Source of the DNA: a virus
DNA: 64,000 bases
IMG/VR virus record: IMGVR_UViG_3300036823_000120
Span: 1 to 64,000 of that record
Reading direction: 5' to 3' (one strand)
Below are positions 1-64,000 of the stretch, in pieces. The position numbers and the translations under genes were made by a program. Positions within the stretch are counted from its first letter, which is position 1. Each line of letters begins with the position of its first letter. The notes under the pieces are model-generated. The model was given only the letters and a program-made list of their open reading frames with translations, did not search any database and had not been told where the DNA came from.

Positions 1-84
1 GGTATCAGAATATTAGAGCATAGTTATTGTTAGACTAACAGATATGATTGTATAACTATTTGATTAGGTAGATGTAAAACTAAC

Positions 85-133
85 ATAGATCATAGTAGCA
101 TACATCATATAGATGTATGCTACTATGATCTAT
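85..133. repeat. Perfect 22-bp inverted repeat with 5-nt loop in AT-rich low-complexity DNA
   Basis: 85-106 ATAGATCATAGTAGCATACATC is the exact reverse complement of 112-133; loop ATATA. Confidence 0.95.
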
Positions 134-252
134 ATGATGTATGATACTATGATGTGTATAGATATGATGTATAATATTATGTGTTATAACAGTGCAACAT
201 GGCACATACTATCACTTGTCACTATAATCTATATATGTATGACTAACACTGA

Positions 253-372
253 TCACCTCTTAAGCGTAGTTGCCACCTTGCCAACGGTATGCAGCATTGG
301 TGCTGCAATCATGCTGATGATCGTTACAGCAAGGGCAACAGAGAACAGGACAGACAGAGTAGACTTGAACAT
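253..372 (-). CDS. 39-aa hydrophobic peptide (MFKSTLSVLFSVALAVTIISMIAAPMLHTVGKVATTLKR)
   Basis: Below the ORF-track cutoff; AAGGTG RBS, same A/C-rich leader style as neighbouring cassettes, own promoter. Confidence 0.6.
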   Translation of the reverse strand: MFKSTLSVLFSVALAVTIISMIAAPMLHTVGKVATTLKR

Positions 373-405
373 GATTCACCTTGTGTTTGTGTTTCCTACT
401 ACACA

Positions 406-462
406 AACATAGCATACTATCGAGGAGATGCAAGGAAAAAGAATTTATTTCTTTTTCCTTGC
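406..462 (-). promoter_or_regulatory. sigma70-like promoter TTGCAT-16-TATGTT with hairpin (430-462) over the -35
   Basis: Motif spacing; GCAAGGAAAAAGAA/TTCTTTTTCCTTGC inverted repeat. Confidence 0.55.
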
Positions 463-474
463 TCGGCATGATAG

Positions 475-843
475 TTAGAAGGACCAGAGTACCAAGGTGC
501 GTGTATCAGTGTCGTCCATGACGTGTGCAGTTGGTGCAACGTTAGCACAGTACGATGCACGAGCCTCGTGCGTGCCCATAATATCATGAGTCACGATATC
601 CTTGTCGCCGTTGCTGTTCACAGGTCGCTTATAACTCTCCCATACATGGGTGACAAGAACGTACAGGACACCGCGTGATTGCCACTGTGCGACACGATCA
701 AACTCAGATCGCACCCACTCACCGTCACTGTCTCGGTAGACGTAGTACGTTCCAGTGTTATGCTTGATCATCGGGTTGATCTTAACAGCGGGTGTCTTCG
801 TGATAGCAATTGCGATATCATCAGCAGTCATCGAGCGAGGCAT
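475..843 (-). CDS. Hypothetical early protein
   Basis: AGGAG RBS 6 nt before ATG at 843; promoter at 879-906. Confidence 0.7.
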   Translation of the reverse strand: MPRSMTADDIAIAITKTPAVKINPMIKHNTGTYYVYRDSDGEWVRSEFDRVAQWQSRGVLYVLVTHVWESYKRPVNSNGDKDIVTHDIMGTHEARASYCANVAPTAHVMDDTDTRTLVLWSF

Positions 844-878
844 GTGCATCTCCTGTTTGGTGTTTCTTAACTGTTCTA

Positions 879-906
879 ATCTTAGGACAGGATCGGGTTT
901 TGTCAA
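879..906 (-). promoter_or_regulatory. Early promoter TTGACA-16-TAAGAT
   Basis: Consensus hexamers; CCGATC in spacer; inverted repeat GGATCGGGTT/AACCCGATCC over the -35. Confidence 0.8.
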
Positions 907-926
907 CCCGATCCCAAAGTTTTGTT

Positions 927-1082
927 TTAAGCTCGGCGGATGCTTTTCATCGTCCAGAGCGGATGAGTTGCCACCATCTTCGCCTGAACGTCTCGGATGG
1001 CGAATTCTTCGTTCGGAGCATGAACGCCAAACGTGTCACGGAACCCAGACGGCGAGACAATTGTCACGATGTAGTAGTTCAC
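927..1082 (-). CDS. Hypothetical early protein
   Basis: AGGAG RBS before GTG at 1082; own promoter. Confidence 0.65.
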   Translation of the reverse strand: MNYYIVTIVSPSGFRDTFGVHAPNEEFAIRDVQAKMVATHPLWTMKSIRRA

Positions 1083-1118
1083 TTCTTCGTTCTCCTTGTT
1101 TGTTTCCTTCACTGACTA

Positions 1119-1147
1119 ACTCTAGAACAAGATCGGGAGGGAGTCAA
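1119..1147 (-). promoter_or_regulatory. Early promoter TTGACT-17-TAGAGT
   Basis: Near-consensus hexamers, CCGATC in spacer, hairpin over the -35. Confidence 0.75.
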
Positions 1148-1188
1148 GTAATTCCCTCCGGTTCTTATTGACTGAGTTCCGAAGTTTT

Positions 1189-1443
1189 CTAGCTCAGAAC
1201 AAGAAAGATTTCACAGAACTCGCCGAGAGGCCGGGCCTCCGCATGCGTTGCTTCATCCAACCCGTACCATTCCTTGTGAGCGGAGACATAATCCCACACA
1301 AGTTCATCGGCAACCTTATCGTCGTGCCTGTAGGTGATGATGGCAACACCGTGGAACTCATGATAAGTGATAGTGTCGCATGCCTTCACTTCCGCGAAAA
1401 GCTGGTTGAAGCGATCTTCGATAGCCTTGAACGTCGTACACAT
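1189..1443 (-). CDS. Hypothetical early protein
   Basis: GGGAG RBS; leader nearly identical to that of 475-843. Confidence 0.7.
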   Translation of the reverse strand: MCTTFKAIEDRFNQLFAEVKACDTITYHEFHGVAIITYRHDDKVADELVWDYVSAHKEWYGLDEATHAEARPLGEFCEIFLVLS

Positions 1444-1479
1444 CTGTCATCTCCCGTTTGGTGTTTCTTAACTGTTCTA

Positions 1480-1508
1480 AGTCTAGCTCAAGATCGGACT
1501 GTTGTCAA
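1480..1508 (-). promoter_or_regulatory. Early promoter TTGACA-17-TAGACT
   Basis: Consensus hexamers, CCGATC in spacer. Confidence 0.8.
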
Positions 1509-1526
1509 CCCGATCCCGAAGATTTT

Positions 1527-1784
1527 TTACTTGATGCTAAGGCTGAATTCTGGGCCTTCCGTATCACCGTCGTTGAGAATGAACTGCACTTGAAACATAC
1601 AAGTGTCAAGTAAAGCCAGACAGAACTTCTGTCCAACCTTAAAGTTGCCAACATCGCACAACAACGTAACATTAGTGTATCGCGTGATGGTAGAGTCAAC
1701 TGCCTCGATACTCGTGAATGAGAACCAGCCATTGTTCAAAGTCTCGACGTTACACTCGGCAGCATTCAACGTGTACTTGCTCAC
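1527..1784 (-). CDS. Hypothetical early protein
   Basis: GGAG RBS before GTG; own promoter. Confidence 0.7.
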   Translation of the reverse strand: MSKYTLNAAECNVETLNNGWFSFTSIEAVDSTITRYTNVTLLCDVGNFKVGQKFCLALLDTCMFQVQFILNDGDTEGPEFSLSIK

Positions 1785-1822
1785 TATCTTCTCCTATTCG
1801 CGTCGTGTTCTTCACTGCACTA

Positions 1823-1851
1823 ACCTTAGCTCGTGATCGGGTTCTTGTCAA
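1823..1851 (-). promoter_or_regulatory. Early promoter TTGACA-17-TAAGGT
   Basis: Consensus hexamers, CCGATC in spacer. Confidence 0.8.
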
Positions 1852-2522
1852 GGTAACCGGGCGGTTTTTCTGGAAAAGCTTTTCGGTAGCTGTTTCATGC
1901 GGAGCATGAAACAGCTTTTAAGGCCGCTAGGCGTTCGCTGGTCGCGTTTTCGGCTTTTGCGTGTACGGCCCCGATCACATTAAAGAGGATAAGCCAACCA
2001 ACGAAGGGCTAGGACGGTCAGACGGGTTTTCACCGCCCGATCACCTAGCTTTTCTACGACCTGCCGTTCTCGCCTTACTTCCCGTTTCCCGCAAGGCGAG
2101 AACGGCAACCACTGTCTAGATTCCCGACACTTTCGAGCGGGCGGCTGACTTTCTGTCAGCCTTCAACCCGCCCCTGCCAGTTTGGCAGCCCACCACACCC
2201 ACCTGCCAAACTGGCAGCCCAACATGCGACACGGGGAGCGGAAACCGTCCGGCCGGCGGTTCCCGCTGCAACCCTTCCTTGTCTGAAAGAAACGTAGCAC
2301 AAACTCCGACGGATGCAACAAACTTTCTGCGGATTCCTGCCCACGATCGCGGGGTCATAGGATAGCAGCGGTTAAGATTCTGTCTGGCCCCAGTGGGGTG
2401 TCAAAGACTCGCTTAACCTCCACAAACATTGCACACGATGCGGCCATGTGCAACTAGAATCTAAAAGAAAACTTGCTTTTGCTCCCGCGTGAAATTTAGT
2501 TGCGATGTCAGCAACCGCTGCC

Positions 2523-2762
2523 GACACCATGATCCTAGCTCCAGTTGTGAGGGAACGCAACTCGGATCGGCCAGATTTTCCAGAATCGATTTTAGCGGCC
2601 CTAGCGTGCGTCTGGCGAGCCGATCGGCTCGCGGATGGATTCTGACTCGCCCGAACCACGTTCGGCTCGCACACGCGATGCTAGGGCGTTAGAATCGAAT
2701 TTAGAGAAAACTCGCCAATTCGAGTTGCGTTTCCTCGCAACTGGAGCTAGGATCATGGTGTC
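2523..2762. repeat. 42-bp inverted repeats (2523-2564 / 2721-2762) flanking a GC-rich core
   Basis: 40/42 complementary; both mismatches would be G-U pairs in a plus-strand RNA. Confidence 0.95.
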
Positions 2763-2865
2763 AGTGAGACGCAACCCACTGACTCGCCGCAAGGCGAAAC
2801 TTTCACGCCAAAGCATAATTTAGAAAGGGCATGAAAACTAAGGCCAGAAAAAGTTTCTCGATTAC

Positions 2866-2893
2866 TTGACACGGGCCAGATCGGTAGTAGAAT
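2866..2893 (+). promoter_or_regulatory. Promoter TTGACA-16-TAGAAT
   Basis: Near-consensus hexamers. Confidence 0.75.
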
Positions 2894-2974
2894 ACATAGG
2901 TAATGAACCAAAAATAATTCTGGTTCATGTCCTATGGGCCAGTCAAGGGAATCTGGAAAACTTTCCGGGATTAG

Positions 2975-3003
2975 TTGACAGGCCATCGAAAGTGTGCTAA
3001 GGT
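2975..3003 (+). promoter_or_regulatory. Promoter TTGACA-17-TAAGGT with extended -10 TG
   Basis: Near-consensus hexamers. Confidence 0.8.
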
Positions 3004-3052
3004 TAAATAGTGAAGGTAATGCAAACAGAACTCGCCTAGCGGGTACTCTGTC

Positions 3053-3067
3053 TGATCTTTGAAAACT
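3053..3067 (+). promoter_or_regulatory. rrn boxA-like motif TGATCTTTGAAAACT
   Basis: Resembles rRNA-operon antitermination boxA; about 50 nt downstream of a -10. Confidence 0.6.
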
Positions 3068-3195
3068 TACTTTACTGTCGGACCAACGGTTCGGAATTAT
3101 GCACATGGTCTGTCGATCATGTGATAAGCAACCGGATTCTTGGAACGTGCGGCCAACGTCTTACAAACGTAACCGGACAAAACTAGAATTCGCTG

Positions 3196-3223
3196 TTGAC
3201 AAGTTCCAAGCACGAGCTACAGT
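3196..3223 (+). promoter_or_regulatory. Promoter TTGACA-16-TACAGT
   Basis: Near-consensus hexamers. Confidence 0.7.
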
Positions 3224-3246
3224 AAAGTAGGCAAAGAACGGGAAAC

Positions 3247-3261
3247 TGATCTTTGACAATT
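3247..3261 (+). promoter_or_regulatory. rrn boxA-like motif TGATCTTTGACAATT
   Basis: Second copy, about 25 nt downstream of a -10. Confidence 0.6.
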
Positions 3262-3567
3262 TGGTAACGCTATGTGATGGATACCATCATTGTCGTGAGA
3301 CAAAGATGAATTCCTGCATAGGTCAGTGAGACAAACATCCCACACTAGAGTCTCTCTTTAGTGGCCGGACGTTCCAAGTACCCCGAAAAAGGGTAGGCTA
3401 GGTCTAAAATAGGGTATAAGCCTAAACAGCCCAAAACCGTCACTTTTAAACCGAAAAGTGCTTTTTAAAAGCACTTTTTAAAAAGCCTAAAATTTTCAAA
3501 CGCTCGAAAATGGCTGTTTTTGACCTAAAATCGGTAAAATGGTCATGTTTAAGGGCCAAAATAGCCC

Positions 3568-3710
3568 ATAAGCAAACTAAAAGGCCGATAAATGGTCGAA
3601 TCAAGGGCCATAAGCAAATTAGAAGGCAAGCTGGTAAATGGCCTAATTCAAGGGCCATAAGCAAGTTAGAAGTCTGATAAGCAAATCCCAACTTCGGTGA
3701 TAAGCTTATC
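3568..3710. repeat. Five ATAAGC motifs, including a 25-bp direct repeat and palindrome GATAAGCTTATC, upstream of ParB-like gene
   Basis: ATAAGC at 3568, 3610, 3657, 3677, 3700; TCAAGGGCCATAAGCAARTTAGAAG at 3601 and 3648. Confidence 0.9.
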
Positions 3711-3736
3711 TCACAACCAACACAAGGAACGCTCCA

Positions 3737-5047
3737 ATGGCCGCTAAGAAGAACATCAACGTAAGCGTCCCGACAGAAGCTCTTTTGAGCGTCAACCAAC
3801 TTACGGTTGACCCGTCGCTCAATGTGCGTATGCGGAAGGGATCGGAAGTCTATGGTGTGAAAATCCAAAACGATGGTTACGATCTCGATACAATGATCGC
3901 ACAAGTGTTAGAACGTGGCAAGATTCTGGAAGCCATTCACGTTTCTCTCCGAAAGGATGGAACGTATGTGGTTCTCCGGGGCAACCGTCGAACTTTGGCC
4001 GGGCAATCGCTTCTCTCGAATCCAGATTTAGCCGATGATATCCGCAAGGAACTGAACGCTACTCGCGTTCTGGTCTTCAAGGAACTCACGGCTGAAGAAG
4101 AACGCGAAAAGATCATGGATCAAAATTCCAAGAGCTTTTCACGAAGCGAAATGATTCGCTACGCTTGGTCGCTTCGCCAGCAAGGGCAAAGCTTCGAGCG
4201 TATCGCCGTGGATAACTTCGAGATGTGGGGGCAATTTGGGCGAAATGCCCGAACGCTCGCAAAACTCGCGGATATCCGTGCGATTCCGGCCGGAGACATC
4301 GACACGCGACGCAAAGCCATCAAGACTTGGCTTCGCGGAACAGTTGACGAGTACGTGATTCCGGCTTTTGATCTTGGGCCAGTCGTTCAGAAGGCATGCA
4401 TGCTGTCCGAAATGGAATTGGACGGTCTTCTGAAAGGTACGGATGATAAGCCGTACTTCTACACGACCCGTGATCCGCAATCACGTCTGAAAAAGCTGGG
4501 ACAAGCACGAGAGAAGGATGGTTCCAAGTGGACTCATCAGTTGGGCGGCGAGAACTTCAATGCCCAAATCGAGGAATATCACAAGACTGATTTTCCGACC
4601 GCAGGTGCGGCTACTCCGGCTGTTGAAACGCCTAAGAAGCGTCCCAGCGTAGCAGAACTCAAAGTTCACATGGGTACTGCCCAATCGTCTCCGGCACGAA
4701 TGGCCTACAGTATTGCAATCGGTAGTACGGAACCTGAGTTCATCAGTCGGGATCAATCTGTCTCTCTCCTCGAAGCAAAGGAAACGCTTTTCCTTCAATT
4801 CGCTGAGACGCTCAAGCCTGATGCGAGCGTGAATCTGAGAGATATTCTGACTCAGATTTTCTTGAGGGACAACATCCTCGACTTCAAGCAAATGCTTGAA
4901 AAGCATTCAAATGCCGCTCCAATTGAGACGGCGCCAAACAACGAAGCCCCGAAAGGGGCTGATTCAGAAGTGGAAACCGATTCGGATACCACGGAAACGG
5001 GAATTCCCGAAGAGGAAAATGGTACGTTTCCGCTAGTCAGTAAGTGA
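3737..5047 (+). CDS. ParB/Srx N-terminal-domain protein, 436 aa, acidic C-tail
   Basis: DPSLNVR...EAIHVSLRKDGTYVVLRGNRRTLA (GxRR motif). Confidence 0.8.
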   Translation: MAAKKNINVSVPTEALLSVNQLTVDPSLNVRMRKGSEVYGVKIQNDGYDLDTMIAQVLERGKILEAIHVSLRKDGTYVVLRGNRRTLAGQSLLSNPDLADDIRKELNATRVLVFKELTAEEEREKIMDQNSKSFSRSEMIRYAWSLRQQGQSFERIAVDNFEMWGQFGRNARTLAKLADIRAIPAGDIDTRRKAIKTWLRGTVDEYVIPAFDLGPVVQKACMLSEMELDGLLKGTDDKPYFYTTRDPQSRLKKLGQAREKDGSKWTHQLGGENFNAQIEEYHKTDFPTAGAATPAVETPKKRPSVAELKVHMGTAQSSPARMAYSIAIGSTEPEFISRDQSVSLLEAKETLFLQFAETLKPDASVNLRDILTQIFLRDNILDFKQMLEKHSNAAPIETAPNNEAPKGADSEVETDSDTTETGIPEEENGTFPLVSK

Positions 5048-5154
5048 TAATTAGGAATCGTTGCGGCCACTAAAAAGATACTCTAGTGGTAATGGTGATG
5101 TGTCTACAATTCAAATGCTCCTTACTCTATCCCGTACCAAACAAGGGAGAAAGT

Positions 5155-5355
5155 ATGACTCAAAAACTTAAGTTTCAACTCATCAATGATGCTCGCACAA
5201 ACGACATCAAATTGATTGTTGAAGTTCACACAATCGAAGATGATCCCAATTGTTTGGATGTGACTATCACATCTGATCGTGGTTCAATCGTCGATGCGTG
5301 TCGCGTGCTACACTCTGAGCTTTTCACTTGGATTGAAGCCAGGAAGGACTGGTAA
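5155..5355 (+). CDS. Hypothetical protein
   Basis: AGGGAG RBS before ATG at 5155. Confidence 0.65.
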   Translation: MTQKLKFQLINDARTNDIKLIVEVHTIEDDPNCLDVTITSDRGSIVDACRVLHSELFTWIEARKDW

Positions 5356-5358
5356 ATA

Positions 5359-5667
5359 ATGAGTGAGAATCGAATCTTGTCTCTTGTGTATGACATCTTC
5401 GCTAGTATCGAGGATGAAGCACAATTGACAATCTTCTACAATCACGTTGCTGAGTTCAAGGGAAAGCTTGACAACATGAACGTGTTAGAATGCGGCTTCC
5501 GTCAAGATGAAATCGCATTGGTCTCTCTGGTAATTTTATCAGGTATCATTATACCTGATGGCAAAATCAAAATGATTAAAGCCCGTAGAGAACGGACAGG
5601 CGAATCATTGACCGCAGTTGTGCCGGAAGCTAGGAAGCTTTTCGCACAACGCAATTGGCAATGGTAG
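5359..5667 (+). CDS. Protein with C-terminal ribosomal L7/L12 CTD-like segment
   Basis: KIKMIKARRERTGESL resembles KIxxIKxxRExTGxGL. Confidence 0.5.
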   Translation: MSENRILSLVYDIFASIEDEAQLTIFYNHVAEFKGKLDNMNVLECGFRQDEIALVSLVILSGIIIPDGKIKMIKARRERTGESLTAVVPEARKLFAQRNWQW

Positions 5668-5733
5668 TGGTCTCAAACCGGGATAGAGTAAGCAGCATTT
5701 GAATTGAGCAAGAAACAAACCCAATGGTGAAAC

Positions 5734-6326
5734 ATGAACAAGTTTCATGCCAAACTGTTTGACAGTAATGGAAAGCTACAAATTAGCTTTCAAACTAGTA
5801 ATCTGTCAAACATGCTCTCAATCATTCAAATGGAATTGAATGATTGGAAGAATCCGCTAAATGTCACACGCATCGATGTATATGAGTACAGTACATTCAT
5901 ATACAGAAAGAACATTGGAGTTACAAATGCACTATGAAATTTGGCGTGACACGAACTACAAAGCCATGACATGCGGCGAGTTCCATTCTGCCCTAAAATG
6001 GCTTATTACACATGCCAAAGACTATGATCCAAAAGTATTGACTTGGATAGACACTATGGCAGGATGCGTAATCACGCTTCAAGTGAAGACACCAAAAACT
6101 ACCACCTTCTACCGCATCATTAGATGCGAAGAAAGTGGGAACGTTACAAATGCAACGTGATATTGGAACAAATCTCATTTTCTGTGCAGTATATTGTATA
6201 GTCATATTTATGATATGGCTATTCAAATGTAGTACATTGAAATGGATCATGTTACTAGCGATAGCTCTTTGTAGCTATAAGCTCACTACAATGCTTTTAA
6301 AGAAACCCGCCATTTCTGGCGGGTAG
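5734..6326 (+). CDS. Three short hypothetical ORFs (5734-5937, 5927-6160, 6150-6326; last is hydrophobic)
   Basis: Overlapping start/stop chain ending at a terminator. Confidence 0.6.
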
Positions 6327-6330
6327 TTTC
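6305..6330 (+). terminator. Probable intrinsic terminator
   Basis: ACCCGCCA-TTTC-TGGCGGGT stem at operon end; weak U-tract. Confidence 0.55.
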
Positions 6331-6394
6331 ATTACAAATCAATATTTGTCTCAAAACCCGTGGCACATGTCGCGGGTATCTTTGCTTATGAAGT

Positions 6395-6550
6395 AATGCA
6401 AGTGACATGTACCGCGTAACAAGTGACACATAGTAAAAGCAAATAACAAGTGACACGTACCGTGTAACAAATGCAAGTGACACGCACCATGTAACAAATG
6501 CAAGTGACACGTACCATGTAACAAATAGTAAAAGCAAATAACAAGTGTCA
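6395..6550. repeat. Iteron-like array of CAAGTGAC-containing units (about 27 bp)
   Basis: AATGCAAGTGACACGTACCATGTAACA-type units interleaved with ATAGTAAAAGCAAATAACAAGTG. Confidence 0.9.
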
Positions 6551-6989
6551 AAAATCATGTCTCACAACAATTCAATATTAAAATGGTCTATGTAACAACT
6601 AATAGACAATGAAAATCATCTCTTGTTTCAAACACGTTTCAAGGGTAGTAAGCTTTGCAAAAGCTTTGCCTTAAATCGTCAAACCTATAACAAACACAAA
6701 AGTTGTACAACATTATTAACTATTACTAGACTCTATACTACTGTATGACGACTTACAACTTTATTTCTAGTTCATCATATAGTAGTAGTCTAATTGGCAA
6801 CATAAACAACACTTCTAATGGAAGTCAGAATTCCTAGAATCGTCCCAGTGAGCCGATCGCCCAAAAGTGGGTCAGTACACATCTAACCAGAGATTTGCCC
6901 GCCTGAGCGATGCCAGGCCCCTTAAACGGCTCATTAGCCCTTCGCTCGCCAAACGACCCGAACCCCTGGACGTGGCGTTCGCTCAAAAG

Positions 6990-7064
6990 AACAAATGTTG
7001 TACAACTTTTGAGTTGCTTTTGTCAAAATAACAAAAGCAACTCAAAAGTTGTACAACATTTGTT
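6990..7064. repeat. Perfect 34-bp inverted repeat with 7-nt loop
   Basis: 6990-7023 is the exact reverse complement of 7031-7064; an 18-bp part recurs at 6697-6714. Confidence 0.97.
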
Positions 7065-7065
7065 T

Positions 7066-7791
7066 TTACACGTCAATTGACGAAATGACTGCTATTGGAC
7101 CATACAATGAAATTAATTCATGTATAGTTCCATGATACTTAACACCACTTAGAAGACCAAACATGAACTTATGATTTTTACATTTTGCTTTAAATGTTAG
7201 GTCTCCACTGATTAATTCTACGCCTCGATTTAGTAAATTACCTAAATGCTCAAATGCTGCTTTCTTCTCAAAATGCTCATCTGTTGAGCCAAGTCCCCCG
7301 TCTCTAACAATCTCTGGCATGTCACAAATGGCCGAATCACCAACAATAATTTCTACTATAGGAATTAATTCTAATTTGAATTGAGCAATGGCAGTTCCAG
7401 CCGGTAATACGAAATGCCCACTCTTTCGCCACTCTTGGATAAATGCTTTTTGCTTATCGAGAAATGCATCTTGAGACAGTAAATATTCAATAAAATCGGG
7501 AGATGGTGCATTGAAAGTCATGATGATAAGCCACTCGTCCTTTGGCTTACAAAAATCGCTATCTATACAGCCGGCATGAACTTCAAGTCCAGCTAATGCA
7601 CGTCCCGATTTCTCACAAATACGTGCCCGCAAGTTGGGACTCATCTCAGCAGTGATTCCGGTCTTAACCGCTGTCATCACTCCCGGATAGAACACAGCAT
7701 CAGCAGAGCTAAAAATGTCATACCAACCCGCCTGCAACGTAGCTTTTGCAATGTGGCCAGTCTTCAGTTTGAAGAACAAATCCTGATTCAC
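7066..7791 (-). CDS. dut: Trimeric dUTPase with insertion and C-terminal extension
   Basis: AGWYDI, EKSGRA, AGCIDSDF, IAQF, RDGGLGST motifs. Confidence 0.85.
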   Translation of the reverse strand: MNQDLFFKLKTGHIAKATLQAGWYDIFSSADAVFYPGVMTAVKTGITAEMSPNLRARICEKSGRALAGLEVHAGCIDSDFCKPKDEWLIIMTFNAPSPDFIEYLLSQDAFLDKQKAFIQEWRKSGHFVLPAGTAIAQFKLELIPIVEIIVGDSAICDMPEIVRDGGLGSTDEHFEKKAAFEHLGNLLNRGVELISGDLTFKAKCKNHKFMFGLLSGVKYHGTIHELISLYGPIAVISSIDV

Positions 7792-8002
7792 TTCTTAATC
7801 TCCTTTTGAGCAACTTTGAGAGTCCGTCGAGCAAAATACTTGCCAGCTTCATCAAAAAAGAATTGAGTCTGACAACCGTTGATGCAAGCATTTGAATCCA
7901 TTACAAGTGGATTCCACAAATTCCATACGTTCCAGTTGATCTAAGTTCCAAGGTGCAAGTTTCTTCTGCCAGAACTCGGAAGAAAGGTTAGAATATGTTC
8001 CA

Positions 8003-8203
8003 TCAAACACCTTCAAAGAATGTACTAAGTGAGACGTCAAATACTAAAGCTGCTTTGCGTAATATTGAAAATGGAATCAATTTCTCTCCATTTTCATGCT
8101 TCATCATCCAATGATCATTGGATTCAAGCTTTCTACTAGCTTCCTTGAGGATCAATCCACACTTTGAGCAATTAACATCAATGAATGCACTCATTATGAG
8201 CAC
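8003..8203 (-). CDS. XRE-like HTH protein
   Basis: KHENGEKLIPFSILRKAALVFDVSLSTFF. Confidence 0.5.
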   Translation of the reverse strand: MLIMSAFIDVNCSKCGLILKEASRKLESNDHWMMKHENGEKLIPFSILRKAALVFDVSLSTFFEGV

Positions 8204-8514
8204 CTTGCATTAGTGGATAGGTATTTAAAGCAAGCAGTCTAAAGCTTTGTTAATGGTCTCCACATCCGCTAAGCTTTACAACTAATATAGCATTATTCGA
8301 ACTTGTTAATGCTAAATTAAGACCTGCAAAGCTGTCCAGAAGGTTGCAATCAAACAATGTTCCATTCATGGAGTCTTCAAATAGCCCACTGGCTAACGTT
8401 TCAAGCCAATCTAGTACGAATTGCCTACCTTTAAGAGCATTATTTTCTTTGTAAAGCTTATCACGAACCATGCGAACAGTATCTAAAGTTAGACTTTCAG
8501 TTCCGATCGGATCA

Positions 8515-8829
8515 TTAGGTCTCCTTTTTAGCTGAAAGATATTGAATAACTTCAATTGCAAAATCATTAGGAGACTCAACTAATGCTTTTGATATAAATT
8601 CTTGCTGTTCATTTTGATTCAATTTAGCTAATAGGTAGCCAATTGATACGCTTATACGCTCATTTTTCAGCAAAATAGTACAAGCATTATTCAACTTGTA
8701 AAGTTGAAGATAAAATATAACATATTCTACGGTTTGTTGGTACGCTTTTACTACTTCAGACAACGTGAGTCTACTGTTTTGGTTCACAAAATCAGCTAAT
8801 TCACGGCTATTTTTAGTATTTGCTTGCAC
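8515..8829 (-). CDS. Stand-alone paralog of the ParB central HTH region
   Basis: LQLYKLN..ISVSIGYLLAKL..EQQE..SPNDF aligns with LQLVKLN..IGLANAYALAKL..KQDE..SPNEF of 54739-55830. Confidence 0.7.
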   Translation of the reverse strand: MQANTKNSRELADFVNQNSRLTLSEVVKAYQQTVEYVIFYLQLYKLNNACTILLKNERISVSIGYLLAKLNQNEQQEFISKALVESPNDFAIEVIQYLSAKKET

Positions 8830-9777
8830 AAAGGCTCCTTTAAGTTAAGCTTATCACACCAAATATGGTGTTTCTCCTTGATGTGAAGTCTCACTTTAGT
8901 CTCAAAAGCATATAGATCTTTGATGCAAGGATCTTTTAAAGCGTGTCCTTGCATTGAAGAATTCAATCTAGTCAATGCAATAGCACAAATCAGTGGAATT
9001 TGGTCATCCATTACCAATTTAATTGCTTTTGAGACAAGTTTCTTGAACTTAAGCATCTTAATGACCCATTTTGGGTCTCTACAAATCTGCTTATCACTGA
9101 TGGTTAGCACGTTACACTCAACTTGGGAACGTCCCAATGCTTTACAAGCACGAAAACTCATTAACAATCATGAACCATTCGCCACGTTCCACGACAGAAA
9201 TTGGTTGAATAAGTCCAATCTCACGTACACTCGATACCAATTCTTTCATTCGGTCCTCATAATCCTTCGTGCAACTTTTGGATCGCAAGTAACAGCTTCT
9301 TCCAGATACAATCTTTGAGTAATAAGATGCAATTTGCTTAAAGCCAATGCCGTAAGCAAAGCAATTTGATCTTGTCTGACCAAATGAAGCACTTCTCAGA
9401 CATGAAAAGTGGCTCAAAGTGCTTACCATCAGATCGCTTAAATACTTTATCTGAGGGTTTTTGCTTAAAATTGCCCCATATTTCATTGTTACATTTGGTT
9501 TCAGCTTACACAAGAATCCACCTCCCCATACTGAGGAGCAATTGACAAGATTTTGACCATTAAAATAGAGCATTGCTCCATCACCAAGCGACACAAAATC
9601 GGCATAATTCCATTCTGTATCAGCAAATGTGTATACGCCAGCCTTCATTGCAGCTTCTTGGAACGTGTAACGTCGGTCAGATTCACGCTCATAAGCAACA
9701 TGAATAGGTGTGTTGCATTCAATATCAATTGATATATTTATCATATGTGCGTCCCTCTGAATCTGTGTAAGACACAT
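8796..9777 (-). pseudogene. ParB-domain gene split by a frameshift at about 9155-9165
   Basis: ELVSSVREIGLIQPISVV..MIVN in one frame, FRACKALGRSQVECNV in the next; GxxR motif lost at the junction. Confidence 0.7.
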
Positions 9778-10008
9778 TGATTGTGGCTTTGACTTTGATG
9801 AAAACTGAGAGCATTAAAGTCTCACTTATAGGCCAATAGCCCTTTTTATCGATGAAAAGCACGATTCCATCGCCCAGAGACAAGAAACAAGGCTCTTTTG
9901 TATCTACCAGAGCATAAAGCCCTGGATTAAGAACAACCCATTCATAGTTGTTCCATGTGTTTGAATAAAAATAGAATGGCTCATCAACATTTACTTTGAT
10001 TTCAAACT

Positions 10009-10440
10009 TCATTTCAACACCAGAATGTGAATCAGATTGGCGATATTCTTATCTAAGCATAGGGGTATCAGCCAGTTCAGGTTAAATATGCAAGCACTTG
10101 ATAGTGGATGCACGGCATACCAGTGAACTGGTTCATTTTCATCTTGATTTTCGGGAATCTTATAAGTCTCTAACGTCTTTGTAAAGACGTGAAGCTTATA
10201 ATCACGTGACTCTAACACGGCAACGTGATTAAATTCTGGAATAATGAAGCCAGTTTCTTCCTCAATTTCTCGAACTATGGCATCGTGAGGAGTTTCTCCA
10301 GGTTCAATGTGACCACCTGGAGCATTGAGATGACCAGCTTGCCAATCGGGACGTGCTTTGCGTATCAAACATACAAGCTTTTGTTCAGGATCAAATACAA
10401 AAGCAATGCTATACATTTGAATCGTGCGAGTTTTAGTCAT
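10009..10440 (-). CDS. Nudix hydrolase (MutT-like)
   Basis: GGHIEPGETPHDAIVREIEEETG Nudix box. Confidence 0.9.
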   Translation of the reverse strand: MTKTRTIQMYSIAFVFDPEQKLVCLIRKARPDWQAGHLNAPGGHIEPGETPHDAIVREIEEETGFIIPEFNHVAVLESRDYKLHVFTKTLETYKIPENQDENEPVHWYAVHPLSSACIFNLNWLIPLCLDKNIANLIHILVLK

Positions 10441-12633
10441 GAATTGTACTCTTTAGTGCTGATTGAAGTTTTAAAAGCAATTTTTTGCGAAACTCTATCT
10501 TATTAGCACGAGTTGTATTGATTGCAGCTTCATATCCAGTTACAACTGCATATAATGCATCAATCATTAAATCCCATGATTCACGAGTTGGATTAACAAG
10601 AGTTTTACTAACTTCTAAATCATCAGCCATCATTTGAAATCTCACCATTATTCAATTTGCTTTCGATTAGAAGTTTTTCAAATTCATGTAACGTGATTCC
10701 AGCTTTAATGACAAGAGTATGCCCAAATCCACCAGATTCATGTAACGTGATTCCAGCTTGGAACTTGTAATTTTGGATCACCTCCAACTGGACTTTCGGA
10801 ATTAGGTCCAGTTTTCGCAATTTCAAAGCGTCCATCTGCTCTCCTTTGAAGGTCTAATCCACGTCTGTGCAATTTATGCCAATATTCAATAGCAAGATCA
10901 TTGACATTTGCCGTTTCAGGAACAGCAAAAAATGAATTTTCAAGATTTGTCTTATGAAATAGGTCTCCAACTTTTACAGAATCTGCATCAGGAAACATGA
11001 TTTGTTCATCTGGAACAAAACTAATCATTTCACCAATGAAAACGGCTGGCTTTGCAGGTTCAAGCATTGACATGAAGCCAGTTCGGAGTCGAATTGGTTC
11101 TTTCCCATCGCCGTTGACACATTCAGTGATAGACCATCCAAACTTTGATGCCCATTGCTCAGCGTCGGAACGTTGACTAAGAACTACAACTGGACCATCT
11201 TTACCAATCAAAACAAACATACTAACTCCTAGTTAAAAGCCATTTTTCAACAAACTTGATATCGTCGAGAGATATAAGATACAATGCTGAGTAATCTGTA
11301 TCTTGTGTTCGTACAACGAGTAATTTGGATTCAGTCACAAACAATGTGAAAGACTTCAAATCATCAAGTATGATTTCAACAAGTCTCAATTTGGATATTC
11401 GAGACTTAGTAATAAGTGGCGAGTCCATTCGCTTTTTAGACATTATCGAGTTCCACATTATAAGCTGATCCATCGACACGCGGAACAAGCACAAGCTTAT
11501 TCCTCTCAAGCATGCGACGAGTCTCCAACACCAAGTCAGTTAGAATCTTTTCATCTTTTGATGGAACAATCGCCAAACAAGATTCAACGTGATTCGTTTG
11601 AATTCGATCACCAATACTTACATTCTTCATATGAGTAGGCATAAGAGTATACAAATCAGGATAAAACGTCCACATCTTATATGTTTTCGTAGCAATACCA
11701 TACCTAAAGTCAATAGTCCAATGTTGCATTTCAGTTGGAGAGTTGTTATCTTGAATAATATATTTCTTTATTGATATCTCTTGACCAACCTTTCGAAGCT
11801 GTTCACAATAGTGTTTAGCAACTAGTTCATTTTGAAACATGCCATGAAACTTGTCACTATCATCAACTAATATGTAGACATAATACTCTTTGTGAGTCAC
11901 AAATCTATGTAATACATAGTCAATGTTCATATTCTCTTTAATGCAAGATTTGATTATATCGAATAGATCAACAAGCTTGAATGGTTGTGGATAATTAACA
12001 AATATTTCTCTCAAAACAGTGAGCAAGTCACTAAGCTTTGGTTCTTGCTGATTCTTTTGCAAATCTAAAAGCTTTCTTTCAATCTCACGAATTTTTTGCT
12101 GTTGCTCAAATCTCTTTTGTTCCTCTTCATGAATCTGTTTTGGTCTTTTTAGATTTTGTATTGCTTCCTGCATTTCTCTCATTTCTTCTGAATTTGAATC
12201 GCCTGGCATATGTCAGCTCCATTAATAAAACTTATTGCTTAATTAGCAAGTTCACTGGACCGTGATTGACAACTCGCATGAAGCAAGTATCTTTTTTGTT
12301 GGTCAAATCAACTTGCTTACCAACCTCTAATTTGACAGTGCCATAGTTTCCTGTTCTATTTTCTGTGATGATAAGCTCCAAGCTACCATCTGGTTAGATT
12401 TGGATATCAAGCGTGACAATTGGATCGTTCATTTACAAACCTCTTTCCCGCAATTTGGACAACACCAAATATTTGTAGCTTCTTCAATAGCTAAAACATG
12501 ACATCTTTCACACTCAGGAATTGAATCAGTTACAAATATACTAAAAACCATATAACCAGCACTTAATGTGAAAATAACAATTATAAGAATTACTAATTCG
12601 CTCATCATTTAAGCTCCATGTTATAAGTTGAAA

Positions 12634-13677
12634 TTATCCTTCGATATTTTCATTTTTGAACTCTTTTCTGAACTGCTTCCAGCCTCTCATTGGACCAGAT
12701 CGAAGTTTCGGATCGTCGGTGGCCTGATTAATATGTTCTAAGGGTGAAACGTGTAGCACATCATCGTCACGTTCTATAAGCTTTTTACAAAGATTAATAT
12801 CCTCTTTAAAATCACGAATACCTTCATGGGTTAAGTAGCTAAGACGCGCTGATCGACCAGCAGAAATCATTTTTGCTTTCTCAATAGCGAATTCCATGTA
12901 ACTTTTTCCACTCTGATTTTCAGATTCAGTCAAGAAACCCGGTTCTTGAATTTGAATATTCAGCTTCATTATTTCTTCGCCCATAAGCTCATTGTCAGTC
13001 ATCTTGTCAAAGTATGGCAAGTGCCATTGACCAGCCCTCAAAACCCTTGGCTTGCACTTTGATATTTCGTCACGAATCATGCCTGCAATCTTCTGAAAGT
13101 GGCGTTCAGCAGCCGGATGACAACGCAAACGGAAAAAGTTTCGCCACTCTGTTCCAGTAAGCAAACATGTCATCCACATCCAAGGTTCTGTGAGACGATT
13201 ACAGAGGCTTTTATGTAGTCCCAAAGCAGCCAATTGGTCGGCTGATCGAACTGCATTGTCTCTTGCTTCAAGCCAAATTCGTTTGGCTTGAACTAAGGCA
13301 TCTCCGGTAAGTTCATCATCGTTGCTTTGCATTCCAGTTTGTTCTTTTCCCCAATGAATAGGAATAACTGGATTGCTCATAATATACGAGTACATACAAT
13401 TTGCAACGTAATATTCATATGTCTCATTTTCATCGAGACTAATTTCATTAAATTGTCCTTTACCAATTATCTGTGCTCCGGGTGGAAGTTCAGTAATTGT
13501 GACTTGATGCTTTCCCTTGCGTTTCCACGGAATTGCTCTACTTGAGGCACTATTTCGTGCTTTATCTCGATGTGTTAGCACTTCACCATGAATGAACCTA
13601 GGGTAAGTAGCCTGAATTGTATAAATTGGAATTCCACATGGGCCTATTGAAGCAAGTACAACTTTGGCGTCAAACAT
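12634..13677 (-). CDS. thyX: Flavin-dependent thymidylate synthase
   Basis: HRDKARNSASSRAIP, HKSLCNRLTEP, WRNFFRLRCHPAA, SPLEH. Confidence 0.85.
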   Translation of the reverse strand: MFDAKVVLASIGPCGIPIYTIQATYPRFIHGEVLTHRDKARNSASSRAIPWKRKGKHQVTITELPPGAQIIGKGQFNEISLDENETYEYYVANCMYSYIMSNPVIPIHWGKEQTGMQSNDDELTGDALVQAKRIWLEARDNAVRSADQLAALGLHKSLCNRLTEPWMWMTCLLTGTEWRNFFRLRCHPAAERHFQKIAGMIRDEISKCKPRVLRAGQWHLPYFDKMTDNELMGEEIMKLNIQIQEPGFLTESENQSGKSYMEFAIEKAKMISAGRSARLSYLTHEGIRDFKEDINLCKKLIERDDDVLHVSPLEHINQATDDPKLRSGPMRGWKQFRKEFKNENIEG

Positions 13678-14937
13678 TATATTTTCCTAAGATAGTTTTT
13701 AGTTCAAGTTCCGTAATATGAAATGCTTTTATAAGTATTTCTCTATTTTCCATTAGGGTAAATTTTAAAAAGTTCACGAATAATTTCGTCTCTCTTTTCT
13801 TGAGTTAGAATAAATCTATGAACATTAGCTAAAATTTGATAAAATTTCATAAAAGCATAATTCATTTTAGTGCCCAATGTTGTCGTTGTTCAATTAATGT
13901 CATTAAATCACTAAGATTGCCATCGAAATTGACTTTTATCACATGTTGTCCAGATAATAAGATTATATAATTTTTCTCTTGCATAGACACAGCAATAATT
14001 TTTGTGACATCAAAATTAATATCAACATTTGTTTCAGAATCTCTTAAGCTCATGAAACGAGATTCGTAATTCATCTTAAAGTCCAAGAGACAAATATCAA
14101 GATCTTTGAGAACATTTCGCAATTCTCCACCATAGTTGGAAGCAATCTTGTTAATTGCTACTCGAACTTTAGTAAGTCTATCAAGTAGACTTAAGACTTC
14201 TAACTTTTCAGGCTCAACATCATCTAAGATATTCAAAGCATCTTTAACAGTTTTAGCTTGAACTTGACCAGTAACATCACTAAGTAGCCATTGAAGCTTT
14301 TCACGTAATGCGATTTTTTGTTGAGTATTCATTTAACTGTTGCTTCGCTAAGCAGTAATATAATGGCTTTAAAATGAGACATGGCCCAATCTTTTGCACC
14401 AACAAGATCACTATTTTTCAGGAATTCCTTTTTCCCTAAGCATTCCATTTTGTAACGCCGATTCTCTGGCATCTTGGTTAACGTCAATAATTTGGCTGCC
14501 GGTTCCACTAGAAGTTGATAGACGCCAGGTTCGGATTCTTTCCAGAACAGTTTCAAATTTTAAATCCTCTGTTTCCCATATAAAATTATGTAGCTGACAT
14601 TCATTTGAAATATGTTTGCTGAACAATTCTCGTAAAACTTGTTGCAATTGTCGAGCTTCTTCTACTTTTGTCTCATAATTTGATTTCAAATCAAGTGGAA
14701 GTTCTACACCTTGAGTTTGAAATAGAAAAATTGGCTCTGCAATATCATTATATTTTTTCAATAAATATAATTCTTCATCTGTTAATTCAATGTCAATTAC
14801 TTCAACTTTTGTATAAAAGAGCTTAACTTTCATATTAATTTATCTCCATAGGATGACCGCATTTGCCTTTAAGCATATGCTCTGCTTTAAGCATAATTAA
14901 GATAAGGCTTAAAATACGGTCATATTGATTTCTAAAT

Positions 14938-15126
14938 TTAAGGTTTGCCACCTAAGTGTATTGGTCCTTGATTACCTCCACTAAATCTAGTCCTTGACGT
15001 GCTTGATGCACGCTTCAAATTTGGTTGACTAGAACCAGTGCCAGGTAAAACTGCCTTCTGACTAGTCGCAGACTTAGCAGCGGCTCCAATTGACTTGGCA
15101 CTACCACTTTTGTTAGACTTAGCCAT
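14938..15126 (-). CDS. Small basic S/K/G-rich protein
   Basis: Composition; coupled to upstream basic ORF. Confidence 0.6.
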   Translation of the reverse strand: MAKSNKSGSAKSIGAAAKSATSQKAVLPGTGSSQPNLKRASSTSRTRFSGGNQGPIHLGGKP

Positions 15127-15128
15127 GA

Positions 15129-15269
15129 TTACTTCTTGCCTTTCTTACGGCTTTTGCCTGCCTTATTTAAGGCAATTGCAATAGCCTGTTTTTGTGGATA
15201 ACCAGAACTCTTCAATTCTTTGATGTTCTTACCAACAGTTTTGTTGCTTTTTCCTTTCTTTAGTGGCAT
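15129..15269 (-). CDS. 46-aa highly basic phage protein (MPLKKGKS...[12 protein letters not shown] type)
   Basis: Translated by hand; AAGGA RBS; below ORF-track cutoff. Confidence 0.75.
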
Positions 15270-15959
15270 TATACAATCCTCTTATTGCTTATCTTTCAAA
15301 ATTGAAAGATTAAAGCTAATATCCAGGTTCAAGATGAGAATCATCATACTCTTGATCTACGATATCATAATCATCATGGTCACATGGACCTTCATAGAGG
15401 TCTGTTTCTCCATTTGCATCTTTGAAAAGCCATTCTTTTGGCTTACCTTCATCTAAATCTACATTACTAACCCATCCATAACAACTACATTCCTTACAAA
15501 CGAGTTTGTAATTCATTGTTTTTCCACAAGAGGTAATGATTTCCAGCGTAATTGAATAAGATCTTTATGTATAATAGGATCAAAAGCAATATTGTTTTCA
15601 ATATGACCTGCACATGCAAATTTCGGTGACATGTGACAAGGTTGAATTTCCATATAAAATGGATGAATAGTCTCACCCGGTTCATTAATTTTATGAAATG
15701 GACATTCACTACATTTATTACCAATTGATTTTTCTTTTTAAGTTTTGTGAGTCGTTCAATCTCTTCCTTTTTGGCCAAGATATATTTAGCTTTTTCATAT
15801 TCATTCATTTTTTAACTTTCTGCTTTTTAGGAAAGATATAAGTTCTAAATCGACCTTTCCAATTAGCACATTTATTAATGTGCTTATTCCAATCTCTTGT
15901 GCCTTTTCTAGATTCTTCTACCTTTATTTCACGACCACAATATTTGCATTTCTTGAGTA

Positions 15960-17027
15960 TCATTCTTCTGGTCTCACTCTCTTAAAACGAGCCTCTTTTG
16001 GAATACCACCATCACTTAATTCTCTATAAGTGAAGGTAATAATACTTCCAACTGGGAACTGAATAGAAAAAGGCTGATCGCTAAAGCTACCAGCATTATT
16101 AATAGCCCAAACTTGGCCAAATTCTGTAAGTTCGCGTTCCTTATCAGTAAAGCCTCCAATATCAAGCTGGACACCATTATAAAGCACTCGGATGCTACCG
16201 AGTCTACCGTGATGCTTGCCATTACCTGCGATATAACCCAAAAGTTGTGCTTCATCGTCTTTGTCTGGTTTGTATTTAAATAGCCAATTACTTCTATATG
16301 GTTCCCACTCCCATGATGGATGACGTAGCATCACGCCTTCACCACCTTCATCAGTGATTTCTGACAAAAGTTGTTCAAGTCGTGCATCTGCATTCACAGT
16401 CATGAATGGCAGAAGTTCTTGCTTATGCAGCAAGACATTGGATTCACCACGAATCCAATATTCATCGCCAACCTTCTTGCATTCTTTCTCAAGAAGATTA
16501 TGTGTGAACTCAAAACTTGTTGGAGTACCAGCATCTACGATCCCAAGATTTACCAAACAATGAGCTTGATTAATTGTCTTCTTGAAGTTTGGGTTATTAA
16601 TTCGACCATCTTTAAAAAGCACGCCATAAGTTGGACTATCAAAGACGTAGAACTTGATCTTGTTCCATTCTTCGACATTTGGTTCATGCTTCTTGACAAT
16701 TTTCATTGTCTTTTGAAAAGATTGTCTGCCCATCCAAAGCTCACCATCAAGACAACGATCACGAGGCAATGAATTAAGAAAATCTGACGGTGCATAGATA
16801 ATTTTGCCATACCTACTAAACAGTCCAGTAGCAATTGAAATCTTTTTGTCCTTTTCGATATTAGCAAAAGGAACAGTGTCAATAGACCTACCGCGAGCAG
16901 CAGGAATCCAAGTCGCACGCATCCCGTCCAACTTCTCGCTGCAAAACATACCCCCAATCCTATGCTTTGACTTGTCGAGAACAGAGGATAACATGACAAA
17001 TTCACGATTGGTCCTCACTGATGGCAT
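15960..17027 (-). CDS. ATP-dependent DNA ligase
   Basis: EKLDGMRA, LDGELW, FYVFD, GEGVMLR, WLFKYK; GAGG RBS before ATG 17027. Confidence 0.93.
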   Translation of the reverse strand: MPSVRTNREFVMLSSVLDKSKHRIGGMFCSEKLDGMRATWIPAARGRSIDTVPFANIEKDKKISIATGLFSRYGKIIYAPSDFLNSLPRDRCLDGELWMGRQSFQKTMKIVKKHEPNVEEWNKIKFYVFDSPTYGVLFKDGRINNPNFKKTINQAHCLVNLGIVDAGTPTSFEFTHNLLEKECKKVGDEYWIRGESNVLLHKQELLPFMTVNADARLEQLLSEITDEGGEGVMLRHPSWEWEPYRSNWLFKYKPDKDDEAQLLGYIAGNGKHHGRLGSIRVLYNGVQLDIGGFTDKERELTEFGQVWAINNAGSFSDQPFSIQFPVGSIITFTYRELSDGGIPKEARFKRVRPEE

Positions 17028-17028
17028 T

Positions 17029-17472
17029 TTAACCTCGAAACTGGTTACCATATTTGGCTGAACATCTTGGCTGACAAAATGGACCAGCTTTTCCTTTTCT
17101 CTCAGCCTCAGCACGTCTCATTTGTTGTTGAGCAGACATAACAAAGGGACTTTCGCATTGATAACAAATCATTACGATATAGTCCTCATATTTTCTATGA
17201 GTTTTGTTATGATTTTCAGTAGATTTTAAGACTTGCAAATTGCTCAATTCATCATTAAGCTTATTGTCGTCTATATGATCTACTTCTTCATGACTTTCGA
17301 GCAAACGACCTAAATGTTCTTGCATCTTGAATCTGCTCAAGTGCAGAGTGAACTGTTCATCTTTTGAGAAGTAGATTACTACTTCTCTACGTTGCTTAAC
17401 TTCATTTAAATAAGGACCAAGAATTCTTGCATTTCTACACACGCAAGAAATAAGCTTCTGGTTAGTTGCCAT
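17029..17472 (-). CDS. HNH homing endonuclease with Zn-binding C-terminus
   Basis: EEVDHIDDNKLNDELSNLQVL; CYQC..FC..RC. Confidence 0.85.
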   Translation of the reverse strand: MATNQKLISCVCRNARILGPYLNEVKQRREVVIYFSKDEQFTLHLSRFKMQEHLGRLLESHEEVDHIDDNKLNDELSNLQVLKSTENHNKTHRKYEDYIVMICYQCESPFVMSAQQQMRRAEAERKGKAGPFCQPRCSAKYGNQFRG

Positions 17473-18193
17473 AAGCTGTATTGTCCTCAGCTAACTTTGC
17501 AATGTTCAACAAATATGGATAATCACATCGATTACAACATTCTTCCATTGAAGTCACCATAGCCATAGCTAAGGTGAAAGCATCTTGTTTCCTGGTTTCA
17601 AGATTAGGAGTTGTACCTCCAGTAACCTTAGCGACTTCATCAAATTCTGCGGATTCTTTGGCACGATAGAACACAATCCAACTCTTGTTATCGTATTCGA
17701 TACACCATTCACGGTAACCTGCACCGACTGACTTAAAAGCGATCAATACTTTGTCGCTATTGGACGATTGAAGTCGCCAAATTATCCGATGCTTATCGCC
17801 CTTTGCAAAGTTCTTTTTCAGAACTGCTTGGCGGTGCCAATCGTATTGTGTCAACATAAGCTTTTACCTTTGTACACAGATTTCCCAAGTTTTTCAGCTA
17901 ATTCAAGATAACTTTGCCAGTTAAGACGGAACTCATCACTCTTCTCAAAAGCTCCAATCATGTTCATGACAAGAACTAAAGAAGCATTTTTCTGGATATT
18001 TTTGTTTCCAGATTTCCAACCACTAATAATGGCAATTGTCTAGCCAGTGCCAAGAATAGGGCTATCGGAACGACCAACAATCCAACCAGAAGTTCCATAA
18101 TACAAAATGTATCTGTAAAATTCTTCTTTATTTTGGAATTCAAGATTGAGCCTATACCCATTCAGTTCAACTTGAATCGAAAACGATTTGACG

Positions 18194-18397
18194 TCAGATG
18201 ATTTCTTTTTTGGCATTGAACTTAATTGTTCCTGCCGCAAACTTGGCTTTTTCATCGTCAAGTTGGTTACTAGCTTTTTCTTCATCCCAATCAACCTCCT
18301 TAAGTACACGTTCACAATGAGTAAAATCTGCATGAGTTTTCTTGATAAGCCTCAGTATGGCACTATACTGATTGACAGTTAGTTCAACTGGTTGCAT
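18194..18397 (-). CDS. EF-Ts N-terminal (UBA-like) domain protein
   Basis: ILRLIKKTHADFTHCERVLKEVDWDEEKASNQL resembles VKELRERTGAGMMDCKKALxExxGDxExA. Confidence 0.6.
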   Translation of the reverse strand: MQPVELTVNQYSAILRLIKKTHADFTHCERVLKEVDWDEEKASNQLDDEKAKFAAGTIKFNAKKEII

Positions 18398-19055
18398 CGA
18401 CGTTCCTTTTCGCTTATAACTAGGTCTAAGAATTTATAATAATCGTGAACCTCAGAATATCCTGTTTCATTGTCAACCAACAAAACATGGTTCTTTGTTA
18501 ATATCCACGTTGTTATCGGCGTTGATTGCAATACTAAGATCATCATAATTTTTATTCCAATCAACAATTGCAATTGAACCACAACGCAGGCACTTAAAGC
18601 GTATTACTGTGCAAAACTCTTGCACAGTTTGAATCGCTTTGATATCGTTGTCATTTAAATTCTTGCAACCACCTTCACAGTGCCAAATTCCATTGGTATT
18701 TAACATCACTTATCCTCCATTATGAATTTATCATCTTCACCGCCCACACGTTCCATAAGCAAGAAACTGTGAATCATTATTTTTTGTGCATCTTTACCAA
18801 TTTCATCTCGAACACACTTTTTATCTGAATCAAGTTGCCCGACCCAAATACCTTTATCATTTTCCCAATCTTTAACATAGCGTTTATAGTAAGACATTGC
18901 TCGTTGAGCAGTCGGAAAAGCATAAGTATATTCATGCCTCTCGTCACTCATAAGTCTACCTCTCGCATCATACATTCTATGTGAAATAGTGACAATATAG
19001 ACAAGAATACTGTCATTGCTCGAATCGTATGTGAGCTTCGTTGACTTTAGCTTCA

Positions 19056-19459
19056 TCACTTTTCCTCAATTGAAGAAAGCTCTTTTAAAACTAATATTTT
19101 TGCAGCTATTTTTTGTGCATAAATTTCAATTATATTATTAGCAAGAACCTTTTTCATATGTATTAATAATTTCCTTTCTAATTCAATCTCTTGTCTTAGC
19201 CAATCTACAAATTTAGTTCGTTCTTGTAATGTGAGAACTATCATGTCTCTCTTTCTTGTAGCTTATAATCACGAAAACTATCTTGTTCAACTTCTTGTTC
19301 AACAATAATTTTCGCAATAATTTTTAATCTATAAATTTTACTACTAGAAGACAAATTATCCATTTGCTTTAATGTAATCTTTCCTAATTCAATCTCTTGC
19401 TTCAACCAACTAGAAAGCTTTATTCTCTCTTCTTGTGTTAATATAATCATGTAAGCCAT
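19056..19459 (-). CDS. Two tandem paralogous small proteins (19056-19244, 19241-19459)
   Basis: MIVLTLQERTKFVDWLRQEIEL vs MIILTQEERIKLSSWLKQEIEL. Confidence 0.75.
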
Positions 19460-19834
19460 CCTGTAACCATAACATCTAATACATAACGATCAACACGCCT
19501 ATCTCCCTTAAGTCTGTATTGTTCCCAGGGAGCTTTTGCATTACAATCTTCATTGAAAGTTATATCATTGTCGTGCATTTTCTTCTTGAGAAAATCTTTG
19601 AGCGTTGGAATCTCACGTAAAAAGCATGGTTCAACACCAATCATATAGGCAAGATGATTAATGAGAATAGCTGGTTCGTCTCCATTTTTTACATCCTCAT
19701 CTATATCTGTATCGGTATTGACACCAATGATAAATCCGTCAGCTTTCCGATATGGTTAAAGCTTTTCTGTTTCAATCAAAAATAAGTCTGGACCTTCTTC
19801 CAAGCCTTCAGTCCAAACTAAAAGTGTCCACATA

Positions 19835-20107
19835 CTATTCTACCTTTTGTTCAAGTGTGACTGATTGAATCTTTGTTTGATTAGCTTGTGTTAAAGGACC
19901 ACGCATCGCGTTAATTCTATCTAGTTCCTCAACAAAACGATCAATATTGTACCCTAAATTCAAAAATGCTAAGTGTACAATATTGTACGGCAAACCTTCA
20001 ACTAAAGCTTTACCCATACAATAGCTATCAACTAATTGAAGTTTCTGCTCAACTGCAATTTCTTCAGCACGAGACAGAAGAGTGTGAAATCGGACGGTAA
20101 GGTTCAT
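19835..20107 (-). CDS. Stand-alone Clp N-terminal-repeat-like protein
   Basis: LT..F..LL..A.EIA......VDS.....AL......V...F..LG pattern. Confidence 0.55.
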   Translation of the reverse strand: MNLTVRFHTLLSRAEEIAVEQKLQLVDSYCMGKALVEGLPYNIVHLAFLNLGYNIDRFVEELDRINAMRGPLTQANQTKIQSVTLEQKVE

Positions 20108-20327
20108 TTTGAATTATCTCCTCAACAGTGTCTACTTCGATTTGAGGTAAATTAAGAGTTTGAGCTGCCTTAACTCTTAATTGGCCATCAAGGACTTTTT
20201 TACCCTGTACCAGTATACGAGATTTGGTACGTACATGCAAGCCCCAAATTACTTCTGCTTCAAGTTGAAGCAAGTCTGGAACTGACCTTAATTTAGGAAG
20301 TTCCAGATCGGCTGGATTAACCATCAT
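20064..20327 (-). CDS. Minimal ParB/Srx N-domain protein
   Basis: ILVQGKKVLDGQLRVKAAQTLNLPQIEV. Confidence 0.65.
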   Translation of the reverse strand: MMVNPADLELPKLRSVPDLLQLEAEVIWGLHVRTKSRILVQGKKVLDGQLRVKAAQTLNLPQIEVDTVEEIIQNEPYRPISHSSVSC

Positions 20328-21818
20328 TAGCGAGTTCCTCTTTCGTTTCCAAAGATTTGATAAAATCTTTCAGAACTTTGAGGCGAGTCTTCAAGTTTTC
20401 TTCGATTTCTTCGTGTGATTCGGCGTCCCTGCCACCCATCCATGACCGTTCTATGCGTGCTTTTGCATAGTTATTAATCAAACGCATCAACTTCTTTGAT
20501 TCAATAGTTGTCATTATAATATAAATCCACAAATTATTATGGCATCGAAACTTCCCGATTGCATTTCGTTATGCTTTGTGAACCGAAATTCAGTATCATC
20601 ATGGTAAAAGAACTTACTCATTTCATCAAGAAGCTTTTCCTGCTTCCTACTATCTGTATTTTCATTAATAAAATGATTATGAAACTGCTTTATAGTCTCA
20701 AATTCACTATCATTTAGTCTATCTAGAATGACAAAATGAGTTTCTTCAGGGATGTCACACCAAATTACAAGTATAGTTTTCATTCTTGTTTCTCTCCTCC
20801 CATGATTGTAGACAGTCTCTTGGTATCCTTTTCAGTACAATGCTTTCTGGCAATATCCATTGACAATCTGTTTGCCGCAAACTCAGCTTCGAGTTCTTCT
20901 TTCGTTGCAAGATGCCAGTGACGCGCTCTAGCGTAGTAGTGCGTCATCTTGTTCAAGAATTGCTTTTCAGCATGAAGATACTCTGGATTGTTGTTCAATA
21001 CATTTCCAGCCATATTTGCAATTGAAAGTACAAATTCTTCACGAGTCATCTTAGCAACAATTGAGCCTTTCTCATAAAAAGGGAGCCTTTCACCAATTTT
21101 TGTTTCGAGTGCATGAATATCGAATTGATCCGCAATAAGCCGAATCGTGTGTTTGTTAGCATCTCCAGATTCAGTGAAATAATCGATAGGATAGCCAACA
21201 ATTGTGATATCACTTTTGTGATGAAGCGAGTTACGTGCCTCAACAGCTTTGTTTACGGTTGAAAACAAACCGTGAATTTCTGGCTCACTCTCGTAGCCCA
21301 CATCTTCGATCACAATATAGACATGGACAATTGGCCCATTATCACCAAATTCAAACGGATACATTGTCGATGACTCCAATTTCTTGAATGTCAAGAATAC
21401 CAAAGACACATTTATACATACCTAGCCACGGCTTTTCAGGAGCCGTATATGCTAGAAGCATAAAGTCCCAAGTCATTTCTTGAGCGTTTTCATTGAGCTT
21501 ATGCCAAATTGTTTCAAATAACTTTATGATATCATCTCTTGTTGGATGATTCACAAAGTAGTAAGAAGCTCGTAGTTGTTCTGTGAGAAATTTCAGCTTG
21601 AAAGCCTTCATTTCTATCTCATAAAGATTTCGTAAGTGCCGTGTGTGCCAATAGCAACAGACACCGGACGTAGCATATTAGATGGTACTTGATTTTTCTC
21701 ACAATCTTTGAGAGCTTCTTCAAGTGTAGTATGAATACCATCTACTCCAACAAACCACACTTCAAATCTTTTGATGCCTTGAGTTTCACCATTTAAGATG
21801 ATAGATCTATCATCTAAG

Positions 21819-22286
21819 TTAATCATTTGAAACCTCATTTAAATTTGCAAAGTCTCCAAAGTAAAGTAAAGCTGCTTTGTTATAAGCTTTTGCTGCAAGT
21901 ATTTCATCTTTGAATACTCCTAGATGGATAAGCTTACCATTTAATTTAATCGAAGCTTTCCATTTTCTTTGGTTAATACTCCAAGATACACCTTTATATC
22001 TTGATGTACAACCTTGTTTCTTTTTAGAGTTTGCTTGATTTTGGCTATTATTAGCTTCTCTTAGATTTGATCGTTGATTATTCAGCTTATTTCGATCTTT
22101 ATGATCTGTCATTAGCTTATAACCAAGTCTCTTACCTAAGATAACATGCAAATATTCATGTTGTCTGCATGTTGTCCTTACATATCCTTCTGTGTCTAAG
22201 CACCAAGTTTGAAAAGCAAACTCTAACCGATCCTCGTCACTAACTAAAACAATTACATTTGAATTAGTCAAAGTGAGGGTTGTCAT
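21819..22286 (-). CDS. HNH-AP2 homing endonuclease
   Basis: DHKDRNKLNNQRSNLRE; SRYKGVSW..KWKASI..HLGVF..AAKAYN. Confidence 0.9.
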   Translation of the reverse strand: MTTLTLTNSNVIVLVSDEDRLEFAFQTWCLDTEGYVRTTCRQHEYLHVILGKRLGYKLMTDHKDRNKLNNQRSNLREANNSQNQANSKKKQGCTSRYKGVSWSINQRKWKASIKLNGKLIHLGVFKDEILAAKAYNKAALLYFGDFANLNEVSND

Positions 22287-22965
22287 TTGAGTCAATCCAG
22301 ATTCGTTTTTCGTAAGCAATGCGACATAATTCAACAACGTCCATGCAATCTTCAATTGCAGTGTGAGCAGTTTCAAGATGTTGAAACACACCTCCATGCA
22401 ACACAGCACGGGCTTTTGCCAATTTCAATTCTGGTGGAACACGATCCGGTGGTTCGATGTAGTCGAAAGTTGGGTCCAAAACTCGATGCTTGAAGATGCC
22501 TTCTCTATCGTTGATGAAAGGTTGTGGCAAAATATCAATGAACTTTTTGTCAAAAGTTCCGAAGTTCTTTCCGGCACCGATCATCTTCATGATCTTACCT
22601 TTCATAATAAGCTTACCGTATTCTCGGCGATCTTCAGGTTCCGTGTGTCCAATTGACCGCAACCATGCCTGGATATAATCTGATAACCTATCAATTGGTA
22701 TTTGCATTTCTCTATCGAAGAGATGATAAATTTCACACTTCTTGTCAATTGGAATTTCTTCATTGATCAATCTCTTTATAAGTTTCTCGTGAAGTTTCAA
22801 ACAATAACTCGTCCACTTCATATTCTCAGGAATCACATATCTGTGAAAGATTTCAAGAGGTACGTTACGATCGAACAGATCAAAGCTTATAATCGCAATT
22901 TCTAATAGACTATGGACCTTTTCATCGAGACCTGTAGTTTCGATATCTATCGCAAAACAATTCAT
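22264..22965 (-). CDS. DEDDh (DnaQ-like) 3'-5' exonuclease
   Basis: IDIETTG, GKNFGTFD, HTAIED. Confidence 0.85.
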   Translation of the reverse strand: MNCFAIDIETTGLDEKVHSLLEIAIISFDLFDRNVPLEIFHRYVIPENMKWTSYCLKLHEKLIKRLINEEIPIDKKCEIYHLFDREMQIPIDRLSDYIQAWLRSIGHTEPEDRREYGKLIMKGKIMKMIGAGKNFGTFDKKFIDILPQPFINDREGIFKHRVLDPTFDYIEPPDRVPPELKLAKARAVLHGGVFQHLETAHTAIEDCMDVVELCRIAYEKRIWIDSNDNPHFD

Positions 22966-24009
22966 TAGAAAGCTTCCTCATTTATTTTAGGATACATTTT
23001 CTTTAGTTCTTCTTGAACATTAATTTGAGCTTCAGTTTCAATTTGTTTTGGCTTTTCAAGTTCAAAATATTCACGAAGCTGATTAGTCATCTCTTCACGT
23101 TTCATTGCAGCAAAGTTTTCTGCATCCTTCTTGTTATCGAACTTAGTTTGCTTTTTGGTGTTGCCACCTTTCTTCATATTTTCTGGCAAAAACTCTGCCA
23201 CAAACCAAGTAGGTCTATTTGTGTATTTGTGCCCGTCCCACACTTGAAATCTGAGATAACAGTAATGTTCTATAAACATTTCAATAGTCAATTCTTCACT
23301 AACAATTTTTATTGTTTTCTTCTTTGACATATTAAGCTCGCACTGGATAAATTTGTCTCAATTTTATGAGATTGTCACCATTTTTTGGTTCCTCAAACTC
23401 AAGCTGAATATCACGATATCGATCTGTAAGAGTTTTTTGATACTCTTGAAAAACTTCAAGAATATTTAACTTGGATGATATCATAGTTACATATCGACCA
23501 AGCGAGGCTCCAAAAGCAGGCAATAGACATTGCTCGTGTTTAATAATTTTGACTGTATCGCCAAACATTGTAGGCCAATCTAAAGTATCTTGACTTTTGA
23601 TAGTTCCGTCATAAAGATCAAAAATAGCTTTTGTAACCTTTACAATTTGTCCGAACTTTTCAACAATATTCAGGTATTTCTCTTCATAGTGCCACTTTTC
23701 AGTTGAATCGAGGTTATTAAGAGCATTAACCCATTTCTCGGCATCAGCTTTTCTCTCAAATACTCCTTTACAACCAAGTTCATGTCCTTGATAGACTACG
23801 AATACTGTTGTATTCGCTTCTTTAATTGCCAATCTATTTATTTTCCGATCAAAGAAAAGCGTTGCCGCATTGAATTCTTGAATCTCTTCATTGTAGAGAT
23901 CAATATCAATTTCAAAAGCTCGAATATCAGAGCATGTACTAAGTGCCGTTGACAATATATTATGGCCGTCGATAACAGTCATATCCTTCTTCATCTGTAT
24001 TTTTCCCAT

Positions 24010-24469
24010 TTATTCCTCGATATTATTAAGAACAGCAAACTCGCCAAAGTATTTTATAGCATAGATATTATATTCTAATGCTGCATCTTTTTCATTGTCA
24101 AAATAACCCAAATGTTGTTTTATATTATCTATTGTGGTTTCACCTCGCCATTTTTGCGTTTCTTTATTCCAATATATTCCTTTATACTTTGATGAAGTTC
24201 CATTTCTCTTGGTTTTATTTGTACTATTTTGTACAAATGTTGACTCTCTTAAATTTTCTTTTTGATTATTAAGCTTATTTCGATCTTTATGATCTGTTTG
24301 CTTAATATTAAGCTTTTCACTTAGAATTTGGTGCATATTGTCTAGAATATCTAGACATTTTTGCATATCCACTATTTAAGCACCAAGGTCCAAGTAATTC
24401 TAAATAAAGATAATCTTCATCATCTACAAAGACTACTTTATTAGAATTTGTTAAGCTTATTATCTTCAT
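24010..24469 (-). pseudogene. HNH-AP2 endonuclease with frameshift at about 24335
   Basis: MKIISLTNSNKVVFVDDED.. (matches paralog N-termini) is out of frame with MHQILSEKL..DHKDRNKLNN. Confidence 0.75.
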
Positions 24470-25629
24470 CTGTACTTTTCCCATTCATTTCCATTCTGGA
24501 GTCCTATGACACGTTGAACATACTCTGGTGTGTATTCAGCGACTTTAATTGGCATCTTCTTCGCTGGTACTTTACCGAAACTTGAATGTGGCATTCCGAA
24601 CAAAAACACGAGACATCCATCGAGACCGTGAATTCCAGTGGAATCTTGTTTGAATCTTTTCACCTTCTCCCATGTCTCGCGGAGATAAATGAATTCATTG
24701 CACTCATCTTCAAAGCCGTCGCGGACCCAATCCGCATGTGAAGATTTACAAAGAATGCAGGTGGGCTTATTCATGAATTTTTTCGGAGTTCCTCTGCATG
24801 CCCTGCACACCATGTCCATACTTAATGACGGATATATTGAAGACAAGATACTCATGATTTTTCTTAAGCTACCGAAAGAGTTTGGTGTTCGTTAGAAGCT
24901 TTCTTGATATAATCTTCTCGAATTTGTTTCAGCCACTGTTCTGCATATAGCAGTTCATTGAATATTGCCAAAACTCTATTATTATGAAGCTTATCAAGAA
25001 CCTTATAACGATGACGACGTGATCGACCACCATCGTCAATGACGAAACGAAGTGTTGCTAGATCATTCAATATTGCGCTCATGATATTCACTCACTGGCT
25101 TAAAGTAATATTTGTCGGTGATTTCTAAAAAACCAGCCTTGCGTTCAGCTTCGATAAGCCTTTCAAGCTTATTGCACTTCTTAGTCTCGTGTTGACGCAC
25201 GCGGAAATACTCATAGATTTGCTTTGATGTTACTCCCTTGCCTCTCTCCATTACACTTGCACGGAGGAGTACACGAAGCTCTTTTCGCGTGAGGTTTGGC
25301 GTTAACATTGCTGCGTTTGGTGTCTCGGAGAATGCGGTCAAGAACATGATAATTGATTCCTGTTTGAAATTTTCGATTTTTTAACTCTCTGAACAAATTA
25401 ACAAGACTTTTTATATCTTGCCCATTAAGCATTATGATGTATTTTCGATCATCGTAAATTTCACATTCTTTTTCTCCTTCTTTGATAATAGCCGCAAGCA
25501 CAAAACCATTTTTTACGCGAAATTTCTTTATCTTATGGGCCTTCATTGTTTTACCTTGCGATAAGCATAATTTCTCCTCATTCTGATAATTGTCTGAACA
25601 TCAGCTTGACGCCACTACTTCCACACTCA

Positions 25630-25657
25630 ATGATAGCACATTGCGTGCAGTTGTCAA
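25630..25657 (-). promoter_or_regulatory. Promoter TTGACA-16-TATCAT with extended -10 TG
   Basis: Consensus in an intergenic gap. Confidence 0.75.
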
Positions 25658-27551
25658 GTTGATGTTAAAACAATTATTAGAATATAGCTTATAAGCCATA
25701 GGCATACATAAGCATAGGAGCAGTTGCATGGAACGTGGCACCAATTTCTTTGACTATAAGCACAAATTTCTTTTGATTTGCAACAAGAGCAAGTTTCCAT
25801 TCTTTTGGATTTTTCATAACCCAATCCTTTGGATTGATTTTATTGACTAGACAAAAAACATTTATTGCGTCTGCTTCAAAGAACGAAGCATAGATATTCT
25901 TTGGATGCGGGAATGCTGGAGCATAAAAAGCATGAAAGACAGTTGTTCCGCCTTCCATAATCTTAAGTTCAAAACATTTCGTCCCACATATTATTTTTGT
26001 TGACATTATAAATACCTTTAAAGTCAAGAAATCTTGTCATCCCACATGTTATCCGTAATGATTTCGTTTTCAAATAGATAGTCTCTACATGGACCACAAA
26101 TTAATCCATGCCCTCTTACAAATCGAGTATCAGCACCACTTATACCAACAATTTGCTTGCATTGATTGCATTTTACTTCACCTTCAATATATTGTTCGCA
26201 CTGAAATACGTGCCAATCCAAACTATTTTGTATCTTATCTAGAGAATCTTTATTATTTTCAAGCTTAAGAATCAAGTCAAATGGATTAGCCATCATCAAA
26301 TCATTTTGTCTGTTACTACGAAAGTGACAATTTTTGATTTTATATGTTTTATTTTGATATTTAATGAGACGACCAGCTTTTGGAACGTTTGCAGCTTTAA
26401 GCTTAAGTCTGGTCAATTCATCATAGTATGCTTCCACGATATCTGATAAGCATTTTAGTTCATCACTTGTTCTAAGTTCAATATTAACGATATTAGTTTT
26501 TATTCGTAGACCTTCGTCTCCAGTTATTTCATTATTTGAGTGTCTAAGAACCCAGAGAAATTGGAATTTGTTTGTTCCCTTCCGCTTACAAAGATTGATC
26601 TGTATTACATTTCTATTATCCAAGGAACATTCATTTGCACTTTTTCCACACATTAGGTATAATGCGTCACACATAATGAACTTCCAGCTTTGTATACTGT
26701 AAAGATCATAATATGGCATTGAATGAGATTGAAATTCAGTTAATAGTAAAGCTCTCTCTAAATTTTGATATTTAGAATCAATAAAGCCAAGTTGAAGAGG
26801 CTTTTTATCTTGATACCAATCAATATATTTTATATTAAGAAGTGTAGTCATTATCATTTGTATCTCACACAAGTACGAAGCATATAATCCACATTATACC
26901 TTGCTCCGCGACGACCTACACTTTTGGTACAAAGCATATTTAGTCGAAACGTGTTTTGTTTTTGCAAATTGTTGGGAAAGAGTTTCTTTGAATGACAATA
27001 CAAACACATATTAAAGCGTACAATATATGCTTCATGTCTTTTATCTAAATATTCTTTCATACATTCAGAACAGGTTGTCTCTTCAAAGATAACTGCACTT
27101 TGTGCAATCTTTGCTCCTGTAGTTAATAAATAACCAGGTTCTCCATTAATTTTGCACCAAGCTTTTATCATTCGTTTGCTAATTTTTACCATTTAGACCT
27201 CATTAAGCATTTAGTTCACCCAAGCTTCTTCCCATTTAAGCTCTTCACCATGACAACCAGCTAAGCGAATGAACTCAATCGTATAACCTCTTGAATCGGC
27301 ATCACGAATAAAGCGTGCAACTTCATGATTTGTTTTAAAATCATCGTGAATAGTTACATTGTAATGTTCGTCCATATAAACTGAGACAATTGATACAGCA
27401 ATGTCATATAATTCCTTCTCTGACATATTTTTATAATGACGACGAAGATCATACATATTTGCATATGCAGCATCATGTTCTGCATATAATTGCATTAAGT
27501 AATCTTTATTTTCTGGTCCTTGTAAAATGAAAAGCTTATACATAATTTCTC

Positions 27552-27582
27552 CAAAAATGCTGGCGGCAAAAGAGCCGCCAGC
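27552..27582 (-). terminator. Intrinsic terminator
   Basis: GCTGGCGGC/GCCGCCAGC stem followed by T-run on the minus strand. Confidence 0.85.
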
Positions 27583-27598
27583 TTTAACGTCAACCTAA

Positions 27599-28057
27599 TT
27601 ACGGAGTCGGAACGTTCGGCGTATTAGCCTGAACAGCCGCACTCAGTTCATCGGAGGCATTCTTCAGCGAATTAACCTCATCCGTAAGCGGAGCGAGTTC
27701 ATCAGCGGTGGCACCATTGGCCAAAGCTGCATCGATGCCAGCCTGCACGCGGGCAGCAATTCCATTGATAAGAACAGTAGCAGATGCCATTGCACCATTC
27801 GCAGCTTCAACCTGACCACGAAGCTGTTCGAGAACAGGATTGGTCGTAGCAAGCTTTGGCTTAGCAGCCATATCAGACTCCATGTTTGAAGACAAATTTG
27901 TGTTATTACGAACAGAGCGTAATAACATATGAGTGTGGTGGGCAAGACTTCGACGAAGTTCGTCTAATTCCGCATTCAATCGAATGCTTTCACAGCACAT
28001 GCCATTGAGAAAGGTTTGATATTCCTCAACTGACGATACTTCAAATATCACCCTCAC
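27599..28057 (-). CDS. Ala-rich coiled-coil phage protein (possible internal start at MAAKPK)
   Basis: AAGGAGG RBS before GTG 28057; GC-richer codons; terminator follows. Confidence 0.65.
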   Translation of the reverse strand: MRVIFEVSSVEEYQTFLNGMCCESIRLNAELDELRRSLAHHTHMLLRSVRNNTNLSSNMESDMAAKPKLATTNPVLEQLRGQVEAANGAMASATVLINGIAARVQAGIDAALANGATADELAPLTDEVNSLKNASDELSAAVQANTPNVPTP

Positions 28058-28086
28058 ATATACTCCCTCCTTCGAGTTTGGACGAG

Positions 28087-28166
28087 TGCCGAGGGAAGGA
28101 TTTGAACCTTCACTTGAGTCCAAGTCTTCCATTTGGACGGCTGTGCTACCGTTACACTACCCCGAC
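28087..28166 (-). tRNA. tRNA-like RNA with non-canonical anticodon arm
   Basis: Acceptor GTCGGGG/CCTCGGC, D arm GTGT/GCAC, T arm GAAGG-TTCAAAT-CCTTC; middle GTCCAA-9nt-TTGGAC. Confidence 0.7.
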
Positions 28167-28678
28167 AAAGATGTAAGCTTCTTGCTTACCATTTTCGTGC
28201 AACTTCATTTTCAAAGACATCATCAGCTTCATTGTATTCATTGATAATTTCATCATCTTTGAGAATTTCAAAGATACGAATTAATCCACGAATAGCTTTT
28301 TTGAATTCATCTGGATTTACATAATCTCTACTATAGGCTGGAATATTTGTATCAGTTGGAACGAATAAGAACTTTTGCATCACATCTCCAATATTATATT
28401 ATCGTTGACTTTCTTGAATAAGCCACAAACCATTAAGATCTTGTATTTTAAAGCCTTTCTTTTGTTGAGGAAATAATACAAAGATCACACCATTACTTTC
28501 ATCAGCTTGAATACCACAAACCTCAAGAATTCCATCTTTTTCAGCTAGAAACTTGGCATTTGGACCAATATTTATGTGATTATCATTGTCATCAATCATA
28601 ATTTGCTTATTAACATCATTAGCTTTCTGACGTGTTAGATTGATTGGACACATAAATAGATATTTCATCGTTTTCTCC

Positions 28679-29377
28679 TTAGTTCTGTTTTATAAGTTCA
28701 CGCATAGCTTCTTGATTTCCATTCAATGTTTCTTGCTTATTGCGCAAGTTTTCAACTATCTGTTCATCGGTTAGATTTTCTATATTCACAATATGAACTT
28801 CACTGCAAGGATTACCTGTCATCAACTCAGGTTCTCCAAACGTAGTAAACTGGCTGCTGATGTTATTTTCCAACTTTACCTGTCGTTTCGGAACGCGGTA
28901 TATTGGATGTATTCCTGGTGCCACCGACCACCTATCTAAAACATGTCCTTGCTGTCTCTCTTTCTTCTTTTGCAAGTGACTAAAAAATGCTTTTCTCAGC
29001 TTTTTCCTGTATTGAATACGTATTTCATAATTATTTATCTTAAAGCTACCGAAAAGTACGTGCTTTTGTGAGCTGTAACTTTTATATCTTCCAACTATTA
29101 ATCGGCCATCATTTTTAAATTCAACAATCATATCTTGATTTTTAGTTGAAATCAAACCATAGACTTTCTTGGGTTTTAGTCTGCCATTCTTTCCACTATA
29201 CTGTGGAGTAACAACACTATAAATAACATAGCATCGTTCAATTAATTTAACAGTGGCACGTTGTTTCTTTGCTGCTACAGTACAACCTTGTTCATCAAGC
29301 CAATCAGCGAAAACAAGTCTTGTCGTCGTGCAGTAAGGCTTTTGTTTTATTTTATTAATCCAATTCCAGTAGTTCAT
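28679..29377 (-). CDS. TIGR02996-like domain protein
   Basis: IKQKPYCTTTRLVFADWLDEQG. Confidence 0.8.
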   Translation of the reverse strand: MNYWNWINKIKQKPYCTTTRLVFADWLDEQGCTVAAKKQRATVKLIERCYVIYSVVTPQYSGKNGRLKPKKVYGLISTKNQDMIVEFKNDGRLIVGRYKSYSSQKHVLFGSFKINNYEIRIQYRKKLRKAFFSHLQKKKERQQGHVLDRWSVAPGIHPIYRVPKRQVKLENNISSQFTTFGEPELMTGNPCSEVHIVNIENLTDEQIVENLRNKQETLNGNQEAMRELIKQN

Positions 29378-29650
29378 AATTGTCTCAAGATAAAGATTGG
29401 GAGCCTATGGGTGCCTAAATCCAAAAGTCTCCCAACCATATTTTAGTATGTTTCACGGTACATCTGGGGTCCAACATACAATTATAAGCATAAATATGCT
29501 TACAGGTAGTTACCTTTCTCTGAAGAGTTAGGTATTCTATTTAATCCTCCCCCAGCCCTCTACAACTGGCATGATTTGTGCTGTAAGCACTATTTACACA
29601 GTATTACTGCGTAACACCATAGGTCACGGTTGTAGACACGTTTTGACCAA

Positions 29651-29724
29651 AATCCCGGTGGCACTTGACTACCACACATTTATCAACAATTTGTTGATTT
29701 GCTCTACCCTTAAGCTACGGGATT
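29651..29724 (-). tRNA. Degenerate tRNA-like RNA (apparent AAT anticodon, no TTC loop)
   Basis: Perfect acceptor AATCCCG/CGGGATT; TAGCTTAAGGGTAGAGC D arm; ATCAA/TTGAT stem. Confidence 0.6.
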
Positions 29725-29861
29725 ACTTTGCTTTACTCTTTAACATTAAGTAAAGACTTAATTACTGACGGTTAATATCCTAGCTCTTCGAGGACCGTTA
29801 CCTCTCGACACCAACACCACTAAAGTAGTGTTCTAGTTGCTTCGCAGGCATCTAACGATAG

Positions 29862-29942
29862 TAGTTCTGGCGGTTTTTGATTGCCGCTTCATTATCACAG
29901 TATTTTAAACTGCGAAGTGCTTTACCTATAAGCTACAGAACT
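29862..29942 (-). tRNA. Degenerate tRNA-like RNA (apparent AAA anticodon, altered T loop)
   Basis: Acceptor AGTTCTG/CAGAACT; TAGCTTATAGGTAAAGC D arm; GCAGT-TTAAAAT-ACTGT. Confidence 0.6.
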
Positions 29943-30021
29943 AACAGTCACCCGTGTGACTACTAATGGCCGTTACAGATTACCTGTGTTGGAGACGGCC
30001 TTACGTCCAACCGGCAATATT

Positions 30022-30486
30022 TCATCCTTGTACTTCTTTAAGTTTTATGCTTTGAATAGGCTCATGAATGCCAACTTTACTTGCTACTGATCTAAATAAA
30101 TTTTCCTCAATCCAAAGTACACCATTTTCATATATTGAAAAATCTTGATAGTCTAAATTTTGATACCTATGATGAGAAAAGCATGCAGTAACGAGTTCTT
30201 CAATATAACCAATTCTAATTGGACTAGAATTGATAGAAATATTGCCATCTGTACGGACATAGAAAAGTCTATATACTTGACTCTTTACAGGAGCATAGAA
30301 TATTAATCCAACAATAAGCTTTTGGAATAGTATTGCTTTAGTAACATGTTTAGCCCATTCACGTTGACGTTGAGCAGCATTGCTATGCCCATTTTCGTCA
30401 AGCCAATCAGCAAAGACAAGACGACAAGTAGCATTTTTAGGATCATCCATAATTTTACGACAAAAATCCCAACGTGAAGCAAACAT
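30022..30486 (-). CDS. TIGR02996-like domain protein
   Basis: IMDDPKNATCRLVFADWLDENG; GAGG RBS. Confidence 0.8.
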   Translation of the reverse strand: MFASRWDFCRKIMDDPKNATCRLVFADWLDENGHSNAAQRQREWAKHVTKAILFQKLIVGLIFYAPVKSQVYRLFYVRTDGNISINSSPIRIGYIEELVTACFSHHRYQNLDYQDFSIYENGVLWIEENLFRSVASKVGIHEPIQSIKLKEVQG

Positions 30487-30626
30487 GTTATTACCTCTTT
30501 TCTTAAGCTCACGAAAATATCTTGGTGCATCTTTTAGCCACATATAGATCTTACGTTCCATGAATCCTACCAAGGCCAGGATCAATTTCAAATGTTACTT
30601 TCATTTTGATTCCTAAAAGGATGAAG

Positions 30627-30729
30627 TGGACACGTCGGGATCGAACCCGCACACGCGATTTAGTGCCATCTTACTTGCCAATGGTACTTACTTATTAGAT
30701 TTCTCATTGGATTAATCGCAATCGTGCCC
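30627..30729 (-). ncRNA. D-arm-less tRNA-like RNA with G3-U70 and A73 (tmRNA TLD-like)
   Basis: GGGCACG/CGTGTCC-A acceptor; GCGATT/AATCGC helix; CGGG-TTCGAT-CCCG T arm. Confidence 0.6.
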
Positions 30730-30868
30730 AAAAGAAGGAACCGGACATTATAAGCCACTGTCCGATTCCTCGCAAACTTTTAATTTTACATAACTATTAC
30801 TCCTCTCATATTAATAGACATAGTGTTTTATTTTAGTATAACGATACTAACCTAGTTCTAGGTTACAG

Positions 30869-30941
30869 TACGGCAAGTGGGAATCGAACCCAACTTACAT
30901 CGGCTTATAAGACCGAGCCACTTCCAAAGTGGTATTGCCGT
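30869..30941 (-). tRNA. tRNA-Ile(TAT)
   Basis: Complete cloverleaf; anticodon loop CT-TAT-AA; T arm TGGG-TTCGATT-CCCA. Confidence 0.85.
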
Positions 30942-31806
30942 AACAAGCGATTCTAGTTTTTAGTGGTTCTTCTCAGTTTGCTACGCTGAGACACTCACTG
31001 TCTCCTATAATTGAGCAACAATTTAACCCTTTCGGATCAAAACAGCAATATATTTTTCTAAGGCTTTAACTTCCTCTTCATCATCAAGCGTACCAAACTC
31101 CGTTTCATAATCAAATCTAATGTCGCCCAAATACTGTAAAGCATCTTGCTTATCTTCACATTCGGAGATGGTTACATGAACTTGCTTTATAAGGAAGTTA
31201 TTTTGCCTTTCAGTCAAAACAATAATTCTTCCTTCTTGGTAAGTTCGTATTGCCTCTGCCAATTCAGGCAGAGACATAGAGTAGATTGTTTTCGGGCCAG
31301 CAAAGTTTGCTGCAACCTTATCAGCAGCTTCTTCGCTTGGATAAAGCTCAAGTCTCCAATCTTCAGTACCAAGTTTCATCAGTAAAACGTGATTCAAAGC
31401 TTTCTCGCTTTCATGTAACTTGTGTTTTCATATGGAGCAAAGGCACCACAATCATCAGGAAAGTCATCGAAGACTTTTTCATAATGTGTTGGTGGCGGTG
31501 GAGCAGTGTCAACCGCCAAGAAGTAGCTATAAGCATCATGAAAATCTTTATCAAGATGAGTGAACATTCGTCCACTTCTTCGATAAGTGTTTGGCATGAT
31601 TCTGGCTTTAAAGCCAATCTTTTCAAGGATCTTAAGAACTTGTTTTGAGGCGTAGTAAGGAGTCATGTTAGGTGTTATGATAACAACGATTTCAACTGGA
31701 TCGTCATCATCGTAACAAATAAAATAATTTGGTCCTCTCCATACAGGCTCCCTGTACCACTTCTTGTCTTTGCAAAAAACTGTCGTGTGCGTTAAGCTCA
31801 TTTGTT

Positions 31807-32334
31807 TCACCGAACAAAGATGTGCATGTAGCGTTTGCCATCTCCACCCATCGCCCATGCAGCACCAGCGTAGGTGTAGTTATCGTATACGTCGCAACTC
31901 ATCCAACCATAAGAAGCAGGATAAGCAGCACAACCAGCAGAGGAGGCATAACTACCAGAAGGAAGAAATTGAAAATCATTGCCCGTATGCCCAAACATTT
32001 GCCTTGAGGCACGAAAGCTTGCACAGGATTGGGCGGCTTGAGTAAGACCGGCGTCGAATATGTACGGTCGCAACCCATGCATCGCCCTCTTCGCATTGAC
32101 TTCTGATAGAGCTTCATTCCCTCCCTCCGTAGGCTGTGAGTTGAAACTCACGGGTTGTGAGTTGAAACTCACGGGTTGTGAGTTGAAACTCACGGGTTGA
32201 TAAGCCGGCTGTTGAAAATTACTTTGGCCTTGAACCGGATAATACTGAACCCGATTCCTACGAAGCAGTGGACCACTGTAAGCATCCACACTGGCCAAAA
32301 GCACAACCAAGCTACTCAGGATCAAACGCATCAT
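31807..32334 (-). CDS. Secreted CAP/SCP-domain-like protein with QPVSFNS repeats
   Basis: Signal peptide; VNAKRAMHGLRPY..D..LTQAAQ..A....FGH. Confidence 0.75.
   Translation of the reverse strand: MMRLILSSLVVLLASVDAYSGPLLRRNRVQYYPVQGQSNFQQPAYQPVSFNSQPVSFNSQPVSFNSQPTEGGNEALSEVNAKRAMHGLRPYIFDAGLTQAAQSCASFRASRQMFGHTGNDFQFLPSGSYASSAGCAAYPASYGWMSCDVYDNYTYAGAAWAMGGDGKRYMHIFVR
32136..32198. repeat. Three 21-bp tandem units, each holding palindrome GTGAGTT-GA-AACTCAC
   Basis: Palindromes at 32136, 32157, 32178 separated by GGGTT. Confidence 0.95.
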
Positions 32335-32653
32335 CCATCTCCCTTGACAAGTGAACACTTGACTGCACATTGCATCTAGCACAGAACAACACCAAGTTAT
32401 CCTGACTATTTGTGCCACCTTTACAAAGAGGTGTCACATGCTCTATTGTGGCTCTAGCCACTTTTTCAGTACGATCAGGTGATAAAAGGTAATAGTTACT
32501 GTAACCACCAATCACCCAACCTAATAAGAGCTTATCACGATCTAGTGCAATTTTCACTTGACAAAGATGACAACACTCATTTTGTTTGGCCATAAGCATA
32601 CGTTGTATTTGATACTTACGTCTGCTATGTATCTTCTTTCTCTCTTTACTCAT
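32312..32653 (-). CDS. HNH endonuclease (McrA-like)
   Basis: CHLC..ATIEHVTPLCKGGTNSQDNLVLFCARCN. Confidence 0.9.
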   Translation of the reverse strand: MSKERKKIHSRRKYQIQRMLMAKQNECCHLCQVKIALDRDKLLLGWVIGGYSNYYLLSPDRTEKVARATIEHVTPLCKGGTNSQDNLVLFCARCNVQSSVHLSREMDDAFDPE

Positions 32654-32783
32654 TAATCTACTTTCAGTAAGTAACCAATAATAAATCCTATTGGCAAAAG
32701 TATAAGTAAGAAGATATACATTGGCAGATTATATTTTGAATATTCAATCAACCAATAATACAACTTGTCGATATTATTTATGA

Positions 32784-33791
32784 TCATGTTCGATATGTGG
32801 CTCCTATCGGGCCTGTTAAAAGATGCTTATTGACAATGCATCGTGGAATACGAATTCTTTTCTTCAAAGAATTTCCAACTCCATAACGTTGCATACGATA
32901 GTATCCTCGTCTTGCATGTGCAGGAAGCTTACGTCCAGTATGCGTGCCAAGTTCACTTACATACTGATCTTCAGTGATAACTCGAACAAGTGGAGTTTCA
33001 CGTTGAAGATCATATATAATTGGTTGGGCCAAAAGTTCTATCTTATTATTCTTAGTATGCTTGGTCTTTTTCTGGCACCATTTCACAAGCTTTGCATACT
33101 GGTTTGGTGCTTCCGGACCACACTTCTTGATTCCAACTTCATCAAGAAGTAAACAGTAATTCAATACTGCTCGTCGAACTTGTGCTTCACAAAGATACTC
33201 TTGTTCTGTCGTTGGTAATCTATCAAATTTATCATCAATAGAATAATCAGACTGACACCACTCTTCAAGTTCATCTTTCTCGTTGCCAGCCCACCAGCTT
33301 TTAAGTGAGTGAAACGGTTCTTTGTCAAAGACAATACTATGGATGAAGAAATTTTGCTTCTTATCGTGATGAAGCCACGCAAAAGCAGGCTTTGCATCAC
33401 CACAAATTTTCTTTGCAGAATACTCTGCTGGTATTTCAATTACAATAGTCTCAAAAGGCATATTATAATCTTCACAAGCTAGAGTAAGCTGCATTTCTTC
33501 CAACATCTCTAACTGATAGCTTGTTGGTCGAAAGACTTTCGGTCCATTTCCAAAGATTTCGGCTGTAAGAAAGCCTTCAATCTTCATCAAAAAATCCATA
33601 TTTGCCATAGTCAATAAGATTCGACCAGCATCATCACTAACCTTAGTTAGTGCTTCATCATTAAGCAGTACAGAAGTTTTCTTTCCTTCAACTTTCAGGT
33701 TCAATACCTTATGTTGACCAATTTCAACATAAGGTTTGATGTCAATTTTCATTTTCTGAAGTAATTCGTTGAGCGTCATTGTTAAGCTCAC
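32784..33791 (-). CDS. Conserved phage hypothetical protein
   Basis: 335-aa ORF; C-terminal HARRGYYRMQRYG..K.I.IP..V motif. Confidence 0.7.
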   Translation of the reverse strand: MSLTMTLNELLQKMKIDIKPYVEIGQHKVLNLKVEGKKTSVLLNDEALTKVSDDAGRILLTMANMDFLMKIEGFLTAEIFGNGPKVFRPTSYQLEMLEEMQLTLACEDYNMPFETIVIEIPAEYSAKKICGDAKPAFAWLHHDKKQNFFIHSIVFDKEPFHSLKSWWAGNEKDELEEWCQSDYSIDDKFDRLPTTEQEYLCEAQVRRAVLNYCLLLDEVGIKKCGPEAPNQYAKLVKWCQKKTKHTKNNKIELLAQPIIYDLQRETPLVRVITEDQYVSELGTHTGRKLPAHARRGYYRMQRYGVGNSLKKRIRIPRCIVNKHLLTGPIGATYRT

Positions 33792-33827
33792 TAGTTAAAG
33801 CGTTTCATGTTTTAGCTTTTGCCACAA

Positions 33828-33968
33828 TACCTCCGGTCGGACTCGAACCGACAGTTTCTCACAAGACCCTCACAACAAGTGAGTAGCTTTACAGGTGCCA
33901 TGCGTCCAACGCTCGTGAGAGACACTTGGGTCTCGACCAAGCTGCTATACCCTTTTGCATACGGAGGT
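33828..33968 (-). tRNA. tRNA-Leu(GAG)-like RNA with 72-nt branched variable arm (141 nt)
   Basis: Acceptor ACCTCCG/CGGAGGT-A; CTTGG-TCGAGAC-CCAAG; GTCGG-TTCGAGT-CCGAC. Confidence 0.8.
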
Positions 33969-34216
33969 GTAGGTTCTTAACGTGGAAGATCATTTTCGCT
34001 AATATGAGTACTCCATTTTGCTTTTACTATTTCAAGTGTTTTAATTCTTTTTTGAAGTATTCTCACTGAAAAATTCTCATCCGCTTGTACTCTACAAGCT
34101 TCTAGCGTTGCTATAAAAGCGTCTAAGATATCTTCCTCTCCGTAGCCTTCGTCGAACATTGATTTAAATTTATCCACTAATGTAATAAGTGCCATTTTAA
34201 TGCCCTTATGTTGGAA

Positions 34217-34291
34217 TGTCCCTGGTGGGATTTGAACCCACACTAAACAGATTTTAAGTCTGTTGCCTGCTACCAATTGGGCTACAGGGAC
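34217..34291 (-). tRNA. tRNA-Leu(TAA), short variable loop
   Basis: Complete cloverleaf; ACAGA-CTTAAAA-TCTGT; GTGGG-TTCAAAT-CCCAC. Confidence 0.9.
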
Positions 34292-34462
34292 GAATGACAG
34301 ACTACCACCGTTATTTCTTCGGTCTGTCAGCGAATTTTCGAGCGTCATTCCCTTGTTATCGGGATGCAATAGTTCTACCATTAAGTATTGCACTGAACTA
34401 TTTAGCGACAGAGACAGTGGCTTTACTCTTGCGAAGCGGTGCTTCAAACAATTCTTCCCAGG

Positions 34463-35140
34463 TCATGCAACATACCTCTTAGTTCCAATTTGGACTGTGC
34501 AACCTTTGGCAAGCTTTTTACTACTTAACAATGTCGAGCTAACTTTAAAATTTGTATCACGAATGCCGCGAAAGGCAATGCTTTTCAGCGAAAACATTGG
34601 CTTCATCATTTTAATCACATCTACTATGTTTGATTCTTGACGGAACCAAGCATAATATTGTACATCAAGATGCCAAAGCTTTTGAAGCCGCCAGTTTGAA
34701 AAAACATCAAACAATTGTGCTCGTTCGGCTCGACTTGCTCGTAAGATCATATGTCGAATCGGTTGAGCAGATAGAATATTTGGACGTTGACTAAGATATT
34801 CAGGTGTTATATCTATCGTGGTATAAGCATCACCTAAGCGGCCATTAAAATAACACAAGTTTCGCTTTTCTTCAAGCTGATTTGGAGATTCTTGAGCATA
34901 ATTTTTGTTCCAATTATGAATAATCATATCCAATGCTGAAACAATATTTGGTAAAAGCTCACCAGTAGAGAACGTTCTAATGATCGTTTTAGTATTGATC
35001 CACTGCCGCAAAATAGACGATAGTTCGTGGTCGCGTGACTCGTCTGATTCGTCCAGACAATCACAGTAGATGAGGATGCCCGTGTCATCTCCATCGTTAA
35101 TCGAGACTTTCCAATCAGGCAACAATGTCGGCATGTCCAT
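34463..35140 (-). CDS. Divergent TIGR02996-like protein with LRR-like C-terminus
   Basis: INDGDDTGILIYCDCLDE..ILRQ; LQKLWHLDV..LKSIAF; GGAG RBS. Confidence 0.6.
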   Translation of the reverse strand: MDMPTLLPDWKVSINDGDDTGILIYCDCLDESDESRDHELSSILRQWINTKTIIRTFSTGELLPNIVSALDMIIHNWNKNYAQESPNQLEEKRNLCYFNGRLGDAYTTIDITPEYLSQRPNILSAQPIRHMILRASRAERAQLFDVFSNWRLQKLWHLDVQYYAWFRQESNIVDVIKMMKPMFSLKSIAFRGIRDTNFKVSSTLLSSKKLAKGCTVQIGTKRYVA

Positions 35141-35229
35141 AGCTCCGGTGTGTACTGAATCATAGCACACATACAGACAGATGGTAGCCCAGTTCACTCG
35201 ATTTTTATTAAAGTACAAACGTTAGAATG

Positions 35230-36192
35230 TCACTCACATAGTGAGTCAAAAAGCTTATCTTCATCTGTAACAGGGCCATATCGCATTTCCATTTGAGCAT
35301 CTAAAGCTTCACAACGTGCCATACTAGTTTCCTTAGACATTTCATCAAAAATGTATTCACTTTGTATTCCATACCAAGCAGCATGTGCCCGTTTAAATAG
35401 ATCATATTGAAAATCTACATTAACTAAAGCTCTGTGTTGAGCAATACGAATATCTCTACTCCCCATCCAATCTTTTGTGCAACATATTTCATCAATTGCA
35501 ACTACAAATTTACTACCAACTTCATTGCCAAGAAGCCAGGCATAGATACTCAACTGAGTTGCCCACTTCTTTTCAACAGAATCAAGAGTTTCTTTTACAT
35601 TAATTCGATAGCCTTCATGGTCCATCGGAAAAGCGTCTTTATGTGCATTACGATCTGGAAGACAGCGAATATAGCCTCTTTTTGGACTATAATTTGTCTT
35701 GGCATAAAAGCCTGTTACTTTCCAATCAAAAATGATACGTACACCATTAATTGTTAAAAAGTAAATATCAGGCTTTCCAAGCATTGGTACTGCACCGATA
35801 CCCTTTGATACGCATTCAACATAACCTTCAATTGATGTCTCAAACTTAGGCTTACCAAGACAGCCTTCTAAGTCTTTGAGAACGTCAAGTAATCCTCCAT
35901 GCTTTTGGTACAAGTCCCATACAATCTTACCATCAATCAAAGCTTGATCACGGTTATGGGGTTCAACTTGAGCTTCAAACAAAGTTGTGAACTCAAACTT
36001 TGGATCACGACCGACAGTTTTCTCATGGAGGTAACTCTTTGCATAAGCATCAAAAGCAGAGCCAACTGACATTGGACCAGTTTGTGGATCACGTTTCTTA
36101 CGTTTTTCACATAAGTATTCCAAATAAAAAGTTTCTCGATTACTTTCCCAAAGAGCAAGACTAGTAGGACTTAAATAATTAAGCTTACGCAT
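35230..36192 (-). CDS. PD-(D/E)XK superfamily exonuclease
   Basis: YLSPTSL, GSAFD, LGKPD, IFDWKVT, QLSIYA. Confidence 0.8.
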   Translation of the reverse strand: MRKLNYLSPTSLALWESNRETFYLEYLCEKRKKRDPQTGPMSVGSAFDAYAKSYLHEKTVGRDPKFEFTTLFEAQVEPHNRDQALIDGKIVWDLYQKHGGLLDVLKDLEGCLGKPKFETSIEGYVECVSKGIGAVPMLGKPDIYFLTINGVRIIFDWKVTGFYAKTNYSPKRGYIRCLPDRNAHKDAFPMDHEGYRINVKETLDSVEKKWATQLSIYAWLLGNEVGSKFVVAIDEICCTKDWMGSRDIRIAQHRALVNVDFQYDLFKRAHAAWYGIQSEYIFDEMSKETSMARCEALDAQMEMRYGPVTDEDKLFDSLCE

Positions 36193-37635
36193 ATCGATTT
36201 CTCTTATCGGTTTTTTCTTTGTAAGTTTTATGATTTTTGTTTCTGTGAATATAAGAGACAAAGATCAATTCGCCATCACCTTGCTCATATACAGCTTCAA
36301 TATCATCTGCAAAGCCATCAGGACATAAGAATCTAATATTTAGATTCTCATCTAAAGTTTCCAGCAAAGCTTTCATTGATTTAATAGTCATTATTTTTCC
36401 TTTTTAACTCCTTCACACGCAAGCTTCAACTCTTCAATCTCATCGCTAGTTAATGGAGTTACTTTTTTAATATCTCCTGTTAAAATCTGATCTGCTCTTG
36501 CAACTGAAATACGTTTTACAACTCTTAATAAAAGTTTGCGAATTGGTGCTGTTTTAGGTAAAACTGTTTCAAGCTCTTCAAACAATTTTCCAACTGCAAT
36601 ATGTGGTGGTAAAACTGTTGGATCAATTCCAGATAGTTGTGATTCAGCTTTTGCAAACCATTTATCAAATAACTTCTTTATCAATCCAATAAGCCAGGGA
36701 CCAATTATTTGCATAATTAATCCAAATATTACAGCCCATGTCATTAACAAATCTCCTTATTCTTGTGGAGTATTAAGTTCTGGTGAATCAATATGTTGTT
36801 GCATTGCTTCTTGTGAATCGTCACTATTTTTCTTTACAACACTTGCACGAAATTCTTCAAATGTTGCTGTAGCTGCATCTGGAAAACTATCAATCTTATT
36901 TAATTTTATATCTCCGCCAAGTCCAAGCTTAGCTCGAATCTTGCGTTTTGCATCTTCCTCAGTTGCTGAAGATGCACCAATTTTCTTAAGACCGTCTGCC
37001 GTTTCAACGGTAAAAAGATAAAACATTGTTCTATTTCCTGTTTTCGGAGTGTAGAGAACCCAACCACGATTCACATCAATGAGACGTGTATCAATTTCAT
37101 TTCCTGTCAAAGCATTTCTACAAACAAAACGACGTTCATCTTTTGTAAAAAAGCAAACGCCAAGTTTTACATGCTTTACCAAAATATTTTCTGGTACTGG
37201 AAAAGACAACTCAAATGGCATACTTTCTCCTCATGTTGAATTAGGAACCTCTTCCTATTTATGATCCAGTAAGAGTAAAGCCACAATCTTCTGGTATGTG
37301 ACATTTTAAATGAAATATATATTTACTTCCTGCATTATAATATATTGCAATAAAATAATCTTGATTTTGACTTTTAACAGTGAATTTTGTACAAAGTTCA
37401 GTCAAAAGTTTCAAGAGAGTTGGATTTTCATCAAAATCAATTCTTGAAACCATAGTATTTGGTAATGGTGGATTATCACCATAAAATACTTCAACATCCA
37501 TGTATGAACCATTTGTAATTACAAGTGTCCATACTTTCATTATATACCTTTCATTATATTTAGTAATCTCTTATAGAATTTGCAGAATGGTATTTTAATA
37601 CCATTCTGCATCTGCTTCATCAGCAATTGAAAAGC

Positions 37636-38097
37636 TTAAATGGATTCATATTTTTGCCAATCATAATTATGTGCAGGCCAAAAGTAAGGTAAATTTGGAC
37701 CTTCTGTCCAGCCAAATTTAGAGTAATAGTCTGGCACTTTACGTAGTAAGTTACTTCGATGTGAAGCGTGTAACTTAGGACTTCCAAGCCAAGGTGGTAA
37801 TATTAAGTCTTCTTGCTTATCATGGTATGGTCCTTTAAGCCAACTCATGAATATAAGCCATGTAGAGTCGTTCTTATCGCGATCTCTCCATACATCACAG
37901 CAAGTCATACCATAATGTAGTAAAGCGTCTACATATGGAACCCACATTTGGGCCACTGGATGATGAAACCATCCTGACTGAGTTACAATAGAGGTATATA
38001 AACATTTTACCTCTCTACGTTGATTGCCTAATCTACTATTATCAAGTGCTTGAGCACTTTCTCTAAAATTTGGACTAATCAGAAACGTCTGCATCAT
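37636..38097 (-). CDS. Pyrimidine-dimer DNA glycosylase-like (MSMEG_6728-type) protein
   Basis: MQTFL..F..SA..LD..RLG.QR.E; HHP...MW; PPWLG..LH.SHRSNL.RK. Confidence 0.8.
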   Translation of the reverse strand: MMQTFLISPNFRESAQALDNSRLGNQRREVKCLYTSIVTQSGWFHHPVAQMWVPYVDALLHYGMTCCDVWRDRDKNDSTWLIFMSWLKGPYHDKQEDLILPPWLGSPKLHASHRSNLLRKVPDYYSKFGWTEGPNLPYFWPAHNYDWQKYESI

Positions 38098-38692
38098 TAC
38101 ACCTTTCTAAGTCCTTTAATCTTTTTCTTATGCGAGCTAAAACTTTTTGTACTTTTTTAGTACGTATTTGTAAAGCTATACCAATTTCTTTTGGCGTTTC
38201 ATTTAGCAAATGATGTTCATACACTCGCCAATCAAGTTCTGTTCTAAGAGCACTTTGTAGACATTCAAAACATTCTATATCTACATTTGTTGTTTGTACA
38301 TCCTCCTCTTTAAATTCTACTGTTTCAGGTAACTGTTCACCTTTCTTTTTAATATACGACATAGTTGATGTGGCATATGGTGCCCAATATTCTTTGAGCT
38401 TATAGCCAATCTTCATGCGTATGTATGCAAGAGTGTTTTCTTTTTCAAAAAGTTCTTGTTTGAACTCTACGAATAAGATTACTAGCCAGAAATTTGCTTC
38501 AGCTATACATTCATCTACAAATTGCAAATCTCTACTCTTGAAATTTTTTCTGGCAAAGTTAATTGCCGTTAGTCTTACTCTACTCATAAGAAAAGCAACA
38601 TTACTTTCGTCCAATTTAACATCTGTAAGCTCCGTAAAAAGTTTCAATTTCGAAGCATCCGGCGATAGAATACTTCGTACCATTAGGGTCAT
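38075..38692 (-). CDS. Sigma-factor-like protein
   Basis: Region-2-like helices and C-terminal HTH TPKEIGIALQIRTKKVQKVLARIRKRL. Confidence 0.6.
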   Translation of the reverse strand: MTLMVRSILSPDASKLKLFTELTDVKLDESNVAFLMSRVRLTAINFARKNFKSRDLQFVDECIAEANFWLVILFVEFKQELFEKENTLAYIRMKIGYKLKEYWAPYATSTMSYIKKKGEQLPETVEFKEEDVQTTNVDIECFECLQSALRTELDWRVYEHHLLNETPKEIGIALQIRTKKVQKVLARIRKRLKDLERCNDADVSD

Positions 38693-39074
38693 AGATTAAC
38701 CCGTCTTTAGCTGACCATGCAACAACATGATGCAAGCTTTTTCCTTTGGGTTTGCCGAAGAGGAGTCCATCTCTCTCTTCTAAAATGGCATTAAATTTAT
38801 CGCAAAAAATCAAATCCTTTCTGTGATTGACAGTGGGACAATAACTGATCCCACCACTGTATGGAACCAGTACAAACCCAAATAACGGCGTTATATATTG
38901 AATTTCTTCAATACAAAAAGCACGCCGTCGTATTGGTTCATCTAGGTCGGGAAATATAATTTCCGAACCGTCATGCTCTAATGTTTGAATTATGGAACTT
39001 AAAGGAACATCAGCAACCATTGCTACTGATGTTGGCAAACAACTGAATCTATTCGGCTGGGACTGCAACTTCAT
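38616..39074 (-). CDS. Papain-like (C39-type) peptidase domain
   Basis: Q..FSCLPTSVAM; HVVAW; IYDP. Confidence 0.6.
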   Translation of the reverse strand: MKLQSQPNRFSCLPTSVAMVADVPLSSIIQTLEHDGSEIIFPDLDEPIRRRAFCIEEIQYITPLFGFVLVPYSGGISYCPTVNHRKDLIFCDKFNAILEERDGLLFGKPKGKSLHHVVAWSAKDGLIYDPNGTKYSIAGCFEIETFYGAYRC

Positions 39075-39525
39075 CAGATTTCTTCTCCCGAAGTAAGCTT
39101 TGATCAATTTCAATTGGAGTGGAGTAATAGTTCACAAATCGTGGTAGCTTAACACCAACAGCATATGTGAGCTTTCCATGTGTCTTTGCATACTCCAAAA
39201 CTGGAAAGTGACCATACCAACATGATGCCAGAACAAGTGCATCAACATGAGGCATTACAGTTGCTGCCATTAAAGCTAATGGTGCATCATAAAACTTACG
39301 GTCAAAAAATACTTTAAAACCAGTTTCAACTAACAACGTGTTAAAACGATAACACTTATCTTGTTCATATTTTCCATATGCAAACTTAAATGTGAACAAA
39401 AGATTATGTTCTTCCTCAAGCTTCTTTATAAGATCAAGATAATTCAAGCTATGACTTGGAAACTTTTCTTTAACTCCATAGTACAAACTACGAGTATCTG
39501 CAATAAATACAGCCTTAAGCTTCAT
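39049..39525 (-). CDS. NYN/LabA-like PIN-domain protein (degenerate active site)
   Basis: AVFIADTRSLY; D..LAL.A; LVLAS...F.PVLEYA..HGK..AVG. Confidence 0.6.
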   Translation of the reverse strand: MKLKAVFIADTRSLYYGVKEKFPSHSLNYLDLIKKLEEEHNLLFTFKFAYGKYEQDKCYRFNTLLVETGFKVFFDRKFYDAPLALMAATVMPHVDALVLASCWYGHFPVLEYAKTHGKLTYAVGVKLPRFVNYYSTPIEIDQSLLREKKSDEVAVPAE

Positions 39526-39546
39526 TTTAGCCTCATTTTGGAATTA

Positions 39547-42500
39547 TCAACTAATCGGCATTTCACAGACTTCGCCTTCACAAAACTTCGTATCAATTCC
39601 GTCTGAGCCACAAAAGCCTGACCAATCAATTTTTTGTATGGCCGCTAATCTAGCTTTGTACTCTTCTTCAGATATACCTTCCTCTGGCATTTGTTCATAT
39701 ACACCTTTTGGTGTATGAGGTAATAATGAACAAGCTTTAATTAGTGGAGCAAAAGCTGATAAGACTTTTTCAAGAATATCCTCCTCGTGATTAGGATCAA
39801 ACTTATAGACTCTCATTTCCGTAGTTTTAGTCCAATAGTTTTCACGGAACGTGACTTTGATTGAATTATTTTCAAAGTCAGCTTGTCCAGCAGCAATATT
39901 GGTCCAAGGATATTCATCTTTAAAGTATTCAATCAATTCTTTGACAAATTGGCCTTCTTTCCTAATATGCATGATAAGCTTCCACTTAGGCCGGAAATAT
40001 AGTGTATTAGAAACACTATTATCTGCCCATTCTCTCTGAACTGTGGCAAGATTAACCGCTTGCTCCCAGAGACTTATCGTATCTGCTGGAGGCGTTGGTC
40101 CTTGAAGAGTGGGATATTCATAAATTAGAGTTCCATTTGGATCAGTTACATCTGGTTCATATGGGATACATGCTTTATCAAGGATTGGACACATAGGATG
40201 GTTACGTGCAACACGAGTGCGACGCAACGTGTAATCGAATGTTGGATAACCAATACCAGCCGTTCTTCCTGCAAGCTTTGGAGTAGTACCCATTTAATCC
40301 CATAATTTTCATTATAGGCTGGACTATATCTTTATCTTTTCTAATTCACTATGACGATATCTAAAACATGAAGCATATTTTTCTACAAAACGATTATATT
40401 TTTTCTTTCCACAAATAGTTAGACGCCAAAAACTTTGGTGTTTTTCTGTAACATCAAACTTATGAATATGTGGATTAATCCAATCTTGTTGTAAAATATA
40501 TTGAGCTTTACAAATAATACTAAAATTAGTATTACATAGTTGAATTATAGGTGAAGTAGTCCAACTATGGTTAGTAAAGCTACCTTCTGCTTCATATATT
40601 CCAGCTAACCAATCTCGTGAATAAGAGTAAGATACCTCGCGTGTAGTCTCTGAGGATCGCCATTGATTGTGCTTTTCAACAATTTCTAATTCTTTGTCGT
40701 TATGCAGCGAGTATCTAGTTCTTTGCATTCGACTATTAACAAATTGTTGAAAACATTCTAATCTGACTTTATCACATTCAATGAGTGATTTAAAGTAATC
40801 TACAAATAAGCTTATAGCTACATTTGAACAAATACTTAAATCATAACAGTCAATTTTACCTGTTCTTATACTTTTAGTTTTAGAATAGTTAATAAGCTTT
40901 TGTTGTAAAATCTTTTCGCAAAGCTCAATAGCAATTTTATTAGTATTAGATATACTAATTTTTGGTTCAAAGAAAAAGCCTACATTATTGCCTCTTCTTT
41001 GTCTTTCTCTAAAACTAAAAGAACCCTCACCTTCAAAAAAGCCAGAAAACCAATGGATGTCCTGCGGGTTGTCCATTTTTATCTCTTGTTTTGTTACTTA
41101 TAAGTAACAAGAGGTCTTGGAGTTTCACGCATATAGCGAGGAGTACACTAATACATTTCTGTATTAGGCGGCAGTACATTTACCGGGTTTGCGACATTAT
41201 CCAAAAGTTTCGCTTTTGGGTCGGACTATATCACATTCCGCAAAGCATAAAAAATTTCATGCTGTCTTTTAGTATATGGCTCTTTGATATTTTGAAGCAA
41301 TCTAAGATTAACAAATTCTTTTAACAAAGAAGATTTTAATTTATACTTTTTTGTTTGGAATTCATTAATAATCTGAAAAAATCTTTGTACTCTTTTATAA
41401 CCATGAATAGTTATTACTTTATATGGACTATGTTTTAGTGGTATATAAGATGATATATGCCAACTAAGTCCTAAAGAATACAAAGTTTTCACTGTCTTGT
41501 CAATAATTTTAGTATTAGTAGAGCATACAGTTATTTCAGGATTATAATTGACTGTATTATTTCTACTCATATGACAAGAAATATGAAAACTACCTTCAGC
41601 TTCTAAAATACCAATAAGCCACCAAAAGTCTGCGGAACACTCGCATGTAGTCTCTGAGGACTCAAGATGAAATTGTCGGCAATAAAGTTTGGTCTTTAGT
41701 TCCTCTAAAAAACACAAACATTTAATTCTACCATTAATGGCTAGATCATATTCTCGTTTTCTTTTTCCTCTTTGAGTCGAAGAGATTGAAACAGATATAC
41801 CAAAAGAAGATATTATATCTTCACATTGATGTATTAGATCAATTTCAGTATTACTGATTCGTAATCTATTTTTATCAAAGGAACCTTCGCCATCAAGTAT
41901 GCCAACAAGCCAACTTGTTGCCTGCTGATTATCCATTTTAAGCCTTTATTACATAAGAAGTAGACTTAATTAAAAGAGGATTTTCCAGCAAATAGCGAGT
42001 TTCTCACTAATACATTACTGTATTAGGCCACCAATTTCTTAATGGTTGTCTTACGAATTGCTTCAGGAACACCAGCTTCAGCATTTGCTTCTTGATTGAT
42101 TTTTGTAACTTTCTCATATCCCTTTCTCATATAAGAAGTTACTTTATTCAATCCAACATCATATACCCAACCAGTCCAATCAATAATACCAATGCCAATT
42201 CTTCGGTTTCTAGCAACAACTCGATTTGTTTCCTCTCTATGAGTAGGAAGTAAGCTTACACTGCTACAATACATTGTAGCATACTCAACTGCTTCATACC
42301 ATTGTTGGACACCATTACAACGAGTTGGCAAAGTTTCTGAAACGTTGCACAATTCCTTATCTTCGAGTGGAATTTCTCCGCCGCTATTGTTACTCATGCT
42401 TAATACATGGGAGTGGTCATTTCTGCCACTCTCTGCATGTTACCATGCAGGCCGGACTATATCATCATCCTTGTAGGATGTCTCGCGTGTAGTCTCTGAG

Positions 42501-44124
42501 GTTCCAGATTATCGCTTAAGTTGACGTAACAAATGGTATGTTTGCAAGTCTAAAACTGCATCCATTTGACCATATAGTGTAGCAAGACGCTTTGTAACAT
42601 ACTCAAATAGAATTGTAGCTTCTTCATTTTTAGCTACGATATATTTGAGTAATATTTTCAAAGCTTTTTCAACACGCATCACACCATTTATTTCAACGCG
42701 CTTCGCAGCGCGTTGATTAGAGGCACGAGTTGCATCATAAATATGATATGCTAGTCCTAGCTTTTGCAGGATAAAACATATATTTTCTATGATGATTTTA
42801 TTTGTGTTGACAATTTTAATCCCTACATTGTAGGAACCTTTGCTACCTGGACTCATTGAAAAGCAACCTTCACCATCAAGAATACCACTTAACCAACCAA
42901 GCTCAAAATCTGTTACCTGCGGATTGTCCATTGCAATATACTTGGGATTTTTGCATTAGAAGCACCCAAGCCTTTAGGTACTTTCCAGCATATAGCGAGA
43001 TTGTTCACTGATATATTACTATATCAGGCCGCTAGGATTAACGGATTCAGTCCACTTGCCTTATCTTTTCTAACAGGAATTGGCTTACCAATTCGCCCAA
43101 AAGGAAAGTTTTTCAGGTTCAAGATTCCTGGCTCTCCTCTAACTGTTATACGCTTTGCTACTTCTCCTAACTGTTCAAAGTCTTCTGGATTATATAGAAC
43201 CGCTGTATTGTTAGACATCCAGCCCCATTCTTGGCGTTCAGGATTCATGTCATAGTCTTTAAGATTCATAAAAACAGGATCATGAATATCGCCCTTCATA
43301 AGTTCTGCACTACGTCTAACGTTACCAGCAACGACGCAAACTCCGAGTATATTACCTATGTCTGCTTTTAATCTGACTTCGTCAATTGATTCAGATTCAA
43401 AAAGCATTTCCATATTTTCGTGTAATCTTTTCAAAGGGACTGGGCCAGAAGCTTTTCCGCCAAACCCTTTAATTAGTAGACCTTCTTCACGAAGTTTGTC
43501 GTATTTGAAAATAGGCTTTCGTCTATTTGGCTGAGTATAAGCTTCGACAAGAAGCTTTACACTATCAGCCCAACCTTCTCGTGAATCTGGAATTTCAAAG
43601 ATATAAGTTCCAACAGGCTTATATCTAATTAATCCAGTTCGTTTTGGTTCAAATCCAACACCAACACCAAGCATCAAAGCATCCATCATCCAATTCAAAT
43701 CATTGGCGAGAGTATCATTATCGCCCAAAACGCAATATCCGCAATTGTTAAGAGCCATAGAGCCACGTTCATATATGAACGATGTACCCATAGCCCATAG
43801 ACCCCGACCACCAGGAAACCAATGCATATTGAACAAACTGATTGCCATTCTATAGGCATAAGCTTGCCAGTATTCTTCGTCCCATCTGATATAGTTTCGA
43901 GCATAAAAGTCTTTTCTAATCGAGAAAGTTCCATTAATTACCCTTGTTACAACATCAGCCCAATTTTCCTGTCCACCATTTGTTTTTATGCGACTATATG
44001 TCCTAAAGAAAACTAATTCACCATAGCCGTCATAACCAAAATCTGGCTTCATAAGCTGAAGTCTTGAAGCAAAATCAAGACTTAGTGAGAAGTGTTCATT
44101 TACATACTTAGTGGGGACCACCAT
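39547..44124 (-). CDS. nrdJ: Class II (B12-dependent) ribonucleotide reductase; exons 44124-43041, 42381-42042, 41191-41182, 40290-39547; 725 aa spliced
   Basis: PGGRGLW, NNCG, AGNVRRSA; splicing restores NPCGEIPL and TTIKPGGTTPKL; exon lengths sum to 2178 nt in frame. Confidence 0.92.
40291..41181 (-). mobile_element. Group I intron 3 of nrdJ
   Basis: Exon ends CGGU pairing IGS GCCG; terminal G; CAGAGACTA and GATATAGTCC core elements. Confidence 0.9.
40324..41076 (-). CDS. Two-domain LAGLIDADG homing endonuclease
   Basis: WFSGFFEGEGSF and WLAGIYEAEGSF. Confidence 0.9.
   Translation of the reverse strand: MDNPQDIHWFSGFFEGEGSFSFRERQRRGNNVGFFFEPKISISNTNKIAIELCEKILQQKLINYSKTKSIRTGKIDCYDLSICSNVAISLFVDYFKSLIECDKVRLECFQQFVNSRMQRTRYSLHNDKELEIVEKHNQWRSSETTREVSYSYSRDWLAGIYEAEGSFTNHSWTTSPIIQLCNTNFSIICKAQYILQQDWINPHIHKFDVTEKHQSFWRLTICGKKKYNRFVEKYASCFRYRHSELEKIKI
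41192..42041 (-). mobile_element. Group I intron 2 of nrdJ
   Basis: Exon ends CCAU pairing IGS GUGG; terminal G; same core elements. Confidence 0.9.
41226..41936 (-). CDS. Two-domain LAGLIDADG homing endonuclease
   Basis: WLVGILDGEGSF and WLIGILEAEGSF. Confidence 0.9.
   Translation of the reverse strand: MDNQQATSWLVGILDGEGSFDKNRLRISNTEIDLIHQCEDIISSFGISVSISSTQRGKRKREYDLAINGRIKCLCFLEELKTKLYCRQFHLESSETTCECSADFWWLIGILEAEGSFHISCHMSRNNTVNYNPEITVCSTNTKIIDKTVKTLYSLGLSWHISSYIPLKHSPYKVITIHGYKRVQRFFQIINEFQTKKYKLKSSLLKEFVNLRLLQNIKEPYTKRQHEIFYALRNVI
42382..43040 (-). mobile_element. Group I intron 1 of nrdJ, within the catalytic Cys codon
   Basis: Exon ends CCGU pairing IGS GCGG; terminal G; T|GC rebuilds Cys of NPCGE. 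Confidence 0.9.
42509..42931 (-). CDS. Single-domain LAGLIDADG homing endonuclease
   Basis: WLSGILDGEGCF. Confidence 0.9.
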   Translation of the reverse strand: MDNPQVTDFELGWLSGILDGEGCFSMSPGSKGSYNVGIKIVNTNKIIIENICFILQKLGLAYHIYDATRASNQRAAKRVEINGVMRVEKALKILLKYIVAKNEEATILFEYVTKRLATLYGQMDAVLDLQTYHLLRQLKR

Positions 44125-44542
44125 TTACTTTGTCCTCATGTATTATATACATATCTATAAGCTCATCAACAGTTTTGAACTCAACATTACTTTTCAAAGT
44201 CTGTGAACATCTGAACCTGTCTCCAACGCACATTGGCATACTACTATTGAAAAAAGATTCAGTAATAAGCGTATTATTAATAGTGAAGAGAGCAACACTT
44301 TTCAAGTGCAATGATTGAGAAGGTTGTAACTCTTCTGCAATGAATTCAAAGCCTCCTTTGATTTTATTAATGGCTTTGATACCAGGAGCTTGTATTAGTT
44401 CATTGGTACTAACTTCCCTATAAAATAGCTTATAAGGAAGAATCACACGTTGTGGCGAGTCTGTGAAACCCTTCACCAAGAAGTTCTGAGACGCAACAAT
44501 TCCAAGAACCGAGCCAAAGAAGCCTCGACGTGAAATGTTCAT
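44108..44542 (-). CDS. Protein with twin-arginine-like N-terminus
   Basis: MNISRRGFFGSVLG. Confidence 0.55.
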   Translation of the reverse strand: MNISRRGFFGSVLGIVASQNFLVKGFTDSPQRVILPYKLFYREVSTNELIQAPGIKAINKIKGGFEFIAEELQPSQSLHLKSVALFTINNTLITESFFNSSMPMCVGDRFRCSQTLKSNVEFKTVDELIDMYIIHEDKVNGGPH

Positions 44543-44826
44543 TATAATACCTTTTTGAAGCGAGGTATCTTCTTACCATCATTTTCAACAAACTCAAAGA
44601 ATATTGACCAAGGACGTACAAAGAGTTGATATGAGGAATATAATGCTTTGTACACTGCAACTTTCTCTTTTGTCTCTGTATCAATACCTTGGCCAATTAA
44701 TTGATAATCTTTACCATTTTTATAATGACGATATATACCAATTGATTTATAAGGATTATCTCGAATATCCATATGTTGGGCCATTAAAAACATCAATTCT
44801 TTTTCTGCCTTTTCCTCGTCGCTCAT
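44542..44826 (-). CDS. DUF1653-family protein
   Basis: GIYRHYK..Y......TET.E..VYKALY...FVRP...F.E.V....PRF. Confidence 0.85.
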   Translation of the reverse strand: MSDEEKAEKELMFLMAQHMDIRDNPYKSIGIYRHYKNGKDYQLIGQGIDTETKEKVAVYKALYSSYQLFVRPWSIFFEFVENDGKKIPRFKKVL

Positions 44827-45309
44827 TCTTTTCTTCCTTTTTCTTACGAATTTTTTCGTTATGACGCTCCAAATTTAATTCAGAAATTCCGGCCCAAAAT
44901 TGTGCCCATTGAATTGATCGAGTAGTTGTTCGTGAACTTATTGTTCCAGGAAGTTCTGGCTTTTCAGCTAAAGCTAAATTGATTTTCTTTTCGTGTTCAA
45001 AAAATGTTAAAATTTCTTCTACGCAATTTGGAAAGCGTTTCACTGCATCAACAGTCATCATTTCATATGGATGAAGCTTTTCACCTGAATTTTGCATTTT
45101 AAAAATACGAGCAAGAATATCTTTTGTTTCAGACATTTCGCCAGTTAATGGACACTTAAGCAATGGAGCTTTTGGTTCATTTTTGATTAACTCATTTGGC
45201 CGATTACCAAGAATATCAAGCTTACCGAGATCTTTATCAATCTTATAGATCGGAGTAGAAAGAAATTGACTCATTTTAAGCTCCAAAGAATTAAAATAAA
45301 GTACACTCA

Positions 45310-45717
45310 CTATTTAGGCACAAGTTTTACTCCATTAACCCAGCAATAATATACTTCAAAATAATTTGCTGGCTTGTGTAATTTCATTAATTCTGTATCA
45401 TCATCTGACATAAGAATCCATATTCCAACACCAGCAGCTTTGAACTTAGGAAAGTCAATTTGTTGTGCTGGAGTAAAACTGAAAGCTAATGGATTTTTAA
45501 TCTCAATCATGCGTATACCATGATTGATATGTGCGGCAAATAAATCTGGAAAACCAGACTGAAAAGCATTTCCATGAGTAATTTTAACAAACCATCCACG
45601 AGATTCAAGTTTCGTTATTATCTTTCCCCGAATTATTGATTCCGGGCCGGATGCTGCCGTTGCCACTGGTTTGAGTGGCATCATTCCCCGAGTTGTGTCC
45701 CGCTTTCCTCTGGCCAT
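45310..45717 (-). CDS. VRR-NUC domain nuclease
   Basis: ES.I...I; GFPDL; IEIK; TPAQ. Confidence 0.8.
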   Translation of the reverse strand: MARGKRDTTRGMMPLKPVATAASGPESIIRGKIITKLESRGWFVKITHGNAFQSGFPDLFAAHINHGIRMIEIKNPLAFSFTPAQQIDFPKFKAAGVGIWILMSDDDTELMKLHKPANYFEVYYCWVNGVKLVPK

Positions 45718-45902
45718 ATTTTTCTCGAAGTTTGAATCTAGTAATATTGAGCATCTGAATCACAGATTTCAATAGCTCCTCTTGTTTTTCGTAATTTAAT
45801 TCATCTGCGGCTTTTTCAAGGTCTTCTTGCGCTCTTAATATCGTATACGTTGCATCAGCTTTTATTAGAAATGGCTTGAGTGCCGTTTGCCCCAAATGAC
45901 AT

Positions 45903-46247
45903 TCAGCTAACATTGTTTTCAACTGACTTAGTTTCATTTCTTCTTACCTGAATAATTAAAATAAGCAAATCATCTTTTGATACACCAGTGTAATTTCTAA
46001 TTCCTAGTTGAGCAGCTAAAGCTCGTAGCTGACGAATAGTTTTATCGCAAACTTCATTACGAAGTACATTATCCATCCATTCTCTGACGTATTCAAGATC
46101 AGCATCTTGAATTGCTCGCTCTAAGCGGGGATTATTTGAATCCAATCTCAGACATTGAGTGAATGATACTGAGTGAACTATTCTCTCTAAAGCTCTAAGA
46201 TCATTGAATCTCGATCTTATTCGATATTGTACATCAGCTATATTCAT
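45903..46247 (-). CDS. Protein with C-terminal Rho-N-like helix-extension-helix domain
   Basis: KTIRQLRALAAQLGIRNYTGVSKDDLL. Confidence 0.65.
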   Translation of the reverse strand: MNIADVQYRIRSRFNDLRALERIVHSVSFTQCLRLDSNNPRLERAIQDADLEYVREWMDNVLRNEVCDKTIRQLRALAAQLGIRNYTGVSKDDLLILIIQVRRNETKSVENNVS

Positions 46248-46696
46248 AGAGTGTTAATGCATGCATATGCTCCAAAGTGCTTAATAGCAGCTTCGTTATA
46301 AGCTTTTGCTGCATCCTCCTCTTTATCAAAGTAACCTAACCTCATAATTTTGTTATTAACAAAAATATAAGAATCCCATTTCCTATATAATTTGTTATAA
46401 CTTACTCCTTTATATTTGGAGCTACAGTGTGTTTGTCTTTTAGACTTATTCTTTTCATTGTCGCTTCGTGTTGCAGCTCGCAAATTAAATTTTTGATTAT
46501 TTAACTTATTACGATCAATATGATCTATAATTTGAAAATTTAATTTGACTGTTAAAAGCTTATGCATATAGGTATTATCGCCATTGTCTCTGGCATACCC
46601 ATTACATAAGTACCAAGTTCTTAAGGCAAAAAGAAGCCAATCTTCATCATCTACGAGTATAAGCAAATCTGAATTTATTAAGCTTATTGTCTTCAT
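46244..46696 (-). CDS. HNH-AP2 homing endonuclease
   Basis: DHIDRNKLNNQKFNLR; SKYKGV; LGYF..E..AAKAYN. Confidence 0.9.
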   Translation of the reverse strand: MKTISLINSDLLILVDDEDWLLFALRTWYLCNGYARDNGDNTYMHKLLTVKLNFQIIDHIDRNKLNNQKFNLRAATRSDNEKNKSKRQTHCSSKYKGVSYNKLYRKWDSYIFVNNKIMRLGYFDKEEDAAKAYNEAAIKHFGAYACINTL

Positions 46697-49059
46697 TTCT
46701 TTCCCCAGCTATTTTGCTCCGACCAATCTATTTCTATTAATGGGATTCTAGCTCGAAAGCTTTCGACTACTTCATGCACAACTGCTGCTATCTTTGGAAT
46801 CAATTCAGGCTTACTTGGAGTAAGCACCTGATCATGGGCATTTAATGGTTGAGTAAGCCATTCATGACAACCATGTGGTTGTAAATCCCATATACGACGT
46901 TGCATTCGCTTTGTAATTTCTGCACCACTAGATTGTATTTGGTGGTTTGCTGCTGCTCTACAATTACCAGCTTGAACTTGAAAAGCTGCTGCAAACAATG
47001 CTGATTGCAATGCTCCAACAGCAGTTTGTTCACGATCACGTCGTACAACTTTAATTTTTAATTCTTTCCAAGCTTTTGGGGGTTTCTCTGCCAATTCAAA
47101 AAGAGCTTTTACAATTCTATTTTCAAGATTAAAATATCGTCGGAATCCGAACAAAGATTCCACATATTCAGCAGGATCATTCCATATAATGCGACTACCA
47201 ATCCCACCTGTTTGTCGCATTGAGCAAAATGAATCAATGACTTTATTTCTTGCTTTACCAACTCCCTTATATTGTTCCGCAAATCGTTGGTAGGCTGCAT
47301 CTGCAATTTCTCTTTCTACACCTAAGCGTGTTTGAAGAGTGTAACCTTCTCCACCATAAAGCATAGCAAAAACTGCTGATTTACACTTTGTGTACTTGTC
47401 ATCAACTCCACCTGGACTACCATCAGTAGCTACAATATCATCATAAGTCATATGTGGATAGACATGTACGCCAAACAAAGCATGAATTTTCATCGTCTTA
47501 CTGCCACCACATTTTGGACACTTCTTCTTTCCTTCATTATAAATCACTTCCACGTTGCGACACTTAGAACAAGTAAGAAGGTCACGACGTAAAAGAGGAT
47601 CATTATAGGTAGCATCAGCAAGAACAACTTCGAAGCCCGAGAAGTCGCCTCCCACCAACTTAAGTCCACCGAATGCCAACGGGAATTTGGACCTAACCTC
47701 GTCAGTCTTCTTAATCCCCTGGGCGTTAAGACCGCCAGTCCCAGACATACGACCAGACAAAGCGCCGATAACATTAAAGTTGGCATGAAAGCGTCCTGCC
47801 AAAATAAGCTTATCATAAAGCTCAATCTCCTTTTTGGCGAATCGTGTTTCAAGAACGCCTTTTGCTCTCTCACATGCAGGATGTGAAAGCTTACCTGTGT
47901 TGTTACACAAGTCGCATGGTCCAAATTGGCAAGGAATATTGTCCCATTCTGCAATTTTTTGTAGTATAATCTTTCCAGTTTTATTTCCATTCATTGATTC
48001 ATTTGAAAGTCGTTCTTCTGGACTTAATGCTTCATCAATGAATTTCTTCACTTTTCTTGGTGCGGTTGGATATTTACCTAATTTTTTAATAGCCTCGGCT
48101 TTAAGTGCCTCTATACCTGGCAAATCAATAGCATAACCTCTCCAACGAACACAGCCTACCATACAGGCAAGTTCAGAATCATCGTCGCCAGGAGTTGGAT
48201 CATTGAAATAATGATACAAACGACGAGTATATTCTACATCTTTTCGGGCATATTCTCTTGCACTATCATTATGTCTCCAATGAGAAATATGCTTTTCAAT
48301 TACTTCTGGCCAGGCTTTCTTCCACCTACCAGGCCGTCCAACTGCTAATGCATATGGAGCGTATCCATATTCTTCAGGATAAAAAGCTTTTTCTACTTCA
48401 ACGTCACTAAAGAATATTACTTCTTCGAGAGGAATTTGTAGAACATGAATAGCTAGATTTTTTAATGCACTTGAAGCTTTGAACTTTAAAACAATATCTT
48501 TGAATTCTGTTTCTATTTGACCATTTTGTTTTGTAATAGGATGTACTTTGAATCTTGGAGCAAGCTTATCTTTTGCTCTTGCAAATAAAATACTTTCAAA
48601 GAAAATACGCTTTTCAAGTTCTTTTGCAAGTGAATATGCCAATTTCGTTGGAACACGTCGAATACGAATATCCGAACGTTCCATTGTCATTTGAAATTCA
48701 GTCTTACGAGCATGAAGCATAATATCAAAAGCTGCTTTTGGCTTGAAGCAAGGACCATCTCTTGCCCTTTCTTCAAGTAAAGCAACTTGATCAATATGCT
48801 CATCAAGATATTCCCACTCACCAAAGGTATCACGAGCAAGCAAAAGAATTGTATACATCTTATTTATCATGAACCAATCAAATGCTAAATTGTAGCCAAT
48901 AACTTCACATTGAGCTAATTTGTCCAACAAGTCAATACTATCTTGTATTGGACTCGTCCAAAATTCATGAATCTCAATTGGTCCATCATCAAAAGCATAT
49001 TGAATCGTAACTGGCATACCATGAAAGCCACAAGACTCAACATCAATGTAACATTTCAT
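46693..49059 (-). CDS. polA: Family A DNA polymerase with N-terminal 3'-5' exonuclease
   Basis: IDVE, SGRMS, DFSGFE, KSAVFAMLYG, NHQIQSSGA, AHDQ. Confidence 0.93.
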   Translation of the reverse strand: MKCYIDVESCGFHGMPVTIQYAFDDGPIEIHEFWTSPIQDSIDLLDKLAQCEVIGYNLAFDWFMINKMYTILLLARDTFGEWEYLDEHIDQVALLEERARDGPCFKPKAAFDIMLHARKTEFQMTMERSDIRIRRVPTKLAYSLAKELEKRIFFESILFARAKDKLAPRFKVHPITKQNGQIETEFKDIVLKFKASSALKNLAIHVLQIPLEEVIFFSDVEVEKAFYPEEYGYAPYALAVGRPGRWKKAWPEVIEKHISHWRHNDSAREYARKDVEYTRRLYHYFNDPTPGDDDSELACMVGCVRWRGYAIDLPGIEALKAEAIKKLGKYPTAPRKVKKFIDEALSPEERLSNESMNGNKTGKIILQKIAEWDNIPCQFGPCDLCNNTGKLSHPACERAKGVLETRFAKKEIELYDKLILAGRFHANFNVIGALSGRMSGTGGLNAQGIKKTDEVRSKFPLAFGGLKLVGGDFSGFEVVLADATYNDPLLRRDLLTCSKCRNVEVIYNEGKKKCPKCGGSKTMKIHALFGVHVYPHMTYDDIVATDGSPGGVDDKYTKCKSAVFAMLYGGEGYTLQTRLGVEREIADAAYQRFAEQYKGVGKARNKVIDSFCSMRQTGGIGSRIIWNDPAEYVESLFGFRRYFNLENRIVKALFELAEKPPKAWKELKIKVVRRDREQTAVGALQSALFAAAFQVQAGNCRAAANHQIQSSGAEITKRMQRRIWDLQPHGCHEWLTQPLNAHDQVLTPSKPELIPKIAAVVHEVVESFRARIPLIEIDWSEQNSWGKK

Positions 49060-49216
49060 AGCTCATCCTTCGTGAACAAGTGAACAAAATATGCAAAACA
49101 CGCGAGATTCTCGCAGTTTTGATGCCACCAATCATCTTCATTAAGGACAAACCAATCTACTTCATAGATCATACACCATTCAATAAGCCTATTAATTTCA
49201 ACAGGCTCAGTTAAGA

Positions 49217-50143
49217 TTATTCACTTTTATCACCAACTAATGCCTTACTTACCCAAGAAGGCATAATAAAATCTTTACCTTCTTTCCTAGCTGCTGCTTG
49301 AACTTCATTAAGCAATTCAATTGTACTAATCTTTGCGGTACACCATGCTGCAAATCGAGTTGCTAAACACGCACCAAGAGTATCATAAATGAGACCACCC
49401 ATTTCAACTATCTCTGGTCCCTTTCGCTCACGAGTTTTCATTGCGTCGCTACTTCGTTGAATAGAAGGAACAACGCTGAGAGATTCTCCTTTTTCGCGCT
49501 TTTCTTTGACTTTCTTCACAAATTCAATTTGTTGTTCAACTTTTCGAAGACTCGCACAGTGTTTGATTTGTGCTTGAGTAAGCAAACCAGCAGCGGCAAC
49601 TGCTTGAATTTCCTTCGGCAAACTCAAAAGAGCTTTACGAATTTGCACCCATCCACGAGAAGTACCAGTGAGATCGGCAACTTCAACTTCATTGAAGTGA
49701 ATATCAAAGTAATATTTAATTGCATAAGCTTCTTGAAGAATATTTAATTGCTTACGATGCAAATTCTCTCTTAGGTTCTGTGTTCGTGCGGCTGTTTCAT
49801 CAAGACCTTCTTCAATGAAACATGGAATCTTTGAATGCTTCTCAGCAACGACAGGATCAGCATCTAAGGCGTTAATTTCAAATGCCGTAAAACGTCTATG
49901 TCCTGCCACAATACGGTATTTCTTACCTGATATAGCATCGTGTGGTTGTACAGTAATTGGAGTATCAAGCTTTCGGTCCTTGATATCTCGTGCAAGATCA
50001 AGAACATCGATTGGGCTTATGTTTCCACGACAATTGAAGTTTTCATCAAGAAAAATATCTTCAATAGGAATTAAAAATACTTTGTAGCCAGTTATAGGAT
50101 CAATATCAACTGTTTCTTGATTATTTGCAATTGCTATAGACAT
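49217..50143 (-). CDS. ParB-family protein (N-domain plus HTH)
   Basis: PITVQP..YRIVAGHRRF; ENLHRKQLNILQEA; EVADLTGTSRGWV. Confidence 0.9.
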   Translation of the reverse strand: MSIAIANNQETVDIDPITGYKVFLIPIEDIFLDENFNCRGNISPIDVLDLARDIKDRKLDTPITVQPHDAISGKKYRIVAGHRRFTAFEINALDADPVVAEKHSKIPCFIEEGLDETAARTQNLRENLHRKQLNILQEAYAIKYYFDIHFNEVEVADLTGTSRGWVQIRKALLSLPKEIQAVAAAGLLTQAQIKHCASLRKVEQQIEFVKKVKEKREKGESLSVVPSIQRSSDAMKTRERKGPEIVEMGGLIYDTLGACLATRFAAWCTAKISTIELLNEVQAAARKEGKDFIMPSWVSKALVGDKSE

Positions 50144-50297
50144 TATTTTGGTCCTTGCTTATTCAGAGCTAAAAGCTCCTTGTATATTAACTCATGTTCT
50201 ACGATTAACTCATAAGGTTTCACTATACCTTGGGAGTTTCTTTGACTTTTTAGTAATATAAATTTTTCAATCTCATTTATTTGATTCATTAAGACTC

Positions 50298-52931
50298 CTA
50301 GTTTCTAGAATCACTTGTTACTCCCATTTCATGGGCTTTTGCAGCTTCTTGTTGAGCTTGTTTCATTTCTTCTAGTACCAAACCCATACTCAAACTTTGC
50401 AAATCACGTTTGCGTTTGAGATTTTTTAATACATAAGCATCAGTTGGAAGATGGAGCAAATCAATTATAGTAGCTCCTCTTTCTACTGACATACCTGCCC
50501 TATGTATGCGATCTTCTGATTGCAATCTAGACTCACCATTGAAATCATTGCTGAAATAAATGATGGCTTTTGATGCCGTCAGTGTCAGGCCCATTCCCGC
50601 TGATCCAGCGTGCCCAACAAAAGCTATCTTTTGATCGTATTGCTTAGGATTCTGAAAGACTTTCAAGAATTCTACGTTATCTTTTGGCAAGAAGTTACCA
50701 TATGGCACCCATCCACGTCCGTCCACACGCATCACTTGCCAACCAAGCTTAGTCACATGGTCACTAACTCGATCAATTGTTCCTGTGAAAGCTCCATAGA
50801 TAACAATTCTATTCTCATCTTCAAAATCATCTGAGAGAAGTTCTGTAAGAGTATCAAATTTTGGACTATCGACTGTTTTTACTTCTCTCTTAATAACATT
50901 AGTTGTTCCGCGGCCTTCGCAAGCAGGACACTTAATTTTTTCATTAAGATCGTTATCGAAAAGCTCTCTATTGCCTTTACAAGTTGTACAAGTTGCAGTA
51001 GATTCGACAGTTTCAATATATTGAAAGCCATCTGATAACTCACGAAGCTTTGTAAGAGCTTCAATTGCATTGCGACAACCAACTTGTATCAAACTAGCCG
51101 CACGAATCATCGGCAGACTTGGCTTTATATTAATTTCTCGATATACCTTATCAGGTAGATCAAGACAATCTTTCTTGTGTTGAACTAATACAAGTCCACT
51201 CATTCGCCGATAAAGTTGACTAATTTCATCTTTCAAAGCTATATATTCATGGAAGTTTTCTTTGTCTTCTTTGGCATAATGATTAGCATGAGAACTAAGC
51301 TTACCACATTTATTACAGATTGCTTGACCACCATCTCGCCATGCAATGAATTTCGGGAACCGACCACCAGTGATATCACCAACGTATTCAGTAACAGCTA
51401 ATCGTTCCTTGAACTTGTTGACATCACCTTCAATCAAGAAGCCTGGACAAGCAGTTTCACATTGCCAATACCAATCTACAGGGGACTTGGGAGCGGGAGA
51501 ACCACTCATAAGTACAATGTATGCATCGTGTCCATAGTTATTACGCATACTTTCAGCAACATGAAAAGCTGATTGTGAGCGTTGAGCAGTTGGTGTCTTT
51601 AATTTTGAAGATTCATCGAATATAATTCCACGAGGTGGCATTTTCCGTGGAATCCAATTTTCAACTGTTTTCTTCAATTCATCATAAGTCATAAATATTG
51701 GACGTATGAAAGATTTCCAATTCCAAAACTCAAGACGAACACTTGCAATTGATGATTTTGTTCCAATGTACCACCAATCTGCGATACCACTTCGTTCCAT
51801 TGCCTCTATTGAGGCAAGAGTCTTTCCACAATTATGTACTACAATACCATTTGCGACAAAATTTCTATAAGGATCATCACAAATAACATCATAGACAAAT
51901 AATTCTCCATTATTTTCAATACTTATAATTTTATCTTTATGTGGTATAAATTGACATTTCTCAGTATGTAGATTTACATAATTTGTTTGGCCATGTAATT
52001 TTGCATGCTTACTACTTGAACTTAATAGTTCCAAGTTTTCAATTTTATTATCATTTTTAATTTCATTTTTATGATGAACTATCTCATTTTCTTTAATATA
52101 TCGTCCAAGATGTTCTTCCATAATTAAAATGTGTTCATATACTCCACCTGTAGACCATCTTGGATGCTTGTTTTTTAAGCCTCCAACTCTAATATAGCCA
52201 TCTTTATCTTTCCATTTACCATTAACTAAAATTTCATCACCAATATTTAGCTTTTCTGCTGAAATATAAGTATTATTATTTACAGCAATTTCGTGATCTA
52301 AAGTTACACAAATTTCATAACCTAATTTTGTTTTTATTTTTAAAGTAGACTTTTTACCTTTGCTTAAGACATTTTTAATTTTATTTAACTTTAATATCCC
52401 AGCACAATTACTTCGAATATAAGTTTCTATTCCTAAATCCCAGCATCTGCCTTTTAAATTATGAAATTTCTCAAAAAGATTTTTTAGTTTTATCTCAAAT
52501 CCTTTTCCAGCTCTATTTACATGCACGAGTGCTTCACCATCAACGCATCCCATTTCCGCAGCTAGTATACATTGCTTACGTAGCAAAATATGACCAATCT
52601 CATATTTTTGATGCGTATATACAGGTCGTTGAAAAGTTAGCTTATCAACAAATGATTCAAGTGAAGCGTCGTATCGAGAAAAAGGATTCTTACCTTCTAA
52701 GTGTTCAATACGAAATTCATTTCGTCGTGACTTATTAACGCGCCAAACTTTCATTGGATTATCTTCGTCTCTACCAAGCCATTTTGAACCTTGCATCACT
52801 TTCAATTTATCTTTGAATTCGAAAGCTGAACTAATATAATAATACTTTGAATCTTCATAAATAGTAGCTGGATGACGAAACTGCTTTCCTTCAAACTTAG
52901 TTTGTCTTTCAGCTATAAAATTAATTGCCAT
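50298..52931 (-). CDS. SNF2-like SF2 helicase with intein
   Basis: EMG|CGKT Walker A after splicing; FDESS; MSGSP; GLTLT; QSEDRIHR. Confidence 0.9.
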   Translation of the reverse strand: MAINFIAERQTKFEGKQFRHPATIYEDSKYYYISSAFEFKDKLKVMQGSKWLGRDEDNPMKVWRVNKSRRNEFRIEHLEGKNPFSRYDASLESFVDKLTFQRPVYTHQKYEIGHILLRKQCILAAEMGCVDGEALVHVNRAGKGFEIKLKNLFEKFHNLKGRCWDLGIETYIRSNCAGILKLNKIKNVLSKGKKSTLKIKTKLGYEICVTLDHEIAVNNNTYISAEKLNIGDEILVNGKWKDKDGYIRVGGLKNKHPRWSTGGVYEHILIMEEHLGRYIKENEIVHHKNEIKNDNKIENLELLSSSSKHAKLHGQTNYVNLHTEKCQFIPHKDKIISIENNGELFVYDVICDDPYRNFVANGIVVHNCGKTLASIEAMERSGIADWWYIGTKSSIASVRLEFWNWKSFIRPIFMTYDELKKTVENWIPRKMPPRGIIFDESSKLKTPTAQRSQSAFHVAESMRNNYGHDAYIVLMSGSPAPKSPVDWYWQCETACPGFLIEGDVNKFKERLAVTEYVGDITGGRFPKFIAWRDGGQAICNKCGKLSSHANHYAKEDKENFHEYIALKDEISQLYRRMSGLVLVQHKKDCLDLPDKVYREINIKPSLPMIRAASLIQVGCRNAIEALTKLRELSDGFQYIETVESTATCTTCKGNRELFDNDLNEKIKCPACEGRGTTNVIKREVKTVDSPKFDTLTELLSDDFEDENRIVIYGAFTGTIDRVSDHVTKLGWQVMRVDGRGWVPYGNFLPKDNVEFLKVFQNPKQYDQKIAFVGHAGSAGMGLTLTASKAIIYFSNDFNGESRLQSEDRIHRAGMSVERGATIIDLLHLPTDAYVLKNLKRKRDLQSLSMGLVLEEMKQAQQEAAKAHEMGVTSDSRN
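51831..52547 (-). mobile_element. 239-aa intein carrying an HNH endonuclease
   Basis: Starts CVDGEA; TLDH block B; ends NFVANGIVVHN|C; internal VHHKNEIKNDNKIENL. Confidence 0.92.
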
Positions 52932-53399
52932 AACTTCCTCAAGCTAATACAAACGTTTTATCTTGTAAATGCTTAATCGTTACATTTAGAAAAATACCAT
53001 ATACATTATTAAAATGAGTATACAGTAAATTTGCTAATACTCTTAATTCTCTTGGTGTATCTTCAGTAAGATATTTTGTTACAAATGTTAAATATTCTTC
53101 AATTGATCCTGTAATAAAGCCTTTTGAGTCTCTATCACAATAGGCTGTTGTAATTTTTAAGTAACCAGTGTTTATAAGTAAGTCAACAACATCTTGAGGC
53201 AATTCAAAATAAAAAGTTACAAATATCCACTGATAAGATGGATTTAAGTTAAATAGGCTCCTAGCCAACATAGACAATTTGTCAAGTGGCTTGGAGCTTT
53301 TCTTATCAATCTCAGTAAGTTCAATACACTTTGAAAGTATATTAAAATCAATTTGTGATTGAATCACAGATTGTAATTTATACATTATTTACCTCCAAA

Positions 53400-53469
53400 C
53401 ACCCCGATAGAGAGTCGAACTCTATTAACCAAACTTTGTAAAAGATGGTTAAATACCATTATTCGGAGC
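53400..53469 (-). ncRNA. D-arm-less tRNA-like element
   Basis: GCTCCGA/TCGGGGT acceptor; TAGAG-TTCGACT-CTCTA T arm; TTAACCA/TGGTTAA stem. Confidence 0.5.
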
Positions 53470-53512
53470 GGATGAGGAACTGTCGCTTCACTTACAGTTC
53501 CTCACCTTGTTT

Positions 53513-53878
53513 TTAATGCCTCAGATATTCTATGCCATTGATTGTAAGCTTTGCAGGAAGTTCTGGCATTGGACCACCAACAGTGAGTGGCAAGCTCGAA
53601 GGCTTTCCAGTAAGCACAGCCGGCCCTGTTTGCAGAATCGTAGTCACTTGTGGAACTGCACGGACAACTGGAGCAGCCATATTATACGAAGAAGTAGACG
53701 AAAAGCTGCTTTGAGTCGTCGAAGACGAACAATTACCATTCGAACAATTACCATTCGAACAATTACCACTCGCAGTGGCCTGATGGCGACCCTTACCAAA
53801 GATACCAAACGGACCGGCAAACGTAGTGGATGCAACAGCCAGAACCAGAAGCATTGCAAGCATAAATTGCTTACGCAT
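53513..53878 (-). CDS. Secreted low-complexity protein with GNCSN repeats
   Basis: Signal peptide; SGNCSNGNCSNGNCS; AGGAG RBS. Confidence 0.7.
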   Translation of the reverse strand: MRKQFMLAMLLVLAVASTTFAGPFGIFGKGRHQATASGNCSNGNCSNGNCSSSTTQSSFSSTSSYNMAAPVVRAVPQVTTILQTGPAVLTGKPSSLPLTVGGPMPELPAKLTINGIEYLRH

Positions 53879-53971
53879 TACTTTCTCCTAAAAGTTAAAA
53901 GTGCCTGTACCGTATTACACGGTATTCACATGTGGAGGTTACAGGCTTATACCTCTACCCAACAAGGGATA

Positions 53972-54667
53972 TTATTCTCGTGATACAGCACCTTCAGGCT
54001 TTTTATCCACGAGTTCAACTTTGGTCTCAGGAGGATTCTTAAATTCCTTTAAGACATTATGATATTCTTCAATATTTGGTGTATCAAATTGTTGCGATGC
54101 TGATACAATTTGTGGACCATACCAATTATATTTCTTTGTTTCTATGAACTTACTAGAAATGATTGCACACTTGTCAATCAAAGCTTTAAAGTTCGCGGCT
54201 TCATTCTTTGCAGTCTTTGACGCCATCAGATACGTTGCAAATCCATGACCTGGGATGAAAATCAAAAATTGTGGACCACACATTGCACCATCACCAAAAA
54301 TACCACGATCTGCAATTTCACGAACTTTCTTGAAGCCTTCACTATTAGGATCATAGAAAGAAATTGGCTTATCGCCAGAAGTAGACAATGCAATGGGTCT
54401 CCATGCACAAACCCAACATTGGACATTTTGTCCAAGGTCAATAATTGCTTTTCCCTTGAAAATTGCATGGTTACCAACTCTTACATCGCCACGCTGAACA
54501 GGCACACTCGTAGCACTCATAAGCTGAACATATGGAAGATAATTTCCAATTGTTGCTAAATCGTCGAATGCTGCTTCAGTATACCTGTCAGGCACCAATT
54601 CCGAAGACTTAGGCATTGCAGCAATTGCATTACTTGCTGAATTCGGATTTACAATCTCAGTGTTCAT
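53972..54667 (-). CDS. Hypothetical replication-module protein (possible SSB)
   Basis: 231-aa ORF between ParB and helicase; LPYVQL and WYGP motifs; function from context only. Confidence 0.45.
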   Translation of the reverse strand: MNTEIVNPNSASNAIAAMPKSSELVPDRYTEAAFDDLATIGNYLPYVQLMSATSVPVQRGDVRVGNHAIFKGKAIIDLGQNVQCWVCAWRPIALSTSGDKPISFYDPNSEGFKKVREIADRGIFGDGAMCGPQFLIFIPGHGFATYLMASKTAKNEAANFKALIDKCAIISSKFIETKKYNWYGPQIVSASQQFDTPNIEEYHNVLKEFKNPPETKVELVDKKPEGAVSRE

Positions 54668-54738
54668 TCATCACCTTTCAAAGTCAAGATCATTGGATGT
54701 TATAAGCTACCACGAAATGTGGTAGCTTACGTTAAAAC

Positions 54739-55830
54739 TTACTGGCCATTCTGAGGCACAAAGGACGGGTCAATTGGTTGATTCAGATTGACAGGTACAA
54801 CAGGGTGACCATTAACGCCAACACCGGCAGTAGTTGTAACTGCTTTTGCGGCCTGATCTTTCTTTTGTTGGCGTTCTGCTTCACGCTTCTTCTTATCCTC
54901 ATCACGTTCCTTCTTACGTTGCTCATACCGATGACGATCAAATTCGACAGATTCAGGATCGAGATGCATTGAATACTTGAGAGCAATTTCAGCAGAAGCT
55001 AGGCACATAAGCTTTACTTCATCAGGTTGATTCTGAACCTGTTGAAGAACAAGGGTTCCAACCTTAGACGAAGTGAATTCTTTCTTCGCAAAAGCGGCAA
55101 GTTCTTCCTTGAGAGTCACAGGACGTTGAAGTCGAGGAACAGGAACAAACCCTTCCTCAGCCGGAGCACGTCCTTCAGAGCGAGCATCACGAATCGCCTT
55201 ATAAGCAGAAGTTGCGATTGGGATGAATTCATTCGGGGACAACGAAATTGCCTGATTCGCAAGTTCATCTTGCTTTTCAGGAGGCAACTTGGCGAGTGCA
55301 TAAGCATTCGCCAACCCGATGTCACCACTATCAACCAACTTTTGGATAGGCTCATTAAGCTTCACGAGTTGCAAGCGATCACGTAGCCAAGAGTTCGACT
55401 TACTAAGACGTGAGGCCAACTCAGTCATAGTTAAAAGCGGATTTGCACTCATGATCTTGATGAGTGCCTTTGTGTATTGTACCGCCTTAGTTTCAATCCT
55501 ATGTACATTGGCAAGAATCTGAGCTTCAATCAAATCCGCGTCTTTCAGCGAACCAATTTGTGCAGGGATTTCATTAAGACCTGCATCCATTGCAGCATTG
55601 AAACGGTGTAAGCCATCAATAAGACCGTAAAGGATTTCACCACTTGCAGGGTCTTTAATTTCTCGCACCAAAATGGGATTCATAATCCCACGCTTTTTCA
55701 CACTGTCTACAAGTTGGATATAATCTTCATCTTGCTTATCGACAGCGGTGCGAAGTGCTTCACTGTTCTCACGAATCTTCTTAAGAGGAATCTTTGCTTG
55801 TGTCGTATTCTTGAAGTTAAAATCGTCCAT
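54739..55830 (-). CDS. ParB-family protein (N-domain, HTH, charged C-terminus)
   Basis: LVDSVKKRGIMNPILVR; LIDGLHRFNAA; ANVHR; ELASRLSKSNSWL. Confidence 0.9.
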   Translation of the reverse strand: MDDFNFKNTTQAKIPLKKIRENSEALRTAVDKQDEDYIQLVDSVKKRGIMNPILVREIKDPASGEILYGLIDGLHRFNAAMDAGLNEIPAQIGSLKDADLIEAQILANVHRIETKAVQYTKALIKIMSANPLLTMTELASRLSKSNSWLRDRLQLVKLNEPIQKLVDSGDIGLANAYALAKLPPEKQDELANQAISLSPNEFIPIATSAYKAIRDARSEGRAPAEEGFVPVPRLQRPVTLKEELAAFAKKEFTSSKVGTLVLQQVQNQPDEVKLMCLASAEIALKYSMHLDPESVEFDRHRYEQRKKERDEDKKKREAERQQKKDQAAKAVTTTAGVGVNGHPVVPVNLNQPIDPSFVPQNGQ

Positions 55831-55831
55831 T

Positions 55832-56086
55832 TTATAATTCTGGCTTCTTGGGTGGTGGTACAGTTGCAATCTGGATGGGTAACTGCGTTATCCCTAATTC
55901 CAGTGCAGCTTGATACCGATAATAGCCATCTATAATGGTATATAAGCCATTCGTCTTATGCTGTACAAGAAGTGGCTCAAGAATACCATCAAGGCGGATA
56001 TCTTCTCGTAACTCGACGAAAAGCTGTCCGCTAGGCTGTGAAGGTTTGGGTGGTTGCCTGATTTCCATGATGTTAACTATTAACAT
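55832..56086 (-). CDS. Minimal ParB/Srx N-domain protein
   Basis: LREDIRLDGILEPLLV..YTIIDGYYRYQAALELG. Confidence 0.85.
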   Translation of the reverse strand: MLIVNIMEIRQPPKPSQPSGQLFVELREDIRLDGILEPLLVQHKTNGLYTIIDGYYRYQAALELGITQLPIQIATVPPPKKPEL

Positions 56087-56190
56087 GTTATAAGCTCCTA
56101 CCTGATAAGCATATTTTCATTTCTAATGTCTAGTCTGCTTTTCTCCTTATTCTTATATTCGTTTTAATATTTCCTAGATGCCGCAATGGG

Positions 56191-56544
56191 CCTCTACTCA
56201 TATAACCGCAGTTACAGTCAAAAATCCCAAAATAATTCTGGCGGCTCGCTCCACCGACCAGCATCGCCCTGGCGAGCCGTTTGGCGGCTCTCACGTCGCC
56301 CAAACGGGGCGAACGCGATCGAGTCTGAAGATCGGGCCGGGCGAGACGATCGACGGGCAGACGCGAGCTAATGAGCCGGTCTCTCGATTGTTGTTCATGT
56401 TGCGATTTAGACTACTACTATATGAAGGAATTAAAATGAAATTTGAATGGGTCATAGAGTAGTATATAGGAAGTAAATGAAGAACAACACGATTCCGGAC
56501 TATTTTGGGATTTTTGGCCGTAACTGCGGTCATATAGGTAGAGG
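56191..56544. repeat. About 50-bp imperfect inverted repeats (56191-56241 / 56495-56544) flanking a GC-rich core
   Basis: CCTCTAC..ATAT.ACCGCAGTTAC.G.CAAAAATCCCAAAATA on both arms. Confidence 0.92.
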
Positions 56545-56603
56545 AACCACAACATCACTAATCGTGAAAATACCAAACAATTGTTAGAATGACAATAAAA
56601 ACA

Positions 56604-56791
56604 GCTTATGAGCCTTATTTTAGCTTATCAGGTATGCTTATGAGCCTTATTTTAGCTTATCAGGTATGCTTATGAGCCTTATTTTAGCTTATCAGGTATG
56701 CTTATCAGATATGCTTATCAGGTATGCTTATGAGCTTTATTTTAGCTTATCAGGTATGCTTATGAGCCTTATTTTAGCTTATGAGACTTAT
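56604..56791. repeat. 32-bp tandem array GCTTATGAGCCTTATTTTAGCTTATCAGGTAT (3 perfect units plus variants)
   Basis: Unit starts 56604, 56636, 56668; CTTAT every 9-13 bp. Confidence 0.97.
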
Positions 56792-56817
56792 TTTTACAAA
56801 CTGAATAAGGTGAACTA

Positions 56818-59565
56818 ATGAATCCTATGCGTTGTGAAGCAATTGCACGCTTATTGATTGCAAAAACACATCCAGACCTTGCTAAGCTTTACACGCCTGA
56901 GATGGAAGTACAAGTTCTTGCTGCTAAAGATGATGGTGAGATGATTAAAGAACCAGGCTTTCAAGGTAAGGAATGGAGAGCTTTTACAGATGGCTTTAAC
57001 ACATGGAAATCAATAAGAATTCCATATAAAGCTAACACAGAACCTGAATATGAAGATAAGCCAATAAGCTTTTCACTTGAACATCATGCTGAAGGTATTG
57101 GCATGACTGGTTGGAATTGGAAGAAAAGAACATCTCAATGGGTAGCTTATGACTTCGATGCAATTGTCGGACACTCTGATAAGCACTCTAAAAAGCTTAC
57201 AGATAAGGAACTTGAAGAAGTCACAGAGCAACTTAAGAGGATTCCATTTTCCACTTTACGCTTATCAACGTCTGGAAAGGGCTTACATCTCTATGTATTT
57301 CTTGATTCCATTCCTACTGCTAATCACACTGAACATGCTGCTCTTGCTCGTAGTGTCTTAAGTATGCTTAGCGGTATGGTTGGAGCAGATTTCACCACAA
57401 GAGTAGATATTTGTGGTGGAAATATGTGGGTATGGCATCGTAAAATGTATACATCATATGTATTACATAAAGATAACATAAGCTTTGGTGATAAGAATCA
57501 AGGTCTTAAGCTTATTAAGCAAGGTGAAGTGTTAAAAGAAGTTCCAGCTAATTGGCGTGATCATGTTCCCGTTATATCTCGCACATGTAAAACAACTATA
57601 CCTTCATTTGTATATGATTTAAATACAACTGATCCCGATAAGCTTTTCACAGAGTTGTCTAGTCAACGTCCTAAAACTCCACTTGATCTAGAGCATAAAA
57701 AGCTTATAGAATGGTTATCGCACAATAATTGTCGCTGGTGGTGGGATAATGATAACTGGATGCTTGTAACTCACACATATCACTTAAAAGAAGCCCATCT
57801 TGCTTTAAAAATGAGAGGTAAATACGAAACTTTAGCGACTGGAAGTGAAAGAGGAGGAGATCACAATGCATTTTGTTTTCCTGTGCGTGGCGGAGCTTGG
57901 GCTATACGCCGTTATTCTCTAGGAGTTAAAGAAGCTGATACATGGGAACAAGATGGTTCCAGATGGACGAGATGCTACATCAACAGGGATATTGACCTGT
58001 CTTTAGCTGCTAGAATGTATGATGGAGTAGAACATGAAAAAGGTGGTTTCATCTTTAGAGATGCTGAATCAGCCGTAAAAGCTTTGTCAGAAGTTGGAGT
58101 TAATTTTGACCCACTACCAGCTTGGATTACTGGCAGAAAAACAATTTTAAAGCCAGTTAGAGGCGATAATAAGCTTTTGGTGACAATTGAAGCAGAAGAA
58201 GGCAAGGACGATGCAACAAAGATGTCAGGATGGTATATTGAAAAGAAGTTTTGGCGAAGAATTTTTAGAGTAGATCTTCCTACAGTACCAAGTGGAGATA
58301 ACAAAGAAGATTATAATGATTTAATTCGCCATGTAAGTAACGAAGAAGGTGCAGATGCTGGGTGGATGCTTAGGCGAGAAGGACATTGGTGTGATGAACC
58401 AATCGAACACATTAAAATTGTACTTAGAAGTATGGACCAAGATCAGCGATCTATTGATCAAATCCTAGGCGGATCAATTATTAATGCTTGGAAGCTAGTA
58501 AATCATCCTTTTCAGCCAGAATATCCAGGAAATCGTGAATGGAATCGTGATGCTGCACGCTTTATAGTTGCTCCAACAGCCGATGCTGAGCAACTTAGCT
58601 ATCCAACATGGCAAAAAGTCCTTGAAAATTGCGGTAAAGGTCTTGATTACGATATAAAAGATCATGTATGGTGTAAAGAAAATAGTATAAGCAATGGTGC
58701 CGATTACTTAAAGCTTTGGTTAGCATGTATGTTCAAGTTCCCTGATCGTCCTACACCATATTTGGCCTTTTGGGGCGATCAGGATAGCGGAAAAAGCACA
58801 TTTCACGAAATGTTAAATTTGCTTTTTGAAGGCGGTACAATGGGTGCTGATACTGCACTCACATCAAAGGAAGGCTTTAATGGTGAATTACTATCTGCAA
58901 TTCTATGTATAGTTGAAGAAACTAGCATGAAAGGTAGCACATTAGCTAATAGAAGAATCAAAGATTGGGTAACAAGCCCTTACATCACGATTCACGCAAA
59001 GAACTGTACTCCATATCGTGCAAAAAATTACACGCATTGGATACAAACAGCTAATGAACAAGAAGATTGTCCAGTATTTCCTGGAGATACAAGAATTACG
59101 TTAATTCATGTATCTGAATTACAAAAAGATAAAATGATCCCAAAAGACGAATTACGAACATTGCTCCAAAAAGAGGCTCCTGATTTCTTAGCAAGTGTCC
59201 TTGCTATTGAAATTCCTAAGTCAAATAGTCGTCTAGCGCTCCCAATTATTGAAACTTCTGATAAAAAGAGACTTGAACAGAAAAATATGTCTCTTATTGA
59301 GCAATTTATCTTAGAAGAAGTTGCTTGTGTAGATGGTTATTTAATTGCTGCAACTGAATTTCACGAGAAATTTAGTTGTTGGGTTGATGACAAGGAACGT
59401 GGAAATTGGTCAAAGACCAAAATTGGTCGAGAGTTACCTAATAAGTTTCCTCGGGGTCGTATTGGTAATTCCAACGAAACTGGTTATGGGAATATGACGT
59501 TCGATAAAGAAGCCAAACCCGCCAGAAAACTTATTTTAAAAGGTATGTACTTACGCCCGGAGTAA
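56818..59565 (+). CDS. Primase-helicase (AEP-like N-terminus, D5-like SF3 helicase)
   Basis: YDFD, STSGKGLHLY; GDQDSGKST; IVEE; WIQTAN. Confidence 0.85.
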   Translation: MNPMRCEAIARLLIAKTHPDLAKLYTPEMEVQVLAAKDDGEMIKEPGFQGKEWRAFTDGFNTWKSIRIPYKANTEPEYEDKPISFSLEHHAEGIGMTGWNWKKRTSQWVAYDFDAIVGHSDKHSKKLTDKELEEVTEQLKRIPFSTLRLSTSGKGLHLYVFLDSIPTANHTEHAALARSVLSMLSGMVGADFTTRVDICGGNMWVWHRKMYTSYVLHKDNISFGDKNQGLKLIKQGEVLKEVPANWRDHVPVISRTCKTTIPSFVYDLNTTDPDKLFTELSSQRPKTPLDLEHKKLIEWLSHNNCRWWWDNDNWMLVTHTYHLKEAHLALKMRGKYETLATGSERGGDHNAFCFPVRGGAWAIRRYSLGVKEADTWEQDGSRWTRCYINRDIDLSLAARMYDGVEHEKGGFIFRDAESAVKALSEVGVNFDPLPAWITGRKTILKPVRGDNKLLVTIEAEEGKDDATKMSGWYIEKKFWRRIFRVDLPTVPSGDNKEDYNDLIRHVSNEEGADAGWMLRREGHWCDEPIEHIKIVLRSMDQDQRSIDQILGGSIINAWKLVNHPFQPEYPGNREWNRDAARFIVAPTADAEQLSYPTWQKVLENCGKGLDYDIKDHVWCKENSISNGADYLKLWLACMFKFPDRPTPYLAFWGDQDSGKSTFHEMLNLLFEGGTMGADTALTSKEGFNGELLSAILCIVEETSMKGSTLANRRIKDWVTSPYITIHAKNCTPYRAKNYTHWIQTANEQEDCPVFPGDTRITLIHVSELQKDKMIPKDELRTLLQKEAPDFLASVLAIEIPKSNSRLALPIIETSDKKRLEQKNMSLIEQFILEEVACVDGYLIAATEFHEKFSCWVDDKERGNWSKTKIGRELPNKFPRGRIGNSNETGYGNMTFDKEAKPARKLILKGMYLRPE

Positions 59566-59861
59566 TGATGACGCCTTACAATCAGTTTATAGATATGCTT
59601 AACAAGGCAGGATATATACTTGTTAAAGGAACGACTTATATCAATATCAAAGACAAAGAATATGTGATTGATCGAGGGATGCCCGGCATCATTTTTGTCA
59701 GCCTTGGAAAAGGACTAATGGGAACAGAAAATGCTTATACAAATTTAGATTTTGACGCAAACACAGGAGAATTCCTTGACCATTCAAGTCGATTCGACGA
59801 GGGAATTGTTTCAAATGAATTATAGTCAACTTTAGGAACCTATTAATCTTAAGGATAACAA

Positions 59862-60431
59862 ATGCGTAAAGTCATTGGGATAGGACATCAAAAGGGAGTT
59901 GGCAAAGATCATTTTGTTAATTATTGTTTTGATGTCTTACGTACAGAGACTCGTAAGCTTAAGATTGTACGACGTGGATTTGCTGATAAGCTTTATCAGT
60001 TTCTTCATAGTACATATGCTTGGGCAGGTTTTCGAGAGAAAACTTATTATGACGAAAAGCCTGAACGAAAGAACGAAGTCCTAAAGAATGGTAAAACTCC
60101 TCGTCAAATGCTTATTGATGTAGGAACACCTGTTATGCGTGCCTATGATAATGATATTTGGATTAATGCTTGTCTAAAAGATGAAGATTATGACATTTTA
60201 TTTGTAACTGATCTTCGTTTTCCAAATGAATTTATAGCTATAGAAGAAATGGGAGGTTATTTGATACGTATTATACGTCCTGGATTACCTATTCCAACTG
60301 ATGTAGCTGATACTGCTCTAAACGGATGGGAAGAACGATGGAAGTTCACATTCCAAAATAACGAAGATAAAAAGAAGCTTTACACTTTAGCTGAAGCTTT
60401 TACATTGACTCATATTTTGGAAAGAAAATAA
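59862..60431 (+). CDS. Phage dNMP kinase
   Basis: GHQKGVGKD; FADKL; TPRQMLIDVGT; VTDLRFPNE. Confidence 0.88.
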   Translation: MRKVIGIGHQKGVGKDHFVNYCFDVLRTETRKLKIVRRGFADKLYQFLHSTYAWAGFREKTYYDEKPERKNEVLKNGKTPRQMLIDVGTPVMRAYDNDIWINACLKDEDYDILFVTDLRFPNEFIAIEEMGGYLIRIIRPGLPIPTDVADTALNGWEERWKFTFQNNEDKKKLYTLAEAFTLTHILERK

Positions 60432-61333
60432 TGTCAGATGATATCCTTGGAATGCTTATGGGCATGAATGATGAAAAGGAAGTTCGAGAAACTTATCTTA
60501 GACTTCCTTTTGGTTATCCAGGTTCAAAAGCTAATGAATTGCACAATATTTTGCCTCACTTACCTTATACAGACAAGTATGCAGAACCATTTGGTGGCTC
60601 TGGAATTGTTCTACTGAATCGAAAACCATCAAAGTTAGAGGTTTTCAATGATAGGTATGCCGGAGTTACTTGCTTCTTCCGGGTTATCCGAGATCCAATT
60701 CTCAGGGAACAGCTTATTGAGCGACTTGCCATTACTCTTCACTCACGAGAAGAGTTCTGTTGGTGTAAGTCAACATGGAAAGACCATGCTGATCCTGTTG
60801 AGAGAGCGGCAAGATGGTTCTACACAATTAGATATGCGGTCAATAGTAAGCCAACATCAACATTCGGTCGCTCACTCACTGCCAAGGCGAGTTTTGCACA
60901 CAAGCTCCCAATTTCACTTGAGCTTTTTCTCCCGGTTTCTGTTCGACTTGAAAGAGTGCAGATCGAGAATTTGGATTGGAGATTATGTCTAAGGGACTAC
61001 GATCAAGAAGGAATGGTTTGGTACTTAGATCCAAGTTATCTTGGTACTCAAGGTAATTATGAATTCGAACTTACTAGAGCCGATCATATTGAACTTTGTG
61101 ATCGTGTACATAATCTTAAAGGTTATGTTGCTTTAAGTGGTTTCGATAATGACTTAACAAATGAGATATATGGACGTTACAAATGGAAAGAAGTTTTTGC
61201 TTGGAAACGCCAAACTAGAGCTTTGACACAAAGTTTTAGTGACACGAATAATCTTGAAGGTTATGAGGGTGACACGGAACGTGGTGTGAAATCACATGTC
61301 AAAGAGGCTTTATGGTTAAAGGACTTCAAATGA
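60431..61333 (+). CDS. Dam-like (D12 class) N6-adenine DNA methyltransferase
   Basis: FGYPGSK; YAEPFGGSG; EVFND; YLDPSY. Confidence 0.88.
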   Translation: MSDDILGMLMGMNDEKEVRETYLRLPFGYPGSKANELHNILPHLPYTDKYAEPFGGSGIVLLNRKPSKLEVFNDRYAGVTCFFRVIRDPILREQLIERLAITLHSREEFCWCKSTWKDHADPVERAARWFYTIRYAVNSKPTSTFGRSLTAKASFAHKLPISLELFLPVSVRLERVQIENLDWRLCLRDYDQEGMVWYLDPSYLGTQGNYEFELTRADHIELCDRVHNLKGYVALSGFDNDLTNEIYGRYKWKEVFAWKRQTRALTQSFSDTNNLEGYEGDTERGVKSHVKEALWLKDFK

Positions 61334-61564
61334 ATGGTTTTAAGTGCGTAGAGTGTCAATCACTGTTTCCTGAAGCTGTAATTTTGGAACATGCTGTAAG
61401 GTTGAGATTAGATGTCAACCATTTAAAGTGCCCAGTTTGTGGCTGTCAATTCACAGATGAAAAACTTGGTCAAGAGTTTCATGGCCAAAGTAACTCGCCC
61501 TCAATTCGTGAATGTAGTTGGACTAATCCAAGTACCGCTTCACCTGACGACCGATAGGAGCAAT

Positions 61565-62140
61565 ATGTCTGGTGGTAAAAACATTGACGAACTTGGACCA
61601 TACACACGACCACGCTCATTGACAAAAGTTCACTTCATGAGCTTTTATCCAAACGAAATCAAGATTGATGATATTAGTTATCACTTGGCACGGGCAGGTC
61701 GATTTGGCAATGCTATCGAACCTTGGTATAGTGTTGCAGAACATTCTGTAATGATGGCAAATATATTCATTGAACGGGATGATGACTTAGTTCTTGCTCG
61801 TCAAGCTTTGATGCACGATGCTGCGGAATATTTATTTACAGATCTTCCAGCACCAATCAAGAAATTCTGCAAAGACTATGAAAACTTAATAGATAACTTT
61901 GAAGCCAAGCTTATGGACCACTTTGGTGTTCAGTTTCCGTATGATCCAAAGATAAAGAATCTTGATAAGATCATGTGTTCGACTGAACAGTTAATATTAC
62001 GTGGACATGAGCCAGATACATATGACGATATTAAGCCAGATGAAAATATGTTCTTTCATTTGTGGCCGTGGCAAAAAGCTCAAAATGAATTTCAAATAAT
62101 GTTTCAATATCTCTTTCCTGATTATAAGGATACTGAATAA
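61565..62140 (+). CDS. HD-domain 5'-deoxynucleotidase-like protein
   Basis: IDDISYHLA...RF; YSVAEHS; LMHDAAEY..D.P.PIK; GGAG RBS. Confidence 0.85.
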   Translation: MSGGKNIDELGPYTRPRSLTKVHFMSFYPNEIKIDDISYHLARAGRFGNAIEPWYSVAEHSVMMANIFIERDDDLVLARQALMHDAAEYLFTDLPAPIKKFCKDYENLIDNFEAKLMDHFGVQFPYDPKIKNLDKIMCSTEQLILRGHEPDTYDDIKPDENMFFHLWPWQKAQNEFQIMFQYLFPDYKDTE

Positions 62141-62808
62141 TGAGCGAAGAAGAATTCAGAAAACCTAGTAAAATAACTTCTGCAAATAAAACTTTTTGGG
62201 GAATGAACCATCTTAATGGCAACTTGCTTTGTGCAGTTGATGTTGAAACAACTGGTACTGACCCCAATATTCATGGAATTGTTGAAATTGCCATATTGCC
62301 TTTGAATGGTAATCTTGAACCACATGAACATTTTCCTCTCTTTCACATGCGAATGAAGCCTGAAGAAGGAGAAGAAATTGATGAAGAAGCTTTTAAAATC
62401 AATCAAACTGATTTAGCAGATTTAATTCTTACAGGATTTCCAAGAGAGACTGTAGCTGATTTTTTAATGAATTGGTTTGAAACTCTTGGACTTATTAAAT
62501 ACAAGAAAATTATGGCTCTTGGTTGTAATTGGCCATTCGATAGAGCTATGCTTGAAAGATGGGTTGGAAAAGAAAGCTTTGAGCATGTTTTTGATGTACG
62601 ATATAGAGATGTGCAAGTAGCAGCTAATTTTCTAAATGATTGTGCCGATGTAAGATGTGAACAAGTACCATTTTCAAAGGTTAATTTAAAGTATCTTTGT
62701 AGTACACTTAAAGTTGAAAATCCACGGGCACATAGTGCGATTGGCGATTGTCTCGCAACCGCACAGATATATAGAAAATTGCTTAATATGCGGCCAGGAT
62801 TACTGTGA
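62140..62808 (+). CDS. DEDDh exonuclease
   Basis: VDVETTG; NWPFD; HSAIGD. Confidence 0.88.
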   Translation: MSEEEFRKPSKITSANKTFWGMNHLNGNLLCAVDVETTGTDPNIHGIVEIAILPLNGNLEPHEHFPLFHMRMKPEEGEEIDEEAFKINQTDLADLILTGFPRETVADFLMNWFETLGLIKYKKIMALGCNWPFDRAMLERWVGKESFEHVFDVRYRDVQVAANFLNDCADVRCEQVPFSKVNLKYLCSTLKVENPRAHSAIGDCLATAQIYRKLLNMRPGLL

Positions 62809-63336
62809 TGCATAGAAAGAATTGATTAGATCAGTAAAATCAGAGGCAGTGACTTCACTTGAAATCCTGCCTCTCCAGTTCCAACCATAGTTTTGCATTG
62901 TACTACAATCAGTTTCCATATTATTAAAAACAGTGTTCAAAAGTATTTGAAATTTTGAGCCACCATCTGGGTCAGCATCGGCAGCTTTTTGTCCAAGTAA
63001 AGCATCTCCAAAGAAATTCAACTCAAACTTCGACCATTGCCAAAACAAATCCCTTAAAGTTTGCATTGAATCAGCATATCCAGGAGGAGGCCAACTGATT
63101 GATTGATGGCCCTGATCACCAGTAACTCCATAGGCTTTACTGACAATAAAAATAATACAAACTTTAGGTCCAAAGAATTGTGCATGGAATGGTGTAATGC
63201 CAGCTAAAGGATTTGTTAATGTTTGTGGAATAAAGCAATAATATTGACTTGGTCTATTACTATTTCTTTCATGATAATAATTTTCAAGTCCTACTGCAAC
63301 TTGACTCCACATTTGAGATGTTGAAACTATTGCCAT
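62800..63336 (-). CDS. Hypothetical protein
   Basis: 178-aa ORF with GAGGA RBS, converging on the replication operon. Confidence 0.6.
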   Translation of the reverse strand: MAIVSTSQMWSQVAVGLENYYHERNSNRPSQYYCFIPQTLTNPLAGITPFHAQFFGPKVCIIFIVSKAYGVTGDQGHQSISWPPPGYADSMQTLRDLFWQWSKFELNFFGDALLGQKAADADPDGGSKFQILLNTVFNNMETDCSTMQNYGWNWRGRISSEVTASDFTDLINSFYASQ

Positions 63337-63343
63337 TTTATCC

Positions 63344-63949
63344 TCAACATTGATTCACATCATCACAAACCCAATATACTCCTTGTGTATTTGGATTTGG
63401 TGCATGTCCTGGACTTCCTCCACAAATCATACTTGTATCATAAAAGCCTGATGCTGCATTAATTGAAAGTTGAGTATAGTTACATTCCGGAGAGCAATCA
63501 CAACTATTTGGACTACCACCTTTAGTACCACAAAAGACAGAAACATGTGATTGACCACTTCCAGATATACAAGTCCAATTAACATAAAAATAAGCGCAAT
63601 CCAAAAAGCCACCCATAGGCTGTGAATCAAGCATCTCACATCTTAAAGATGGTCTTGGGCCCGGCGGTGGAGGTGGCGGAGGTACACCACCACCCCAATC
63701 TGTTGTGTTAATTACTGCATCATCAAAATAAAAACGTACCATCTTTGGAATTGACATCAAAGGATAATTACTCCACTCTGTTACAGGTGGAGCAGAATAC
63801 GTTTGAGTTGTATCAGCATTAGGAGACCAGTAAATCGGGATCTTCCCGTTTGCGAAGTTGTGGTAACACACCAACAAATCCGGTGGGGAGGACGAGGGAG
63901 ATTTGGGTTGTCCGAGATTGTGGTTCGTCGGGAGCATCACAATTCTCAC
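63344..63949 (-). CDS. Cys/Pro-rich hypothetical protein (start uncertain)
   Basis: Poly-Pro linker and Cys-rich C-terminal half. Confidence 0.5.
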   Translation of the reverse strand: MRIVMLPTNHNLGQPKSPSSSPPDLLVCYHNFANGKIPIYWSPNADTTQTYSAPPVTEWSNYPLMSIPKMVRFYFDDAVINTTDWGGGVPPPPPPPGPRPSLRCEMLDSQPMGGFLDCAYFYVNWTCISGSGQSHVSVFCGTKGGSPNSCDCSPECNYTQLSINAASGFYDTSMICGGSPGHAPNPNTQGVYWVCDDVNQC

Positions 63950-64000
63950 AATCTTTTATACTTGTTGTCCGGTAAAACTTTAAGCACCACCAAAGAAAGC

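Follow-up and report, generated by a model that had tools for sequence, protein, structure and literature searches.

The three regions that an earlier note had described as members of one family, with a GC-rich core enclosed between inverted repeats, are most likely regulatory stretches that lie where operons meet, rather than repeat-bounded elements of a single kind, because their flanking repeats are three different things: a promoter-like pair in C, predicted operator and terminator sites in B, and the two sides of a self-hairpin in A. In our reading, to which we give a probability of roughly 40%, A, B and C are intergenic control regions that share one paralogous, non-coding GC-rich module, where proteins would bind. 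The window analysed is 64,000 nucleotides of the 94.6-kb genome of an uncultured tailed phage that encodes a long tape-measure protein, and what it establishes is the anatomy of the regions, the paralogy of their cores, the promoter-like behaviour of the C arms and the pattern of conservation. The setting is as previously described: transcription switches strand at each region (divergent at A and C, convergent at B), a repeat array lies near each (3566-3664, 6447-6526 and 56604-56782). The inverted repeats, for which we find arms of 56 nt (A), 18 nt (B) and 44 nt (C), are unrelated in sequence from one region to the next.

What the three regions have in common is a GC-rich module, 130-155 bp long, of G[C/T]GAGCCG(A) boxes, often arranged as inverted pairs. 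With GC contents of 0.59 (A), 0.58 (B) and 0.66 (C), the cores stand apart from the genome (0.37), and the words they had been said to share exceed what composition explains: against 500 dinucleotide-preserving shuffles of the cores, we found 23 common 8-mers (3.8±2.5 expected), 12 common 9-mers (1.1 expected) and six common 10-mers (0.3 expected, p about 0.002). Seven of the nine genome copies of GCGAGCCGA, allowing at most one mismatch, fall inside the 437 nt of cores, as do 9 of 19 copies of GAGCCG; these raw counts overstate the number of independent events, since part of the enrichment comes from paired copies within hairpins. Gapped local scores relate A to C (A plus strand against C minus strand, z 4.8) and B to C (B plus against C minus, z 3.0 and 4.7), the A-to-B link being weak (z 1.0-2.1), and a three-way alignment has the colinear anchors AGAATCG, GCGTCTG, G.GCCGATCG and CGGCTC. 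The proposal of a single family therefore holds for the cores, by words, GAGCCG boxes and alignment scores of z 3-4.8, and fails for the inverted repeats, which differ in sequence and in likely role. The spacings of the boxes have no helical phasing, and no close homologue of the elements was found. The same intergenic region of relatives is not enriched in GAGCCG, which makes the box lineage-specific, and to our knowledge no parS or operator consensus resembles it.

We consider that the module most likely represents clustered protein-binding sites. The sequence GCTWATGAGCC occurs six times in the window, against 0.06 expected, with four occurrences in the iteron array beside the primase gene and one each in the cores of B and C, which thus carry a one-mismatch copy of the iteron. 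These copies fit the idea of a common factor reading the cis sites. The GAGCC-type boxes would be clustered sites for a phage protein that also reads the neighbouring iterons, possibly the primase-helicase or one of several ParB/KorB-like HTH proteins; proteins that combine ParB_N with HTH_ParB are the products of genes at 54739-55869, 49217-50143 and 3737-5047, with a weak KorB match. Once bound, such a protein may build nucleoprotein complexes through which promoter control, and possibly replication, would be coupled at operon boundaries.

Element A (2523-2762) is a 240-nt imperfect palindrome, able to form a 105-bp hairpin when single-stranded. Its arms (2523-2578 and 2707-2762, 89% complementary over 56 nt) enclose the GC-rich core at 2579-2706, and the entire stretch 2515-2770 folds as a near-continuous hairpin (z -15.9), with energies of -168 kcal/mol on the plus strand (10 G-U pairs) and -158 on the minus strand (5 G-U pairs). 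Within the core, a perfect 18-bp palindrome, GCGAGCCGATCGGCTCGC (2615-2632), is made of two inverted GCGAGCCGA boxes, and a third box lies at 2662-2670. With this palindrome and an encoded ParB-family HTH protein, the site has the form of a ParB/KorB site, a palindrome of 13-18 bp. Two predicted sigma70-type early promoters point away from A, one leftward on the minus strand (TTGACA-16-CAGAAT, 2377-2404, about 120 nt away) and one rightward on the plus strand (TTGACA-16-TAGAAT, 2866-2893, about 105 nt away). A may represent the GC-rich module itself duplicated in inverted orientation, with the resulting hairpin centred between divergent early promoters. The nearby array at 3566-3664 (minus strand) is of the GCTTATGG type and lies upstream of a gene for a 436-aa ParB-like protein.

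Element B appears to be the family-conserved form at a convergent junction, composed of an operator inverted repeat, an AT-rich dyad, a GC core and the operator repeat again. Its arms are predicted to be copies of a palindromic operator, CAAAAG-GTTGTACAAC (the X site): the 18-nt sequence CAAAAGTTGTACAACATT at 6697-6714 recurs inverted at 6994-7011, with a third copy at 7043-7060. The AT-rich dyad with its conserved leader (6731-6811, plus strand) has arms TATACTACTGTATGA and TCATATAGTAGTA and a promoter-like TTACAA-19-TATAGT, and is followed on the same strand by the GC-rich core (6832-6986), which holds a GTGAGCCGA box at 6848 and, on the minus strand, the iteron-like box GCTAATGAGCC at 6928-6938. 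Two of the X sites also build the hairpin at 6987-7067, a predicted bidirectional terminator with a 37-bp stem, -53 kcal/mol on both strands and flanking T-runs on each, as expected of an intrinsic terminator; it directly follows the last ORF of a long minus-strand operon. Degenerate X sites bracket the late promoter. Beside B there is a CAAGTGAC-type repeat array (6406-6550, minus strand), whose inverted counterpart is located at genome positions 93,940-94,370.

Element C would be a lineage-specific second copy of the interior of B, placed between divergent promoters beside the primase iterons. Beyond what had been noted before, the plus strand of B and the minus strand of C have in common the 81-nt AT-rich dyad module (79% identical; 6731-6811 in B, 56389-56469 in C), within which a core of 37 nt is 92% identical (E 3e-8). 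The C core (56235-56388, minus strand) contains four GAGCCG boxes and one GAGACG variant, an iteron-like box GCTAATGAGCC at 56367-56377 and a terminator-like hairpin at 56255-56240 on the minus strand. The arms, at 56191-56234 and 56501-56544 (44 nt), are 89% complementary and not identical, and are thus not assembly chimeras. They are probably two divergent copies of a ~45-bp middle/late promoter-like element of the phage: the left arm, with GGGATTT-N16-TTATA on the minus strand, points to the mini-ParB/ParB operon, and the right arm, on the plus strand, to the DUF5906 primase-helicase operon. The element has exactly three copies genome-wide, all in sense orientation, each preceding the first gene of its operon by 60-275 nt; the third (genome position 93,832-93,872) heads the structural operon. 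The two-box motif GGGATTT-N16-TYATA, of promoter form, likewise occurs three times, in 3/3 cases sense. To the right, upstream of the primase gene, lies the iteron array (56604-56782, plus strand; 5.8 copies of a 32-bp unit with GCTTATGAGCC and GCTTATCAG boxes), and a single inverted iteron box is found at 56102-56110.

The architecture had been expected to persist in relatives, but there its parts behave separately. An inverted repeat of 16-64 nt, a divergent arm pair, stands at the position of C in at least 25 of 59 relatives, and as sigma70 promoters these arms score higher outward than inward (Wilcoxon p 5e-4). In a complete relative (G006) the arm has four copies, of which the two extra ones, in sense orientation, precede ORFs on the same strand by 62 and 79 nt. 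The GC content of the spacer between the arms is 0.17-0.46 in 25 relatives, where only L056 does not fall below the locus mean, and 0.52 in this phage, with a 60-nt maximum of 0.73, suggesting that the GC core inside C is an addition specific to this lineage. Two distant relatives, G007 and G011, repeat the layout of B at this convergent junction. G007 shares the block order of this phage, and its corresponding junction presents, in unchanged orientation, paired X'-type sites, an AT stretch, a GC core and again paired X'-type sites; all seven X' sites of G007 fall in two clusters only, the B-type junction and the late promoter. In G011, the junction combines IR arms with an AT hairpin of 40 bp and a GC core. 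For A, the relatives yielded no counterpart.

Among known systems, phage P4 offers a partial parallel, since its alpha primase-helicase binds, and depends on, two iteron clusters that lie far apart, ori and crr. The present phage similarly has a primase-helicase gene and iteron clusters, in direct and inverted orientation, at more than one distant cis site, but the box sequences are unrelated and each core with such a box has one iteron-like box only. The oriV of RSF1010/R1162 has iterons, segments rich in GC or in AT, and a large inverted repeat carrying ssiA and ssiB. Here too, an iteron array borders on neighbouring AT-rich and GC-rich segments and a large inverted repeat, and a primase is encoded, whereas the C arms behave as promoters and not as priming hairpins, there is no homology and an origin role is putative. 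The KorB-OB network of plasmid RK2 is an example of divergent promoter-operator control regions (PMC11790492). As in that network, ParB-family HTH proteins are encoded beside the sites, several promoters, belonging to different operons, have palindromic sites at them or nearby, and the same operator occurs at a few places only. In contrast to it, the sites do not resemble OB or parS (in a comparison by eye with their consensuses), a ParA or KorA partner was not found, the GC-rich module with its putative binding is far larger than a single operator, and the DNA is that of a lytic-looking tailed phage and not of a plasmid.

The AT dyad carries promoter-like TATAGT boxes, and the cores of B and C both end in terminator-like hairpins. 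With these features a transcribed unit fits equally well, and B and C could be paralogous genes for small non-coding RNAs, A giving a long hairpin RNA; we regard this as possible but unlikely. The AT-dyad promoter (TTACAA/TTCAAA-19-TATAGT) would drive a conserved 5' leader TCTAAWTSGCAACATRAACAAC, a GC-rich body of about 150 nt and a terminator. The promoter-like boxes are equally spaced in B and C, with the best-conserved block just downstream; the B unit ends in the 37-bp hairpin and a T-run, and on the C minus strand the hairpin at 56255-56240 is followed by a T-rich run. Furthermore, both in this phage and in G007 the junction element is bracketed by the same operator sites as the late promoter, as if there were a promoter inside. 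The plus strand of A folds 10 kcal/mol better, but its G-U bias is not significant. Against transcribed RNAs, no Rfam match was obtained at gathering or E-value thresholds (chance hairpin hits only), the cores fold little better than shuffles (z -1.1 for B, -2.2 for C, 0.2 for G007), and folding to a consensus gave weak structures (-14.75 kcal/mol for the B-C pair, -4.8 for four sequences) and no convincing covariation, in an alignment that is poor and limited to 2-4 very divergent sequences. Allowing up to 2 mismatches, the phage contains no target complementary to the leader.

Rather unlikely, in our view, is that B is a replication origin whose IR sites would bind the initiator, with an AT-rich element for unwinding alongside a GC-rich segment, in which case C would be a second origin or auxiliary cis site activated by divergent transcription, and A a hairpin-type priming site. 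In its favour, the iterons lie directly upstream of the DUF5906 primase-helicase gene and, together with the AT module at 56389-56500 (33% GC), give C an iteron-type origin layout; an AT-rich stretch (30-33% GC) adjoins a GC-rich one in both B and C, the AT-rich spacer between divergent promoters is kept in the family, and the cores hold an iteron-like box. The cumulative GC skew also has its minimum near 56 kb, but it tracks the direction of transcription and so gives no independent signal. Moreover, B is 50 kb away from the primase gene, and neither DnaA boxes nor known origin motifs were recognised.

We think it improbable that the cores are functionless relics, namely a GC-rich fragment from a higher-GC relative or host, of which illegitimate recombination placed copies in three intergenic regions. 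The absence of the core inside C from 25 relatives, the foreign-looking early region (49% GC against 37%) and the low identity between copies (about 55%, with indels) would agree with such an origin. However, the full junction layout is retained at the corresponding junction by relatives whose primases are only 43-47% identical, a block of 37-40 nt hardly differs between B and C, which have diverged elsewhere, and no source sequence was found in phage, plasmid-free, viral and metagenome searches. Far less probable still is a small protein encoded on the B minus and C plus strands. The ORFs at 6986-6834 (minus) and 56178-56462 (plus) are identical at 9/22 residues (BLASTP E 2e-4), their frame scores a BLOSUM +28 against -13 and -11 in the other two, and several differences are synonymous; yet they lack a ribosome-binding site, the B ORF starts with TTG just downstream of the terminator hairpin, the similarity is confined to 22 codons (2/19 in the remainder), and the G007 ORF over the core is unrelated. 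Finally, mobile (MITE-like) or invertible segments with terminal inverted repeats are hardly credible: IRs of 18-56 nt do flank short non-coding segments (130-280 nt), as in MITEs, but the interiors and not the ends are conserved, the arms are not common to the copies, neither target-site duplications nor direct repeats flanking the arms occur, and the C arms, promoter-like in behaviour, also occur as a third, solitary copy. About 110 ORFs scanned against Pfam gave no transposase, integrase or invertase; assignment to the MITE/IS-derived class was rejected, as was that to Hin/Gin-type invertible segments, no serine or tyrosine recombinase family being detected in the genome.

Returning to operon-boundary control regions, a broader and decidedly speculative extension is that in this large family of uncultured phages, whose hosts are probably Planctomycetota or related phyla, a ParB/KorB-like network runs the early-middle-late programme and perhaps replication, with a site class of its own for each paralogue and the junction element as hub. 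If this were true, the site classes would be the GCTTAT iterons, the CAAAAG-palindrome operators, the CAAGTGAC arrays and the GAGCCG boxes, and the junction element, with its operator IR, AT dyad and GC core, would be a loading or nucleation hub that in this phage has been duplicated into the primase promoter region.

The source is a tailed phage, whose 94,582-bp record (37% GC), of which the window covers the first 64 kb, is rated 100% complete in IMG/VR. Genes for a tape-measure protein, major head protein, portal and large terminase are present, and so are those for a DUF5906 primase-helicase, family A DNA polymerase, intein-containing helicase, class II ribonucleotide reductase, D12 methyltransferase and several ParB-like proteins, the ParB paralogues lying at 3737-5047, 49217-50143, 54739-55869 and 55832-56086. 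The two ends of the record coincide over 120 nt (window 1-160 against genome 94463-94582, genome positions being those of the whole record), with 115 matches and the first mismatch at position 107. Given this repetition of its first 120 nt at its end, the genome listed as 'linear' is probably circular or terminally redundant, with the assembly broken at a palindrome; the overlap sits within a palindrome-rich stretch, with inverted repeats (IRs) at 85-153. The intein of the 877-aa helicase (50298-52931) carries an HNH endonuclease, and the genome also contains five HNH and four AP2-domain ORFs at scattered positions. A perfect 21-nt tandem repeat of 3.1 copies (TGTGAGTTGAAACTCACGGGT), each unit a hairpin, lies inside the coding block at 32135-32199. 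Pfam gave neither a T7-like RNA polymerase nor a phage sigma factor.

A protein search of metagenomes recovered 1,634 primase homologues at E ≤ 1e-50, and further relatives were found in metagenome-assembled genomes (MAGs) of Planctomycetota, Opitutales and others; no close relative was found among the cultured phages searched. In Planctomycetota MAGs, primase relatives of 37-40% identity lie within multi-megabase contigs (loci L086, L087, L088 and L092), which suggests prophage or plasmid-like forms and hosts in the PVC group (Planctomycetota, Verrucomicrobiota, Chlamydiota). Another relative, L007, carries at 831-1155, some 3 kb away from its primase gene, a full tmRNA (143 bits in Rfam) together with a tRNA-Gln.

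Transcription in the phage runs leftward at 0.47-2.4 kb (small early genes, with promoters of the TTGACA-N16-TAAGAT type), rightward at 2.9-6.2 kb (including the gene of a 436-aa ParB-like protein), leftward at 7.07-56.1 kb (a long operon), rightward at 56.8-62.8 kb (the primase operon) and leftward at 62.4-93.8 kb (structural genes). This block map places each element at a strand switch, as the earlier note had proposed, the switch being divergent for A (2523-2762), convergent for B (6697-7011) and divergent for C (56191-56544). The note's observation is confirmed: the IRs lie where it placed them, and the cores they enclose (2579-2706, 6832-6986 and 56235-56388) have a GC content of 0.58-0.66 against 0.37 for the genome. 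The shared words also survive the refutation that the note had set for them, compared here with dinucleotide-preserving shuffles of the cores, with 23, 12 and 6 shared 8-, 9- and 10-mers where 3.8, 1.1 and 0.3 are expected.

The recurring unit of the cores is G[C/T]GAGCCG(A). Of nine sites in the genome that match GCGAGCCGA with no more than one mismatch, seven fall inside the 437 nt of the cores, as do 9 of the 19 copies of GAGCCG. Gapped local alignment gave z-scores of 4.8 for A(+) with C(-) and of 3.0 and 4.7 for B(+) with the two orientations of C, the A and B cores aligning weakly (z 1.0-2.1), and the three-way alignment contains the colinear anchors AGAATCG, GCGTCTG, G.GCCGATCG, CGGCTC and GCGATGC. 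The relatedness of the three cores is real; assembly chimeras are argued against by IR arms that are 89% complementary, not identical. B(+) and C(-) are, judging by sequence, paralogues beyond the core, a point overlooked by the earlier note, sharing an AT-rich dyad module of 81 nt (6731-6811 and 56389-56469, 79% identical) with a 37-nt block of 92% identity (E 3e-8) and no further copy elsewhere in the genome. A 12-mer common to B and C corresponds, with one mismatch, to the iteron of the array upstream of the primase gene (56604-56782), and the window contains six occurrences of GCTWATGAGCC where 0.06 are expected, four of them in the iteron array and one in each of the B and C cores.

What was described as three IR-core-IR elements is a composite, in which promoters, operator/terminator sites and a single self-hairpin surround a GC-rich box module common to all three. 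The arm of C is an element of about 45 nt, GGGATTT-N16-TYATA, present in exactly three copies, including one overlooked by the earlier note (genome 93,832-93,872), and every copy is directed towards the leading gene of an operon (mini-ParB/ParB, primase and structural). Of 59 relatives, at least 25 have an IR, 16-64 nt long and with a spacer of 70-280 nt, that ends 16-320 nt (mostly 70-115) before the primase start; many of these arms read as outward-facing -35/-10 pairs, with outward scores above inward ones (p 5e-4). A complete relative, G006, has four arm copies, of which the additional two precede ORFs on the same strand by 62 and 79 nt. The C arms are therefore predicted promoter/operator copies and not terminal repeats.

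The arms of B are instead a palindromic site, CAAAAG-GTTGTACAAC, at 6697, 6994 and 7043, of which the second and third pair into a 37-bp hairpin that has T-runs on both strands and immediately follows the final gene of the 49-kb minus-strand operon; degenerate copies of the site bracket the late promoter copy at 93.8 kb. Element A is the GC-rich module itself, duplicated in inverted orientation and set between two divergent sigma70-type promoters, each 105-120 nt away. Its reported 42-bp IR exists, although the repeat is larger, with 2515-2770 forming a 105-bp hairpin (-168 kcal/mol, z -15.9).

The comparison with relatives covered phages of 43-60% primase identity, the closest homologues running to 73-78%. 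In 25 of the relatives compared, the spacer between the arms is AT-rich (GC 0.17-0.46, L056 being the only one not below its locus mean), whereas only this phage has a GC-rich insert there (spacer GC 0.52, 60-nt maximum 0.73). We take the C core, on this comparison, to be a lineage-specific addition. The layout of B, unlike the GC core of C, is conserved. G007 (92.7 kb, primase 47% identical, same block order) has at the same convergent junction, in the same orientation, two sites of the type CAAAAAG-CGTGCACG, about 90 nt of AT-rich and about 140 nt of GC-rich sequence, and two more such sites. All seven of its sites fall in two clusters, one at this junction and the other at the start of the structural operon, on either side of a diverged promoter-arm copy. 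G011 (85 kb, primase 43% identical) has, at a convergent junction, palindromic IR arms, an AT hairpin of 40 bp and a GC core of 140 nt, whose 3' end (GACGGCGTTC..CATAAGA) is similar to that of the B core (GACGTGGCGTTC..CAAAAGA). As this layout is kept in G007 and G011, B is the putative ancestral junction element, and C would hold a second copy of its interior.

Homology of the cores between phages is faint at the sequence level. A, B and C gave no matches by blastn and nhmmer against about 100 relative loci, and megablast and blastn of the elements and flanks against INPHARED phages gave nothing meaningful. Exact and gapped pattern scans with the AT-dyad block and promoter arm returned one chance coding match in IMG/VR and none in JGI metagenomes, and an IMG/VR search with the 436-aa ParB-like protein (gene 3737-5047) gave no related loci. 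The 18-bp palindrome is not repeated in four Planctomycetota and one Opitutales MAGs with related primases, intergenic DNA of relatives shows no enrichment of GAGCCG, and no counterpart of A was found in them, the nearest IR of G007 bracketing a real small gene.

Other repeats and GC-rich stretches lie near these loci. Inverted arrays of GTGTCACTTG-type repeats (genome 93,940-94,370 and window 6406-6550) bracket the entire early region of about 6.6 kb, which has 49% GC against 37% elsewhere. Near-perfect IRs of 28-29 nt surround one or two small genes at 5107-5134/5679-5706, with equivalents around small gene(s) in G007 (L115, 2410-2438/2750-2778), and this arrangement may represent a gene cassette that recurs in the early region. 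The stretch 1880-2400, downstream of a leftward promoter at 2404, is GC-rich (up to 68%), without a credible ORF, and has several 15-bp-stem hairpins that fold better on the minus strand (-33.7 vs -27.3 and -31.3 vs -26.6 kcal/mol). Some relatives have, between parB and the promoter pair, a series of GC-rich hairpins (CAGCCGAGT...ACTCGGCTG) with palindromic GATTAATAATC boxes on both sides of each (L075 2940-3370, L074 2910-3430), and a 240-nt GC-rich non-coding island adjoins parB in a relative of 38% GC (L073 3290-3530), with a T-arm-like GGTTCGAATCC on the minus strand and no tRNA, tmRNA or Rfam call.

We tentatively favour, at a probability of roughly 0.4, a reading of the GC-rich module as candidate protein-binding sites. 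The boxes are concentrated, often inverted and tied to the iterons, the modules lie between or beside promoters, and the phage has genes for several ParB/KorB-like HTH proteins, two of which adjoin A and C. That the modules are small RNA genes is less likely: promoter-like TATAGT boxes spaced alike (19 nt), a leader that is conserved and ends resembling terminators fit this, but there is no Rfam match, the B and G007 cores fold no better than shuffles, and no consensus structure emerged. A replication origin is slightly less likely still; the anatomy fits one, with iterons, adjoining AT and GC stretches and a primase gene, and the GC skew tracks transcription and so gives no independent signal. 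Mobile or invertible elements are unlikely, given arms that differ between elements and no recombinase or transposase found, and the idea of a short protein encoded in the cores is weak. We also rejected clustered GATC/Dam sites (305 against 321 expected, no cluster) and a G-rich transcript of the R-loop type (core GC skew about zero or negative). An attP or tRNA fragment is not supported (no tRNA or Rfam match, no integrase).

The architecture is a variant of known phage control regions in a new arrangement, and may be likened to KorB/OB, P4 ori/crr and RSF1010 oriV. The comparison with KorB/OB draws on the KorB paper (PMC11790492). Should the modules be relics or ordinary operators, this would be routine phage annotation only. 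If the binding-site reading is true, it would chart how cis-acting control is organised in a widespread, never-cultured phage family, with a multi-copy promoter element at the head of every main operon, one palindromic operator limited to the late promoter and the conserved junction element, and a GC-rich box module linked to the primase iterons, and it could reveal how a phage without ParA uses multiple ParB-like proteins.

Follow-up and report, generated by a model that had tools for sequence, protein, structure and literature searches.

The complete 94,582-bp (94.6 kb) genome of a phage (IMG/VR record IMGVR_UViG_3300036823_000120) carries seven loci related to ParB. These ParB/Srx-fold genes fall into four separate lineages, and the phage, which appears to be of lytic type, lacks a partition ATPase. 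We consider it most likely, with middling confidence, that their products are orphan nucleotide-switch proteins that bind the phage's DNA.

Results

Seven loci and four lineages

The seven loci lie within the window, the 64,000-nt stretch of DNA analyzed here (positions 1 to 64,000 of the record), and their products are designated A to G (Table 1). A first-pass annotation had called all seven ParB-related, and each is borne out by at least one test: Pfam and NCBIfam searches for B, C, and E; structure models for A and D; paralogy for F; and, for G, scores on read-through of a frameshift together with an intact homologue, P0025. Comparison by phmmer and BLASTP placed C, E, F, and G in a single expanded paralog family, and A, B, and D in separate, mutually unrelated lineages.

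Table 1. ParB-related loci and repeat arrays in the window.
Feature	Coordinates	Strand	Description	Basis
Direct repeats	3559..3672	+	Three 25-nt direct repeats directly upstream of A	Repeat search (repeat family D14)
A	3737..5047	+	Divergent orphan ParB, 436 aa	AF2, Foldseek, VIA-align, 14-protein family
Right-hand array	6390..6550	-	Five M1 (ACGTGTCACTTG) and two M2 (TTATTTGCTTTTAT) copies	k-mer and mismatch scans
F	8515..8829	-	HTH-only protein, 104 aa, paralog of C residues 120-202	phmmer, BLASTP, Pfam
G	8796..9297	-	Decayed copy of a C-like ParB of short type (~197 aa)	Read-through scores, homologue P0025
D	20064..20327	-	Predicted single-domain ParB/Srx-fold protein, 87 aa, motif DGQLR	AF2, Foldseek, VIA-align
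B	49217..50143	-	Canonical-type orphan ParB, 308 aa, N-domain and HTH	Pfam, NCBIfam, PDB sequence searches
C	54739..55830	-	Canonical-type orphan ParB, 363 aa, N-domain, HTH, and Lys/Glu-rich C-terminal part	Pfam, NCBIfam, PDB searches
E	55832..56086	-	N-domain-only paralog of C, 84 aa, motif DGYYR	ParB_N, BLASTP against C
Iterons	56604..56785	+	Twelve direct copies of GCTTAT[C/G]AG, 32-nt unit	Repeat search (repeat family D1), pattern count

B and C are canonical-type ParB proteins

Profile scores were read against the curated cut-offs of 58.45 bits for TIGR00180, 26.3 bits for ParB_N (PF02195), 22.6 bits for HTH_ParB (PF17762), and 22.3 bits for KorB (PF08535). Protein C scored 54.7 bits with ParB_N, 37.3 bits with HTH_ParB, and 81.9 bits with TIGR00180, and protein B scored 25.6 bits (26.5 in a six-frame scan), 35.1 bits, and 62.7 bits, respectively; both pass TIGR00180. 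Since A, D, and F gave no match to TIGR00180 and E reached only 31.1 bits, membership of this family holds for B and C alone. Pfam detected no C-terminal dimerization domain.

The gene for B is located between a DNA polymerase A gene and a helicase gene. Aligned with the Caulobacter, Thermus, and Myxococcus ParBs, its Box II (GHRR) and Box III (ENLHR) retain the arginines and the ENxxR motif, with histidine in place of the Box II glutamate; judged from these residues, B appears to keep the arginine pair and ENxxR motif needed for CTP binding. The gene for C is transcribed divergently from the primase-helicase gene. Here the same alignment gives GLHR for Box II and ANVHR for Box III, so that the GxRR pair lacks its first arginine and Box III its glutamate, and the nucleotide pocket appears degenerate. 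The corresponding Box II motif is GNRR in A, GQLR in D, and GYYR in E. Because C, D, and E all lack the first GxRR arginine, and C also the Box III glutamate, a CTP switch is doubtful for these three proteins; nucleotide use and specificity are not reliably predictable from sequence (PMC12704722).

A is a divergent ParB in a high-GC island bracketed by repeats

Pfam and NCBIfam searches of A returned no match, and in PHROG it matched phrog_1033 ("ParB-like", E 5.8e-6). An AF2 model (pLDDT 76) was compared with known structures. In Foldseek against the PDB, ParB, KorB, and Noc ranked at the top (E 1.9e-5), and VIA-align superposed A on CTP- or CDP-bound ParBs with Z 10.4-10.9 and rmsd 2.1-2.4 A over 91-93 residues, the score of 10.9 covering residues 13-130. 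Residues 7-291 aligned with pNOB8 ParB, KorB, and a ParB-parS complex at Z 9.2-10.2. The protein is laid out as an N-domain with RGNRR, a ParB-like helical DNA-binding region to approximately residue 287, a C-terminal part that is again helical, and an acidic tail. R81, G82, N83, R84, and R85 are invariant across the 14-protein A family; DQNxKxFxR stands where ENxxR is expected. Being invisible to PF02195 and TIGR00180, family A would escape an HMM-based survey of ParBs.

The gene for A resides in a 6.6-kb island of 46% GC (37% elsewhere in the genome). Two arrays of the motifs M1 and M2 bracket this island: the right-hand array (Table 1) and a larger one at genome positions 93950-94365, outside the window, in inverted orientation. 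By k-mer and mismatch scans, all 15 M1 and all 10 M2 copies are confined to these two arrays, which are the best candidate loading sites for A; the 25-nt direct repeats 5' of the gene are possibly an operator or promoter region. The island of A is likewise high in GC in G002, a 92.7-kb relative, and repeats of different sequence surround A in relatives too; the array motif of the G001 type recurs ~100 nt upstream of A.

An iteron array lies beside C and E

The 12-copy iteron array occupies the region between E/C and the primase-helicase gene, and an additional copy is found at 56102, just upstream of the ribosome-binding site (RBS) of E. This array is a candidate origin or operator and may be linked to C and E. 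The corresponding intergenic region of G002 has an inverted repeat of ~170 bp instead of iterons. An equally tenable reading of the repeat arrays in this genome is that they mark a replication origin or a packaging site, or are promoter arrays, and have nothing to do with the ParBs.

Single-domain proteins and a decayed copy

The first-pass annotation had also described proteins reduced to one domain, and these are genuine: E is an N-domain only, F an HTH only, and D a single ParB/Srx fold. The stop codon of E lies one base ahead of the ATG of C. Its ParB_N match scores 36 bits over residues 21-76, and it is 32% identical to the N-domain of C (residues 37-95; E 1.5e-10); one homologue (86% identity) was found. 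Protein F, preceded by a strong RBS (AAAGGAG), begins at the Box III position and has no N-domain. It scores 19.3 bits with HTH_ParB, under the cut-off, and its relation to C comes from phmmer (E 1.6e-7) and BLASTP (30% identity, E 1.7e-10); BLASTP identity to P0025 is 25%. An ESM Atlas lead for F, with 24 of 30 matches in the HTH_ParB set, was matched by one for D.

Sequence-level searches of D against Pfam, PHROG, and NCBIfam gave no match, and its assignment as a ParB/Srx-fold protein is by predicted structure only. The AF2 model (pLDDT 82) returned ParB N-domains or Srx for all top Foldseek matches (E ~0.03). Against the whole PDB, the top nine VIA-align matches were all ParB/Srx folds (Z 6.3-4.0), whereas unrelated entries reached at most 3.2; model residues 1-77 align to these folds, and the structural neighbors include Srx, SerK, SbnI, and Osa. 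Six homologues of D share 72-84% identity.

The locus of G had been annotated as one split ParB gene at 8796-9777. Its ParB origin stands for ~8796-9297 only; the first ~100 codons of the ORF at 9142-9777 come from another family of small proteins, that of the paralogous ORF at 9725-10012. A frameshift at a TTTT run (9153-9156) falls inside Box II and the DGxRR motif is lost, while a deletion of ~42 residues has removed Box III along with the first half of the HTH region. When the TTTT run is read through, the match to ParB_N improves from 16.5 to 25.1 bits. The intact homologue P0025 (197 aa), encoded in a relative, has DGIRR and scores 43.4 bits with ParB_N and 58.7 bits with TIGR00180. An upstream ORF runs into G, and no RBS precedes the TTG at 9167. 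G is thus a decayed pseudogene.

No partition partner or canonical site was found

The absence of ParA, first noted for the window, extends to the complete genome: a six-frame search found no match to AAA_31 or CbiA, and the deviant Walker A motif (KGGxxK[ST]) is absent. Nor did the complete genome yield a tubulin/TubZ match or a ParM-like candidate. The N-terminal ParA-binding motif is defined as (L/F/I)G(K/R)G(L/F/I) (PMC12704722); neither this pattern nor LG[KR]GL matched any of the seven products. Canonical parS sites with up to three mismatches occur in the phage genome at chance level (5 matches, 3.5 expected), and no recurrent palindrome of at least 12 bp was found there, although sites particular to this phage may exist.

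The genome has overlapping contig ends, compatible with a circular map, and encodes its own polymerase, primase-helicase, ligase, ribonucleotide reductase, and many homing endonucleases, as well as a Dam methylase, a NUDIX protein, a dUTPase, and a 5'-deoxynucleotidase-like gene. No integrase was found in it, and no repressor or lysogeny module was recognized among the phage genes; judged by its gene content, the phage looks lytic.

Only A, B, and C are conserved in a relative

The first-pass annotation had suggested surveying related phages for the same set. In G002, this search succeeded for A, B, and C, which are retained at the same positions, and not for D, E, F, and G, which are absent; E, F, and G may thus be dispensable. 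The G002 orthologues of B (40% identical) and C (44% identical, with the same motifs) score 92.9 and 76.0 bits with TIGR00180, and A also has an orthologue at the same genome position in G001. With only A, B, and C kept in G002, A, B, and D in separate lineages, and G a decayed pseudogene, the set is not the one coherent system of seven parts that had been envisaged.

Discussion

Comparison with known ParB-fold systems

The term "undescribed", initially applied to these loci, was too strong, as orphan ParBs on mobile elements and single-domain phage ParB-CTPase folds of ~100 aa have been reported (Kaljevic et al., PNAS 2025, PMC12704722). Like those orphans, the genes described here sit on a mobile element without a neighboring parA or a ParA-binding motif, and D and E, at ~85 aa and almost all fold, resemble the single-domain class. 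Unlike in that report, one genome here joins four lineages, seven loci, an HTH-only piece, and a decayed copy, and family A is not recognized by PF02195 or TIGR00180. From ParABS systems (Spo0J/ParB, P1 ParB), the phage proteins share the N-domain fold, the HTH, Box II and Box III motifs (in B), and TIGR00180 membership (B and C), but ParA, its binding motif, canonical parS, and a Pfam-detectable C-terminal dimerization domain are all missing.

B and C share the N-domain plus HTH architecture of Noc, the ParA-independent paralog of chromosomal ParB, and Noc structures are among their best PDB sequence matches; however, their TIGR04285 scores of 60-84 bits are far under the Noc-specific cut-off of 315 bits, and the genomic context is that of a phage. 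KorB of plasmid RK2, a sliding clamp that depends on CTP and has become a repressor acting at long range (PMC11790492), offers a second parallel as a ParB-fold DNA binder whose regulatory role does not need ParA. The two-domain model of A aligns with KorB in VIA-align (Z 9.2, 179 residues), and the repeated sites at module boundaries recall KorB operators. By contrast, Pfam KorB scores are sub-threshold (14.9 bits for B, 19.5 bits for C), the repeats are direct motifs whereas KorB-type sites are palindromic, and no KorA-like partner was identified here; RK2, moreover, carries a gene for the ParA protein IncC. The activators of phage thymine dioxygenases (5mYOX) are likewise phage-encoded ParB homologues serving outside segregation (O'Toole et al., PNAS 2026, PMC13229309). 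They can do without their conserved NTP-site residues, which may parallel the degenerate pocket of C. They have no DNA-binding domain and are encoded next to a 5mYOX gene (PMC13229309), whereas B and C have HTH domains and the whole phage genome gave no match to Tet_JBP (PF12851) at E <= 1.

Possible roles of the phage proteins

We favor a reading in which A, B, and C would bind specific sites on the phage's own DNA as nucleotide-gated clamps or repressors, in the manner of Noc or KorB, and would control replication or gene expression rather than segregation. ParA-independent ParB-fold switches and single-domain phage forms have precedent (PMC12704722, PMC11790492). B, with its CTP-binding motifs kept, would act from its position between the polymerase and helicase genes, C beside the iteron-rich, origin-like region ahead of the primase gene, and A by loading at the inverted M1/M2 arrays that flank its island. 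E, F, and G are lineage-specific duplicates of the C family, and D is an independent, lineage-specific protein with a single domain; E and F may act as competitors at the dimer interface or the DNA site of C and so modulate it. A bolder version, which we think quite unlikely, would have nucleotide-gated ParB-type clamps repurposed as genome-control switches of this phage group, with A at M1/M2 insulating or silencing the island, C at the iteron origin, and E (N-domain) and F (HTH) antagonizing C by capping its dimer interface or occupying its DNA site, a natural "split ParB" regulatory circuit.

An enzymatic or anti-defense role is an alternative: some or all of the proteins, with C, D, and E of the DGxxR type as the foremost candidates, might be nucleases or kinases of the ParB/Srx type or might assist in DNA modification or counter-defense as accessory factors. 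The first-pass annotation had considered nuclease clades for the long proteins; the full-length ones group with the CTP-switch ParB, Noc, and KorB proteins rather than with nuclease-only clades. No enzymatic domain is fused to any of the seven, the genome lacks a Tet_JBP dioxygenase, B and C have complete ParB HTH domains and pass TIGR00180, and the second domain of A aligns with the DNA-binding region of ParB/KorB. We regard such a role as unlikely overall, even though PHROG matches include a "ParB-like partition nuclease" and a ParB-methyltransferase family, Srx, SerK, SbnI, and Osa neighbor D, Dam methylase and the nucleotide-metabolism genes named above are present, and known phage ParB folds act as 5mYOX activators or methyltransferase fusion partners (PMC13229309, PMC12704722). 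Interference with the host, the decoy idea of the first-pass annotation, is a further alternative, in which the phage ParBs, particularly E, D, and F, would mimic host ParB or Noc and disturb chromosome segregation, nucleoid occlusion, or ParB-dependent condensin loading in the host. B and C are indeed closer to chromosomal ParB, Spo0J, and Noc than to plasmid ParBs, and close relatives also retain single-domain versions; yet the phage genome shows no enrichment of host-type parS, E and F have their paralog in the phage protein C and not in a bacterial ParB, and there is no ParA-binding motif with which to hijack host ParA, making this very unlikely. Equally improbable, in our estimate, is true partition of a plasmid-like prophage or pseudolysogen, with A and the flanking arrays serving as centromeres for host ParA or an unrecognized motor. 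The missing integrase, contig ends compatible with a circular map, and short-repeat arrays bracketing A, as at many plasmid centromeres, fit that scenario, but the lytic appearance, the lack of a recognized repressor or lysogeny module, and the failure to find ParA, ParM-like, or TubZ-like candidates or a ParA-binding motif do not.

As a general phenomenon, orphan and single-domain phage ParBs are already in the literature, and since the phage is uncultured, immediate use is limited. The wider question that this phage group addresses is the role of orphan ParB-fold proteins on mobile elements. To it, the group brings three orphan ParBs that are conserved at fixed genome positions, including family A, which standard HMMs do not see. 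With the natural single-domain derivatives and the candidate DNA sites, these make up a manageable group of hypotheses that binding and nucleotide assays could address.

ParB-related proteins encoded in the window

The first-pass annotation listed seven ParB-related loci, and all seven are confirmed as such by domain scores, paralogy to C, structural models of A and D, and, for G, an intact homologue. The long proteins B and C each contain ParB_N and HTH_ParB domains (Pfam), pass the NCBI model TIGR00180 (62.7 and 81.9 bits, respectively; cut-off 58.45 bits), and have Spo0J, ParB, and Noc as their top PDB sequence matches, spanning both domains; for C, an ATG start was preferred over an upstream TTG as the better fit. 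The single N-domain-type protein E scores 36 bits against ParB_N and is 32% identical to the N-domain of C. The HTH-only protein F, which starts at the Box III position and is preceded by a strong ribosome-binding site, shares 30% identity with residues 120-202 of C.

The third long protein, A, has no Pfam, NCBIfam, or PDB-sequence match, D belongs to no sequence-level family, and profile searches of both families against PDB sequences gave nothing significant. The A family has 14 members with an invariant RGNRR motif. Its AF2 model (pLDDT 76) aligns with CTP/CDP-bound ParB N-domains (Z 10.4-10.9, rmsd 2.1-2.4 Å over 91-93 residues) and, over two domains, with pNOB8 ParB, KorB, and ParB-parS (Z 9.1-10.2). 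D has six homologues (72-84% identity) that keep a DGQ(L/M)R motif. When its model (pLDDT 82) was searched against 48,161 PDB representatives, the top nine matches were all ParB/Srx folds (KorB, Z 6.3; Srx, 6.0; SerK, 6.0; SbnI, 5.2; PadC, 5.0; and others), with unrelated rows at 3.2 or below. In absolute terms the Z values are modest, and it is the uniformity of the matches that points to a ParB/Srx fold for D. A weak resemblance of D to S4-domain proteins (E 0.73) was dropped, as the fold searches uniformly gave ParB/Srx. When D was compared with E by hhalign, the alignment was limited to the DGxxR stretch of 20 residues.

G had been described as one split gene at 8796-9777. When one base of the TTTT run at 9153-9156 is skipped, the two frames are joined, and ParB_N then scores 25.1 bits over 59 residues, up from 16.5 bits over 24. 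The first ~100 codons of ORF 9142-9777 are of other origin: they belong to a different family of small proteins and have a paralog in ORF 9725-10012. A tandem pair of such paralogs (9725-10012 and 9744-9460) lies upstream of the ParB relic and is fused to it in frame. In a full HMMER scan of 1.8 billion representatives, one relative was recovered: P0025, encoded on a 7.7-kb contig, is an intact 197-aa ParB with a DGIRR motif (ParB_N 43.4 bits, TIGR00180 58.7 bits) and 32% identity to C. Compared with P0025, G has lost the DGxRR motif, is frameshifted at that motif, and has a gap of ~42 residues that takes out Box III and half of the HTH region, namely its first half; no ribosome-binding site precedes the TTG at 9167. 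On these sequence features, G is best read as a pseudogene.

Features of the window and adjoining genome (window positions unless stated)
Feature	Position	Strand	Remarks
A, long ParB-like protein	3737-5047	+	
B, long ParB-like protein	49217-50143	-	
C, long ParB-like protein	54739-55830	-	
D, single N-domain type	20064-20327	-	
E, single N-domain type	55832-56086	-	
F, HTH only	8515-8829	-	
G, ParB-derived part	~8796-9297	-	
A island	1-6390 and genome 93950-94582		46% GC vs 37% in rest of genome
tRNA-Ile(TAT)	30868-30941	-	
tRNA-Leu(TAA)	34217-34291	-	
Third tRNA-like match	28087-28166	-	Rfam only
Class II ribonucleotide reductase, three ORFs	43024-44124, 42023-42397, 39547-40293	-	region 39547-44124
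LAGLIDADG endonuclease ORFs separating the reductase ORFs	42509-42931, 41226-41936, 40324-41076		32-51-nt repeats at each insertion
Helicase gene with HNH-endonuclease intein	50298-52931	-	Intein_splicing + HNH_3
HNH-AP2-type homing endonuclease region, three paralogous copies	21819-22409, 24010-24469, 46244-46696		common 50-75-nt DNA repeats, families D2, D3, D5

Partner genes and nucleotide-pocket motifs

The absence of ParA, noted at first for the window, extends to the whole genome: six-frame scans for ParA and TubZ relatives (AAA_31, CbiA, and tubulin) gave no match while controls were detected, and no ORF contains a deviant Walker A motif. The ParA-binding motif is found in none of the seven products, and canonical parS occurs only at chance level.

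Nucleotide-pocket motifs were read from alignments with Caulobacter, Thermus, and Myxococcus ParB. B (GHRR and ENLHR) retains the arginine pair and ENxxR, with the Box II glutamate changed to histidine, and is a plausible nucleotide switch judged from these residues; A (GNRR) is perhaps another. Such a role is doubtful for C (GLHR and ANVHR, the same in its counterpart in the relative G002), D (GQLR), and E (GYYR). According to a published survey, nucleotide specificity is not predictable from sequence (PMC12704722).

Relationships and conservation

C, E, F, and, via P0025, G show significant paralogy to one another; no significant similarity links A, B, or D to this group or to each other. 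The 92.7-kb IMG/VR genome G002 is collinear, with protein identities of 30-55%. There, B again lies between the genes for the polymerase and the helicase, C and the primase gene are divergent, and A follows the structural module. Only two ParB_N matches occur in G002, and D, E, F, and G have no counterpart in it. In a third, partial genome (G001), A is kept at the same position. The recurrence of D and E is limited to close relatives, and a 96.5-kb closer relative carries homologues of A (65% identity) and D (84% identity). Taken together, the paralogy, the synteny with G002 and G001, and the narrow spread of D and E indicate that the set consists of three conserved orphan ParBs, the products of lineage-specific expansion and decay in the C family, and D, rather than one conserved seven-gene system.

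No close relatives were found among GenBank phages by megablast of 46-56.5 kb or by tblastn with the polymerase or A, and tblastn with C returned only ParBs at <33% identity. In IMG/VR, single-protein scans with C, the polymerase, A, and P0025 and a scan with the D alignment gave no match; the A alignment recovered G001 and G002. The A alignment gave no match in genome contigs and only distant A homologues (29-48% identity) in metagenomes.

Repeat arrays and GC-rich elements

The GC-rich A island spans 6.6 kb, and its G002 counterpart is likewise elevated (50-55% GC vs 41%). Searches of A's ten neighbours against Pfam and PHROG gave nothing, and the island ORFs other than A have no Pfam or PHROG match and no G002 or G001 homologue. 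Inverted arrays of ACGTGTCACTTG (15 copies) and TTATTTGCTTTTAT (10 copies) flank the island on both sides, one at genome 93950-94365 and the other at window 6390-6550, and neither motif occurs elsewhere in the genome. Repeats of different sequence also surround A in G002 and G001-type contigs; one array motif of the G001 type is found again ~100 nt upstream of A. The region that separates E/C from the primase gene holds 12 direct copies of GCTTAT[C/G]AG, with one further copy at E's ribosome-binding site; the equivalent region of G002 contains a ~170-bp inverted repeat. The arrays and the GCTTAT[C/G]AG region are typical of origins or operators and are candidate sites; we infer every link between them and the ParB proteins.

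On either side of several A-island genes are inverted repeats of 25-56 nt (3343-3367/5064-5088, 5107-5134/5679-5706, and 2523-2578/2707-2762), and the island includes tandem small-protein paralogs (755-1171 and 1168-1593) with a common 50-nt repeat at 86% identity. Two GC-rich elements of ~350 bp lie at 56191-56544, between E and the iteron array, and at 6693-7067, just past the right-hand array. Inverted repeats (44 nt and 22-37 nt) border them, and one has an 81-nt core with 79% complementarity to the other. They have no Rfam match and are possibly miniature mobile elements or genes for structured RNAs.

Genome context and selfish elements

The whole record, of which the window covers the first 64 kb, is 94,582 bp and is rated 100% complete (IMG/VR). 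Its first 120 bases recur as its last 120, and the map is therefore circular or terminally redundant. A perfect 22-nt inverted repeat at 85-133, where this overlap breaks down, is a possible cause of the break in the assembly. The proteins encoded are a family A DNA polymerase, a helicase that bears an intein, a D5-type primase-helicase, Dam methylase, an exonuclease, class II ribonucleotide reductase, ligase, a NUDIX protein, and dUTPase; a tyrosine integrase is absent. Given this gene content and the lack of near GenBank phage relatives, it looks like a divergent lytic-type phage. Rfam matches are confined to tRNAs. Three tandem 21-nt units at 32132-32199 each contain a short hairpin (GTGAGTT-GAAACTCAC).

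Selfish elements have heavily colonised this genome: the reductase gene has three LAGLIDADG insertions, the helicase gene has an intein, and HNH-AP2 paralogs are present as well. The three reductase ORFs together match one 733-aa ORF in G002, and the insertions are probably three group I introns related to one another, or homing elements of a similar kind. The helicase has 877 aa vs 660 aa in G002. This load fits a history of duplication and erosion.

Relation to known ParB systems

The proposal of a single undescribed system is only partly supported: the loci are ParB-related, but G002 keeps only A, B, and C, and orphan and single-domain phage ParBs have already been published. Orphan ParBs that have neither ParA nor the ParA-binding motif are common, with an enrichment on mobile elements, and single-domain ParB-CTPase folds of about 100 aa are reported from phages specifically (PMC12704722). 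KorB is a ParB-fold clamp able to work as a regulator (PMC11790492). Other phage ParBs can activate thymine dioxygenases (PMC13229309); the present genome differs in that it encodes no thymine dioxygenase. What is new here is family A, the number of ParB lineages in one genome, the array-bracketed island, and the natural occurrence of N-only and HTH-only forms derived from a single ParB.

Follow-up and report, generated by a model that had tools for sequence, protein, structure and literature searches.

Six tRNA-shaped, non-decoding elements in an uncultured phage and their likeness to the stable RNAs of phages T4 and T5

The genome of an uncultured phage of 95 kb holds, besides two normal tRNA genes, six tRNA-shaped elements that do not decode. 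By architecture and setting, these elements appear to belong with RNA1, RNA2 and RNA3 of phage T5 and with RNAC of phage T4. We tentatively read all six, with a probability of roughly 0.45, as tRNA-derived RNAs of this stable-RNA kind, which would be released by RNase P and RNase Z in a way that punctuates the phage mRNA. The elements had been proposed, alongside two canonical tRNAs, in a first-pass annotation of the window (the whole stretch of 64,000 nucleotides that was analysed, on which the positions below are counted). Scans and folds, with Rfam in the case of elements 1 and 3, recovered every one of them, and ARAGORN and Rfam did so for both tRNAs:

28087-28166, minus strand: element 1; 41.8 bits with Rfam RF00005; not called by ARAGORN at default settings
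29651-29724, minus strand: element 2; picked up by the scan for D arm plus acceptor; minimum-free-energy (MFE) fold a cloverleaf, z = -4.0
29862-29942, minus strand: element 3; 26.9 bits with Rfam, E = 7.9e-5 in the genome; fold z = -3.0
30627-30729, minus strand: element 4; recognised from sequence and fold
30868-30941, minus strand: canonical tRNA-Ile(UAU); ARAGORN; 46 bits with Rfam
33828-33968, minus strand: element 6; found by the strict scan and by folding; called by ARAGORN only when introns are allowed
34217-34291, minus strand: canonical tRNA with anticodon UAA, 75 nt; ARAGORN; 67 bits with Rfam
53400-53470, minus strand: element 5; found by the strict T-arm plus acceptor scan; fold z = -3.0

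The six elements all lie on the minus strand, which is the coding strand, and all occupy gaps between open reading frames (ORFs). They are situated among the early genes of the phage, in an early or accessory array with small orphan ORFs. Five of them share the interval 28.0-34.3 kb with both tRNAs and element 5 stands apart at 53.4 kb, giving a spread of 25 kb. The region of the elements contains unusually little coding sequence.

Every element adopts a closed multi-branch MFE fold with an acceptor stem of 7-8 bp. The stems are fully paired in all six, while the loops and the lengths of the arms are far from the tRNA consensus, much as the first-pass annotation had described when it set paired acceptor stems beside rewritten loops. 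Its account of the individual arms is also borne out by the folds. Element 1 is canonical in its acceptor, D arm and T arm, and its anticodon arm is lengthened to 24 nt from the expected 15, with a 6-bp stem (GUCCAA/UUGGAC) and a 9-nt loop. Elements 2 and 3 combine a good acceptor and a consensus D arm with the loss of the T loop. Element 2 has a 7-bp acceptor, a non-canonical T loop and an 'anticodon' hairpin that is sealed, with 7 bp and a 3-nt loop. The MFE fold of element 3 is a perfect cloverleaf with a 7-nt loop UUAAAAU that includes U33, and its T arm is cut down to a 4-bp stem and a 10-nt loop unlike a T loop. Elements 4 and 5 have a T arm and no D arm. In element 4, an acceptor of 7-8 bp (GGGCACG pairing with CGUGUCC, then A73) includes G3:U70, a long GCGAUU/AAUCGC helix replaces both the D and anticodon arms, and the T arm is imperfect, CGGG/CCCG closing a 6-nt loop UUCGAU on a bulged stem. 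Element 5 has an 8-bp acceptor, and its T arm (UAGAG UUCGACU CUCUA) is perfect; the core is made of a single long hairpin. Element 6, for which a giant variable arm had been noted, carries a 72-nt branched insert in its variable region. Its acceptor is Watson-Crick at seven of seven pairs and followed by A73, the T arm is perfect, the D stem of 3 bp, closing a GGG loop, keeps G18/G19, and an anticodon-like arm consists of a 5-bp stem and a 7-nt loop UCGAGAC with C33. The 3'-terminal 26 nt are identical to a Bacteroidota tRNA-Leu(CAA). On its sequence, element 6 is a tRNA-Leu-derived shell with a 72-nt insert.

A direct reading of the sequence agrees with the earlier statement that CCA is not encoded after any of the six elements. 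This absence is uninformative, because the Bacteroidota tRNA-Leu genes that match element 6 also lack CCA.

Chance pairing does not account for such modules. The genome contains five strict combinations of T arm and acceptor, where 400 dinucleotide shuffles gave 0.015 on average, and four combinations of D arm and acceptor, where shuffles gave 0.62. Among relatives at 33-53% protein identity, none of the elements recurs at a syntenic position. The T-arm plus acceptor scan of 251 kb of related phage DNA found a true tRNA as its sole match, and element 5 is absent from the 14 related replication modules in which it was sought. As judged from these sequences, no single element shows long-term conservation among relatives at that distance. 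Further loci from this phage clade contain remodelled tRNA-like elements of their own:

G001, 85865-85934: tRNA-like; 21 bits with Rfam, fold z = -3.1
L010, 2087-2174: tRNA-like
L010, 4878-4949: tRNA-like; 42 bits with Rfam, odd anticodon loop
L009, 7908-7952: tRNA-like
L016, about 9241-9307: tRNA-like

The content of the tRNA slot varies: L014 has canonical tRNAs, each of L010, L016 and L009 has tRNA-like elements, and the phage studied here has both.

The function of T4 RNAC has gone unexplained for decades, and the tRNA-like RNAs of T5 likewise lack an explanation (PMC3014915, PMC9697503). For comparison, the T4 and T5 RNA sequences were retrieved and folded. T5 RNA1 (144 nt), RNA2 (125 nt) and RNA3 (73 nt) are annotated in NC_005859 as 'tRNA-like stable RNA with unknown functions'. 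Like the elements, they belong to the tRNA region, share its strand with the tRNAs and alternate with small ORFs, and the two sets share a size range of 70-145 nt. RNA1 and RNA2, with a closing acceptor stem, a T arm of canonical form and a centre that is enlarged or rewritten, are comparable to elements 1, 4, 5 and 6, and RNA3 is a degenerate 73-nt cloverleaf that resembles elements 2 and 3. The T5 RNAs differ in being embedded in a dense tRNA cluster (12 in the 4.5 kb fetched), whereas here two tRNAs accompany elements spread over 25 kb; unlike in T5, the insert of element 6 is in the variable region and not in the anticodon arm. In T4 RNAC (species 1, 139 nt), the T arm is perfect (CCGGG UUCGAAU CCCGG), a closing stem joins the two ends and the interior holds long hairpins; its gene comes directly after the tRNA genes, a setting comparable to that of the elements. 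No tRNA-like fold was obtained for T4 RNAD (species 2, 119 nt), which is unlike the elements in this respect. A blastn search of 27500-35000 against 50,697 phage records matched the canonical tRNA and nothing else, with no homology to T4 or T5 RNAs. The phage tRNA-like stable RNAs are a class defined by architecture and not by shared descent. Expression is known for the T4 RNAs, whereas the present elements are known from sequence. In plant mitochondrial t-elements and the mascRNA of MALAT1, a tRNA-like fold recruits RNase P and RNase Z and sets the ends of the flanking RNA. A small tRNA-like RNA is released in the process. We propose that the phage elements would work in this way, although these systems are eukaryotic or organellar.

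The surroundings of the elements also point towards gene expression. Of the six elements, four or five (elements 1, 3, 4 and 5 among them) have a stable hairpin whose end lies 0-6 nt upstream, and the tRNA-Leu has a hairpin at such a distance too. Such a hairpin precedes 12% of random minus-strand positions, an enrichment that is suggestive given that these controls are mostly coding positions. Three of the hairpins are as follows:

28173-28189, minus strand: 6-bp hairpin; it overlaps the upstream ORF's stop codon and stops 6 nt short of element 1
30735-30771, minus strand: 13-bp hairpin followed by UUUU, -19.4 kcal/mol, ending 5 nt before element 4
53474-53503, minus strand: 10-13 bp hairpin, -19.4 kcal/mol, between the upstream stop codon and element 5

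A Shine-Dalgarno sequence and a start codon follow 5-25 nt downstream of elements 1, 4 and 5; only 5 nt separate the end of element 5 from the Shine-Dalgarno sequence of ORF 52939-53385. Elements 1 and 5 show a tight order of stop codon, hairpin, element and Shine-Dalgarno sequence.

Together, these features would fit best, and most likely reflect, the punctuation of a polycistronic transcript by RNase P and RNase Z with release of small stable RNAs. RNase P, RNase Z and the CCA enzyme need, as a minimal substrate, an acceptor with a T arm, and bacterial RNase P makes use of the T loop. Both parts are intact in elements 1, 5 and 6 and largely so in element 4; elements 2 and 3 are poor candidates for this mechanism because their T loop is lost. 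A long minus-strand transcript would fold locally into shapes resembling pre-tRNAs, and the RNase P of the host would cut where each acceptor stem begins on its 5' side. RNase Z or exonucleases would then trim the 3' end, which the CCA-adding enzyme would complete. In this way, a small and stable RNA of tRNA shape would be freed while the polycistronic mRNA is severed between cistrons, the upstream piece ending in a protective hairpin and the downstream piece beginning a few nucleotides before a ribosome-binding site. Expression, cleavage by RNase P and RNase Z, addition of CCA and the effect on mRNA stability are inferred here. The first-pass annotation had offered processing signals and decoys side by side; the former fit the strand, the gaps, the hairpins, the Shine-Dalgarno sequences and the T4/T5 precedent, and the latter are left without support.

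It could still be argued that the elements are functionless pseudogenes, the decaying remains of a once larger tRNA set hit by indels or recombination and still awaiting deletion. The turnover of the tRNA slot between relatives, the lack of any element at a syntenic site, the GC content of elements 2, 3 and 5 (near the genome mean), the damaged look of the T arm of element 4 with its 6-nt loop and bulge, and the unusually non-coding character of the region would all suit such an origin. We nevertheless consider it unlikely, since all stems are fully paired with loops far from consensus, the acceptor of element 6 is entirely Watson-Crick, in contrast to the G:U pairs of the matching bacterial tRNA-Leu, and the adjacent hairpins and the packing around elements 1 and 5 suggest that the elements are integrated into gene expression. 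It seems plausible that shape has been selected and that the elements are not decaying, because the AT-rich elements 2 and 3 each retain 20-24 intact stem pairs despite their genome-like GC content. A role of some elements as working adaptors is harder still to defend: element 6 as a tRNA-Leu(GAG), element 3 with the anticodon AAA and element 4 as an Ala-accepting, tmRNA-type tRNA-like domain. With the Rfam RF00005 gathering threshold of 29 bits as the criterion for a canonical tRNA, only element 1 passes and element 3 falls just under; elements 2, 4, 5 and 6 have no RF00005 match at E <= 10. As a set, the elements lack the canonical 5-bp anticodon stem with a 7-nt loop and U33. The loop has 9 nt in element 1 and 3 nt in element 2, elements 4 and 5 have no such arm, and element 6 has C33; element 3, the only one with a 7-nt loop and U33, is without a T loop. 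Normal decoding is possible for none of the six. Element 6 does combine A73, G18/G19 and a 7-nt loop, and in acceptor and T arm it equals a real tRNA-Leu. Besides C33, the length of its branched arm counts against an adaptor, for at 72 nt it exceeds every known variable arm about threefold. Element 4 displays G3:U70 and A73, the identity set of alanyl-tRNA synthetase. Its topology is that of the tRNA-like domain of tmRNA, the reduced form of jakobid mitochondria (PMC3590771) included: acceptor, 3 nt, long helix, T arm and 3' acceptor strand, without a D arm. Neither ARAGORN nor Rfam, however, identifies it as tmRNA, its T loop has 6 nt on a bulged stem, and its 55-nt core contains no convincing tag reading frame. 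Bacterial Y RNAs such as YrlA carry tRNA-mimicking modules in non-coding RNAs, phages included (PMC4201824); this identity was rejected, with no Rfam match and no TROVE/Ro60 gene in the phage.

The elements might also be scars of recombination, either attP-type sequences copied from the 3' ends of host tRNAs and serving integration, or leftovers of cassette exchange. The 26 bases that element 6 shares with the 3' end of the Bacteroidota tRNA-Leu(CAA) and the position of the elements among orphan genes in hypervariable slots recall such sites. This origin is very improbable, as the genome has no match to a tyrosine (PF00589) or serine (PF00239) recombinase and each element possesses a complementary 5' acceptor strand and internal arms that an attachment core does not need. 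Another proposal, found already in the first-pass annotation, is that the elements are decoys or antidotes which would bind and neutralise a nuclease, either a tRNA-targeting one of the host (of the type of PrrC, PARIS, Schlafen or VapC) or one encoded by the phage itself, while escaping productive cleavage. Phage tRNAs do counter tRNA-targeting defences (PMC10264068). The diversity of the elements, each with a differently altered decoding region, is in keeping with this idea, as is their accessory early region, where an adjoining gene has a model that best matches the anti-CRISPR AcrVA2. We find the decoy function rather improbable, for the anticodon loops recognised by such nucleases are the very part that is missing and no element is conserved across relatives. 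The flanking ORFs gave no nuclease match in Pfam, PADLOC or NCBIfam, and no match of any kind in Pfam or PADLOC; no adjacent RNase, HEPN or PIN protein was predicted. Genes for a nuclease, a HEPN protein, an RNA ligase, RtcB, Ro60 or a CCA enzyme were likewise found neither elsewhere in the phage nor beside the elements.

Beyond punctuation by RNase P and RNase Z, the elements could be trans-acting, tRNA-shaped scaffolds, excised by the tRNA machinery of the host and binding host proteins that recognise tRNAs, a possibility that we regard as speculative and rather unlikely. Their members may include a tRNA-Leu shell with a 72-nt cargo and an Ala-type (G3:U70) RNA of acceptor and T arm that may be chargeable, and others would present sealed or lengthened anticodon arms. 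Immune tRNases, synthetases and modification enzymes would be their targets. If true, such scaffolds would form an RNA-based class of counter-defence or host takeover, which would also account for RNAC and RNAD of T4 and RNA1-3 of T5.

The minus strand of this phage carries six remodelled tRNA-like elements (el1 to el6) alongside two true tRNAs, a ratio of 3 : 1, and a different arm is altered in each element.

tRNA-like elements and true tRNAs of the window
28087-28166, minus strand: el1, with canonical acceptor, D and T arms and an anticodon arm of 24 nt instead of the usual 15 (6-bp stem, 9-nt loop)
29651-29724, minus strand: el2, with acceptor stem and near-consensus D arm (UAGCUUAAGGGUAGAGCA), T loop absent; sealed 'anticodon' hairpin of 7 bp with a 3-nt loop
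29862-29942, minus strand: el3, with acceptor stem and near-consensus D arm (UAGCUUAUAGGUAAAGCA), T loop absent
30627-30729, minus strand: el4, with acceptor and imperfect T arm, without D arm
30868-30941, minus strand: tRNA-Ile(UAU), called by ARAGORN
33828-33968, minus strand: el6, with acceptor and T arm both perfect, 3-bp D stem of class II type, 5-bp stem with loop UCGAGAC and branched insert of 72 nt
34217-34291, minus strand: 75-nt tRNA with anticodon UAA ('tRNA-Leu'), called by ARAGORN
53400-53470, minus strand: el5, with acceptor and T arm, without D arm

The minus-strand reading and the MFE folds, in which all six elements have a terminal closing stem of 7-8 bp and two to four internal arms, agree with the shapes described in the first-pass annotation. 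ARAGORN finds both canonical tRNAs reported beside them, and no CCA follows any of the six in the sequence, as had also been claimed. Scoring with standard tools, proposed there as a check, speaks for el1 (41.8 bits with Rfam) and falls just short for el3 (26.9 bits under more permissive Rfam scoring, with a threshold of 29 bits), while ARAGORN calls only the 2 true tRNAs. With introns allowed, ARAGORN reads el6 as tRNA-Val, its anticodon stem interrupted by a 57-nt intron; this reading was rejected as an artefact of that option.

A strict scan of the genome required a T arm of 5 bp (two or more G-C pairs) with a TTCRANN loop and, directly adjoining it, a 7/7 acceptor with at least five Watson-Crick and at least three G-C pairs. 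It returned five matches, those named being tRNA-Leu, el1, el5 and el6, whereas 400 shuffles that preserve dinucleotides average 0.015. Scanning for acceptor plus D arm gave four (tRNA-Ile, el1, el2 and el3) with 0.62 expected, and the matches all lie on the coding strand in gaps between ORFs. Applied to 14 related phage contigs (251 kb in total), the strict scan yields a single match, a true tRNA, and so does not over-call in such DNA. We conclude that the six elements are real. GOLLD, ROOL, YrlA, skipping-rope, ribozyme and tmRNA models gave no Rfam match in the element region, whose remaining non-coding spacers fold into hairpins and not into tRNA-like shapes. The UAA tRNA is of class I, without a long variable arm, and the tRNA-Leu of bacteria is of class II; many phages unrelated to one another, for instance Felixounavirus and cyanophages, have tRNAs labelled 'tRNA-Leu' that are 79-88% identical to it.

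Around these elements, a common layout is repeated. A stable hairpin (5 or more contiguous base pairs, energy of -5 kcal/mol or lower) ends 0-6 nt before the acceptor stem of four of the six (el1, el3, el4 and el5) and of tRNA-Leu, and a weaker hairpin precedes el2. Only 12% of random minus-strand positions have such a hairpin, an enrichment that is no more than suggestive because these controls are mostly coding. The spacers of el1 and el5 are fully occupied by a stop codon, the hairpin, the element, a Shine-Dalgarno sequence and a start codon, and that of el4 is similar. RNase P requires little beyond a stacked acceptor and T arm, and a 3' hairpin is a standard guard against 3' exonucleases. 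We favour, at a probability of about 0.45, a reading of the elements as mRNA processing or punctuation signals for RNase P and RNase Z. By cutting at position +1 of the element, RNase P would leave the upstream RNA with its 3' hairpin; RNase Z and CCA enzyme would then complete the small RNA and release the cistron downstream of it, which would begin with a short leader. Lacking a T loop, el2 and el3 fit this processing reading least well.

The hairpins of the region have further features of their own. Stems of the form GAGGAA...UUCCUY occur at 30735-30771, 53474-53503 and 55134-55158 (5 matches over both strands, where 0.38 would be expected); the first two of these places immediately precede el4 and el5. 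A promoter-like match before el4 (30747-30775) was dismissed, as it falls within the upstream hairpin and such matches are at chance level overall. At 27559-27582 (minus strand), the unit following el1 and ORF 27599-28057 ends in a strong intrinsic terminator (9-bp stem, 8 G-C pairs, then a U run), whose weak P26-like Rfam match reflects terminator shape only.

The IMG/VR source record of this uncultured phage, of which record the window is the first 64 kb, measures 94,582 bp with an estimated completeness of 100% and a GC content of ~37%. Nearly all genes between 6 kb and 56 kb are on the minus strand, and the window encodes a family A DNA polymerase, helicase, primase, ribonucleotide reductase and ParB-like genes. 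The database comparison found no cultured phage similar in DNA, or even in DNA polymerase, and the lineage is therefore uncharacterised. Searches with blastn and tblastn against the phage collection returned tRNA matches only, and single-protein and DNA-pattern scans of IMG/VR for close relatives gave nothing. Profile-guided scans recovered a true relative, the 92.7-kb genome G001, whose core is collinear with the window and whose shared proteins are 27-59% identical (DNA polymerase 53%, primase 47%), as well as 13 IMG/VR contigs and 9 metagenome contigs; the conserved replication proteins of all these relatives show 33-53% identity. Three separate ORFs of the window (39547-44124, minus strand) match the single uninterrupted ribonucleotide reductase ORF of G001 (6447-8648) at 51-59% identity, which agrees with an intron-split gene in the window.

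Syntenic copies of the six elements are absent from those relatives (0/6), as are the orphan ORFs flanking them, with the sole exception of ORF 34463-35218, which has a homologue in contig L010. The element type recurs in the clade. One G001 tRNA-like, directly before a gene, joins a perfect T arm and acceptor to a central hairpin of 7 bp/11 nt (Rfam 21 bits, fold z = -3.1). L010 carries an 88-nt element made up of an acceptor and a T arm together with two hairpins foreign to tRNA; its Rfam-positive tRNA at 4878-4949 (plus strand, 42 bits), with a 6-nt anticodon loop (ARAGORN: anticodon 'ac'), is another non-decoding variant of the clade. Contig L009 has a 45-nt minihelix of acceptor and T arm, and contig L016 a ~67-nt tRNA-like with 6/7 acceptor pairs, 4/5 T-arm pairs and a short non-tRNA core. 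In this clade, then, elements of this sort continue to arise or to be retained, even as the single copies are replaced. Two G001 candidates were discarded: the shared order tRNA-Ile, ORF, tRNA-like is not real synteny, the ORFs being unrelated, and the 141-nt element at L001:14066-14206 neither folds convincingly (z = -0.88, with the AT-rich acceptor missing from the MFE structure) nor aligns with el6. At another G001 locus (L018 10590-10622, minus strand), a perfect 15-bp intergenic inverted repeat combines a T-arm sequence (GTGGGTTCGAT) with its complement and may be a hairpin derived from a tRNA.

Directly downstream of el6 lies ORF 32784-33791 (minus strand, 331/335 aa; database label PF26125; 69 homologues), with a homologue at 64% identity in the protein database. 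The best match to its AlphaFold model (pLDDT 82) is AcrVA2, an anti-CRISPR protein (7ci2_A; probability 0.97, E = 3.6e-3), with a TM score of only 0.35-0.42. Several relatives have tRNAs or tRNA-likes upstream of its homologue: this slot holds two canonical tRNAs in contig L014, tRNA-likes in L010, L016 and L009, and both in the window.

Neutral decay of tRNA genes would account for the turnover between relatives and for the damaged T arm of el4, but is unlikely given that all stems are completely paired in AT-rich elements and that these are tightly integrated between genes. Slightly less probable still are decoys for tRNA-targeting nucleases, which the first-pass annotation had offered beside processing signals. 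The elements do sit in an accessory region next to the AcrVA2-like gene (fold-match probability 0.97, at the low TM noted for that match), but a nuclease, repair enzyme, Ro60 and CCA enzyme were searched for and none was found; of the two proposals, it is the processing signals that fit the hairpin-element-SD layout. That the elements are unusual working adaptors, el6 acting as tRNA-Leu(GAG) and el4 as a tmRNA-like domain that accepts Ala, seems improbable to us, and attP sites or recombination scars are scarcely credible, the attP reading because no integrase was found in the phage.

Beyond the processing model, el6 gives hints on origin and host. Its last 26 nt (T arm, 3' acceptor strand and A73; 33828-33853, minus strand) are identical to tRNA-Leu(CAA) genes, and el6 is therefore a remodelled tRNA-Leu. 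An exact search with the 21-nt core of this 3' end in bacteria, one genome per species, gave 26 matches: about 21 Bacteroidota tRNA-Leu(CAA), three alphaproteobacterial tRNA-Leu(CAA), two Streptomyces tRNA-Ile(UAU) and one Acidimicrobiaceae locus without a tRNA call. The 5' strand of el6, ACCUCCG, forms seven Watson-Crick pairs with the 3' acceptor strand, whereas the Bacteroidota GCCUUUG forms three G:U pairs with the same strand. No CCA is encoded by the matching Bacteroidota genes either, and the phage elements may thus lack it simply because the tRNA genes of the host do. These sequence matches suggest a Bacteroidota host or a tRNA captured from Bacteroidota, a lead to phylum and not a proof, and the host is possibly a member of this phylum. 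At odds with this hint are the TIGR02996 domains at the start of ORFs 30022-30561 and 28679-29377 (both minus strand; E = 2e-10 and 7e-7), which flank the 644-nt non-coding stretch containing el2 and el3; this domain is typical of paralogous families in Planctomycetes and Myxobacteria. A search with up to 3 mismatches for the acceptor and T arm of el1 covered 301 genomes from the class of bacteria to which G002 belongs (a genome with one of the el6-matching tRNA-Leu loci) and found nothing, one weak exception aside.

The tRNA-like stable RNAs of phages T4 and T5 have been known for decades without an assigned function. In T4, the genes rnaC (139 nt) and rnaD (119 nt) follow immediately on the tRNAs, and the fold of rnaC shows a perfect T arm, a stem that closes the two ends and, internally, long hairpins. 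The T5 annotation calls RNA1 (144 nt) and RNA2 (125 nt) 'tRNA-like stable RNA with unknown functions', and RNA3 (73 nt) a 'putative tRNA-like RNA'. These genes lie scattered among tRNAs, small ORFs and HNH endonucleases, and the folds of the RNAs join an acceptor and a T arm to an enlarged centre. The window elements share this architecture and genomic setting, but no sequence homology. Reviews describe the roles of T4 RNAC and RNAD as unknown (PMC3014915), and so does a 2022 omics study (PMC9697503).

The window elements are thus new representatives of a type of phage RNA that is known but unexplained. The variety of remodelling within one genome is notable alongside the repeated order of hairpin, tRNA-like element and ribosome-binding site, which provides a concrete and testable model of mRNA punctuation by RNase P and RNase Z. 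If the class is general, it would represent a common type of RNA gene systematically missed by phage annotation pipelines.
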